Below are positions 1 through 64,000 of a stretch of DNA of 64,000 bases, one piece after another; position 1 is the stretch's first letter, and the number at the start of each line of letters is the position of its first letter. Source of the DNA: Lingula anatina (taxonomy: Eukaryota; Animalia; Brachiopoda); NCBI GenBank assembly GCA_051362555.1, contig CM120641.1:46506401-46570400 (forward strand), in the 5' to 3' direction. A program made the position numbers and the translations under genes. The notes beneath the pieces were generated by a model. The model saw only the letters and a program-made list of their open reading frames with translations. It did not search any database and had not been told where the DNA came from.

Positions 1-3000
1 TCCACCTCAAACAACTGCCCAGGTAGGATGCACTTATCAAAATAACATGCTTCAAGGCTGTCATGAATGTTGATTTGGTCTGTTTATGTTCTGTCAGTTA
101 GTTTTTGTGATAAGGAACAAATTATGTGCTCTGTAATGTATAGACACGGCAAAATATGGGCATTAGCAGAGGCTTTGAAAAGGACAGTGCTTAGTCTTAA
201 TACTATCATGTTCTCATATTGGTTACAATACTTTTGAAATGTCTACATATGTCTGTTTACCAGTGAGCCATCCTATGAGGCAGAGTTCCTCCACTTCATG
301 CGTGGCAAGGAGGGTCTGATGACAGAGGGGCTTCCCAGTGTGGAGGGACTGCAGCCGGAGACTGTGCAGGCCATGGTCAGGCTGGCCAAACTACCCGCCT
401 TCAGGGGGATCATGGCTAAGGTCAACAAGAACCCGGTTAGTGGCATGAAGTTGACCTCTTCTTGGGCAATAAGACACGTTTTTGGATTACTAGTAATGCA
501 GAGAAACAGGAGAGGGGGGGAAATGTGGAATAAATTTCCATAGGGAAAAGTAATGATTTTAAAATGTTCTTTTATTTCAAGGGCATGATGATTCCTGATA
601 ATGTAATCGAAGTCAGCAATGTTTATAACCATATTCTTAAATTTTAATTGAAAGTTTGAAATATTTAATTACTCGATGTATTGTTTTTTCTCAGGATTTC
701 TTTGCCTGGTTGAAGACAGTCTCTCCAGAACATGATGTCCCAGTAATATGGGATGAAGGAACTCCACTCAGTAAGTGGTCATAAACATTTCATGAAATCC
801 ATGTCTCTAACAGATACATAATAGACAGAAACCAAGTAATTCATGAAACACATGCTTGTAATAGATATTTTCATGAAACATATGTCTGTAAGGTATATAC
901 CATGAAAAGCACTTGTAACAAATGCCTATAGGAAAAATTCAAGTACCAACAAATACTGCATATTAGTTTTTGAATTTCGTGACGAGTGAATGATTTTATC
1001 AACTTTAAATAATGCTATTCAGTTTTAATTGTGCAAAGGTAAATTGGATAGTTGCATTATTTTTGGAAATTGTATGATTTAATTTTTATATTTTAAATCC
1101 CATTCTCTGTATTTTGTAGGTAGTATAGGCAATGCCCTGTACCAGATGTTGGTCATCCAGACCTTCCGACCTGACCGTCTGCTGGCCATGGGGCACACCT
1201 TTGTTGTCACGGTGATGGGGAATATGTTCTTCCATGATATAGAACAGGAGGTCAACCTGGCTGCCATTGTGGAGAACGAGGTGAGAGGATTTCTCTTGCT
1301 TCTAGAATTCTTATTGATGGGTTGTTTGAATGTATAAACACTAAATTTTTTCCTTGATGGTGTAAAAATTTTTGATTTTTTGATCTAAATTTTTTTTCCA
1401 AAATATTAAAGATATTTTTATTTTTGGACCATAATTTTTATTCTGAAAAAAAAAAAATTAAAATACATTTTTATTTAATTATTATTTTTTTTAAATTTAG
1501 TTAAATTGAAATTAATTTGTAATTAAAATTTCCAAAAAGTGGTTTTTAATTTAGTAGTGGTGTTATTGTTCCTCAATGTTCATTTGTTGTTCCATGCACA
1601 AGTTTGCTACATGAAGTTTTAGATTTTCTTTCTTATATACCATCTTTATTGTACCATCATCTTCTCCCCCAGATCCGTGCTAACACCCCTATCCTGCTGT
1701 GCTCAGTACCAGGCTATGATGCCAGTGGTAGAGTGGACGACCTGGCCGCTGAACTCAACAAACCAGTCTCTTCTATTGCCATAGGTAGATAAGTCAACAA
1801 TTTGAAATTGTGAAGCATGAGTGGAGGAGTAAAACTATTACTTTTCTCTTAAATTTTGATCACCTTAATTATTGAAATTGCCAGACTTCGCCAAACGTGT
1901 GGTTTAGATTACAGTAAGACTATTTAGAACTGGTTAATTTGTCCAAGTTACATGAAAATTTCAGTGAATATCAAAGAAAAAAATCCACTCCACAAAATTT
2001 ATGTGAGATAAACTATAATTCAAATTTTAAGGTAATTAGTAATGTGAAGTAAAAATCCATCATTTACACATTTGTATCCTCGTGTCAGGCTCTGCTGAAG
2101 GTTTTGATGAGGCGGCCAAGGTGATCAACTCAGCATCCAGGGCAGGCAAGTGGGTGATGTTGAAGAATGTCCACCTGGCTCCAGGATGGCTGGTACAGCT
2201 GGAGAAGAAACTTCACAGCCTACAGCCACACCCCAACTTCAGACTGTTCCTCACCATGGAGATCAATCCTAAGGTATTTTACACTGGTGAAGGTGATGCT
2301 GAGCATGTATAGTTGTGATTAGGGGTTTTCCCTGGATTTGGGGCACAGGGAGTTCAAATTCTGTGTTTGGTCTCAGATTTACGAACCAATGGTAAACCAA
2401 CCTTTCATTTTCCAGAAATTTCATCTTTGAAAATATAGCCCATCTTTTGAGGCCAGTGGCAGTCCAAATGACAGTTCTCAGGGCCTTATTTGGTTTAAAT
2501 ATTCATTTAATCTCTGTTATTTTTTTGTATATATATCAGGCTCTGACTTGAGGGCTTAATATTTTCAGCTACCAGTGAACCTGCTGCGTGCTGGGCGTAT
2601 CTTTGTGTTTGAGCCACCTCCAGGAGTGAGAGCCAACTTATTGAGGACCTTCAGTACTGTACCCTCAGTGCGCATGGGCAAGGTAGGGCAATGTAGAAAA
2701 CAAAACTTTTACATCAAAGCATAGTGGAAAAAGTACCTATGATCTCTTTATCAATAAGGTTGTTCATGTTTCCAAGGAATTGTATTTACTAACATTTTAG
2801 TGATAGTAATCATTTACTCTGGAACAAAAAAATCCCTGTAATCCCTTCTTCCTTAAAAGCAATTGAAGTATTTTATATGAATCAAATATTGTAGAAAATG
2901 TAAGACATCACTTTTATTTAAAGTTGATTTTAAGATTAATTTTCATTATCAGGATAATATATTTGTCAGTCTTTTACTCTGATCAATGAAAATTCTGTTA

Positions 3001-6000
3001 CTGTAAAAAAATATATCTATTTAAAAAATCATCATAATATTTTACACCATTTTCACCAGGCTCCCAGTGAGAGAGCTCGTCTGTACTTCCTCCTGGCCTG
3101 GTTCCATGCTATAGTCCAGGAGAGGCTGACCTACGTCCCCCTGGGATGGTCCAAGAAGTATGAGTTTAACGAGTCTGACCTGAGGTGTGGCTGTGACACC
3201 ATTGATACCTGGGTGGACATGGTGGCAATGGTAAGTACTAGGCACAAGACCAGTTGTCCACTGTCTGTGAGACATTAAAAATCATAAATTAGGTAAAAGA
3301 ATCTTTGTAAATATGCATATCCAAACAAAACACAAGTATGTTTCTTATGTTAAAAGCAATGACAAAATTACACTCTGTGGTCTCTGCCTCTGAGATTTCC
3401 TGACAAGTATTACTGAGGCGCAGCTGATTTGAAAAGTATATATTTTTCAATGTTCAATGTTATGATTATAATTTCTGTTATGTGCATATAAACTTTTGAT
3501 ATAATATATGCCATCAATATAAAGAAGCTCTATTGTAGACAGATGCACCTCTGAAGCAGTCATAAAGCATGTGTATAAAAATCAGCACTGTACACTGTGT
3601 CTCATATTCATGATTCTCTGTAACTGTAGGGCCGCAGTAACCTTCCCCCAGAGAAGATCCCATGGGACGCCCTAAGGATCCTTCTGTCCCAGTGTATCTA
3701 TGGCGGCAAGATTGACAATGACTTTGACCAGCGCCTCCTCAACTCCTTCCTGAACAAGCTGTTCACACCCAAGAGTTTTGATGCGGACTTCCCCCTGGTA
3801 ACTGCAGCAGAGGCTGGCAAAGCTATCACCATGCCTGATGGCATCAGGTCAGTACTAATTGTTGTATATATTTTCTTTTACTTAGTATTATATTTTCATT
3901 GAGTTTGTTGTATAAAAGTGAGATGTAATGTGAAGTGTGAAATTTGTGAATTTGTAAATCTGGTTCCTTCTTTTGTCACATTGCTAATTGAATTCATTTG
4001 TATTATTTTATTATCTTCGTTAAAAAAAAAAGAATACAAAACAGGAGGAAGTTCACCAATATTTAATAACCTTGTCATTGCACTAACATATATGATATAC
4101 ACATCCATATGATGCTTTAACTCTTAGTATATCTGTCTTACAGACGTGAGCAGTTTGTCCAGTGGTCAGATAACAGGACAGAGCTCCAGACCCCCTCATG
4201 GCTGGGACTGCCCAACAATGCTGAGATTGTCCTCCTCACTAACCAAGGTAAATATTATCAGTAGTGTCCTAATTATATAACATCAAAACTCTTTATGGGA
4301 TTAGTGCTAATCCATATTGAAAATTGGACTTTCAGTTTCATTTCAGTGTATCAGTGTTCATTTCTGAAATCTGGACCTTTAATTGTTACTGGATATCATT
4401 CACTTAGTCATCCTGAAAGAATGTTCCTAAAACTGTGTTGTAAAGTTGATTAATTACTGATATTACTTGCTTTCAGGCTCTGACCTTGTGAACAAGATGC
4501 TGAAGATGCAGCTCCTGGAAGATGATGAGGAGTTGGCGTACGGAGGGGTGGAGGAAAAGAAGAAGAAGGAAGCAGACGGCAGACCTGCCTGGATGAGAAT
4601 ACTGCACAACTCTGTGGTCAACTGGTTCAAACTGGTTCCTAAGGTGAGAGAAACGTGTTCAAGGAGAGAGAAACTGATTTCCAGAGTGTATGAGGACATT
4701 GTTAGTTTGCTCTGAAATAAAACTGCAGGCTTTTCTGGGGGAAGGGGGGTATGCATTGAGATAAACAAAAGAACTTGCTGAGGGCTATGGTGGAATATCT
4801 TACAAGCTTTTTATTTTATCTTTTTTTTTTCTCCTTTTGGAACCCCAACTCTGTATTTTCTTTGAGAAACCAACCAGGTAAATTTCAAATGCGTGACAAA
4901 TTTTATACAATTTTTCAGAAACTTAATATCTTGCGCAGAACAGCAGAGAACATCAAAGACCCGCTCTTCCGCTTCTTTGAGCGCGAGGTCAACACGGGTG
5001 CACGCCTTCTTCAAGACATGCGCCGTGACATGGATGACATTATGCTGATTTGCCAAGGTCAGAAAAAACCAACCAATCATCACAGATCAATGATGAGTGA
5101 CCTGCCAAAGGGTATGTGAAAAAACAATTTGATTTCAACTTTTCTTCATTGAATTCATGATAAAATGACACCAATTTATTGAATATTTAGCAATAATGTT
5201 GATCCTTTTGCTGTCATTGTGTTCAACTCAAAAAAAGTTTAAAGTATAGGTGATGTAACTCTTTAACAAGGAAAATGTAATACCAGTTCAAACTGAAATT
5301 GGTTATTCCTCTCATGTTGGACTAAGATTATGCATAATCGTTATGGCAGTACATAGTTATGTTAAATCAAAATAATATCCTATTCACCAGGCATAATCCC
5401 ATTATCATGGAAGCGTTACACAGTGCCCAGTGGTATGACAGTGATAGAGTGGATCACAGACTTCAGTGAGAGGATCAAACAGCTCCAGGCCATCTCTGCT
5501 GCCTCACAGTCTGGAGGAGCCATGGAGCTGAAGGTAAGATGGGGATTTTTTAGCCTTTTTTTTCTAGACATTTACTTGAAATTACCACTTTCTGTAAGGC
5601 AGAAATGCAGGTAGTGGATGGATTTTTTCTTTAATTAGACTTATAACTCCCTAAAGTTGAATATTTTGGAAATATGAATGCATTTTGTGGTTTTACGTTT
5701 TAAAATTTCAATCTGATATTTATAAGGGGATGTGGTATTAAACTGCCCCAAAGGAAATTTAATTTTGGTTTAAAGAACTGTTTATCACAATTAGGCTAAT
5801 AAAAAGAAATTGAAATTTAGGTTCTTTGAACATCAAAGAAAACTTTTGGGGGACTATTTCTTTTGCCTCTGTATAGCTTGAGTTTCGTTCAGTGTCCATC
5901 TGCTGATACACTCCTAAGTTTCTTCCTGTTAGTTTTTAATATTTATTTAATTCCAGAACTTCACTGTGTGGTTAGGAGGGTTGTTTATACCAGAGGCCTA

Positions 6001-9000
6001 TATCACAGCCACCAGACAGTATGTAGCCCAGGCCAACAGCTGGTCTCTGGAGGAGCTTTACCTGCAGGTAAGTGTGTAGAAAATAGTGTGTAGAAAATAG
6101 CTGGTCTCTGAAGGAGCTCTACCTGCAGGTTAGTGTGTAGAAAATAGTGTAAATGCAGCTTGTCTCTGGAGGAGCTCTACCTGCAGGTAAGTGTGTTGAG
6201 AACTGTGGAAAATGGCAGGTCTTTGAAGAAAATCTACCTGCCGGTTTGTCTGAAATGTGGCTTATGCCTGAATCTGCCAGTAGTTTGCTTACACTACACG
6301 TTTACACTTTTTCTTTATATTTTACAGTGTCTATTCCATTCCCTTCCAATAATTTCATTATATACTTGAAAGCGTGTTTCTGTAGATGTACTTTTTATGT
6401 ACAGACACAGATGTGTCTGTACATATTGCCATCACCTGCGTCTGTCGTCGCCGTCGCCGTCCCTGTTGCCGTCCCTGTCGCCGTCGATGTCGCCGTCGCC
6501 GTCGCCGTGCACTTTCATCGTTAACACGATAAGTGGAAGACAGTTTTACTTTTTGGCTTTATATTTACAGAGCTGATGAATATTCATAAAACGCAGGTCA
6601 AGTTCGAAAATCAGCATGTTTGGGCAATTATTGTAGTATTTATGCTGTGTTTTCACTTTTTAGCATATATGCAACACTGTTAACACATTTCAAGGAAAAC
6701 CGATAGGCCTGTTGTCATGAAACTCACAGGAGTAATTAATCTTTCTAAAACGCAGATCAAGTTCGAAAATCGGCATGATCGGGCCACTATTTTAGTAGTT
6801 ATGCTGTTTTTTTCACTTTTCAGCATATGTGCAACACTGTTAACACATTTCAAGGAAAACCGATAGACCTGTTGTCATGAAACTCACAGGAGTAATTAAT
6901 CTTACTAAAATGCAGGTCAAGTTCGAAAATCAGCATAATCAGGCCATTATTTTATAAGTTATGCTGTTTTTAAACATTTCCTCAGATTCAATTCTTAGGC
7001 ATGTTAACAGTCTCATTATTTAACTAATAAGATACGTAAAAGTTTTTGTTTGACATTTCCTGCATCTTTACAACATTGTTAGTTGATTTTGTAAAAATGA
7101 TGGTAAACTTGTTATCGTGTATTGTGTAATAAAGTTTCAAAAATGGAAATAAACTCATATCATTGCAGTTTGTCAGATTCAATCATTCACTATGTTCAGA
7201 ATCTCAGAATGGAAGAAATTGGTCATTTAACACTGCTCTATTGATATTTTTCCCATCTCATCAATTTTCTTAGTTGATCATATAAAAATGGCAGTAAACT
7301 GTTAATTTTGTTTTATGTTAAAAAATGTTAAAAATGGAAAAAAAAAAACATTTCAGAACAGTGCTGTCTTGTTTACATTTTGGCATTTTCAAGTTGTGAC
7401 TTTGAAGTTCCATGGGCCTGAAGACCTTTGCTAGTCACATTTTCTGAATATCCATGATACTAATATTTTATTATTAAAAATTGATGGTCATTATGCTGTT
7501 AAACATTATGTAATATTGCATCAAAATTTGGAAAAAAATATTTTGGGCACTGCTACCATGATGACCATTTAAGTAAAATCATGTCACTTACTGTTCTCAA
7601 ACTTACAGGAAAGAAACATGGGACTAAAATACAGCTTCAGTAGGCAATGCAGTCTGTTTGGTAATTCTTTCTGCTAGTTAAACATTTTTTTTTTAATGAA
7701 AATTTAATTTTTCACATATTGGCATTTTCAAGGTGTGACTTTGAAGTTCCATGGGCTTGAAGACCCATGCTAGTCACATTTTCTGAAAATCCATGATACG
7801 TATATTTTATTATTAAAAATTGACGGTCATTATGCTGTTAACCATTATGTAATATTGCATCAGAATAAAAGAAAACACAATTTTGGGTGCTGCTGCCATA
7901 ATGACCATTATGGGAAAACCATGTTAGTGATGATTGCCAAATGTTCAAAAAAGAAATACAGGACTAAAATGCAGCCTGAGTTGGAAAAGCAGTCTAATTG
8001 GCTTCTTTTTCTGGAAGTTATACATTTTCAAAGTGTGAACTTGAAATGCCATGGGCCTGAAGCCTTATGTTTGTTACACATTTTACTTACATTAGTATTA
8101 CCTGTTGAGCATAATTAAAATTTGATGTTGAATTTGCAGTTTAACATAATGTACTTTTGCATCAGAATTGACAGTAGCCTATTTTGTGCATAGTTATTTC
8201 CTGCTTTTTGTCTGTACATTTGACAGCTTTGCTGCCTTGTTGTAATGTTGATGACCCTTTAATTTTATAGAACATATTTCTGTTGACGTCTTAAGCATTT
8301 AACTTTTTTTTATAGGTTTAAAGAATGTGGTTTTGTAAGGTTTATCTTCTTTCTGTGCAGGTGTCAGTGTCCAACAAAGGCCAGGACCTGAAGCTGGATG
8401 ACTGTAGTTTTGGAGTGAAGGGACTGAAGCTACAGGGAGCTCTGTGTGAGAACAACAAACTGAAGCTGTCCTCTACCATATCCACTGACCTGCCCCTCAC
8501 TGCCCTGGGCTGGAGAAGGTGAGCTGATAAGACATTTATTTTATTTTATTTTGAAGAAGCCTTTGTGTACTTTATGATATATGATGGATAACGCACCCAC
8601 CATTCGTTACATTTTAACATACTGAAGATTTTCCCACTATATTTCATTGTTTTTTTATTGAATATACTCTCACATGACAAACTTACTGGTTATTTTATTA
8701 AGTTCATTGTTGATACGTATCAATATTGTGATTTAGCTTACAGATTTATCCTAGATGAAGCCCTAAGTTCATGTATGTAATAATAGTAGTAATAATAATA
8801 AAAATAATAATGTAAACCATCCTTGTTTCCAGAATGGAGAGTGGCAAGAAGCCCCAGGGTAAAGTGACCCTGCCTGTGTACCTGAACAGTACCAGGGCTC
8901 AGCTGCTGTTCACCCTGGACTTTGACACCCAGGACACGGGCTCTGGCAGAGATCACAGCTTCTACGAGAGGGGCGTGGCTTTGGTCTGCTCCAATCTCTG

Positions 9001-9001
9001 A
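1..9001 (+). CDS. DYNC1H1: Cytoplasmic dynein 1 heavy chain, 3' part (5'-partial). Exons 1-22, 264-435, 695-770, 1120-1280, 1673-1784, 2089-2273, 2569-2682, 3060-3230, 3630-3847, 4144-4247, 4477-4643, 4919-5111, 5391-5533, 5957-6067, 8361-8518, 8833-9001
   Basis: Spliced translation is collinear with the dynein-1 AAA6/C-terminal region ([103 protein letters not shown]); all introns GT-AG and in frame; AATAAA at 9563-9568. Confidence 0.97.
6040..6200 (+). repeat. Tandem triplication of the 3' end of a dynein exon plus its splice donor
   Basis: ctggtctctggaggagct(t/c)tacctgcagGT(a/t)agtgtgt occurs three times, near 6040, 6101 and 6159. Confidence 0.9.
6392..8241 (+). mobile_element. Non-autonomous Helentron-associated (HINE/DINE-1-like) element in a dynein intron
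   Basis: Starts in a T-run; 14-bp-arm palindrome tatgtacagacaca-ga-tgtgtctgtacata (6396-6425); (gtcgcc)n microsatellite 6445-6508; internal ~128-bp tandem repeats (~6585-6970) and ~340-bp repeats (~7380-8080); subterminal copy tgtctgtacat (8209-8219) followed by a small hairpin gacagc-ttt-gctgcc and TTGTT. Confidence 0.75.
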
Positions 9002-10224
9002 ATTGGCTGATATTGGTTTTGGATTTCCTAACTCCGCACATACAGAATTGACTATTAATGCATATAAACTGAGAGTGCACTGTTGTAATTTGTGAAATCG
9101 TCATTTTGAACTTTGTCTGTGGCTGATTTAATAGACTTGAAAATGCTTTGATTGTAGACATTAATTAGATATTTACCAAAAAAGGGGATTTAAACATTAT
9201 GTAGAACTGAATTAATATATGGTGACTCCAGTGATCAATAATATTTCATGAAATTTGTAGCTTGCAAATGATAACAAGTACATTAATTCTACAAATGAAT
9301 AGAAGGGACACCTGGGGTTGTCTATTCTGCTATGTAAGAAATAGTAAGTCTTTAAGATACAGAACTGAAGAACTGTGCCTAAACGACATGCTTTTGCTGC
9401 TGTTCTGAAATATGTGACACACGTGGTTCCAGTTTGCTGTTTCTCCCACTACATGTAGGCTACATCACGTATTACAGTATACAAATGTCAACATGACGTG
9501 TTAATCCAATTAATAAGGTTGACTGACCTATAATAACGATTTGTTCTGTATTGCATGCACTAAATAAATAGAGTAGAAAAAACGTTGTTAAGAATGAATG
9601 TATGTGAGAATCAAATATTCTGTAAACACTGGGTGTGCATAACTGAACAAAGTGAACAACACAATTTGAAATATTTAATTTCTAATCATTTATAATTTTA
9701 CGTGCAGACCTTATTTTTTAACAGCCGCGATAGTAATTGTTTGTATGACAGTTATTAACTTTATGAATATGCACAAGAACGCGAGGGATTAATGGCTTGC
9801 ATGAAAAATTAACCAAAAGTAGTTGCATGTAGGTCCCGATTTTAAACTATAAAAATGTTTATTCGTAAATACTATACCGATTATATAATGATACAATATA
9901 AAGATTGCAAAAAAATACGCCTTCAAAGAAAATAATAGAAGGAAGTTTTATCAGGATTTTATACTATAAAAAAGTTTATTAATGCTATACTGATAATATA
10001 TTTATAAAATATGCTTAACGTCAGTCTCATCCCTAAACAAGACATTGTCGATATCGTCTTACTGTCAACGGCAGGGCTAATATAGAGGCATGGACGGAAA
10101 TATAGGGGAAAACACCGACCCCCTAAGTGTTGCGATTTGCACAAATCAACTGCAAGATCAACAGTCGACAACGTTTGCGCGCATATTGACAAAGTCTGGC
10201 CTCTGAAGTAATTGAACATGAGCA

Positions 10225-13103
10225 CTATTTTTTATGTACAGGCACAGATGTCACCTGCGTCTGTCGTCGCCATTTACCTTTCAGAATCATGAGGATAATA
10301 AAATCCCCCACTTCGAATAACGTGAGAACGCTGGCTCCAAGGATGAGTCCTAACGCCCCTCCAATGTCACACCCGAGTGTGAACGCGTTGTAGGCTTGGT
10401 ACTGCTCTCTTCTCTCGTATGAAATTTCCTGGAAGAATATATCGAGTTGAACAAAGTTTTTCTTATACTTGTCGACTTTCGTTTCATTTGTTGCGGTGGC
10501 GCTGTTGTAGGCGTGGTAATCCGCGATTGGTGCTTGAGACAAACTGACTTCGTACTTGATGGATTCACACGCTACTGGACATGTATGGCTGCACTGCCCC
10601 CTTTCCTGGATGAACAAATTATAATTCGGTGTGTAGCAGTTGAACAACCGTTCAGGGTCACAGAAACGTGCTCTGGGTCCTTGATGATGTTTAAACTTTA
10701 AAAATCGAACGCACTGACATTTCTTTTCCATGTACTCGTAGAGGCATTCCAGTCGGCACGCAGACTGAGAGTAGACGGCGTGATGTTTCAGTTTAATGTC
10801 CCTGTTACACTTCCCCCACTGTGACGTGTCGAGGTTACTAATCTGGAAATGAAGGCAATACCAGTATAAATGTTTGACTTGTTTTTCTCATTCACAAAAC
10901 TAAATATAAATGCCAATTTGTCAGCATTTACATTTATTCCTTTTTGTCTCTTTATTTATTCATTCATTCATTTAATTATTTATCCAATTATTTGTTGAAT
11001 GGTGTTGTTTTCATCATATTAATACTATTCGTAAAGTCGTTTGAAAGACTTCGGCAGAATCTTAAAATAATTGAATATTTAAAAAACGCACTTTAAGAAT
11101 TATAATTAATATCTTAGTCCAAGGAACTAACTACAGCAAAATACAAATTTGGTTTTAATCTGCTTGTGTACAATAAGCTGTTCTGTAGTCATGTGTGCAA
11201 TTAGATTTCCAACTCTGATTCGGTAAAATGTTGCATTTAACACTACACTAGTACCTACGTTGATCATCTTAAGTCCAACTAAAGTATGCATTCCGGCGCC
11301 CACTGAGAATCCCATATCAGTGATCAACGGCGGTTCTCGAGGATCGTGGACCATCACCTGAAAGGAATACAGGATCTGCCTTCACTTTGGCGTGAAAGAG
11401 GCGGAGAGACCATTACAGGATTAAGCTGTCTTTCTTCCGTGTCATATTTAGGCCGTGGGCCAACTAGCACTCGGCTTTTCTCATTCTGAATGGTCCCATT
11501 TATGGGTTTGGAAGACCCATCCACGTGTCTGGGTTCTCTGAAGCTTATTAAGTCATTTGGGCAGTACCATACCTCTTAGCAACATTTTAGGATTCTTGCA
11601 AACTGTTGCTGCAAATACGCAAATGAGGCACTGTTTTAAATTTGAAAGAATATGAAGACTCGCAAACATTTTTTTATTGCAACAACGTGCAAATACCTTA
11701 ATGCAAACTGTTTATTTTGCTGAAAATTTGCTGCAAGCTTTTCATTTTACGAAAGGATATATTTCATGTGTATTCACAGGAGGAATTTCGACTGTTTCAA
11801 GTGTTTTTTTTTCTTTTTTTTTTTTCAAATGTTTTGCCTCAAAGTTGATCACATGCCTGGTTGTACCAAATAAAACTATCAATCCATTAAGAAATATATA
11901 TTTCAAGTACAATTACCTTGAAACCAGCTCCTTTTCCTGCAAAGCCCCTGAAATAGTCGGCCTGTTGGACATCCAACGTCAACTGGAGCCCGAAGAGACT
12001 ACCGCTGCTGTCGCTCTCCAACCGTTTCTTATCTCTTAATTCTATTAAATTAAAGCATTGAATAATTAAATGCTTTAATTTAATAGAATTAAATGCTTTA
12101 ATTTTATTAAATTAAAGCATTTAATTATTGAATCTGACTGTTGGGTATTTTTATGCCACTTTTACGGTCGTAGGCATTTTATCACTTTAGCTACAAAATT
12201 AGCAAAATTTTTCAAACTTGAAAAAAGTTATTGACCACTGTCATGTGAAAATAATAAGTAAATCCTACAACTTGCGTAATTAAATGAGATCAAGTGTAGT
12301 GTGTACAGTGTACGTTTCAAATGATCAAAATCACCAAAAAATGGCTGGTTGAATGTATTAGCCCTCCTTACCGTGATTAAAAGAATAACAGACTCCCATA
12401 TCCGTATAGATACGGCTGAAGTTATCCATACTGCACTTTGTTCCGCGCCATATACACTGGAGAATTGGAAAATCCACATTGAAAAAGCGATTACTCATGT
12501 GTTCGATAACTTTGTAAAAAAGATTTAATGGGCAAATTTAGTTTCTGCTGTTTTATAAGTAAACATTCATATAACGGTTGTGCACATTTGTTTTTTATAT
12601 AATATATATGCTTTGTATATAAAGGCATTAAAGATATATACGTTTACCTTTTGAAGAAATGTTTCTGTGTTATTCAGAACCGAGTCCCATTCGAATCTGC
12701 TGTTGTTCAAACCATCAAAATTTTGATCGCCAAGACTAAGTGGGAAATATCTCTCAAACGCTTCCAGTTGCCCCATGTTTCTTGCTGTAAACTTCGAAAT
12801 GGCGTTATAGTTGCATAGGGTGACTGCTGGAAATTTCACGGAACGCGGAATGACAGTGTATGTGTTGACACGAACAGGTCGCGAGGAGTAAAAAATTGTA
12901 CGTTCGTAAATTTGGAATCCCATCAGTAATAAACCACCTAAGAAAAACGCCAGCCATATTATTCGCCGAAGAAAACCCGATTCTTTGCTCACTATTTCTT
13001 GCAGAGCTTGGCAGTTAACACGATCTGCAAATTGCTCTATTGCTGGCGGTGCTTGAACAGAGCTATTGTCAGTTTTGCGCAGGTACGGAGAGGGCGAAAT
13101 CAT
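10225..13103 (-). CDS. ASIC-like DEG/ENaC channel subunit 1 (~460 aa). Exons 13103-12648, 12456-12372, 12041-11917, 11357-11259, 10842-10225
   Basis: Family motifs FPAVTLCNYN, CIWRG..C...F..IYTDMGVCYSFN, GLQLTLDV, GFKVMVH, Cys-rich thumb, LDIFFQEISYE, TM2 CDIGGALGLILGASVLTLFE; exon lengths 456+85+125+99+618=1383 nt keep the frame. Confidence 0.93.
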
Positions 13104-15477
13104 TTTTCAATGTGATATTTCCAACTAACTGTCACAAAATCGAGATGCCGTTCTTAAATATGACCTGCCATCGTTGGTGACGTCGAACTGTTGGCAATTA
13201 GAGACTGAAGATCATCAATAATTCTAAATGGACTTGGTGATCGCATATGGCACAAATGGTCTGTCACTAATGAAAAGTTGAGCAAATTATCGACATCACT
13301 CATACTGTTTAGCAACAACTTTGGCAGATTACACGACGTGCATAGACTGACAACCAGTCTAACCGTCCTCGTAATTTTGCCAAAAAGTCAAATATTCTCA
13401 ATTCTGGAAAAGTATTATAAGTGCAAAACGTGGGGACAGTCGTGTTTTATCCCTACTGTAACATGGCGTAACTACTGAAATGCCACACTTCAACAGACAG
13501 AAGCATGAAACTCCTGATTTTAAATAGGTGTCATTTAAAGAGAACGAATTTGATTTAAATATTAATGAAACGCCGAGCAAATCGGCATTAAATATCTTAC
13601 ATTCTCCAAACAGCTTCGAAATAAATCGATCCCAATCTTAATTAGACGAACTCAAATTGACCAATATTATTAATATTTATCAGTTTTTATGACGCAACTT
13701 CTGTCCCAGAAGTTATTTAGTAATGTGTTTCGCAATTAACGTGATTAATTTGAAGAGGATGCTCTTTGGCCTTCACAGTTTTATTTGATTGGTTAATTTG
13801 TCAGAATCAAATTGTAAGTTTCTGCCACGTGCATAACACATGCAACCTGAGTTTTCGGTACGATCCAAATACTATGTAATGCAAATAATATTTTAGATCT
13901 TTAATTTAAAACAAGGCTCTTAGTGGTTGCCTAAGAAAGAAATATTGAATGTTGGGATGACAAATCAAAATGGAAATTCTGGCAAAAGACAATGTTCAGA
14001 AAACAAGTAAATGCGTGATCGCTACGGAGAAATGGGGTATAAATACTCTCGAATTTGTATGAAAAATTGGTCGGCGAATAAACTTTTGAAAACTCTAACT
14101 TGTCGTAGTCACTATAAAATTATTTTCACTTTAATTGTTTTTAAACAATTTTCAAAATATACTTATTTGGTACATCTGGTAGCATGTAGAAGATGATTTC
14201 AATGAAATGACTATACTGTACTGTCAAGGGGCGCTCCAATCCCTAGTGCAATTCATGCTCTGGGGATTATTCAAACGCCATTAAGTGAGATTTTGTGATG
14301 TTATGTTTGAAGCTTTTGCAGGAGTATCAGAGGAATAATTAAATTAATTGGTGTTGCTATCACTTCAACTAACCTCAATGCACTTACTGATCTGGGATAG
14401 TCCTACCATGTGGGCTCGAAACTGCGACAAGACACCAGCTAGTACACTCCTGCCTTAGGGGCCTACACTATATATATTATTAAAAATAATAAATTATATT
14501 TTAGAGAACATCTTTACCATTTGCAATATTCATTATGTACAAGTGTACATAAATATTTCGTAAAAAAAAATAATTGAAAGAATCTGCACACGGGTCTGAC
14601 AATATGGTAAAAGTGCACAAGTGGCAGTTAAATTCTTCTTGTGACCAAGGACTTCACTGTGTGACTGTGTAACGGACGATTTTGACATGTGCTCTACATA
14701 ACGAAACGTGTAATTTAAACGTAACAATATTAGTTTTTATGACGTCGATAAATTTGTGATTGATTCAACGACGTTGTTGGCGTTGACTACAGTTTCTAAT
14801 AGCAATAAGCAGCAATGGGACTTGCTAGAAATGGTAGGTTCATGTCTATTTTTTCGGCGTTAAAGCAACAGATCAGAATGTTTATGAAGCTTTAAATGTA
14901 TGGGAATCACAGATGTATAAATAGCATATTACTTAAATTAAAAAAGAAATGCAGTGCAATTGATCACTTTTCATTAGCAAAGCTGTCTTGAAAAACAAAT
15001 AGAATTTATATGTTCTTTAACAGCATTTCTAAGAGATGTTTTTTTGAACACGTTTATTAGTTTATGAGAATCATAAATATTGTACATATGTGGAGATGGC
15101 AAATCGCTATGTATTATGAGATATCTTCGAGATAAAACAATGTGAAGATACAGAAATGTAATTAAATGCGGTGGTAGTCTCGTTATTTGAGGCAGAATTC
15201 ACGTTAGTGCCGAAACCCCTTTGGTAACCATCTATGGAAAGTTGAGCCACGCCAGATAAAGGAATATTCTGGAAACCTCCTGACTCTCATTTGCTCCAGG
15301 GCACTTCAGAAATAATTTATTTTGCAAGATGAAAATACTCTTTTTATCTCCTTATGCGTTGGATCAAAAGGGCCTATTGGTTGCTCTTTTAAAGGGAAAA
15401 ATCATTCTTTCGATGAGAACAGTATTAAGTATTCATTTATAATATAATTAAACAAAAGCTATCTTTTGTGATTGTCG

Positions 15478-17115
15478 TTAGCAGAGTTTCTTTCCTTTGC
15501 CTTTCAGAATCATGAGAATAATAAAATCACCCACTTCAAATAACGTGAGAACGCTGGCTCCAAGGATGAGTCCCAACGCCCCTCCAATGTCACACCCGAG
15601 TGTGAACGCATTGTATGCTTGGTACTGCTCTCTTCTCTCGTATGAAATTTCCATGAAAAATATATCGAGCCGAGCAGTGTTTTTCTTGAAATCAATAACA
15701 TCTCTATAACCGGAGTCATTAATCATCTCTTCAGCATAATAATCTGCGAATGGTACTTGAGACAGACTCACTTCATACTTGATAGATTCACACGCCACAG
15801 GGCAGACATGTTTGCACTGCCCCTTTTTCTGGATGAACACGTCATAATTCGGCCCGTAGCAGTAGAACAACTCTTTAGGGTTACAGAAACGGCCCGTAGA
15901 TTGTCTTATTTTTCCAAACTTCAGGAACTTGACACACTGGCACTTTTCTATCATGAAGTCGTAGAGGCATTCGCGTCGGCATGCGGACTGAGAGTACTCC
16001 GGGTGGAACTTCAGTGTTATGTCCTTGCGACAGCTGCCCCACTGCGTTACGTCAAGGTTACTGACCTGAGATATGAAAAGACAAGGACTGTTTTAAGTGA
16101 TAAACGTTTTTTAATTAGGGAAATAACAGATCTACGTTTTCTGAGCTGGAGACATATAACGTGTTTGTTTGAACATGCGCCAGTTTCTTAGGGTTAAATC
16201 AAAAAGAGAAAAATGATTGAATGTAACTGTAAAATCTAGCATCTTTGCACAAGAAAAAGTATTTGATTAGGTTATTTTAAATATAAAGATGCTATATACA
16301 ATTATTCTGAAAGCACTTTAATAGAATGAAATTTTGGATATCGTCAATATGATTCAAAATGATTCTCAGAACTCTGCCTGAGAAATATGCCGTGTTATAC
16401 TCGCCACACGTCCTTACATTGATCATCTTAAGTCCAACTAAAGTATGCATTCCGGCGCCCACTGAGAACCCCATATTGCTCATCATCGGTGGATCTCGGG
16501 CGTGGATCCTCACCTGTAAGGTTCACGAAATTAACTGTCTTTATTACATCCCTGACCAGTCTATGTTCGTTTGTGATGAGATATTACCAAGAATTAAAGT
16601 CTTAGCAAATTATCAATATTATAAAAATCTATATAACGTAACCATCAAACACATCTATTTGTAAGCTGTTTCACTAATTAGGACCAGTCGTTTTTTAACA
16701 TCTTATAGGAACTATGTAATAGAGAACCTACATTTTCGTTTAAGACAATATATGTGAACGGTGGGCAAACCTCTCGCAAATCATCCAGGTGAATGACCTT
16801 CCGGGTTTCGGTTGACAACTAAATTCTGTAATCATTAAACTAAATACGTTTTCATAGTTGGGATGTTTATGAGGAATCGAATACTATTTACGGGATAGTT
16901 ATCTTTGGAATTCCGAAATCAAGAATGAAATGCTCTTAAACTGTGTTAAAGCACATGGTATTACCTTGAAACCTGCTCCATAGCCAGCAAATCCTCTGAA
17001 ATAGTTTCTCTGATCCACGTCTAACGTCAGCTGGAGGCCAAAGAGTCTTCCACTACTGTCGCTCGTTAACCTATGACCGCTATACCCTGTAATATAACGA
17101 CATATAATGATAAAA

Positions 17116-17146
<31 letters not shown>

Positions 17147-18480
17147 TCAACAACAAAAACAAAATGATGATAAGAATGAGGAAGATTATACAACTCTGTG
17201 TTCATTGAATAAATGTTGCAAAGACAAGATTATACAACTCTGTGTTCATTGAATAAATGTTGCAAAGACATCTCTTTATTAAAAAAGGATGGCAATGCAA
17301 TATCATAATATTATCGAGAAGAAAGAAGGAACAAACCTTACCTGAATTAAAGGTGTAGCAGATCCCCATATCCGTATAAACAGGAGTGAAATTTTTCATG
17401 CTGCAGCTTATCCCTCGAAATGTACACTGTAATATAAATGTATTATATACATTTGGTATTTAATACGGAGTATGTCAGTTTGAAATGTAGGCCTATGTCT
17501 TGGTTAAACACGTACGTGTGTTGTCTTTAAAACTCTATATCGGACAGGAGAATAGAGGAATGTGAAATTTGGCGTGTCAGTAGCGTTTAACTGACTATCT
17601 GGTCTTTGGTAGGCTATTGTTACATTACGTAAAGTGTGGTGAATTCATTGAGCGGTTCTTTTGGGTTCGTCCTAGTGCGACTATGAAAGAGCACGGTTTT
17701 TCCGAAAAAGTCTATAATTTGGGAGACGATTTTGAATTTTTGAATATTAACTTGCTGTTGTATGGTGAGTGTACTGTAATAACAATGACGCGAAACAGAC
17801 AAACATATTATCAATCCTTTTTGAAATGCCTTATTGGTGAAATTCTTTAAAGAATTGATGTCACAATGGCACTGTATACAGTTTATGTGTAATTCAATAA
17901 AACGATGAAATCGCTTGTTTTCATTTTCAACAGTTGGAAAGACAAGAGGAAAGTTATATGAAGACACATTAAGGTAACCATACTATTTAAACATCTAAAG
18001 CTATATATTAAATAAGAAACTTACCTCTTTAACGAATGGTTTCGAGACATTTAGAACAGAGTCCCAGTCGAACCAATCGTCACCTAAACCCGTGAAATTT
18101 TCACTGCCAACTTTAAGAGGAAAATATCTCTCAAACTCTTCCAGGAGATCCAGTTCCCTTGCCCTCATTTTCGAAATGGCATTATAGTTGCATATTGTTA
18201 CCGCCGGGAACATCACGGAAAGCGGAGTCACGGTGTAGGTGTTAAAACGCACCGGATGCCCGGCATAAAACGTAACGCGTTCGTAAACCTGGAACGCCAT
18301 CAATATCAGTCCGCCCAAAAAACACACCAACCATATCAACCTCCTGATATACCCCGATTCTCTGCTCACTATTTCCTGCAAAGCTTGACAGCTGACACGT
18401 TCTGCAAATTTCTCTATCACTGGTGTTTCCTGGTCGGAGCTGCTGTCAGTCTTGCGTGGTAATCGGCTGGGAGAGATCAT
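15478..18480 (-). CDS. ASIC-like DEG/ENaC channel subunit 2 (~448 aa), tandem paralogue. Exons 18480-18025, 17426-17342, 17086-16965, 16513-16418, 16065-15478
   Basis: Same motifs (FPAVTICNYN, YTDMGICYTFNSG, CDIGGALGLILGAS) and identical intron positions and phases as paralogue 1; 456+85+122+96+588=1347 nt. Confidence 0.93.
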
Positions 18481-19362
18481 TTTTCAATGGAATAATGATC
18501 CCAACTCTTAGTAACAAAATCGGTATACCGTTCTTTAATATAACCAGTCTCCAATGATGACGTCGAACTGTTGACATGATTCAGCAATTAAGGATTAAAT
18601 GTCATCAACGATTCCAAATGGATGTAGTTATTGAAAATGACACTAAAACCTGATACTAATGTAAAGTTCAGTAGAGCAAATGGGCGACATCAATCAGACA
18701 AAAACAGCTTTGGCAGATTAAACGACATGCAAGGACAGATAGTCATTAACGGACGGACATCTCATGAGCGGGGTCATCATTCCTTCCTCGCTTAAATTGG
18801 TATTCCTATACCTTTCCCACTTTCTAATCGTGGAATAAGAGGGGGAGGTCCTTGTCTGCGAGGACACTGAGGGGAATGTCAAGAGTTTCGTTTTGGAAAA
18901 ACGATTCTGGAAATAATGGATATCAAATAATTCGTGTTTGTAGTTTGTATCACTAAAAAGATTAATGGCATAATTAAGAGATGCACGGAATGTGTTGGCT
19001 CTGTCCCCGATAATTGAAAAGCCTCCCAGTCATATTGCAAGCGATGCCAGATGTGCTATAGGCTGCGTTCACAACCGTGGACTAGTCAATCCGAGAATAA
19101 AACGTGCCTAGCATTTGGAAATAGATTCTTGCCTCCTACGCGGGCTGTCCCTGCAGAGCAATTAAATCCCGGATTGTTTTCAAGTGGGGTTAGTCTTTTC
19201 TTGACAAGAAACCAGTTAAATCAGAAATAGAGACACAACCAATGGATAGAACTGTTTATGATAAAACGGTATTGTATCAGGTAAACACTGACATTGAAAA
19301 AAAAACGGCCCTCCATTTGTTATTAGCATTGAGGACTAAGGTGAATTATTGTCATAAAGGAA

Positions 19363-19668
19363 TCACTCCCAGGATCGTTGCACGTGCGTAAGTGTCTCGA
19401 TTCCATGGCCCCGCATCTCGAAATAGAATCGGTTATGGAATCGAGACACTAACGCACGTGCGCAACGTAGCGAACCTTTCGAGATACGGAGCCCTGGTGT
19501 TAAAGCAGAAATATAAGTCTGCAGACAACCTTTACAAAATGTATGCCCACAAGGTAGATATGTCGGCTCTTTGTACTCTTCAAGGCATAAAGAGCAGCTG
19601 ATAAAATGTTCAGTTATTTTGGCTCGAAGGCTTTCTTCATCACCTCTGCTTGCACCAGCTGTAGCCAT
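19363..19668 (-). pseudogene. Truncated TRIM-like RING-HC gene fragment
   Basis: MATAG...FISCSLCLEEYKEPTYLPCGHTFCKGCLQTYI is a C3HC4 RING N-terminus; the last CxxC pair is missing, the frame runs into a hairpin and stops; no B-box seen nearby. Confidence 0.7.
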
Positions 19669-21129
19669 CTTGGGTGTTTGGAGTGAACAGTTCTCAGTAG
19701 AGCAGATATACATTTATCTATAAACCAGTTGACTCCCTTTCAGGGCCAGGATGGTTTATTTTTGCATTTAACTGACATATTTTTAACTTAAACATATAGT
19801 TGAGTTTTGTACTAATTTTACATTAAAAAAAAAATATTTTGCTCGCATTTTAATTACTGAGTAGAAATAATTTTTTTCAGAAATTAACATGTCAACAGAA
19901 AATTGCAACCTAAGATATGATGAAAAGTATTTTACACATGTCGAAGCCAAATTGAAATCCAGGCAAATTTAAAATCTGTCAAGGCCAGACTGAAAGGACT
20001 GGTGAACATGTTGTCTGTAGCCTTATGACTCTGGTCTACCTACAAGATGAGCCACTTGTTGTTAACAATAATATTATATGTTTTATAACAGTGCTAAATT
20101 ATCATGACTTGTGTAATATTCCAACGATATCACCTCAGGAAAAAAGAATGAAGAATAAAATAGAAAGAGATGGATCCGTAGAAGAATATAGTCGTTGGCA
20201 TGCACCTATTCGTATTAATTTTATAAATATTTGGATTCAATGTCTGCAGTGTTATTAACTTATTCAACCGTTTAATATACACCCCCAGTCGGATTTGCCC
20301 CATCCCAATCCTTTCTTTTAGCATTGGATGTGACAAAAATACTCATTTTAAGGCAAGTGATATCATGGGCCACTAGTATAAAAATCACTTGTGTACATCA
20401 GGTACAAAGCACTGAGATTTGTACATTTTTGTCAAAAAGTTCAGGCGTACACACACCATGTCTTACAGTGTAATACATGTAGGTAGTAACCAGCGCATCA
20501 TAGCATACATGTATATTATAAGTTTTCAAATAATAATTCAAGAGGTCAGGATTTTTCCTAGTTGTGCAAATTGTTAGTGTATACTACACAAAGCACAACA
20601 TAGCTTGGCCTTTTTTTATTATTAATTAACTTCCGCAGTGTCAAAAGATTCCAGTATATGTACATGTGACTGGCCAACGTGCTGTTTGTCACCATGTGCC
20701 TCAGGTCTCTGTCAACAAGATAAGCTGAACATTTTAGCATGCATTGCACAAGTGTTTTCATGTGCACGAGTTCAACAGCACTGTTGGTGGATTCACAGAA
20801 GGAGAGAAAAATGGAATCACATCTATAAAACATTGGATGTCACTCTTGTGTACCTTATGCCCACCAGTTGAGGAGGGAGGGAGACGGGGGCTGGGCAAAG
20901 TATTGCTGCACCCCATTTTGATTTCCTGTCAAAAATAGTTAATATTTACACATTTATGGCATCTCATGAGAGATAACGAGATATGTGTACACAAAAATGG
21001 AAACACAATTTTTTGAATTGGGGTGACTTTAAATTATTCTTGATTATATTAATTGTTTCCTGATCCTTTTCAGGGTGACAACGCGCAGAGGGATATGCAG
21101 TGGTCGAGAAAGATCCGTATTGGTGTTAG

Positions 21130-21770
21130 CCATGAACGGATGCCGAGACTGACCGATGAAGAATACACAGCAATACAGCTGTTGCTTAACAATAATGTCC
21201 CTGTCCGAAATAGGACTGTCGCACACGCACAGAAAGTTTACCCTCTGCAACTGACAGAACATTCGTATCGTGAACAGACTCTTACGGGTCTTGATAGACG
21301 GCAGGATTTTGCTTCTTCTTTCAGAGATTAATAGTTTTATATGATAAAAGTAAAGGTGGTGGTGCAAAAAATTGCGGTATCGACTGAGATCTACTGGTAT
21401 TTTCTATGGAATCGGCGAGAAAAGAATTAAACATTTTATAAATTCAACAGAGAAGAATGCCTAAATTCCATAATAAACCTGGCCTGAAATCAATAAAGGC
21501 AAACTATTCAATAGAAATAGGCATTACAGACATATCATCTGTGACAGTAAAACATAAGGGTATGAAGTACAAGTACATATTGTCTATTATTGATGTTTTT
21601 AGTCGGTATTTGTGACTGAAGCCCCTTAAGACCAAATTAAAGAAACACAAGAGGTGGCTTCCAGCGTCGAGAACATTCTTCAAGAATGGGGAACACTGAC
21701 CAGAGTGCACACAGATCAGGGAAATGGATTTAAAGGACTTTTCAAAGAATTATCCAACAAATTGAGAATC
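21130..21770 (+). mobile_element. Degenerate rve-type integrase/transposase relic (Ginger- or Polinton-like)
   Basis: YKYILSIIDVFSRYL*LKPLKTK then, after a frameshift, EVASSVENILQEWGTLTRVHTDQGNGFKGLF: the first two catalytic Asp motifs of a DDE integrase, with a stop codon. Confidence 0.75.
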
Positions 21771-22210
21771 ATATCTTAGGTTATCTGAAGTCTGCCTTAT
21801 CTGTAAAGCAGTGACGAATGTTTTATCATCCTCTCAAAATTATTTTAAAGAAACACAACATAAACAGATGTTTGTCCAGTTTGATTGACCGGTCATCGAC
21901 TGACAGATAGAAATTATATATATATATAACACCGGAGACAATCAATCAACAGCAGCAAACACGGGATAGTAATGTGGTGAGTAGTCAGCACAGTACATAC
22001 CTATACCCGCTTTCTAAAAGCAAAGATAACATCACAGATTTCTTAACTTGCACGTTCAGAGAGCTCGGCCAATCATTGCGCAGGCATGAGAAAAGACAAG
22101 GGCTCAGCCAGGGAAGCTATAATCCTGTATTAAAACGTAAATATCCAGGTATACGCATATAACCCGCAGTCTCATTTCACAAGAAGATCACACATCGCGC
22201 GAACGCCATA

Positions 22211-25200
22211 ATGTCTTCCATGGCCTTTCTCTTGATGCTGGCAGTCTACACGGTAACAAACGCAGACGCCGTGCTGGGAAAGTATAGGAATGAAACTGCT
22301 ACGAGGAGGATCCACTTTCCTAAACCAGGCCGCTGTAACGTGGGACTCTTGAGGAACCCTGCTTGGGATAAGGTTGGTACACCTCTTGTGGATTGCAAAG
22401 TCACAAATGAAGAAAACCCTGAACTATAAGCGTGATTGATGCGCGCAAGCTCCTTCATTTTTAACGATCCATATGCGCACGCTTATCCTCTGGCAGTCAG
22501 CGACTAGCGCAAAGTGCAAATGTGCAACTTTCATAGTTCTGTAGAAAGTCTAAAAGGTATACAACATTGGTCAAAAAGGTTGTCCCACCCCCAATTTAAT
22601 GTGCTTTCATTTATAAATGATCACATCACAGGAGTTAATTGCTATGAATAGTGATTTTCATTCCAGATACCATAACTAACATGATTAGTGGTACAGAAAA
22701 CACAAACTAGCGGTTAAGACATCCATATTTAATGCCATTTATTCACATTTATTTCATGTAGGACCTACCCCCCTCCGATGTTTCGAATCCGATGCTCCAC
22801 TGCCATTTCCATGGAGGTAAAGAAATACCCATTAAATCTAAATGACACCACCAAATGTCACCAAATTTACACACAATTAGCATTAGGGTATGCTCGTTAA
22901 AGGTTACGTGTCTATATAGCGTGTGTGGCTATCGCTCACTGTAATTTTCTCCTGTAGACGGCGCCACTGCCTTCAACAAGGGTAACAATTCTGTTTTATG
23001 GGATATTGCCCCATGTTTCCTAAAAAGCTTGGCGGAATTGGTCCAGACTATTTGGGGTTTAGTTCTCCTCTGGATTGCACACTTCAATTCATGCCACGGG
23101 TGCTCAGTAGGTTTATTATTGGGATTCAAAGATGATATCTCCAGCCTCAGAACATTGGTTTTCTGCAACAAATTACTCACAACATAAGAACTGTGTGCAA
23201 GTTTGCTGTCATGATGAAGCCTGGATCACCCCCGAATTCCCCTGTTGCAGATAAAATGAAGTATCAGTTTAAAATGTTAAGTTCAGTGACCCCAGAAATT
23301 CCAGAACTTGGTCAACCATCAATAGGAACAAGTTTGTTTTGCTGAAGAATCGAGGTATTTCTTGGATGCCTTCGATGGTTAAATTAGGGCCCGTAGACAT
23401 GTTGTAGAATGCTTTTTGGAAGGGTTGTGCAGGATAATATCGCCTGAGGTGGCAGGTCAGTCCACGTTTGGAGAGAATTCCAAGCCCATGGTTTAAGTGC
23501 ATTGTTCTTACCTGAAAAGAACGTTATTGGGACAATTCAAAGGAACGTTCTCAACAAATATCTCACTCCATTTGCAAGAGGTGACTTCAGGGATACTGCA
23601 GGCGTCATCGTGCAAATGCACTTGCTCACAACTCTCGTCTGCTGAGTGATTTGTTGCAGAAACTCAATGTTCAGAGGATGGAGCAACCACCTTTGAGCCT
23701 TGTCATTGACCTTACTAAACATCTGTGACATGAATTGAAGTGTGCAATGCAAAGGAGAACCAAACTCCTAATAATCTGGACCAACTCTCCCAAGCTCTTT
23801 AGGAAGAATGGGACAATATTCCATAAAACAGAATTGTTACCCTTGTTGAAGGCAGGCCGCGCCACCTACAGGAGGTAATTACTGTACTCGGTAAACACAA
23901 ACGCTACTAGACAAGTGACCTTTAACGAGCACACCCTAATGCTAAATGTGTGAAAATTTGGTGGCAATTGGTGGTGTCATTTCAATTTAATGGACATTTC
24001 TTTGCCTCTGTGAAAATCACAGTGAAATGCCTGATTTGAGGGGATACGGGTTATAAATGTGAATAAATGGTATTAGATATTGATATTCACCGCTAGTTTG
24101 TATTTTCTATATCACTAATCATGGTAGTTATGGTACATGGAATAAAAATCACTATTTATGACAATCTTCACCTGTGATGTGATCATTTATAAATAAAAGC
24201 ACATGATACTGAAGGTGGGACAACCCTTTTGACCAATGTTGTATATCTGAGAGGATTTCTGGCAAACCGCAGCAGGTTTGCCATTTTTATCCGGCGTTTA
24301 AAGAATTTAAACTACCTCCGAGCGTGTAAATTTAACCATCCGTTAAGAAGATTTACAATTGGTTAGTGCTAAACAACGTTTATGAAACCCGGTTAAACGT
24401 CGTTTAAGTTAAACGCTGGATTTAACCGGTGGTTAGTGCAAAACGCCCTTTATAATACTGGTCCCTGGATGTTATTAAAAATAACATTTAAAATTTCGTA
24501 GACTCTTTGATTTGAAAGCGTAGGCTGTAATTGATGGAAAATAGTATGTTTTAACTTTACAGTCAAGATTGAATTAATTCAGATTTGATGAGGCAGATTC
24601 AAGTATGGAAGTTAATTTAAAATGAAAATTAAGGAATGAAAGAATGAATTGAGAGATACAAGGCCAAGGAGAGAATACAGAGAGGCATATCGACAGACAC
24701 CACAGGTAGAACTAGAACCATACATTGTATATGAGTACCACTATTCCTGTGTTCCTTTCAGAATGCTGGTAAATTCACATGGTACATAGGGGTTTTGTTG
24801 TCTTTTGATTAATTGCTTACGCTATTTGCTGTTATACTGTGACTTTGTGTTTTCCAGGAAAATTGATTTCATAGAAACATACATATGCTGGTAGCTAAAT
24901 GCTTAAATCTTTTTCTTTTTTGTTTTATTGAAATTATCCTCACCCGAGAATAAAAATTAAAATTTGTTTTGATCCAAAAAGGAACAAACGTTACTGTGTC
25001 AAATGGAAAACTTTCAGCTGCGAAAGTGTTTTGCTCACTTTTAAGATTTGATCAGCACTGGTTTTGTTCTTTAATTTTTTCCTACAAGTATAACGTTGTA
25101 AAAAACATGGCAAACTTCTGTATAGAAAAAAATTGCGCGATTCTAGTTTGTTTTTCACTGAATATAACACAAAGATAAAATGCAACATGCAAATATATTA

Positions 25201-27077
25201 AATGAACAATTTTTTTATTCGTGGCGCAAAAATCGTGTCTGAAATATCAAACTATACACATGAAAACACTGTATATGTTGCAGTCGACAACAGAAAAAAA
25301 CCTATTACCTATTGCACAAAGTGCTTAAACAATAGTGATCTTTTTCTGGCATTTTTCCGGGGAACATGTGTTACGGACGTTTTAGCCATGACTCAACGCC
25401 CCATAGACTACATTTTTTAAAAATACATGTATATAGACTTCCTTACTCAGTTATCATTTACCATAACTGAATCAATACAATATTTATTGCAACACGATAC
25501 AAAATATGAAAATTCCCAAAAATCTCCCGAAAAATACGTGACCGTTTGGCTCTTTATATAATGATATAGACCATGCCGAAACTAACCTGTAGATGTAAAA
25601 AAATATAGACAACCGTGGTTTTTTGTTCTATAGACTTATATTTTTTAAAAAATTGAACATAACATCAACTTCATTCAATTTTATTTTTATAATTGCATTT
25701 ATATTGTAAATTTTCATCTTCCATGTAAACATACACGACAGCATGAGTAAAGCATTATAAGGCATTAATGTAATTTATAGCTGCAAGGAGAATGGTTGGA
25801 AATGGCCATCACCAGACTTTCTACACACGACGAAGAAAGGTACTTGCAGAACTACCATCAACGTTTGACCTATGTCGGTGAGGAAGGCACTGTGTATGTC
25901 GCTAATGAGACAGGAATGTAAGTGTGTTTAGAATTGCGACAGGTGTATCGTGGCTATTTCTGAAGTATTTTGATGTGAGATAACAGGCCCGTAGCCAGGG
26001 GGGTTCGGGGGGGGGGGTCGAAAGAACCCCCCTTTTTGCAGGTAAAAGGTCCCCTCTGGGTGAAATTTAATTAAGATACATGAAAGTTTCATTGTAAAAG
26101 GTCCACTTTTTCAGAAAAAGAACCCCCCCTTTTGAAATTTCTGGCTACGGGCCTGGATAATATTGAAATATATTGATGGGTGGGATTTGCTGGTTCCAAA
26201 GAATTTCTTAAAGCGTCCTTCTGTCAGTGTCAAAGAACAACTAGAGGTTCTGCTTAGAAGGTTGAGTTTGTCAGATGCGTTGAGACGTAATTGTTAACTG
26301 TGATAGATAGAGTTTGTTTGATAGAAAATGTGCGTTTCTTATTGTACTTCAGTTGGTCCAACGAATCAGGATGTCTGAAATGGGATTATACCTATAAAAC
26401 GACAAAACAACCGGGTGTACTGGCAGCCGTAAATGAGGGTGAGAAAAATTAAAAACAAACTAATGGATAAGGGATATTATTATCATTTTTGTTTCTTTCT
26501 TGGTCGTTTTTTAAGGCAAAGATTACATTGGCACAATTTAAAAATAATCTAGGGTTTTCATTTTTTGTTTCTTTTTGTCTTGACCAACTATCTAGCTAAA
26601 ATATTTTTCATGAATTCACATTATAGTTTTTGTATGCAATAACGATATATTTAACTATTTTTAAAACACTTTAAAACACTCTGTGCCTAGTTTCTTTGAC
26701 TAATACTCTGTATTACGTTTAGTACTTTCTCCTTTTTTCTCTTTTTAACTGTTTTTATTTTTATTTAAAAAAAAATATTATTATTATTTTTGCTGTCCTG
26801 TTCTTCATTTGACTGTCCTATCTGTTTGCAGACGGCAAAATCCTATTTGAAGGCTTTGTCGTTGACATTGCCTACGACTACTATATGTGCGCCAAGTACT
26901 TTGCCGACTTAGATGAGTACCAGTTTACTCTTTGGAGCAAAAAAATGTTCTTCAGCGCTTCTGAGGTGGTTAACATAGTTAACCGTATCTCATCGGATCC
27001 TTGTCTTAGAGAAAAAAGGTTTTATCCAGTTGTGCAAGACGGACGTAAGTAGATGAACAAATGGCGGGTAATTCTGT

Positions 27078-27111
<34 letters not shown>

Positions 27112-27458
27112 GTGTGCTGTGTGAATGAACATTTGCTGTGTGTATGTGGAGGGGGGAGGGGGCTGTGTGTACGCTTGTGCTTATGTGTGTACGTGTGCTT
27201 GTGCGTGTGTGTGTGTGTGTGTGTGTGAGTTGGGTGAGCGTGTGTTTGAGAGAAGGAGAGAGAGAGAGAGAGAGAGAGTTTTTTTTACTGAATGTGAACT
27301 GACTGGATTTTGACTTTTAAATATTTTCAAAAATTCCGGGGAAAGCTTTGTTAAAGACTATGGCTGCAAAGATGACATTGTATTTAACCTCTACAGTTCT
27401 CATCTTTCAGTATTAATTTTTTACTTCAGGGTGCGGCCTACCTCCAGGGCAAGAGTAA
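22211..27458 (+). CDS. Secreted lipocalin A (apolipoprotein D-like outlier, 208 aa). Exons 22211-22372, 25781-25917, 26353-26438, 26832-27044, 27430-27458
   Basis: Signal peptide [20 protein letters not shown]; [15 protein letters not shown]|LQGEWLEMA = SCR1 GxW; [10 protein letters not shown] ~ SCR2; FTLWSK ~ SCR3; C-terminal QDGRC; intron phases 0,2,1,1 as in lipocalin genes; 627 nt open frame; AATAAA at 27542. Confidence 0.82.
22562..24241. mobile_element. Decayed Tc1/mariner-type element with long inverted arms in lipocalin A intron 1
   Basis: TA-caacattggtcaaaaaggttgtcccacc ... ggtgggacaacccttttgaccaatgttg-TA; the arms stay alignable for several hundred bp; transposase C-terminal remnant (..[14 protein letters not shown]) on both strands; absent from lipocalin B. 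Confidence 0.85.
25984..26155. mobile_element. MITE with 5-bp target duplication (GATAA)
   Basis: TIR caggcccgtagccag / ctggctacgggcctg; gataa on both sides; the paralogous intron at ~40121 has a single gataa (empty site). Confidence 0.9.
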
Positions 27459-27681
27459 AACGCTCAACAAAACACTACGTCCAGCGAGTTACTGTAGAGA
27501 ACAATTTGAGATTTTGAAATCATGTAACTTCGCATCTATTGAATAAAAAGCCGAAATTCTTCATTCTTTAAAGTTTAACATGGTTATAACAAGGAACTTA
27601 GATGTATTTTATTTTGAATTAATCGCGTTCGTTTCTAATTTTTTTGGACATAGAACTCAACTTTAGACGTGCAGTAAACGT

Positions 27682-27719
<38 letters not shown>

Positions 27720-28711
27720 TCTCTCTCAACGACAACACATATAGTAGATATTATGCAATTTATAAAAGGCGAAAATGGCGATTAACAATACATTTGGCTT
27801 TTAACAGATTTAATGATACTGCAGGAAAAGAGAAACATTTTTGCCCTGTTTAAAGGGATAATAACTCTTTGTTTTGGCCAAAAAATGAATTTTCCTGGAG
27901 TAAACAACAATTTTCCCATACTTACCAATGGTTAATAAATCCATTTTTACATTCAAACTTAGTCCCTGGTTATTATAATTATTCTTTTTGGATAATAAGC
28001 AACCTTAGAATCGATTAGATGATGCTGGTAAGCTGTATTGGTACCTCGTCTTATGTAGGATATTCCATGATTTATAGACATCCACTGTATTCGAAAAATA
28101 CTTGATTTTTGACACGTTATCGCCCTGACAGCGAGTTTTAGAGTCTTTTTTTAATAATGGTATTATTCTACTCAAAAGTGTTACAAGGTCGAAGCAAAAG
28201 TCCTTGACTGAACTTCGATGATGGGGTAATGAATTTACTGTGATTATTGTCGTAGAAAACAGGATGTATTCCACTTTGCAATTAGTGATATTTTTCCTGT
28301 TGGAGTCAGAAGCCAGGGATTGGGCCAGGATCCGCCTGGATAATTGCATTAACTTGGGCCTTATAAATGGGTGCCTTTTATTCTTGCTATTTCCATTTTT
28401 AATTTTATTTTCAACGTTTGGTTTCCTGAATTTGGCATTTCCTAATTAGACGTGGTCATTTACCTAAATGTGCAAAATCATGGGACTAAAAATATGCACT
28501 GATAACCTTTCATATGAAGTGACTCCAATTAAACATGGTTTCAGACAATTAATAAAACACAAATCATGAGGACTTTAATAGCGGTCGTGTCCTCATGACA
28601 TTATTTGTCTTTTTATGAATGCAATTTTCATATTTTTGGACGGAAATTTGTTTTCCTGTTTCTCCCTTAAATCAACCCAGGTTAATTACCCGTGGTAATA
28701 TAAATTCTTGC

Positions 28712-28809
28712 TATAAATAAGAACCTGAAGACTAGTACATCTGCGACTGGTCGTCAGATTGAGAAATCTCCTGACAATATCGTTTCAGTGATCAGCTTTC
28801 ATAAAACAG
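28712..28809 (+). promoter_or_regulatory. TATA box and non-coding first exon of AbfB-like gene 1
   Basis: TATAAATA at 28712 followed ~90 nt later by the donor aacag|GTAGGC; same layout at ~43855-43971, ~50963-51074 and on the minus strand at ~48847-48732 and ~56416-56301. Confidence 0.7.
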
Positions 28810-29111
28810 GTAGGCTGTAGATTTGCGATCGTGTATTTCGATATGGATTCAAGCATATAAGGACAGATGTAGGCCTCGAAAGCAAAATGATCAGGCTATT
28901 TTTATGATAACTTTTTCAAAAATAGTATAGAAGTGTTTCGGAAATAACTTATATTAAAAGTATCATTTAAAGTTAACTTTATGAGGGCATTGAACGTCTC
29001 ATCAAGACGATAAGTAAAGCAGTAAACTATAAAAAATAATGATCTCGAATGCATTGTTATAGTTTGGACAAAAAACACCAGTATTTATTGTTCTTGAAGG
29101 AATAACTGAAG

Positions 29112-31387
29112 ATGTTTTCCCTGTGTATTGTCACCGTTGCTGTGTTGGTCTCTCCCAGCCTTGTCCACGCACAGGAGACAGGCACCGGTGAGTGTTTGTG
29201 TTTATTGAAATTTTCATTCTTTTTTCGGAAGATGATATCTATTGCAACAGCCAACACTTCTTACATTAAAATCGACTGTAACAACTGTATTTTAGGTTGA
29301 AATATAACTTTTATCTTATAAAAGTACAGTTGCTACATACTAAAACTAACTGAGACCGTCCAACTCTCAAAATTACCCAAAATTAACAATGAAGTACACT
29401 AAAATTTAGATGATTTCATTATTTTAAGAACCTAGTATGATGTTTAAATATATAGATTTCAAAAGAAAACCCGACGTATGGTTTGTGTTTACGGGCACGT
29501 TTTAAATAATCGGTTAGGTATGACATTTCCGTAGAACATGTAGCCTGTTTTTTATGCTTTTCAAGTATCCGATAACACAAAATTACATTAATTGAATTTA
29601 AAAACATCTCTGCTTTGTCAGTCTTAAAAGGAAAGAAATAATTTAATCAATGCTGGAAAATATGAAGTAAGAATCTAGATGTAAAGCGGCATCATTTTCA
29701 GATTCAAATGTTGAATATTGATTATGATATATGAAAATAAAACAGATAAAAGATAATGATTGGCCTTTATTTCCCCACTGATATTAAAAAGCTTTGACGT
29801 TCAAACATATTCAAGCTCAAAAATAAAATACATCTTGATAATTATTTATTTACTTTATTCAATTGCAGTTGTGCGTCTTCGTTCCCAAAACTATCCCGAA
29901 TATACTTGGGGACTCCATCCTAACGCCGACGCATACATCAATCAAGGCTTCAGCGGAAATGTTTTCCATATTGTCCCCGGGTTAACCGGACAACCAGGTA
30001 CCGTGTCCTTCAACTCCGTGGACTACCCGTGCTCCTATCTCCGTCACTATAACTTCTTCGTGAACCTCGAAAGTTCAAAGAGCCCTAGGAATGCTCACAT
30101 CTTCGACAAGGACGCCACGTTCTACCCTCGACCTGACAAATTTCTTCAAGGATACACGGCCTACGAGTCGGTGAACTACCCTGGGCACTTCATCCGCCAT
30201 GCTGGCTACAGACTGCAGATACGTAGAGACGATGGTTCTCTCCTGTTTAAGAAAGATGCCAGTTTCAAAGTTGAGAGAATTGGTACGTAGACAGTTAGTT
30301 ATTTACAACTGAACATGTAACGAATTTTGTTGATCTTCTGTGTAGTTGATATGGTGCGCCCAATCGTTTTGTCTGTGAAACAAGATGGTATAGATGAAAG
30401 GAGATATCCATGGGCGTAACTAGGCATACGCACGGATGCACTGTGCGTACAATTTTTTGGCCAACCATGATATTATTTAATATAAATTTAGTGTATTTTT
30501 CACGGAATATAAAAGAAAATCCCCTGCTTATTAAAGTCACCTGTATGTACAAATCCTGTGTATAAATTGTATAGGCACAATTGTTCTGACCCCCCCTCCC
30601 CCCCTGTCTTGCATTCTTTTATTGAACTGAGGTAAACAATGCCTGTAACCTTAACAAGTCCTATCTTAATCGTCCATCTAACTGGAACTTCCTTTACCTC
30701 TTAATTGGAGGGTTCAGTGGCCCTCAACTCTCCTGTAGCCTCTTTCTTGAGAATATCGAACGCATTCTTGGTGGCGATATCTATCTCGGGTAAAAATCTG
30801 CCTGAGTGTTATTTTCAAAGAGCAGCTCCCGCAACCCTGGGGGCACTAGATAAAATCTGGACACCAGGCTTAATAAGGAGCTAGAGAAACAAAGGAAGAA
30901 TTTTTCCCGCAAAACTTCAAAGAATTTTGACACGGACTTGATCCAGCTTATAACCCCTCCAAACTAACAGGGTGACATGGGCAATTTTTACAAACAAATA
31001 ATTAAACTGTAAGGTGAATGAAACCGTATGTTAGTTCAACTCAGAGGTGGATCCAGGATTATTCGAAGGGGGTTCCACATATGCGAAGCTAGCCTCCTTT
31101 TAAATAAATATACCGTTCTGGGTAATAAGAATATTGAAACTTTTTTAATTGCGAGAATATTTCTGACTAAATGATGATTTTATTATTAATGGAAAATAAA
31201 GCTGCGATGTGTGGTACATATGCTGTGATTACGCTGTCCTTCATCTGTTGCGTTAGTCTACATTTTGCTGGGAATTTTAAAAATCTGTGCGTACAATTTT
31301 TAAAGGTCTGGTTACGCCCCTGATATCTAAAATATCATAATTTGTTGTCAAAATTCATTCGAAAGAGCATTTATAATTTGAGACCAC

Positions 31388-31428
<41 letters not shown>

Positions 31429-31586
31429 GTGTGTGTGTTTGCCATTGCGTTGCATGCATATATATATATATATATACACATATATACAAGGTATATATAT
31501 TCCGTACGTGTATATATATATATCCGGAAGAAATTGCAAAAATAATTCTTATAATTTCAGTGTTGCTGGAAAGATGTGGCAGTTAA
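29112..31586 (+). CDS. Secreted stand-alone AbfB/CBM42-like beta-trefoil protein, copy 1 (171 aa). Exons 29112-29187, 29869-30282, 31561-31586
   Basis: Signal peptide MFSLCIVTVAVLVSPSLVHA; repeats VSFNSVDYPCSYLRH...FDKDATF and AYESVNYPGHFIRH...FKKDASF match the arabinose-binding AbfB domain pattern; a 26-nt last exon (xLLERCxx*) is conserved across copies. Confidence 0.88.
30409..31322. mobile_element. Non-autonomous DNA transposon, 5-bp TSD (ATATC), in the last intron of AbfB copy 1
   Basis: TIR catgggcgtaactag / ctggttacgcccctg; atatc on both flanks; empty site in copies 2 (~45558) and 4 (~52672). Confidence 0.85.
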
Positions 31587-33271
31587 ATTCCAAATCGCCA
31601 TATGCCGAGGGCAGAAACGTTTGATACACGTCCAAATAAAATGCCATATTCGGTGAAATTATTTATGGAATAAAATAGTGTATTAAACATTTTATTGAAG
31701 AATTATTTTTGGATACTTTTTTATTCAATAAACTTACGATCTTTTAAAACTGTTGACATGGAGCAGTGATCAGTATAGGGCTTGACACGGTTCTTGTGTA
31801 AAAGATACATTTAAACATTCTAAATTCACTTTTCCTTGTAACATAGCAAAACACACGTGAATTCACACTCTATTAGCACGTGACGTCACTTTCGCCAGAC
31901 CGTCGTTTCTTATATCAGCTGAGACAACACTACATCAAGCCATGCAAACAAACAATGAATGTTTGACATAGGCGCGATCTTTAAAAAACAAATATGGTTT
32001 GTTTTACATGCTATTTTTGAGCAAGTGAATCTTATAGTGTATTAAGATGTAAACCTACATACTGTATATCAAAAAAAATTGTGGAAACTAAAATATAGTC
32101 CGTCTGAACAGGAATTCTATTAGATTATTGTTATCCAACAGAATAAGATTTTTGTATTGTTCTATCCCCATTCATATTATGAGGAACCATATCAATACTA
32201 AAACTTCTTAAACCAAATTATCCTCATTCTTTAAACAGACGATCAAAAGGAATATAATAACATGAAAATTTGGCCCATTTCACGGTGTACTAGCTGTGGT
32301 AGGTAATATTCGATGTGTTAGATGGGTCTCATCTTCATTGCACTGGCCTGCCAGCATATTTATTTTTAATTATTTCACAAAATCTTTAAAAAGTATGCAA
32401 ATGGACATTAACGAATAACCGAGGCATCCTATTTCACCATACAACCATCAAGGTGGTTTTGGATATGCAAATAATAGTTTTTACACACAAGTCGTCTAAT
32501 TCGGAAAGAAGTGCATTAAATTAATTCAAATTAATATACATGTATATCTTTACCTTACATACTTATCCCCCAATATTATAATCAATACAAAACGTTTTTT
32601 TAATGATATATCATGCTTCTCAAAATTTGCGTGGAATCAGATATGGCAGCTGTAAGTTACTCTTTACCAGGATGGCAGATTATATAGGGAAAAAGGAGAA
32701 AAGCCAGAGATAGTAAAATGACCGTCTTTTTATCTAAAGACATCTCTGTGAATATCCTGTGAAAAGTCAATCTATGGCCCTAGTAGAGAGTAGCTGTAAG
32801 TATCTTTTCGAAAATCGAGCAGACATTCTGACATGTATGTGTTTTTTTCACACCTGACAGGATGGAGAATACTTTATGTGTGTGTGGGGAACTAGCTCTT
32901 GTAAAGCACTTGTCTAAAACTCCTGTAACATTTACTTGAATATAAGAAAATTGGCCTTTCATAAAACATGTTGCCATAGCAACTAACTTAACATGCATGG
33001 TTAACCGTCACTCTGTCCATCACAGAAAAGGGGGGTGGAAGCCTGTCAAGGTTTAACATTAAACGTCTTCTGCTCCTCTGCGCAACATAAAGTTAAGTAT
33101 TTATATTTAAAGCGTTAAGAATAAGACAAACACCATTTCCTTAGTTTCGGCATTTATTATTAAGTTACTAGTATTTTAAATTATTCAAACATAAAAAGTA
33201 TTAATTGTCCTCAAATGTCTCCATATTTCACTGAATGCGGCATTTTATTTGGACGTATATCAAACGTCTTT

Positions 33272-33715
33272 CACCCCATTTCCATAGATTTTTAGATCGA
33301 TCTATCCCTGTGGGGAGTCTCACTAGATTACTGTCAGCTTGGCCGGCTTAAGCGTCTGTCCCGCCTACTAAAAGCTGTAAGGTGGTAATTAACTATGGTG
33401 CCCGCTCGGCTGACTGCAATTTAGCGTGAACCCCCAGGGAGTTAGGTCGATCTAAATCTTTATCTTTAGATCGATCTAAATCTCTGGGAAAGCACCCTTT
33501 GACTGCATTCCCACAGATTTAGATCGATCCATCAGGATCGACCTAACTTCCTGGGGGTTCACGCTAAATTGCTATCAGCCGAGCATGCACGGAAGTTAAT
33601 TACCTCCTTACAGCTTTCAGTAGGCGGGACAGACATTTAAGCCGGCTAAGCTGACAGTAATCTAGTGAGACTCCCCACGGGGATAGATCGATCTAAAATC
33701 TGTGGGAATGCAGTC
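33272..33715. mobile_element. Two ~215-bp MITE copies in inverted orientation (about 440-bp imperfect palindrome)
   Basis: Second copy has TIR gactgcattcccacagattt / aaatctgtgggaatgcagtc (33501-33715); first copy is its diverged reverse complement; empty site at ~54505-54515; related fragment at ~50003-50175. Confidence 0.8.
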
Positions 33716-33732
33716 TTTAGGATAGTAAAGGC

Positions 33733-33880
33733 TTATGTGTGGCATCTTTCCAGTAAATCTGAAAACATAAAAATTCTTGTTGTAATTTTTTTCTGTAAAC
33801 ACCAAGCAAAAACAAGGAGTAAAACAGAGAGATAGAGAAGAGAGAGAGAGAGAGAGAGAGAGAAGGCCACGGTGGGCAAA
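33733..33880 (-). pseudogene. Orphan last exon (DLLERCHT*) and partial intron of a deleted minus-strand AbfB-like gene
   Basis: ttttcag|atttactggaaagatgccacacataa at 33758-33733 is nearly identical to 47146-47121; homology ends at ~33880 and the domain exon is absent. Confidence 0.85.
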
Positions 33881-34604
33881 AAAATAAAAAAAATAAAAAA
33901 AAAACAATGAAAAAATTACTACGTGTTCCAGATTTATAATCTTTATTTAAAAAGTGTAATAAGGTGATTTTATGATAATATTAGTTCTCCTCTTCTCCCC
34001 CTATTCCTCATTATCAGATAAATATTATTACTGCTGTAACAGTCATCTTCTATATTGTCCTCTTAGGAAACATTCTAAAACAGAAATAGCTACACAGCCA
34101 AAGACAGTTGTGTCACTGTGTGTGTGCGTGTGCGTGTGCGTGTGCGTGTGCGAGCGTGTGTGTTAGCTATGGAACCCCAGGAGGGCCAAATGAAAAAAAA
34201 TTATCCCAGGATATGTGGTCGACTTGATTTCAGTGGATCAAGAAGAATACAATGCAGTATTTGAAATGCGAAGTTAGGGTTTTGCGTTACCAGTCTCCAA
34301 ATACAAATATAATTATTTATATGTAAATAACACGGGAGACAATCAACAGCAGAAGCAGAGGTGGTGGATGTGATGTGTAGTCAGCTTAGGACATACCCGC
34401 TTTCTAAAAGCAAAAGCAAAGATAACATTGCAGATTTCATTAACTTGCACGTTCAGAGAGCTCGGCCAATCATTGCGCAGGCATAAGAAATGACAAGGGC
34501 TCAGCCAGGGAAGCTATAATCCTGTATAAAAACGTAAATATCCAGGTACACGCATATAACTCGCAGTCTAATTTCAGAAGAAGATCACACATCGCGCGAA
34601 CGCC

Positions 34605-37600
34605 ATGTCTTCCATTGTCTTCCTCTTGATGGTGGCCGTCTACACGGTAACAAACGCAGACGCCGGGCTAGGAAAGAATAAGGATGAAACTGCTACGAAG
34701 AGGATCCGCTTTCCTAAACCAGGCCGCTGTAACGTGAAACCCTTGAGGAACCTTGCTTGGGATAAGGTTGGTACACCTTCTCTTGTGGATCGGAGAGTCA
34801 AATAAAGAAAACCCTGAACTATAACTTAGTGTGATTGATGCACGCAAGCTCCTTCATTTTTAACACGCCATATGCGCACGCTTATTCTTTGGCTGTCAGC
34901 GACAAACTGGTGATTAAGTTTACCGCGCAAGCGCAAATGTGCAACATTTGTAGAAAGGGAAATGGCGTAGTTTTATGTTTATAATATGCGATTAAAATGC
35001 CCGAAGTTATATTTTAATGTCTAAAAATCCTGCAAAGTTACTTATATTTCCCCATCCAGACCTTCAAAAAGATGTCCCCTTTGTTTCAAATAAAAGGAAC
35101 TGGAGTCAATATTTTTTTCTAGAAGAAATATCAACCACTTGTCGAGCAATGACTAGTGGGTACTAGTGAGTAGCAGAAATTTGCGTTTCTGCCGAGGAAA
35201 ATTCTAACGGTCAAAATATAGACATTGATAAAAAAAGGTCTATTATTAAAGAATATACCTTTTTTGCTTTCGGGGTCATTTTTGGAAACCAAATAAGGAC
35301 AGTAGTCTGGTCTTGTGCAAGTGGGGTTTTAGCAATCTGGATATTATTGAAACATGACATTTGATATTTTGTGGACTCTTTGATTTGAAATTTAGCAACC
35401 CAGTTGCAATTGACAGATTTAAGTATTGATATAAAAACAAGGATTGTATCTTTTTGGAGCAACATAAATCCAAGTAAAAAGCGGTTTGATTAAATACCAA
35501 AATATCACCTGAAAAGTAAATCTTTAGTTTTTAATTTTTGTGATTAAGTATTTTCCAATAGGTCTATAAAAGGATGGTTCTAATTTACACAAAAATTAAG
35601 GGATCATTTTTCCAGGATGGGATTTTAGTCCGGTTGCTTAGGGTAAAAAAATGGCCAAATCGTGACACAGCGGATAAAAGCACCAAATTTTGCATGTGGG
35701 TACCTTTTGACATACTAAATCAAATTAGAGCCGCAGCCCTCGGAAAAAATTTACCGTTTGGCCAAAAATACAAAATGGCCGCCAATTTGTGAAATTTTGT
35801 AGAATTATATACATATCCATGTTGATTTTTATCAAATAAAGTATTTTCTCAATGTTTTCCACATCCTTATTACCCATATTATGCATATGTGTCAGATAAC
35901 AAACTAGTGTCCTTGGACTTATTGAAAAATCCAAGATGGCCGCCGTATGACATAGAAATACTAGAACATGTACTAGGGTTTTCAACTAACTAATGCCAAC
36001 TAGGAAGATGCATTGCCCACTATCTAATTAATTTTGTTTCTTATTACACAAATAATATATTTGTGGTGAGTAACTAACCTTTATTCACAGGCAATTCGAG
36101 AAAAATCCAAGATGGCCCTCATATCAAAGGAATACTAGTATACACATAGGGCTTCTTCTACCATGAAGATATAATATTAATTGATAAATTAGGTTTGTTT
36201 CTGAGTATTTTCCATATCTTTTTAATTCACATAATACATATGTGATAAGAATGTTATGTGTTTCTTTTTTGACAACAAAACAAAACAAAATGGCTGCCAT
36301 TAGCCATAGAAGGTGGGGTTCAGTTAATTCCTGCGAGAGATAGGCTTACAGATAAAATGAAGCTGAATTCGGTTGTTATTCTGTTTTTTTAGTATTATTA
36401 TCCCATTGTAATAACCGGTCGGTGGTTATACATTTGTTCTAAGAGTTACATTTTCACCAATAAGACAACTGAGACAGGCAGGAATAGTTTTCTGTTACAT
36501 GGTTTATTCAAGTGCCTGAAGACTCAGGTCTCTTCTACCGTATCTATAACTATCTCTTAACTCTCTCAGTCTGTAAGTCTCTCTCAGTGGCTAAGTCACT
36601 GCCTTTATACTCTATCTTAATTTGCATTTCAAATTAGCTTTCGTAACTGTCATGAAACATGCCATGCCTATGTACATTAACTTAATTGTAGATACATTTA
36701 AATTAAATCTTGATTTGCATTTTAAATGAACTTCTTTTAAACTGCCATGCAACATGTCATGTCTATGTATATTTGAATAATTAAAACGTACAAATATATA
36801 CATATCTGATGTATGCAAATTTAGAAGACTATCAGTTCTAATTAACGGATCACTACACCATGATACATATCTGTTAGGTAATAAATGTCCATATTTTATC
36901 ATTTTGGGGAAATCCAAAATAGGAAAACTGGTGCATTAGATTTTATAGGCACTTCTAAGGCAAATCAGGGTAATCATGATATTTTTTCAAAATACTTGTA
37001 GCTTAAGGGTATACACTTGTTACCCACCAAATAGATATCTAAAAGTCCAAAAAGAATGTGGGAAATACCGAGAAACAAAATTTCATATTGAACCCAATAT
37101 CTCTCTGGCAGTAGTTGACTGTACTATTCCTATTGTGAATTGCAGCAATCTTGAATTTTCTCAAATACGCAAGATGCACACTTGCTACACACCAGCTTTA
37201 TAAAGAGTAAGGTTAATAAGGATGTCAACATGTTAAAACATCAAACGGCTTTATTTCATGTTGGAATCAATGTCTGAACTGTTCTACTAATTGACACCTA
37301 TGTGCATTTGAATGATATATTCCTATGACAACTGGCAGCTATCTTGGGTTTTCTCCGAATAATACTCAAGGATACATACACTTTCAAAACAAACAGAGTC
37401 TTTCATAAGGATAAATAGGATATGAAAAACATTTAAAAACGACCCAAAGTTAACTACATTTAAATCGTACTCAGTATCTCTAACATCATTTGATTATGTG
37501 TTCGAATATTCTAATGACAAAAGGCAGACATCTTGAATTTTTTCAGAATACCCAAAGATACACACATGCTACAGACCAGGTATACATCATAGGGGTAATA

Positions 37601-40600
37601 ATAAATGGAATGAAAAACATAAATTATTTTTAAAACAAACTCATGGAAATGTAATTGTATAATGAACCATATGCCTCTCTAGCAGCAATTGAAACCCACC
37701 CATTAGTATTCCTATGTTAAATTGTAGGTATCTTTTTCTCAGAATATACAAGGATGCACACTATTTACCCACCAGATATATATCATAGGACTAATAAGGA
37801 TGGGCAAAACTTGATAAGCAAACACAAATTCACCCTGGTAGTAGATGAAAAGCCATGGATGTGCAATTGTAATTCTAGGAGTATTCCTATGGCCAGTGAT
37901 GGCCATCTTGGGTTTTCTCAAAATGATCAAATATGCACATTTATTACCTGCTAGATATGTATCACAGTGTAATAATAATGTGTAAAACACTAAAAAAAAT
38001 AAAGTGAATTTGATTGTGAATAAGCTGGCATTAGTTCCAACCCTTTGTAATACTAGAAGTATTCCTATAACATATGACGGCCATCTTGGATTTTCTCAAA
38101 ATGCCCAAGAATACTTTTAGTTACTCACCACATACATATTGTGTGGGTAGAAAGGATGTGGAAAACACTCAGAAACCAGCTTAATTTGATAGCGAAAAAC
38201 TAATCTTTCCAGTTTCCATAAGTTGAATCCCCCGTATACTAGAATTCCTGTGGCACATGGCAGCCATCTTGGATTTTCCAAAATGATCAAGATCACTTCG
38301 TAGTTACTCACCACAAACATATTATGTGCGTAACAAAGATCTAAGAAACAGACTTAATTTGATAGTGGACAACGTATCGTTCTAGCTGGTAATAGTTGTG
38401 CACTAGTATTCCTATGGCTGTTTCTATGGCAAATGACAGCCATCTTGGACTTTTTCAAAAAGTCCAAGGGAACTTGTTTGCTACCTGACATATATGAATA
38501 AAATGGGTAATAAGGGTGTGGAAAACTCTGAGAAAATAATTTATTTGATAAAAATCAACATAGGTATGTACATATTTCTAAAGAATTCAATAAATTGGCG
38601 GCCATTTTGGATTTTTTGGCCAAACGGTAAATTTTTTCCGTGGGCTACGGCTCTGATTTGACTTAGAATGTCAAAAGGTACCCACATGCAAAATTTGGTG
38701 CTTTTATCCGCCGTGTCACGATTTTTTCCTTAAGCCACCGGACTATTTCACAGTGCAACAATAAATAAAGAAACGAAGATTCGAACCGTATGATCTGTAC
38801 AAATTTAACATTTTAATGTCAAAAGGTTGCATGTCAGGCTGGATTGGTGGAAAATAGTATGTTTTAACTTTACAGTCAAGTTTGAACTAATTCAGATGTG
38901 ATGAGGCAGGTTGAATTTTAAGTATGGAAGTTAATTTAAAATGCAAAATAAGGAATAAAAGAAGAGGCAGAGAGATACAGTGCTAGGGAGAAAATACAGA
39001 GAGCCAGATAAAAAGACACACACACATACACAGAGAGAGTTTGGCAGTTATAGAGAGTTCTGGAGAAAAAAAACATTTAGCAAAAAATTATAAATGCCTG
39101 TCTCAGTTGATTTTTGCCGAAAATCAACAAATAAAGAACTTGAATGGCCAAACTGGCTAGTTATTATACAATGTGATTATCGTTTAAGCTAAGTATGTAG
39201 GTAGAACTAGAACCATACATTGTATATGAGTACCACCGTTCCTCTGTTCCTTTCAGAATGCTGGTATATTCACATGGTAGATAGGGGTTTTGATGTCTTT
39301 TGATGAATTGCTTAAACTCTTTGATGATATACTGTGACTTTGTGTTTTACCAGGAAAATTGATTTCGTAGAAACATACATATGCTGGTAGCTAAATGCTT
39401 TAATCTTTTTCTTTTTTTGTTTTGTTGAAAGTATCCTCACCTGAGAATAAAAATAATTTGTTTAACACCAAAAAGGAACGAACGTTACTGTCACAAATGG
39501 GAAAGTGTTAGCTGCGGTAGTATTTTGCTTACTTTGAAGATTCGATCAGCACTGGTTTGGTTCTTTAATTTTTCCCTACAAGTATAACGATGTAAAAACA
39601 TGGCAAACATCTGTATAGAAAAAATTGCGCGATTCTAGTTTGTTTTTCACTGAATATTACACAAAGATAAAATGCAACATGCAGAAATATAAAATGAACT
39701 AGTTTTTTATTCGTGGCGCAAAAATCGTATCTGAAATATCAAACTATACACAAGAAAACACTATATATGTTGCAGTCGACAACAGAAAACCCCTATTACC
39801 TTTTGCACCGAGTGCTTAAACAATAGTTATCTTTTTTTTCTGGAATTTTTCTGGGGAACATATGTTACGTACGTTTTAGACATGACTTAACACCCTAAAT
39901 TAAAAAAAAATGTTATTTATAGCTGCAAGGAGAATGGTGGGAAATGGCCATCACCAGACTTTCTACACATGACGAAGAGAGGTACTTGCAGAACTACCAT
40001 CAACGTATGACGTATGTCGGTGAGGGGGACGCTGTGTATGCCGCCAATGGGACAGGAATGTAAGTGTGTTTAGAACTGCGACAGGTGTATCATGGTTACT
40101 GCTAAAGTATTTTGATGTGAGATAATATTGTGATAGGTGGGATTTGGTGGTTCGAAAGTATTTCTTAAAGCGTCCTTCTGTCAGTGTCAAAGAACAACTG
40201 GAGGGTCTGCTTAGAAGGTTGAGTTTGTCAGATGCGTTAAGTCGTTAATTGATAACTGTTAACTGTGATAGATGCGAGTTTGTTTGAATAAAAATATGCG
40301 TTTCTTATTGTACTTCAGTTGGTCCAATGAATCAGGATGTCTGAAATGGAATTATACCTATAAAACGTCAAAACAACCGGGTGTACTGGCAGCCGTAAAT
40401 GAGGGTGAGAAAAAAAAAACTAATGGATAAGGGATATTATTATTTTTTATTTCATTTTTGTTCCATCAACTTTCTTGGTCCTTTTTAAAGGCAAAAATTA
40501 CATTGGCACTATTTAAAAAATAATCTAGAGTTTTAATTTTTTTGTTTCTTTTTGTCTTGACCAACTATCTAGCGAAAATATTTTTCATGAATTCGCAGTA

Positions 40601-41154
40601 TGTTACTTAGTTTTTGTATGCAATAACGATTTTTTAAACTATTCTAAAAACACTTTAAATTTCTGTGCCTAGTTTCTTCGATTAATACGCTGTATTACGT
40701 TTAGTACTATCTTCTGTCTTTACTTTTATTTTTTTAAAATTATTTTTATTATTATTTTTTTTTTGCTGTCCTGTTCTTCATTTGACTGTCCTATCTGTTT
40801 GCAGACGGCAAAATCCTATTTGAAGGCTTTGTCGTTGACATTGCCTACGACTACTATATGTGCGCCAAGTACTTTGCCGACTTAGATGAGTACCGGTTTA
40901 CCCTTTGGAGCAAAAAAATGTTCTTCAGCGCTTCTGAGGTGGTCAACATAGTTAACCGTATCTCATCGGATCCTTGTCTTAGAGAAAAAAAGTTTTATCC
41001 AGTTGTGCAAGACGGACGTAAGTAGATGAACAAATGGCGGGTAATTCCGTGTGTGCGTGCGTGCGTGCGTGTGTGTGAATGTGCATTTGTTGTGTGTGTG
41101 TGTGTGTGTGTGTACGTGTGTGTGTGTGTATATGTGTGTGTGTGTTGGAGGGTG

Positions 41155-41213
<59 letters not shown>

Positions 41214-41384
41214 TTTTACTGAATGTGAACTGACTGGATTTTGACTTTTAAATATTTTAAAAATTCCGGGGAAAGCTTTGTTAAAGACTATGGCTGCAAG
41301 GATGACATTGTATTAAACCGCTACAGTTCTCATCTTTCAGTATTTTTTTCCTCAGGGTGCGGCCTACCTCCAGGGCAAGAGTGA
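34605..41384 (+). CDS. Secreted lipocalin B (208 aa), paralogue of A. Exons 34605-34766, 39923-40059, 40319-40404, 40805-41017, 41356-41384
   Basis: Identical exon lengths (162, 137, 86, 213, 29); LAWDK|LQGEWWEMA; intact frame ending RCGLPPGQE*; TATAAAA at ~34525; AATAAA at ~41468. Confidence 0.82.
35626..38745. mobile_element. Non-autonomous DNA transposon with long TIRs and 3-bp TSD (Academ-like)
   Basis: ttt-TAGTCCGGTTGCTTA ... TAAGCCACCGGACTA-ttt; arms alignable for >500 bp with repeated aaaatccaagatggc motifs; absent from lipocalin A. The superfamily call rests only on the TAG termini and 3-bp TSD. Confidence 0.75.
36407..36857 (-). mobile_element. Solo LTR nested in the Academ-like element
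   Basis: TGTA...TACA termini, 4-bp TSD CCAT (36403-36406 and 36858-36861), TATA-like and AATAAA signals on the minus strand. Confidence 0.72.
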
Positions 41385-42290
41385 AACTCTTAACAAAACA
41401 TCGCGCCCAGACAGTTCCTGAAGAGAACAATTTAAGATTTTGAAATCATGTAACGTCGCATGTATTGAATAAAAAGCCGATATTCTTCATTCTTTACAGC
41501 TTAACTTGGTTATAACAAGGAACCTAGATGTATTTTATTTTTAATTTATCGCGTTCGTTTCTAATTTTTTTTCCTGGCATACATGTAGAACTCAACGTTA
41601 AACGTACAGTAAACGTGATTTAACATACTGGTTTTACATACTGAAGACTAATTCTTCCCCTTTCACATGAAAGCACCCCCATTGTAATCCAACACATATT
41701 TTGACAGACTTTCATACCAAAGATGATAACCCATTGCTGTTACCCAGCATCGTGGACGTGTTGATATATATCCTTTTATTCATGCTATTTTCATTCCTAT
41801 TTCCATCATCAATTTCTGTTTTCCTGAGTTTAATATTCCCTGCTTCCTGTCATATTTATTACCCGTGATGATGTAACGAAATGTGCAAAATCGTGTGTAA
41901 CTATTTCCTAGTGCAACTCTTGCCTCCCATATCACGGGCTAGGTGGTACTGGAATAAAATAGTAAGTTAATAATCAGAGACAATTTTGAGTACTTTCCCT
42001 CTGTCCAGCAACGGCGTCTTATTATTAGTCATTAATTCTACAATAAATGGTACTACAAGGCTGGTGTATACATTATTAAGTCAGCGAGTTGGGGTGAGGC
42101 CCATCTTTATGTTGATCCGTCACACACGATATTAAGGTTTTAAAATTACTTCGTGCCGCACAAATCACTTTTATTCTTCAGCGCATTCTTCGAATCCTTA
42201 ACTCCTCCATAAACTTATGTATGTCCATTTGTTTAACTATATTTTATATTTGTCTACCGGTAAACTATTAGTACAGTTTACGAGAAGAAG

Positions 42291-42339
<49 letters not shown>

Positions 42340-42703
42340 ATATACATATAACAAATATTATGCAATAAAAGGCGAAAATGGTGATAAACAATACAGTTGA
42401 TGGTAAGGTATTTAACAGATTATATAATACTTAAAGAATAGAGAGACTTATTTTGCTCAGTTTAATAATTACACGAAAACTTTTATGTCGAACGGAGTCA
42501 CCGGGATATTCGACACGGGGAAGGTAATGGTAATTATGCAATTATGCGATAAAGCTAAGAAAATATAATAACGTAATGAAAATTAACTGAAAACAAAGAT
42601 GTAATTATTGACAGATTAAATTACACACTGCCACTTGTATTCTCGTATTGCAGCATACCCTTATATAACTTTACTGTGTATTGAGCCGTTAGAATGCGTG
42701 TGG

Positions 42704-42706
<3 letters not shown>

Positions 42707-42751
<45 letters not shown>

Positions 42752-43190
42752 TTATTGTCATATTTATACAAGTATAAAATGAAAATTGGTATGATCTGTC
42801 AATAAAATGTAATACAGTGGAATTATTAAAATACATCTTGTTCATTAAAAATACGTACTGCTGATTGATGAAAACTATTTTTAGTGCGCGTGGAGGTTGC
42901 TTTTAATGACCGTAGTCGGCTTGTTGACATATAGTAGGCTATTCGCTGGGTGACCAGGGTCACCCGTGATTGACTTCACTTTCTTGAGCACTCATCTCGT
43001 ATACAAACATTCAATAGACGGCAAGTCCCTACCTACAATGCGCCTGGCAGTTTTTACTACGCGATTGAGGCGATTCTTGTCCTCTGCTGTAGCACTACCG
43101 TACCAGACGGTGAAAGATTGTGTTAGTACACTCTCAAACATTACCCGGTAAAATTTTGCCAGCAGTTCTTGATTAGTAACACAGAACTTA
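42707..43190 (-). mobile_element. 5'-truncated non-LTR retrotransposon (Rex1/Babar-like) 3' end
   Basis: Minus frame ELLAKFYRVMFESVLTQSFTVWYGSATAEDKNRLNRVVKTARRIVGRDLPSIE...DPGHPA resembles the post-RT domain of Rex1/Babar LINEs; ends in AATAAA plus a (TTA)n tail. Confidence 0.82.
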
Positions 43191-44278
43191 AAAAAAAGAC
43201 CAGTAATAAATTGCTATGTGTTTTTGTCTTTCTTTTTTATTATTTTGGATTATTAATAATATGTTTTGGTATCTTGTCTTATATAGGATATTAATGATTC
43301 ATAGACATCGTCTGTATTCGAAAATACTTGATTCTTGATTTTAGCACCCTGACAGCGAATTTTAGTGTCTGTTTTTTTTTTAAATAATGGTACTATTCTT
43401 CTCAATGGTATTACAAGGTTTTAGCAAATGTACCTGGCTGAACTTCGATGATGTGGTTATTGAATTAACTGTAATTACTATCATAGAAAACAGGGTGCAT
43501 TCCACTTAGCAATAAGTAATACTTTTCCTGTTGGAGTTAGTAACCAGGGACTGGTCCAGGATCAGCCAGGGTGATTGGATGATCCAGGGCCTTAAAAACG
43601 GGTGCCTTTTTTTCATGCTATTTCCATTTTTAATTTCATTGTCAACGTTTGGTGTCCTTTTTCCCCTGAATTCGGTATTTCCTGATAAGTTCATTTATAT
43701 CTGAAATGATTCCAATTAAAGATGGTTTTAGACAAACATAACACTATTTGACCTTTTATCAATGCTATTTCCATATTTTTGTACGTACATTTGTTTTCCT
43801 GCTTCTCCTTTAAATCATCCTACGTTTATTACTCATGGTTATATAAATTTTTGCTATAAATAAGAACTTGAAAACTAGCTTTACGTAGTCAGTTCATCCG
43901 CGACTGGTCGTCAGATTGACAAGGCAAGACTTCTGACAATATTGTTTCAGTGATCAGCTTTCATAAAACAGGTAGGCTGTAGGTTTGTGATCGTGTATTT
44001 CTCTGTGGATTCAAGTAGACTAGGACAGATGTGGGGCTCTAAAGTAAAATAATCATTCTATTTTTTTATCATAACTTTTTTCAAAAATATTTTTGAAGTG
44101 CTTCGGATATGATTTATATTGACACAAGTATTATTCAAAATTAATTCTATGCGGGCATTGAACGTCTAATCAAGATGATAAGTAAAACAATAAAACATAA
44201 AATATAATGATTTCGAATGCGTTGTTATAGCTTGAAAAAAAAAAACGGTTTTTATCGTTCTTGTAGAAATAACTGAAG

Positions 44279-45719
44279 ATGTTTTCCCTGTGTATTGCCG
44301 CCGTTGCTGTGTTGGTCTCTCTCAACCTTGTCCACGCTCAGGAGACGGGCACCTGTGAGTATTTGTAATTATTGAAATTTTCATTCTTTTTTCGGAAGAT
44401 GATATCTCTTGCTACAGTCCACACTTCTGCCATTCAAATCGGCTGTATCAATTGTATTTTAGGTTGAAATACAACTTTTATCTTATAAAAGTACAGTTGC
44501 TACATATTAAAACCAACTGAGACCGTCCAAATATCAAAATTACCCAAAATTAACAATGAAGTACACTAAAATTTAGATGATATCATTATTTTAAGAATCT
44601 AGTATGATGTTTAAATATATAGATTTCAAAAGAAAACCCGACGTATGGTTTGTGCTTCGGGAACAACGTTTAAAATGATCTGTTAGATGACATTTTCGTA
44701 GAACATGTAACATGTATCGTATTCAAAAACACAAAATTACGTTAACTGAATTTAAAAACATCTCTGCTATGTTAGTCTTAAAAGGAAAGAAATTATTTAA
44801 TCAATGCTGGAAAATATGAAGTAAGTATCTGGTTGTAAAGCGGCATAATTTTCAGATTCAAATGTTGAATATTGATTATGATATATGAAAATAAAACAGA
44901 TAAAAGATAATGATTGGCCATTATTTCCCCACTGATATTTAAAAGCTTTGACATTCAAACATATTCAAGGTAAAAAATAAACTAAATCTTGATAATTATT
45001 TATTTACTTTATTTTATTGCAGTTGTGCGTCTTCGATCCCAAAATGAACCCGATTATACTTGGGGACTCCATTCTAACGGCGACGCATACATCATGAAAG
45101 GATTCAGTGGAAATTTTTTCCGTATTGTCCCAGGGTTAAGCGGACAACCAGACACCGTGTCCTTCAACTCAGTGGATTACCCGAGCTCCTATCTCCGTCA
45201 CCACGGTTTCTTGGTGAGCCTCGAAAGTTCAAAGAACCCAAGGAATGGTCATATGTTCGTGAAGGACGCCACGTTCTACCCTCGACCTGACAAATTTCTT
45301 CAAGGATACACGGCCTACGAGTCTGTGAACTACCCTGGGCACTTCATCCGCCATGCTGGCCACAGACTGGAGATACGTAGATACGACGGCTCTCTCCTGT
45401 TTAAGAGGGATGCCAGTTTCAAAGTTGAGCCGGTACGTAGACAGTTTGTTATTTACAACTCAACTTGTGACGAATTTTGTTGATCTTCTGTGTAGTTGAT
45501 ATGGTGCGCCCAATCAGCGTTTTGTCTGTGAAACAAGATGGTATAGATGAAAGGAGAGATCTAAAATACCATAATTTGTTGTCAAAATTCATACGAAAGA
45601 GCATTTATAATTTAAGACCGCGTTGCCATTGCGTTGCATGCGTATACAGTATTTACTGGAAGAAATTGCTTATATAATTCTTTATATTTCAGAATTGCTG
45701 GAAAAATGTGACAGTTTAA
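44279..45719 (+). CDS. AbfB/CBM42-like protein copy 2 (~170 aa, most divergent). Exons 44279-44354, 45023-45432, 45693-45719
   Basis: Signal peptide plus intact domain; domain exon is 4 nt shorter and last exon 1 nt longer, giving the tail EP|NCWKNVTV*. Confidence 0.8.
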
Positions 45720-47120
45720 TTCCTACTCGCCATATGGCAAGGGCAGAAACGTTTGGTGCACGTCCAAATAAAATACCATATTCGGTGAAATTATTTATGG
45801 AATAAAATAGTGTATTAAACATTTTATTGAAGAATTATTTTTGGATACTTTTTAATTCAATAAACTAACGATCTTTTAAAATTGGTGAAATGGAACAGTG
45901 ATCAGTATAGGGCTTACATAAAACATCTTAAATTCACTATTGCTTGTAACAGAGCAAACACACGTGAATTCACACTCTAATAGCACGTGACGTCACTTTC
46001 GCCAGCCCGTCGTTTCTTTTATTAGCTGAGACAACGCTATATCAAACCATACAAACAAACAATGAATGTTTGACGTAGAAGCGATCTTTAACAAACAAAT
46101 TTGGTTCGTTTTACATGTTATTTTTTAGCAAGCCAATATACAGTGCATTTAGATTTAGACATAAACATACATATATCTATAAAACTGATGAAACTAAAAT
46201 ATAATTCAACTGAGTAGAATATCTTTTAGATTAATTGCTTTATCCTAAACAATTTTGTAGGACTCGAGATCTGGAATTACGCGTAAGTGGACGGATACCA
46301 TCAAAGATACGCAAAAACTAAAACAAAGAGAGAATTAATATTGCATCATGACCTTTAATATTTTGAGGAACGAAAGCAATATTAAAACATCTTAAACCAA
46401 ATTATCCTCATTATTTAAAAAGATGATCAAAAGAAATAATAACATGAAACTTTAGCTCATTTCTCGGTGTGCTAGTTGTGCTAGGTAGCATTGGACTGCA
46501 AGCATATTTATTTTTAATTATTTCACAAAACCTTTAAAAGTATGCCAATGGATATTAAAGAATAACCGAGGCATCCTATTTCCCCACACAACCACCACGG
46601 TGCGACGCTTTTGGATATGCAAATCATAGTTTTTTTTTCAAACAAGTCGTCTAATTCGGAAAGAAGTGCATTAAATTAAATTAATATATATCTTTACCTT
46701 ACATACTTAATCAATACAAAACGGTTTATATGCTTCTCAAAATTTGTGTGAAATCAGATATGGCAGCTGTATCTTCTCGTACAAAGAGGAGACATTCTGA
46801 CATGTATTTGTTTTGATTTTTTTTCACACCCGGCAGGATGGAGAATATTTTGTGTGTGGGGAACTAGCTCTTGTAACATGTAGTTGAATACATGTATAGG
46901 TAAATTGGTGTTTCTGTCCATAACAGTCCGCCAACGTTTAACATTAAACGTCTTCTGCTCCACTGCTCAACACAGAATGTTAAGTCTTCAGTTACTATTA
47001 TTTTAATATTATTCAAACATAAAAAAGTATAAATTGCCCTCAAATGTCTCCATATTTCACTGAATGCGGCATTTTATTTGGACGTATATCAAGTGTGTCT
47101 GTCTTTGGGATAGTAAGGGC

Positions 47121-48455
47121 TTAAGTGTGGCATCTTTCCAGTAAATCTGAAAACAAAAAAATACTTTTCGTAATTTTTTCTGTAAGCACTAAGCAAAAAC
47201 AAAGGTAAAAGCAGAGAGAGAAAGAGAAAAAATGCCACGGTGGGCAATAAAAATTTATACACACAAAAGATTATCAACTACACAGAAGACCAACAAAATT
47301 CGTTTACATGTTCAGTTGTAAATAACTGTCTACGTACCAGTTGGCTCAGCTTTGAAACTGGCATCCCTCTTAAACAGGAGAGAGCCGTCGTCTCTACGTA
47401 TCTGCAGTCTGTAGCCAGCATGGCGGATGAAGTGCCCAGGGTAGTTCACCGACTCGTAGGCCGTGTATCCTTGAAGAAATTTGTCAGGTCGAGGGTAGAA
47501 CGTGGCGTCCTTGTCGAAGATGTGAGGATTCCTTGGGATCTTTGAACTTTCGAGGTTCACGAAGAAGCTATAGTGCCGGAGATAGGAGCACGGGTAGTCC
47601 ACGGAGTTGAAGGACACGGTACCTGGTTGTCCGGTTAACCCGGGGACAATATGGAAAACATTTCCGCTGAAGCCTTGCTTGATGTATGCGTCGCCGTTAG
47701 GATGGAGTCCCCAAGTATAATCGGGGTAATTTTGGGATCGAAGACGTACAACTGCAATTTAATAAAGCACACACGACATAATATTTTATTTTTCCAGCTT
47801 AAGAACTTTTATATCTGTTTGAATATAAGTGGGGAAATAAAGGTACTACTGTTTTATTTTGATCATTTAAGTTAAGAAGTAAAATGTTGCAGCCTGCAAT
47901 ATCAAACAGCATGGATCCACAAAATGTGTAAGTGAAGCCATTTACAGAAAAACTCTTACTTCATATATATCAGGCACTATCCGATATTTTGTTTAAAATT
48001 TCAATGAAATTCGTGTAAATGACTACCTTTAACAGATAATTATTTATTTATTTATTTAGCGTCTTCAATATTTGATGAACATAAAAATCATGCTTCTATG
48101 TGCCAGGTAACTTATGTCCACAAAAATTTTAACGAACTGCCACTGTACTGGAGCTACAAACCGAAATTATATCTATATCACATCTATACAATAAGTTATC
48201 CTGTTCCAAAAGATAAAAAACAAACACTGTAGTCATATGAATCCCATCTTCTTAATTATAGGTCGATAATTTGAGATCTGGTTTTGATTTTTGGCAACTG
48301 TGCTGATATAAGCATTGCCTAACAGAAATAATCTGACTGAAAATTTAATTAAAATAGATGTTGTTTTTTTACAATTATAAATACTTACCGCTCTGTTGGG
48401 CGGGAACGAGAGGGAAGAATAAAACAGCAACGGCGGCAAAACACATGGAAAACAT
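47121..48455 (-). CDS. AbfB/CBM42-like protein copy 3 (168 aa). Exons 48455-48389, 47751-47338, 47146-47121
   Basis: MFSMCFAAVAVLFFPLVPAQQS signal exon, 414-nt domain exon, DLLERCHT* exon. Confidence 0.88.
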
Positions 48456-50189
48456 CTTCAGTTATTCTTTTGGGAAACATAAAAATCGATTTTCAGATGA
48501 AAAATTGTTTAATAATAAAAATGAACATGAATTCCTGTCTTTTTTTAACTACACACACAATATTTCTATCTAAATTATTCTAAAGGCCAAAACATTAAAA
48601 AGATAATAATTATAATAATAATAATATTATTATTAATGTAAATAGATTTTCTTAGTTTCTACATCTTAACAAACCTGTTCGAGTTCGGGACATTAAAAAA
48701 AAATTACACGTCTTAGAAACTGAAGGCCTACCTGTTAACGTATTTTGGTCAGTAAGATATCACAAATGTTTCAAAAGTCTTGGTTTTTGTCGACCAGACG
48801 ATGAAAAGTTGACTGCGCCAAACCAAATTTTCAAGTTCTTATTTATAGGTCTACCAAACTCGTAGGCTATACAAAATGTTCATAATTAAGTTGTGCGGCC
48901 CACGCCGTGCCGCTTTTAAGTACTTGTCATGTCACGATCATCATACGAAATAGGCTTTGTCCATCCCAGTGCGGTTTTTCTTTCCTCAAACTGCAAGCCA
49001 CATCCGCTTTGCATCCTTTCGTCATATCTGGAGTCTGAAAACAAAAACATTGCTTTGTTAAAACACTTTAAACGCCCAAAACCAACATAGAGGTGGATTT
49101 CACATGCTGAAGTGTCCAAAAATAAAATTGAATGAATTCAAAGTTGTATTCAATTTTTTTAAACAGGGGAATAATAATTTATCTAAAGCTTATTTTACTG
49201 TCGGTAGGGTGTATTTTCCTTTTTTAAGTATTCAGTGACAAGCAAACTAAAGTCGTCAAAAAACAATCAACTGCTCTATACAGAAGATTATAATTTTTAC
49301 AATTATTATAATTTTTATACTTGTAAGAGATATCCAAAAACAAAACCAGTGATGACTGAATTTTCAAAGTGAGTAGAACGTTTCACAGATGGCCGTTTTG
49401 TACTTGTGACAGTAACTTATGTTTCTTCTTGGGGATAGACGATGAATTATTTTTTATTTCTCTTCATGCTTCCAGGACAGCAAAAATTTGATACAAACTT
49501 CTTCGTTTGGGACCCTAAAATAATCAAACATAGTTTGCAATCTATGTCTTTGTCAATTGCACCTCTATATTGGGTTTGGTGCCATAGGCCTACATACATC
49601 TTTTACGTATCTTTTATGCATGGAAAACATTCCCCCCATTGATCACGATTAATGAGAATTGTGCTCATGATAATGCCAATTCCACATATTGTCTACGTAA
49701 ATCTTTGGTTTTTAAATGAGAATTTTTTATTAATGGTGATAAAACCACCGTCCGAATTAAAAATACCATGTAGGTCAATCGGGACAAGTTACTTGAACGA
49801 ATAAAACGACCTAAATACTCACTCTTATTCAAAAATAACAATAATCATAGTGATGATGTTGTCACTGGCTGCCATTGGTGATGACAAAATCAATGAGCAG
49901 CACCCTGTAATCAGAACAAGGACAAGATCAGGAACCAGGACAAGACCGCCTCAATAGCCTAGGCAGGCAGATGAATCTTACCTTAGACTGGGTTCCGATG
50001 CCTAGATCGATCCATCTGGATCGGTCTAACTCCCTGGGGAGTCTCACTAATCTGCTATCAACTTAACCGGCTTGATTGTCTGTCACGCCTACCGAATCAT
50101 CTAGGGGGTAAAAATAATTACTCCCTAACAGCTTTACTAGGCGTGCCAGACATTAAGCTGGTTAAGTTTGTAGCAAATATTGTAATAAT

Positions 50190-50378
50190 GATCTTCTGTG
50201 TAGTTGATATGTTGCGCCCAATCAGCGCTTTGCTTGTGAAACAAATGGTATAAATGGAATGAGACATTGTTTGTCTTCAAAATTCATGTGTGTTTATGAA
50301 TGCATATACTTACAGGAAGAATTTACCAAAAAAATTATAATTGTATTTTCAGATTCGCTGGAAAGATGTCTCAGTTAA
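50190..50378 (+). pseudogene. Orphan last-intron fragment and last exon (DSLERCLS*, 50353-50378) of a deleted AbfB-like gene
   Basis: Homologous to 45482-45719; no domain exon upstream. Confidence 0.75.
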
Positions 50379-51379
50379 ATTCCTGACAGCGACTTTAAGA
50401 GTGTCTGTTTTTTTTTAATTTTTTTAATTTTAATTTTTTTTTTTTTTTTGGTACTATTCTACTCAATGGTGTTACAAGGTTTAAGCAAACTTCGATGATG
50501 TGATAAATAAATTTACTGTGATTACTGTCATAGAAAACAGGATGCGTTCCACTTAGCAGTAAGTAATATTTTTCCTGTTGGAGTTAGTAGCCAGGGATTG
50601 GGCCAGGATCCGCCTGGATAATTGCATTATCTTGGTTGCCTTTAATTCATGCTAATTCCATTCTTAATTTTATTTTCAACGTTTGGTTTCCTGAATTCGG
50701 TATTTCCTAATTAGACGTGGTCATTTACCTAAATGTGCAAAATTATGGGACTACAAATATCCATCTGAAGTGATTCCAATTAAAGATGGTTTCAGACAAT
50801 TAATAAAACACAAATCATGAGGATTTTAATAGCGGTCGTGTCCTCATGACATTATTTGTCTTTTTATCAATGCAATTTCCGTATTTTTGTACGGAAATTT
50901 GTTTTCCTGTTTCTCCCTTAAATCAACCTAGGTTAATTACCCGTGGTAATATAAATTCTCGCTATAAATAAGAACTTGAAAACTTGCCATACGAGGTGAG
51001 TTCATCCGCGACTGGTCGTCAGATTGAGAAGACTCCTGACAATATTGTTTCAGTGATCAGCTTTCATAAAACAGGTAGGCTGTAAATTTGTGATCGTGTA
51101 TTTCTCTGTGGATTCAAGTAGATAAGGACAGATCTAGGCCTCGAAAGTAAAATGATCAGGCTATTTTTATGAGATAACTTTTTTTAAAAATAGTTTAGAA
51201 GTGTTTCGGAAATAATTTATATTAAAAGTATCATTCAAAGTTAACTTTATGAGGACATTGAACGTCTCATCAAGATGATAAGTAAAGCAGTAAACTATAA
51301 AAAATAATGATCTCAAATGCATTGTTATAGTTTGGACAAAAAACACCAGTATATATTGTTCTTGAAGGAATAACTGAAG

Positions 51380-52733
51380 ATGTTTTCCCTGTGTATTGCC
51401 ACCGTTGCTGTGTTGGTCTCTCCCAGCCTTGTCCACGCCCAGGAGACAGGCACCGGTGAGTGTTTGTGTTTATTGAAATTTTCATTCTTTTTTCGGAAGA
51501 TGATACCTCTTGCTACAGTCCACACTTCTGTCATAAAAATCCACCACAAAAACTGTATTTTAGGTTGAAATATAACTTTTATCTTATAAAAGTACAGTTG
51601 CTACATACTAAAACCAACTGAGACTGTCCAACTCTCAAAATTACCCAAAATTAACAATGAAGTACACTAAAATTTAGATGATTTCATTATTTTAAGAACC
51701 TAGTATGATGTTTAATTATATAGATTTCAAAAGAAAACCCGATGTATGGCTTGTGTTTACGGGTACGTTTTAAATAATCGGTTAGTGAGATTTTCGTAGA
51801 ACATCTAGCCTGTTTTTTATGCTTATCAAGTATCCGAAAACACAAAATAACATTTATTGAATTTAAAAACATCTCTGCTACGTTCGTCTCAAAAGGAAAG
51901 AAATAATTTAATCAATGCTGGAAAATATGAAGCATGAATCTGTTTGTTAAGCGGCATAATTTTCAGATTTAAATGTTGAATATTGATTATGATATATGAA
52001 AATAAAACACATAAAAGAAAATGATTGGCCTTTATTTCCCCACTGATATAAAAAAGCTTGACATTCAAACATATTCAAGCTCAAAAATAAACTAGATCTT
52101 GATAATTATTTATTTACTTTATTTAATTGCAGTTGTGCGTCTTCGTTCCCAAAATTATCCCGATTATACTTGGGGACTCCATCCTAACGGCGACGCATAC
52201 ATCAAGCAAGGCTTCAGTGGAAATGTTTTCCATATTGTCCCCGGGTTAACAGGACAACCAGGTACAGTGTCTTTCAACTCCGTGGACTACCCGTGCTCCT
52301 ATCTCCGACACTATGGCTTCTTCGTGAATCTCGAAAGTTCAAAGAACCCAAGGAACGCTCACATTTTCGACAAGGACGCCACGTTCTACCCTCGACCTGA
52401 CAAATTTCTTCAAGGATACACGGCCTACGAGTCGGTGAACTACCCTGGGCACTTCATCCGCCATGCTGGCTACAGACTGCAGATACGTAGAGACGACGGC
52501 TCTCTCCTGTTTAAGAAAGATGCCAGTTTCAAAGCTGAGCCAATTGGTACGTAGACAGTTAGTTATTTACAACTGAACATGGAACGAATTTTGTTGATCT
52601 TCTGCGAAGTTGATGTGGTGCGCCCAATCAGCGTTTTGTCTGTGAAACAAGATGGTATAGATGAAAGGAGAGATCTAAAATACCGTAATTTGTTGTCAAA
52701 ATTCATGCGAAAGGGCATTTTTAATTAGAGACC

Positions 52734-52776
<43 letters not shown>

Positions 52777-52880
52777 GTGTGTGTGTGTTTGCTATTGTTT
52801 TACATGCATATATTTTCGGGAAGAAATTACAAAAAATAATTCTTATAATTTCAGAATTGCTGGAAAGATGTGGCAGTTAA
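51380..52880 (+). CDS. AbfB/CBM42-like protein copy 4 (171 aa). Exons 51380-51455, 52133-52546, 52855-52880
   Basis: 76+414+26 nt exons, intact, ending ELLERCGS*. Confidence 0.88.
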
Positions 52881-54529
52881 ATTCCAAATAGCCATATGGC
52901 AAGGGCAGAGACGTTTGATACACGACCAAATAAAATTCCATATTTGGTGAAATTATGTATTTATGGAATAAAATAGTGTATTAAACATTTTATTGAACAA
53001 TTATTTTTGGATACTTTTTTATTCAATAAACTAACGATCTTTTAAAACTGTTGAAATGGAACAGTGATCAGTATAGGGCTTGGCACGGTTCTTGTGTAAA
53101 AGATACATTTAAACATTCTAAATTCACTATTTTCCTTGTAACATAGCAAAACACACGTGAATTCACACTCTATTAGCACGTGACGTCACTTTCGCCAGAC
53201 CGTCGTTTCTTTTACCAGCTGAGAAAACGCTACATCAAGCCATGCAAGTAAACAATGAATGTTTCACGTAGGCGCGGTCTCTAACAAACAAATTTGGTTT
53301 GTTTTACATGCTATTTTTGAGCAAGTGAATCTTATAGTGTATTAGGATTTATACCTACATATATCTAAAAAATTGCGGAAACTAAAATATAGTCTGTCTG
53401 AACAGTAATTCTATTAGATTTTTGTAATCCAACACAATAAGATCTTTGTATTGTTCTATCCCCATTTATAGTATGAGGAACCATATCAATATTAAAACTT
53501 GAAAATTTGTCCCATTTCACGGTGTGCTAGTTGTGGTAGGTAATATTTGCTGTGTTAGATGGGCTCCATTTTGATTGCACTGGCCTGCAACCATATTTAT
53601 TTTTAAATATATCACAAAACTTTTAAGAAAAGTATGCCAATGGATATTAAAGAATAACCGAGGCATCCTATTTCCCCACACAACCACCACGGTTCGACGC
53701 TTTTGGATATGCAAATAATAGTTTTTACACACAAGTCGTCTAATTCGGAAAGAAGTGCATTAAATTAATTCAAATTAATATACATGTATATCTTTACCTT
53801 ACATACTTATCCCCCAATATTATAATCAATACAAAACGGTTTTTTAATGATATATGCTTCTCAAAATTTGCGTGGAATCAGATATGGCAGCTGTAAGTGA
53901 CCCTTTACCAGGGTGGCAGATTATAAAGGGGAAAAACCAGAGATACATGTAGTAAAATGACCGTCTATTTATCTAATGACATATCTGTGAATATCCTGTG
54001 AAAAGTCAACCTGTGGCCCTGGTAGAGGGTAGCTTTAAGTATCTTTTCGAAAATCGAGGAGACATTCTGACATGTATTTGGTTTTTTTTCTTTTTTTCAC
54101 ACCTGACAGGATGGAGAATACTTTGTGTGTGGGGGGAATAGCTCTTGTAAAGTACTTGTCTAAAATACCTGTATAACACGTACTATGAATATTGGTCTTT
54201 CATTAAACATGTTGCCATAGCAACTAAGTTTACATGGTTAACCATCACTCTGTCCATCACAGAAAAGGGGGGTGGAAGCCCGTCAAGGTTTAACATTAAA
54301 CGTCTTCTGCTCCTCTGCGCAACATAATGTTAAGTCTTTATACTTAAAGCGTTAAGAATAAGACAAACACCATTTCCTTAGTTTCCGCATTTAATATCGA
54401 GTTACTAGCATTTTAAAATTACTCAAGCATGAAAAGTATTAATTGTCCTCAAATGTCTCCATATTTCACTGAATGCGGCATTTTATTTGGGCGTATACCA
54501 AACGTCTTTGTCTTTGGGATAGTAAAGGC

Positions 54530-55834
54530 TTAAATGTGGCACCTTTCCAGTAAATCTGAAAACAAAAAAAATGCTTTTCGTAATTATCTCTGTAAGCACC
54601 AAGCAAACACAAAGAGAAAAACATAGAGAGAGAAAAAAAGGGAGAAAAGGCCACGGTGGGCAAAAAAATTCATACACACAAAAGATTATCAACTACACAG
54701 AATATCAACAAAATTCGTTACATGTTCAGTTGTAAGTAGCTAACTGTCTACGTACCAATTATCTCAGGTTTGAAACTGGCATCCCTCTTAAACAGGAGAG
54801 AGCCGTCGTCTCTACGTATCTGCAGTCGGTAGCCAGCATGGCGGATGAAGTACCCAGGGTAGTTTACCGACTCGTAGGCCGTATACCCTGGGATAAATCT
54901 GTTAGGTCGAGGGTAGAACGTGGCGTCCTTGTCGAAGATGTGAGCGTTCCTTGGGTTCTTTGAACTTTCAAGGTTAACAAAATATCCATAGTGCCGGAGA
55001 TAGGAGCACGGGTAGTCCACTGAGTTGAAGGACACTGTACCTGGTTGTCCGGTTAACCCTGGGACAATATTGAAAACATTTCCGCTGAATCCTTGTTTGA
55101 TGTATGCGTCGCCGTTAGGATGAAGCCCCCAAGTATAATCGGGATAATTTTGGGAACGAAGACGCACAACTGAAATTTGATAAAGCACACACGACATTAT
55201 ATTTTATTTTTCCAGCTTAAGAACTTTTTTATCTGTTTGAATATAAGTGGGAAATAATGGACAAATATCAGTCTTGTAATTAAAGGTACTACTGTTTTAT
55301 TTTGATCATTTAAACTTGGAAGTAAAATGTTGCATTCTAATATCAAACAGCAGGATCCACAAAATGTGACAGAATAGCCATTTACAGAAAAACTTAATTC
55401 ATATATATATCAAGGATTATCTGATCTTTTCTTTAAAATTTCAATGAAATTCGTGTGATTACCTTTAACAGATGATTTTCTATGTATTAATTTTAGCGTC
55501 TCCAATATTTGATGAAACATAAAATTCATGCTACTTTGTGCAAGGTAACTTTTAGAATTTTAACGAATTGTCACAATACTCAAGCCACAAACCTTAATTA
55601 TATCTATATTAAATCCATATAATAGATTCCAAATATACATATATGGCAATTTGAGATCTTGTTTTGATTTTTGGCAACTGTGCTGATATAAGAATTGTAT
55701 AACATAAATAATCTGACTGAAAATTTAACTTCAAAAAAGCCTATCATTCATTATTATGAATACTTACCGCTCCGCTGGGCAGGAACGAGAGGGAAGAACA
55801 ACACAACAGCGGCGGCAATACACAGGGAAAACAT
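54530..55834 (-). CDS. AbfB/CBM42-like protein copy 5 (168 aa). Exons 55834-55768, 55169-54756, 54555-54530
   Basis: MFSLCIAAAVVLFFPLVPAQRS signal exon, 414-nt domain exon, DLLERCHI* exon. Confidence 0.88.
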
Positions 55835-56810
55835 CTTCAGTTATTCCTTCAAGAACAATAAAAATCGATTTTCATATGTAAAAAAAAATATTCATCTAAA
55901 ATCTCATGAATCCAATCAAAAGTGTACAAGTGTACAAAAGGCATGATGGAACCAAATGTTAAATAATAAAAACGAACATGAATTCCTTTTTATTTTCATT
56001 TTTACTATAAAAAGTACACACACAATATTTCTACAAAATAAACCAATTAAAAGTTGGTATCATTTTATTTTAGTTTGTTTGTCATCATCTCAAATATTAA
56101 ATGTCTTTAAAAATCTTACTTGCAATGATTCTCATCTTAATGTAATTTTTTCTAAAAGCCAAAACTTTAAAAAGATAAAAATTATAATAATAATATTAAT
56201 ATGATTAATGTAAATAGATTTTCTTAGTTTCTACATCTTAACAAATCCATTTGAGTTCGGGGCATTAAAAAAATTACACGTCTTAGAAACCGAAGGCCTA
56301 CCTGTTAACGTAGTTTGGTCAGTAAGATATCACAAATGTTTTAAAAGTCTTGCTTTTTGTCGACCAGACGAGGAAAAGTTGACTGCGTCAACCAAATTTT
56401 CAAGTTCTTATTTATAGGTCTACCAAACTCGTAGGCCTGTACAAAATATTCATAATTAAGATTCACGTTCCACGTCGTACCGCTTTAAATTACTTGTTAT
56501 GTCACGATCATCATGCAAAATAGCCTGTCTATGCAAGTGCGGTTTTTCTTTCCTCAAACTTTGCAAGCCATAAATTATTTCGTAACATCTGCAGTCTGAA
56601 AACAAAAACATTGCTTTGTTAAAACATTTAAAAGCGCCATAGGCCAAAATTCATCTTTTATGTGCGAAAATTTCCTCCCATTGATCACGATTAATCAGAA
56701 TTGTGTTCTATTAAAAGGAATAATCTATGGATTTTAAATGAAAATCTTGTATTAATGGCGATAAAAACCATCGCCCAAACAACACCGTGTAGGTAAATCG
56801 TGACAAGATA

Positions 56811-57096
56811 CAGGGGCGGATCCAGGATTATTTGAAAAGGGGGGGGAGCAGATGCAAAGCCGACCCATACCCCCCCCTCCCTTGGCGTGGGGTTTGGGGT
56901 CCGCTGAAGGGCTTCGTAAAACGTTGGTAGTTTAGAGGGCGAACGGTGTTATTTGGTACAATTTAAAACTATGATTCATGATCAGCTGCTAGTTAAAATT
57001 CTAATTTCAAAAGAGGAACATTGGTGTGATTTTTTTTTAGAAATCGAAGGGGGGGGGGGGGGGCAGGACACCCGTGACACCCGACCTAAATCCACC
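56811..57096. mobile_element. Probable MITE
   Basis: caggggcggatccagg ... cctaaatccacc with G/C runs; not present in the paralogous stretch ~49785-49835; similar end at ~31042. Confidence 0.6.
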
Positions 57097-57567
57097 AAAA
57101 ATGACAATAATCATTGTGATGAAAGTTGTCACTTGCTGCCAATAGTGATGACAAATTTTTACTTATATATTTAAAAAATTGAGCATTCCGTATATGGGGT
57201 ATAATAAACCTACTCTTTAGAGAATAAAAAAGTGTGAGTTAATATAGAGGTAAGGGGGGCTTTACTAGGATGCCAAGTGGATAGCGACTATTATTGTAAA
57301 TATTGATTCAATATTACAACCTGTTGTTTTTACTTAACAACAACAACAACAACAACACACACACACACACACACACACACCAAATTTGACCGTTGAGCAG
57401 CAATACGTGTAACGAGAACAGGACCGCCTCCATGGCCTAGGCATTCAGATGAATCTTACCTTAGACCACCTTTACTCTGGAGTGCGTCCTTTCGGCGTCC
57501 CGTAGTAGTTTGGGACTAAAAAACATAATAATAATACTTTACGTGTCGACAACTGGCCGATCATTGA

Positions 57568-57710
57568 GGGGGGCGTCTCGATAGTCCGAAGGTTCATTGG
57601 TCCGAAGGTTCATTGGTCCGAAAAACGGTAACATTTTCATCGGTTTTTTAATCAAGGGTTCATTGGTCCGAAGATTCTGTAGTGAACTTTCGGACCAATG
57701 AACCTTCGGT
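57568..57710. repeat. 17-bp ggttcattggtccgaa(g) motif in direct and inverted copies (likely a DNA-transposon end)
   Basis: Copies at ~57591, ~57608 and ~57657; reverse complement at ~57689-57709. Confidence 0.65.
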
Positions 57711-58139
57711 GTTTTTACCTCCTTTCTACGACCACAGCGATTTATAATCGCTCTTACACATGGCTCTGTCGATGGGAAAACTGGTTGAATTGACAGTGTG
57801 TGAGTTGAAGAGATGAAGAAATGTGCCATTAATTAACAAGAGACATATATGCGAGTATCTCGTAAAAAATCAATCTGTTGCACTGGTAGAGGGTATACCA
57901 TTTACAGTTTTTGTGCCGTTTGTTTAAAATGTTTTCACAAATATTATTCCAATGCTTTACGGTGATTTTTTGTGGTTTTAAAAATGTATTAAATAGCACT
58001 TAAACTAACATTACTGAAAACGTTTTAAACGTTATAATGTATCCAGAAAACGCTAATAATTATGGAAATTTCATCTTCATGTTTTCGTAAGTTTTTTTAA
58101 TAACGTTATTTTATGTGGTATATAGGGTATTTAAAATAT

Positions 58140-58500
58140 ATTATTCTGTGTACTTGACATGTTGCGCCCAATCAACGCTTTGCTTGAGAAACAAATGGTA
58201 TAAATGGAATGAGACATTTAAAACATTGTTTGTCATCAAAATTCATGCGATAGGACATTTACTTGCTTGATTGGACATTTACTGCGTCTCGCTCTCAGGT
58301 GCGCATGCGCGCGTGTTTATGCATGCATATACTTACAGGAAGAAATTACCAAAAACATTATAATAGTATTTTCAGATTCGCTGGAAATATGTCGCAGTTA
58401 AATTCCTACTCGACTTTTACCGAAAGCAGAGGCGTTTGATACACGTCCAAAAAAATTACATATTCAGTGAAATTATTTATGGAATAAAATTTGTATATGA
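58140..58500 (+). pseudogene. Orphan last intron, last exon (DSLEICRS*, 58376-58401) and 3' UTR of a deleted AbfB-like gene
   Basis: Paralogous to 50190-50378 and to the 3' ends of the plus-strand copies, including AATAAA at ~58483. Confidence 0.75.
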
Positions 58501-60978
58501 TTTGTGATTATGATTATTCATAAAATGTGTATGATATTATTCATAAAAGAATTATTTTTTGATATTTGATAAGAAAAGTCTAATGGACTTCGGTTTCTAA
58601 ATAAGACTTTCTAAATAAGACTCATTAGTACTTTTGATGCTTTTGTAATTTCAAAATAACCTGATAATAAATGCAAAAATTTGGGCAAGGCGTATAGATG
58701 ATTTTCATATATGATCTCAAACGCACTTCCCCACTTTTTTTTGTAAAAATGTAGTTCTCAAAAACAAAACCATATGGCTGAAAATTTTTATTTTCTTTTA
58801 TTAGAATTACATATAGCCTACACAACCTTTAGAATTTCGAACTTTAATTTTCTTGTTTCTTATTCAACAATTTCAAAAACATTTTTTGAAATCATACTCT
58901 TTTTGCTATCATGACGTTGCTTTTGTCTGAACATCATGTTTCTTTGCTCAGACAACAACGCTAGATCACACCCTCTAAGCAAGCAACCGCAGAATGTTTT
59001 AAGCAACTTTTGAGGTACATGTAATTTTAACGTGCTATTTATGTGTTATCACATTTTAGTTTGGAACCCAATTTGACCAACTTTGAACACTTCATGTGAG
59101 TTCACATCAAATATGAAATGTTCCTACCAATGCATCGTTAAGTTTTGTGCAGAAAATAAACAAAGAAAAATATCTGTCCTAAAATCCCCAAGACTTAACA
59201 GTAACTTTGCCACTAACTAAGACAACATACAAGGCCTACACAGTGAATGTTTCGAAAATGAAGTTAGCACTTCGTGACATAGGGAATTTTAGGCCATATT
59301 TATAAATTTATTCTTGATACAAATGGAGTCAAAGTGGTGATTGAGAGAAAATGTATTTAAATATCACATCAAAGTGGTGATTGAGAAAACATGTATTTAA
59401 ATATCACATCAAAGTAAAGGAACTGCCAACACAAACAAAGCATTGGCATAAATATATTTAAATAAATAACACGTTTGAGTATAGGCCTATATCAAGTTTT
59501 CCTTTCCAATGCAATTTCAACTGTCATTTAATACTGTTGACTTGCACACCATTTCAGTAAGTCATTTTAATAATATTATATAGCAATATTATGTTAAAAT
59601 TCAACTTGCAAATTTTCTACCTTCGGATTACCACATTTTGATAAAAACAGTTTAATACATTTTAACTAAACAAATGCATTTTGAAACAAACCAACAGGAT
59701 ATGGTCGTTCTCTTGCAGGTTCAGGATCCTCAATTAACTTTTTAACTAATTCTTCTGATACTCCATTACTATTTTGGCAGACTAGATTTTTACCATGATT
59801 AGGCCTACGTCCTGTATCATAATGTCTAAATGTTATTGGAACAGATGACCCTTCGGCGTGATCTTTTTCATGTAAATCACATTCATTTCTGACGGCAAAT
59901 GTCTTGTAACAAAACCCACACTTGAACAGTTTATCTTCTCTTTTAATTATTTCATAATCACCATGCTCATTCTTTATATAATAAAATAGAGTATTTTATT
60001 GTCTCTATGGAGGTATATGGGGACTTTACGACATTCGGCTTGAAGGCTTTAACCACTTGTTATAGTTTATTTTTGCATTGTATTGGATTAATGTGGCAGT
60101 CCAAGGTTGTCCCAGGTGGTTTTCAAGTTTATGCACCCGGTTTAATATCATTTAGCGATTTTACGACAATCGTTTACTATCCAATCAAGGTGACAGCCGA
60201 GCGTGTCCACACTAGTGGCATGATTCAAACTAAATAAAATAGCATGTATTTGATTATTTTTACTAAAAACTTTAAAAATACAGTTGTTCTTTGACTTCTT
60301 AATGATAAGCAAATACAGCACACCTGCGTAATGACGTCATCAATTTATGAGCTCAACTTTTGTGTAAAATCCAGCTTTGGGTCTTGGATGAGCGTCATTG
60401 TTGTCTTGGGGTCACATCCAAATAATAAGCACTATCTTTAATGAATCTGAGTCTTTTTGCCTCCAAAATGTAAGGTGGACCTGCAGTGCAAGCCATCTGA
60501 CAGAAGATATTTACATAGTGGTGCCCAAGGAGTGAAACCATGCCTGCACAGTGATAGATCAATTGATAAAAAAGCAACAAAGTTATTTCGTTCACGTACG
60601 GAGCATTTGGAAAGCAAAGAACATCAGGACAGTGGTGAGATATTTACTTCAAGAAGAAGATTTTGTTTTCATAAAAAAATATGCAATAGAGATCAACAAC
60701 CAACATAAGTGTTAGTGTTGTGATTAAATTATATTTATAGTGTTGTTCATGAATGAATTAGTTCACACATTGATGTTCTGAGGCCAGATGTGTAGTAAAA
60801 TTGTGTTCTCACATCATGAAGAAGTTCACAAAGATGAAAAATGCCCATGCTGTGAAACAGTTTAATACTGGAAAGGAAAAAGTACTAGTAGTGATAACCA
60901 TGGAAGAACTCATATATCCGTCAATCAAAGGTAACAAATAATTACCTAGTTAATTTATTGGTTGGAATTGTTAAAATC

Positions 60979-62643
60979 ATGAAAGAATTCAAATGCCAGT
61001 ACTGTGGTAAGACATTTAACATTAAACAAAATTGCATTGTTCATGAAAGAATTCACACTGGAGAGAAACCTTACAAATGCCAGTATTGTGACAAGGCATT
61101 TGCTAAACCATGTGATTTTGTCAATCATGAAAGAATTCACACTGGAGAGAAACCATACAAATGCCAGTATTGTAATAAGGCATTTAGTAAAAAATGCAAT
61201 TGCAATGTTCATGAAAAAAATCACTCAGAAGAGAAACCCTTCAAATGCCAGTTCTGTGATAAGAAATTTATTCAGCAACGGGATTACATTCGTCATGAAA
61301 GAATTCACACTGGAGAGAAAACATACAAATGCCAGTACTGTGATAAGACATTTATTCGAAAAGATCACTGCAGTGTTCATGAAAAAATTCACACTGGAGA
61401 GAAACCATATGAATGCCAGTACTGTAATAAGGCATTTATCATAAAACAGAATTGTATTGTTCATGAAAGAGTTCACACTGGAGAGAAACCATACGAATGC
61501 CAATATTGTGATCAGAAGTTTACTCAACAATGGGATTGTGTCATTCATGAAAGGATTCACACTGGAGGGAAACCATACAAATGCCAACACTGTGATAAGG
61601 CATTTAATAGAAAACACAATTGCATTGTTCATGAAAAAAGTCACACCGGAGAGAAACCATACAAATGCCAATATTGTGATAAGAAGTTTACGCAACAATG
61701 CAATTGTGTCATTCATGAAAGGATTCACACTGGAGAGAAACCATACAAATGCCAGTATTGTAATAAGACATATAACAGAAAATACAGTTGCATTGTTCAT
61801 GAAAAAAATCACACTGGAGAGAAACCATACAAATGCCAATATTGTGATATGAAGTTTACGCGACAGTGCGATTGTGTCATTCATGAAAGGATTCACACTG
61901 GAGAGAAACCATACAAATGCCAGTATTGTAATAAGGCATTTAACAGAAAATACAGTTGCATTGTTCATGAAAAAAGTCACACTGGAGAGAATCTCTACAA
62001 ATGTAAGTTCTGCGACAAGAAATTTACCCAAAAAGATTACTGCAATGTTCATGAAAAAATTCACTTGGGAGAAAAAACTTACAAATGCAAGCATTGTAAT
62101 AAGGCATTTAATAAAAAACAAAAGTGCGTTCAACATGAAAAAAGTCACACTGTAAAGAAACTTTACAAATGTCAATACTGCCATAAGAAATTTTCTGTGA
62201 ACAGTGATTGTGTTGATCATGAAAAGATTCACACTGATGAAAAACCATATAAATGCCAATATTGTAATAAGACATTTGTAAGAGAACAGTATTTCATTCA
62301 ACATGAAAGTATTCACGCTGACAAATTATCTATAATGAATAATTGTGTAAATCATGAAGTTTTTCACTGTGAAAAGAAACCATACAAGTGTAAGTTGTGC
62401 TACAAGGCGTTTGTCAGCAGAAATGAATTCGATCTACATGAAAAAGATCACAATGATGTGACGTCTGTTTCAGGAGAACATGCCAGTGGACAGTATGATA
62501 CAGAAATCTGTCATGGTACAAATATTGTCTGCCAGGATAGAAATGGGGTCAAACAGGAATTGGTTAAAAAGGAAATTGAGGATTACGCTCCTGTAAGAGA
62601 GCAACCATATCCTGTTGCTTTGTTTAAAAATGCATTTGCTTAG
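60979..62643 (+). CDS. Tandem C2H2 zinc-finger protein (17 fingers, 554 aa from the first ATG; true start uncertain)
   Basis: Repeated CxxC-x12-H-x3-H with TGEKPY linkers; AATAAA at ~62891; decayed finger-like sequence upstream. Confidence 0.9.
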   Translation: MKEFKCQYCGKTFNIKQNCIVHERIHTGEKPYKCQYCDKAFAKPCDFVNHERIHTGEKPYKCQYCNKAFSKKCNCNVHEKNHSEEKPFKCQFCDKKFIQQRDYIRHERIHTGEKTYKCQYCDKTFIRKDHCSVHEKIHTGEKPYECQYCNKAFIIKQNCIVHERVHTGEKPYECQYCDQKFTQQWDCVIHERIHTGGKPYKCQHCDKAFNRKHNCIVHEKSHTGEKPYKCQYCDKKFTQQCNCVIHERIHTGEKPYKCQYCNKTYNRKYSCIVHEKNHTGEKPYKCQYCDMKFTRQCDCVIHERIHTGEKPYKCQYCNKAFNRKYSCIVHEKSHTGENLYKCKFCDKKFTQKDYCNVHEKIHLGEKTYKCKHCNKAFNKKQKCVQHEKSHTVKKLYKCQYCHKKFSVNSDCVDHEKIHTDEKPYKCQYCNKTFVREQYFIQHESIHADKLSIMNNCVNHEVFHCEKKPYKCKLCYKAFVSRNEFDLHEKDHNDVTSVSGEHASGQYDTEICHGTNIVCQDRNGVKQELVKKEIEDYAPVREQPYPVALFKNAFA

Positions 62644-64000
62644 TCAAATGTAGTTTATGCGTATTTCATGATAGAGTAAAAATGATTTGAAAAAAGATCG
62701 GCATGTAGTTTTCAAGTACTAACTACGTCTTTGACTTATTTGAACAGTGTAGCTTACAGTTGTAATATGTACAGGCTTTTATTTGACCAGGTCATAATTT
62801 ATTTTTTAAGTTTTACAAATTTTGCAGTGTCACATTAAACGTAAATGCTAAATTGAAAGTTTTTGTAGTGCCAATTTAAAACTAAATTCAATAAAGAAAA
62901 CTATTAAGATGGCTACTAACATATATGATAGAAGTAAATGTATTATTCTGACCAAATTTTGTTCTAGTAGCCTTCAGATAGAAAATCTGTGGCCTTGGAA
63001 GACGGTTATCACCTAGGTGATCTGTACTGTATTCAGTCATTGAAGAGAAACAGTTGCAAATGAGCAAAATCTTGTTTTAATGCTATTGTATTATATTTTA
63101 ATGTTATTGTATTGTAGTTCATAGTCAACTTATTGTGTCTATATTGTTTATCTGTACATTTTCAACAGTACATATTGCACCTGCATTAGTAGAATCGAAA
63201 CAAGGGCTTAAAATCAGTTTTTTGAAGCAATAAACTCATCAGTCCATTATCAATTATTTTATTTGTATCTTATATATACCAATCTGAGTAGCGTTTATTA
63301 TTATGACTTAATTTAAAGAAAATATCAACACATGTATATACTTCACTGGTATATATTATTATCAGCATGATTACATAAATAACACATGTAGAAATTAAAA
63401 TGGACGGAACCACTTTTAAAATAATAAATAAATACATCCTTCTAAAAGAAAAATATTTTCATTAAAAATTGATTAACCACTCATTCCCACATCTTCATTC
63501 CATTGTGGACAAGAGCACATATAAATATACTGACTGTACATATGCATACCACAGAATATATAGTTTTCACTATGGTGCAATATGGCATATATGTAAATAT
63601 ACTATTTCATGCTAGTTTATCCAAAGGAGGAGCAGTGGGTCCTGTATCCACCTCCCCTAAGCAACATGTACCCTCTTTTTCCCTTCCCAAAATAGCGCAA
63701 CAATTAAGAAAAACAAGATAAAATCAAATAATTTTCCATCTCTGTGCCCTAATTGCCTTTGCCTATTCCAGGAGGTTGAAAACGAAAACAAAACAAAACA
63801 TTTTATCCTTGTGCCCCCCCCCCCCCAGCTTTTAGCAAAACACTAGACCCACCAGAAGTACGGAGCCATGTGATACACATGGCACCATTTTCACATTGTC
63901 CGAAGCTGCATGACACAACCTTGAACGCCCACAACTCTGTTTTCAGAACAACAACATCACTGGGAAAATCTTGTGTAAAATAAACAGTCCGGGCAATAGT

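What the first reader, a model, noticed from the sequence alone, without database searches (positions are those of the whole stretch)
21930..58500. Co-duplicated cluster of secreted lipocalins and stand-alone AbfB/CBM42 lectin-like proteins
Seen: a module [lipocalin(+), AbfB(+), AbfB(-)] amplified two to three times, giving 2 intact lipocalins, 5 intact AbfB-only genes and 3 orphan exons; all intact genes have signal peptides and TATA-like boxes. Known: lipocalins bind small hydrophobic ligands and CBM42 binds arabinofuranose. Inference: an actively turning-over secretory locus (mucus, gut, gland or immune secretion) pairing a hydrophobic-ligand carrier with a glycan-recognition protein. This is the best candidate for an undescribed system in the window.
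Basis: partly seen in the sequence, partly recalled or inferred. Interest (0 to 1): 0.8.

Follow-up and report, generated by a model that had tools for sequence, protein, structure and literature searches.

The report
Lingula lectin cluster with passenger lipocalins
In a lamp shell (Lingula), five genes for small, predicted-secreted proteins with a sugar-binding fold sit in a real, recently duplicated cluster beside two lipocalin genes; they are likely mucus lectins of the mantle, and the lipocalins were probably copied along as neighbours rather than as partners.

Summary
The genes are real. The window matches Lingula anatina. It holds 2 five-exon lipocalin genes (fold supported), 5 genes made of a signal peptide plus one AbfB/CBM42 domain, and 3 orphan last exons. 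AbfB splicing is seen in RNA reads.

The copies are not haplotypes: units are 82-89% alike, and RefSeq has counterparts of 4 AbfB genes and 1 lipocalin.

The 'module' is weaker than claimed. The full triplet occurs once, the third unit has no lipocalin, the promoters share nothing, and AbfB reads vary about 100-fold between two runs where lipocalin reads vary 3-fold. Both peak in the same run, so co-expression is not excluded.

All five AbfB proteins keep the His and Asp of the beta and gamma arabinose pockets, lack the alpha pocket and have no hydrolase domain. A Lingula AbfB-type transcript is published as mantle-enriched, and Hydra secretes AbfB proteins in its glue. Best reading: two-site mucus lectins expanding by tandem duplication and gene conversion, with a lipocalin carried along once. 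No binding was tested. A modestly interesting uncharacterised family, not a demonstrated new system.

The parts
22124..27458 (+). LCN1, divergent lipocalin, 208 aa; TATA-like box 22124; coding exons 22211-22372, 25781-25917, 26353-26438, 26832-27044, 27430-27458
   Evidence: 202/208 identical to RefSeq P0028 of the same length; lipocalin fold
22555..24248 (.). Insertion with long inverted arms in LCN1 intron 1, absent from LCN2; transposon-like (inferred)
   Evidence: 726-bp inverted match at 77%; no Pfam hit at E<0.1 for 3 frames tested
28711..31586 (+). A1: signal peptide + single AbfB/CBM42 domain, 171 aa; TATA 28711, non-coding exon ending 28809, coding exons 29112-29187, 29869-30282, 31561-31586
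   Evidence: family-level splice joints 28807>29098 (52 reads) and exon 2>31560 (31 reads) in run X7
33270..33712 (.). Small inverted-repeat element in the 3' UTR of the orphan minus-strand exon
   Evidence: 15 reads of X7 skip 33268-33713; heavy multi-locus read pile
33733..33758 (-). Orphan third exon of a minus-type AbfB gene whose exons 1-2 are missing
   Evidence: 19 X7 reads join exon 2 to this exon type on the opposite strand, most likely from the intact minus paralogs
34521..41384 (+). LCN2, 208 aa, 185/208 identical to LCN1; coding exons 34605-34766, 39923-40059, 40319-40404, 40805-41017, 41356-41384
   Evidence: (dS 0.08, dN 0.05)
35626..38745 (.). Different insertion with about 640-bp inverted arms in LCN2 intron 1; transposon-like (inferred)
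   Evidence: 76% inverted match
43854..45719 (+). A2: most divergent AbfB copy; coding exons 44279-44354, 45023-45432, third exon from 45693; 4-nt deletion shifts the tail; internal Cys lost
   Evidence: 163/170 identical to RefSeq P0002, which lacks the deletion
47121..48848 (-). A3: minus-type AbfB, 168 aa; coding exons 48455-48389, 47751-47338, 47146-47121
   Evidence: 164/168 to RefSeq P0030
50189..50396 (+). Relic of a plus-type AbfB gene: intron-2 remnant and orphan third exon 50353-50378
50962..52880 (+). A4: plus-type AbfB, 171 aa; coding exons 51380-51455, 52133-52546, 52855-52880
   Evidence: 163/171 to RefSeq P0001
54530..56417 (-). A5: minus-type AbfB, 168 aa; coding exons 55834-55768, 55169-54756, 54555-54530
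   Evidence: 167/168 to RefSeq P0029
58144..58490 (+). Second relic of the same plus-type gene: orphan third exon 58376-58401

Best explanation
This is a real tandem cluster of five Lingula genes for small, predicted-secreted single-domain AbfB/CBM42 proteins that likely act as two-site lectins in mantle and lophophore mucus, beside a lipocalin gene that was probably copied along once as a neighbour. Shown: gene structures, AbfB splicing, the domain, the conserved beta and gamma pocket residues, no catalytic domain, the lipocalin fold, the duplication layout. Inferred mechanism: each roughly 150-aa mature protein folds as a beta-trefoil, closed in four of five copies by a disulfide between the beta-subdomain Cys and the Cys of the short last exon. 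It would bind terminal furanoside-type sugars in two pockets and so cross-link or trap glycans on microbes, algae or mucins. Inferred history: an inverted AbfB pair plus a third copy (now a relic) was duplicated without the lipocalin; one larger duplication took the lipocalin along; gene conversion keeps exon 2 alike between opposite-strand copies. My odds: lectin-like rather than enzymatic 0.75; furanoside ligand 0.4; linkage without functional pairing 0.7.
For: Pockets: the alignment to AtAbf43C CBM42 (residues counted by hand on the printed alignment) places its arabinose ligands H70/D89 and H118/D136 (PMC12493170, passages) on P0001 H85/D107 and H136/D155. These motifs are present in 5 of 5 window genes, and the alpha repeat lacks them. 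Pfam finds only AbfB on the full-length RefSeq counterparts P0001 and P0002. Tissue: Luo 2015 Supplementary Table 19 lists gene 27258 (best hit ABFB_EMENI) at FPKM mantle 280, lophophore 49, gut 1, digestive caecum 1, pedicle 0, larva 0. It occurs once in that supplement, so not in its shell-protein tables. Precedent: two AbfB-domain transcripts are in the Hydra basal-disc secretion table (PMC5080974, passages). Layout: unit 3 and all three relics are AbfB only. No lipocalin/AbfB promoter similarity beyond one 10-mer at E 0.48. Exon depth per Gb, X7 versus X4: AbfB 73 v 0.8, lipocalin 6.7 v 2.2. Conversion: exon 2 is 95-96% identical between A3(-) and A1/A4(+) while intron 1 is 56%; dS A3-A4 0.12 is below dS A3-A5 0.23.
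Against: No binding data. The gamma-pocket Asn (N120) is replaced by Gly, and the beta-pocket Tyr position varies (F, Y), so the ligand may differ. It is unknown whether gene 27258 is one of these five copies. Both families rank the same across the 4 runs laid (X7 highest; X1 and X2 near zero), which fits co-expression. AbfB depth sums at least 5 paralogs and lipocalin depth 2, so the per-gene gap in X7 is only about 4-fold. Tissues of the runs are not given, and most reads are 90-95% alike, so no read can be assigned to a copy. The contig test of older paralogs is weak: it also fails to link LCN1's counterpart to the AbfB counterparts, which are linked in this window.
Confidence: 0.55

Rival explanations
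1. Lipocalin and AbfB form a co-regulated secreted pair: the lectin tethers the lipocalin, or its cargo, to glycans in mucus or on microbes, and the linkage is selected.
For: In 2 of 2 units with a lipocalin, an AbfB promoter follows within 1.3 and 2.5 kb on the same strand. Both families are highest in run X7 and near zero in X1 and X2. Both lipocalins have an odd number of Cys (5), and A2 has one unpaired mature Cys.
Against: Unit 3 and three relics expanded without a lipocalin. No shared promoter motif. About 100-fold versus 3-fold change between X4 and X7. 0 of 4 RefSeq lipocalins share a contig length with any of 9 RefSeq AbfB proteins (a weak test). A1, the neighbour of LCN1, has both Cys paired.
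Confidence: 0.15
2. The AbfB proteins are structural cross-linkers of the animal's own mucus, cuticle or burrow-lining glue, binding host glycans such as sulfated glycosaminoglycans rather than foreign furanosides.
For: Hydra AbfB proteins are in the glue secretion. Hydra PPOD beta-trefoils agglutinate cells and are inhibited by heparin and chondroitin sulfate (PMC3531485, passages). The mantle table also lists mucin, FCGBP, zonadhesin and a carbohydrate sulfotransferase. The mature proteins are basic, pI 8.6-9.2.
Against: The His/Asp pocket residues used for arabinofuranose are invariant across all 24 aligned sequences or nearly so, which suggests a kept neutral-sugar site. PPOD is a different trefoil family.
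Confidence: 0.2
3. The AbfB proteins are accessory modules for digesting algal or plant-like polysaccharides, working in trans with glycoside hydrolases.
For: In microbes CBM42 is normally attached to GH43 or GH54 arabinofuranosidases.
Against: The published AbfB-type transcript is at FPKM 1 in gut and digestive caecum. No hydrolase domain occurs in these genes, and no hydrolase gene was seen in the window.
Confidence: 0.06
4. The repeated units are mis-assembled haplotypes of fewer genes.
For: The published heterozygosity is high, 1.6% (PMC4595640). No clear 1:1 RefSeq counterpart was retrieved for A1 (best 154/171) or LCN2 (183/208). No DNA read depth could be examined.
Against: Units are 82-89% identical over 4.6-7.2 kb of aligned DNA, far beyond allelic distance. 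Each unit has its own insertions. A separate assembly has 1:1 counterparts of A2, A3, A4, A5 and LCN1.
Confidence: 0.03

Closest known systems
CBM42 / AbfB domain (PF05270) of microbial arabinofuranosidases: AtAbf43C (PDB 9NXH/9NXI), SaAraf43A (3AKF-H), Aspergillus AbfB (1WD3)
   Same: Same Pfam domain; PDB sequence hits at E 2e-18 to 9e-7; beta and gamma His/Asp kept; alpha pocket non-functional as in AtAbf43C.
   Different: Stand-alone single domain with a signal peptide and no GH43 or GH54 module; intron-containing animal genes; an extra Cys pair; gamma Asn replaced; ligand untested.
Hydra basal-disc AbfB-domain proteins (PMC5080974)
   Same: Animal AbfB-domain proteins found in a surface secretion.
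   Different: 310 and 588 aa (AbfB is the only Pfam family listed; I did not see their sequences) against 168-171 aa here; the authors read them as glycosidases; no lipocalin link in the passages read.
Hydra PPOD beta-trefoil lectins (PMC3531485)
   Same: Small secreted, lineage-expanded beta-trefoil proteins of an epithelial surface; a functional model for what these may do.
   Different: Different trefoil family (FRG1/fascin-like, Trp-based sites), two domains, binds sulfated glycosaminoglycans, reported as horizontally acquired.
Otogelin AbfB domain (PMC4948705)
   Same: AbfB domain in an animal mucin-like extracellular protein.
   Different: Embedded in a very large VWD-C8-TIL protein; not retrieved by my searches, whose limit was 2000 aa.
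Lipocalins (alpha-1-microglobulin, NGAL/siderocalin, RBP4, ApoD)
   Same: Profile hits AMBP E 8.7e-7 and NGAL E 1e-5; predicted eight-strand barrel plus helix; VIA Z 12.8 with 37 top rows all lipocalin-fold; GxW motif.
   Different: 9-19% identity to any solved lipocalin in the top rows; below Pfam cut-off; its 3 clear relatives among 1.84 billion representatives are all Lingula; ligand unknown.

Membership tests
CBM42 / AbfB (PF05270) | Profile match above curated cut-off | tested here: met
   88.6-96.8 bits against cut-off 22.8 in 5 of 5
CBM42 / AbfB (PF05270) | His + Asp arabinofuranose pocket in beta and gamma subdomains | tested here: met
   the gamma Asn is Gly here
CBM42 / AbfB (PF05270) | Third (alpha) pocket (not obligatory; lost in some members) | tested here: not met
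   only two RH and two DA[TS]F motifs per protein; same state as AtAbf43C
CBM42 / AbfB (PF05270) | Beta-trefoil fold | not tested
CBM42 / AbfB (PF05270) | Binds arabinofuranose | not testable with these tools
   needs a binding assay
GH43/GH54 alpha-L-arabinofuranosidase | Catalytic glycoside hydrolase domain | tested here: not met
   168-171 aa gene models; only AbfB found on full-length counterparts
Lipocalin | Eight-stranded beta-barrel with C-terminal helix | tested here: met
   model pLDDT 60, pTM 0.59; Foldseek E 3.7e-5; VIA Z 12.8, rmsd 3.4, 156 aligned; run on RefSeq counterpart P0028
Lipocalin | Pfam PF00061 gathering score | tested here: not met
   14.3 bits against 23; a 4-sequence profile does reach solved lipocalins at E 8.7e-7
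Lipocalin | Conserved motifs SCR1 (GxW), SCR2 (TDY), SCR3 (R/K) | tested here: inconclusive
   SCR1 present; SCR2 degenerate in P0028 but canonical in paralog P0035; SCR3 basic residue present (motif definitions recalled)
Lipocalin | Binds a small hydrophobic ligand | not testable with these tools
   needs a ligand assay
Functional lipocalin-lectin gene module | Both genes kept together in every duplicated unit | tested here: not met
   2 of 3 units have a lipocalin; 1 of 3 has the full triplet
Functional lipocalin-lectin gene module | Co-expression | tested here: inconclusive
   same rank order, different amplitude in 4 runs of unknown tissue
Functional lipocalin-lectin gene module | Conserved linkage in relatives | tested here: inconclusive
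   only RefSeq contig lengths were available (0 of 4 shared), and that test misses the link seen in this window; no other brachiopod genome could be searched

The most novel reading that the evidence does not exclude
Brachiopods secrete a two-part mucus defence kit: CBM42 proteins act as animal pattern-recognition lectins for microbial and algal furanose sugars, and the linked Lingula-specific lipocalin rides with them (possibly disulfide-linked through the unpaired cysteines) to sequester siderophores or lipids at the trapped cell. The lectin half alone, a furanose-reading animal CBM42 family, has about 0.3 probability and would be worth about 0.55.
Probability: 0.08. Interest if true: 0.7.

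Novelty: new member of a known kind. Interest (0 to 1): 0.33.

Why it matters
If the pockets still bind furanosides, this family is a small, easily expressed candidate for an animal lectin that reads sugars animals generally do not make (recalled knowledge), and it gives a direct test of what AbfB domains do in animals, which the papers I read leave open. The locus is also a clean example of gene conversion between inverted copies. The lipocalin-lectin 'system' would matter more, but nothing found here requires it.

Tried and rejected
Own genome: none held, so no genome-wide synteny or copy count.
Run search: no RNA holder listed; only 9 same-label raw-read runs. No lipocalin splice joint was among the 15 joints shown (74 not shown), so the lipocalin exon structure rests on GT-AG sites and on the RefSeq model.
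Complex prediction: no verdict.
Single-sequence fold of the lipocalin failed (pLDDT 36.8). The phmmer hits of P0028 to designed beta-propellers were rejected as short repeat matches. The Atlas did not complete for the lipocalin; for AbfB its top clusters were bacterial stand-alone AbfB at 0.90-0.91, which is no sign of transfer.
Recent bacterial transfer: not supported. In a quick tree of 104 domains (25 of 129 dropped as redundant; the careful search did not finish) the 7 Lingula rows form one clade (99) inside a 43-row group (81) with two RH motifs and no named bacterium, but 34 of those rows are unnamed.
Metagenome scan: 3 short loci of 34-45% identity, not studied.
Earlier findings: none.
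Literature: Lingula+AbfB and Lingula+arabinofuranosidase each gave 1 irrelevant paper; 'AbfB domain' 11 papers, 10 listed, all microbial or structural by title; CBM42/His416 (34); a six-term mucus search; arabinofuranosidase B+invertebrate 1 (56); PPOD; Lingula+lipocalin 12, none on this by title; Lingula mucus; CBM42+metazoa 1, fungal. No description of this cluster was found; subscription papers and most supplements are not searched, and the Hydra supplements were not opened.
Positive selection: not indicated; pairwise dN/dS 0.11-0.57 for AbfB exon 2 and 0.65 for the lipocalins.


Full report
Source and setting. The window is AT-rich animal DNA without gaps. The five best relatives of the AbfB exon and the only relative of the lipocalin exon are 'uncharacterized' Lingula anatina RefSeq proteins. 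The window is a different haplotype or assembly: no retrieved protein is identical to a window gene. The cluster lies between two DEG/ENaC channel genes with a RING fragment, and a C2H2 zinc-finger gene. No whole genome was held.

Genes. Two lipocalin genes have five coding exons each, GT-AG introns and 208 codons, and are 185/208 identical. Five genes carry one AbfB/CBM42 domain. Each has a TATA-type box, a non-coding first exon, a signal-peptide exon, a domain exon and a short last exon with a Cys. RefSeq models end the same way. In run X7, reads join the non-coding exon to the signal exon (52 reads), a minus-type leader to the domain exon (24), the domain exon to the plus-type last exon (31) and to the minus-type last exon (19). 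These are family-level counts at 88% likeness. The three orphan exons are last exons without their genes. A2 has a 4-nt deletion relative to RefSeq P0002 that shifts its tail, and it has lost the internal Cys.

Are the copies real? Aligned DNA between units is 85%, 82% and 89% identical over 7.2, 6.3 and 4.6 kb, against a published heterozygosity of 1.6%. RefSeq has 1:1 counterparts of A2, A3, A4, A5 (163/170, 164/168, 163/171, 167/168) and LCN1 (202/208). None was retrieved for A1 or LCN2, and one member each of those two clusters was not readable. Haplotype mis-assembly is unlikely; read depth was not tested.

Is it a module? Unit 1 is LCN1, A1 and the last exon of a minus gene. Unit 2 is LCN2, A2, A3 and a relic. 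Unit 3 is A4, A5 and the same relic, with no lipocalin. So the lipocalin was duplicated once, and AbfB genes have been gained and lost on their own. Lipocalin and AbfB promoters share only a chance 10-mer, while plus and minus AbfB promoters share the 19-bp TATA segment. Exon depth per Gb in runs X1, X2, X4, X7 was 0.03, 0.08, 2.2, 6.7 for the lipocalin and 0.6, 0, 0.8, 73 for AbfB (scaled from bin means). Both peak in X7, which fits shared expression, but AbfB moves about 100-fold between X4 and X7 and the lipocalin 3-fold. These are four of nine listed runs, of unknown tissue, with very few reads outside X7, so they cannot settle it. In RefSeq, 0 of 4 lipocalins of this family share a contig length with any of 9 AbfB proteins. 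That test also separates LCN1's counterpart from the AbfB counterparts, so it is weak.

What the AbfB proteins are. They align to solved CBM42 domains. The arabinose-binding His and Asp of the beta and gamma pockets of AtAbf43C (PMC12493170, passages) map to residues kept in all five genes; the alpha pocket is gone and the gamma Asn is Gly. There is no hydrolase domain. Two Cys could form one disulfide in four of five copies (inference). In a quick tree the Lingula domains are one clade inside a larger two-pocket group of mostly unnamed AbfB proteins, several of them AbfB-only repeats, apart from all 15 named bacterial rows. A recent bacterial transfer is not indicated; the origin is unresolved.

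Where they probably act. Luo et al. 2015 (PMC4595640; passages and part 7 of 24 of the supplement read, the rest searched by term) list a transcript with best hit ABFB_EMENI among mantle-high genes: mantle 280, lophophore 49, gut 1, digestive caecum 1, pedicle 0, larva 0. It sits among mucin, FCGBP and zonadhesin-like genes and does not recur in the shell-protein tables. Whether it is one of these five copies is unknown. Hydra secretes two AbfB-domain proteins in its basal-disc glue (PMC5080974, passages), otogelin carries the domain (PMC4948705, passage), and Hydra PPOD trefoils are agglutinins (PMC3531485, passages). Secreted animal AbfB proteins are therefore known as a kind, but I found no test of their binding.

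The lipocalin. Pfam gives only E 0.048. A profile of four Lingula paralogs reaches alpha-1-microglobulin at E 8.7e-7 and NGAL at 1e-5. The model (pLDDT 60) matches lipocalins in both fold searches. Of 6 hits at E<=0.001 among 1.84 billion representatives, one is the query, three are Lingula paralogs and two are short repeat-like matches. It is a divergent, apparently lineage-restricted lipocalin of unknown ligand.

Gene conversion. Between opposite-strand copies, identity is 23-58% per 60-bp window in the last 300 bp of intron 1, 82-100% per window across most of exon 2, still 85-90% for about 65 bp beyond it, then under 30%. A3's exon 2 is closer to A1 and A4 (dS 0.10, 0.12) than to its sister A5 (0.23). 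All 8 differences between A4 and its RefSeq counterpart are residues of A2 (3) or A5 (5); a chimeric RefSeq model could also give this last pattern.

Verdict. The most likely reading is an expanding family of secreted two-site CBM42 lectins of mantle mucus with a neighbouring lipocalin copied once. Function and ligand are inferred. A functional pair stays possible at about 0.15. No description of the cluster was found in ten literature searches (listed under Tried and rejected). New member of a known kind; interest 0.33.

Noticed in passing
window 29869-30350, 47270-47751, 52133-52614, 54687-55169: Exon 2 plus about 65 bp of intron 2 is homogenised between opposite-strand AbfB copies while intron 1 is at background identity: likely gene conversion across inverted repeats.
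   Followed up: yes
window 10228-18483 (-): Tandem pair of DEG/ENaC (ASC, PF00858) channel genes, 70-85% alike in exons.
   Followed up: partly
window 1-6100 (+): 3' exons of what reads as a cytoplasmic dynein heavy chain (label recalled from the translation, not tested); exon-sized internal repeat at 6037-6252.
   Followed up: no
window 19363-19713 (-): RING finger exon of TRIM type; the rest of the gene was not traced.
   Followed up: partly
window 60898-62643 (+) and 59656-59995 (-): Long C2H2 zinc-finger array, with an inverted partial copy of its C-terminal end (74% over 289 bp) just upstream.
   Followed up: no
window 24974-25093 and 39449-39587 versus 49315-49454: Lipocalin intron 1 shares a 120-140 bp segment (70-74%, inverted) with the region upstream of A3; unexplained, either a small repeat or a trace of older rearrangement.
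   Followed up: no
window 21053-21750 and 42800-43213: Decayed frames that read like an integrase fragment and a LINE reverse-transcriptase tail (labels recalled; the two frames scanned had no Pfam hit).
   Followed up: partly
P0004, P0032 (other Lingula loci): Lingula AbfB relatives with an added Cys-rich N-terminal region, 218 and 308 aa.
   Followed up: no
P0038-P0047, P0006 (unnamed records): AbfB-only repeat proteins with 2 to about 6-7 domains; most fall in the two-pocket group with the Lingula domains (P0045 does not). Organisms unknown.
   Followed up: partly
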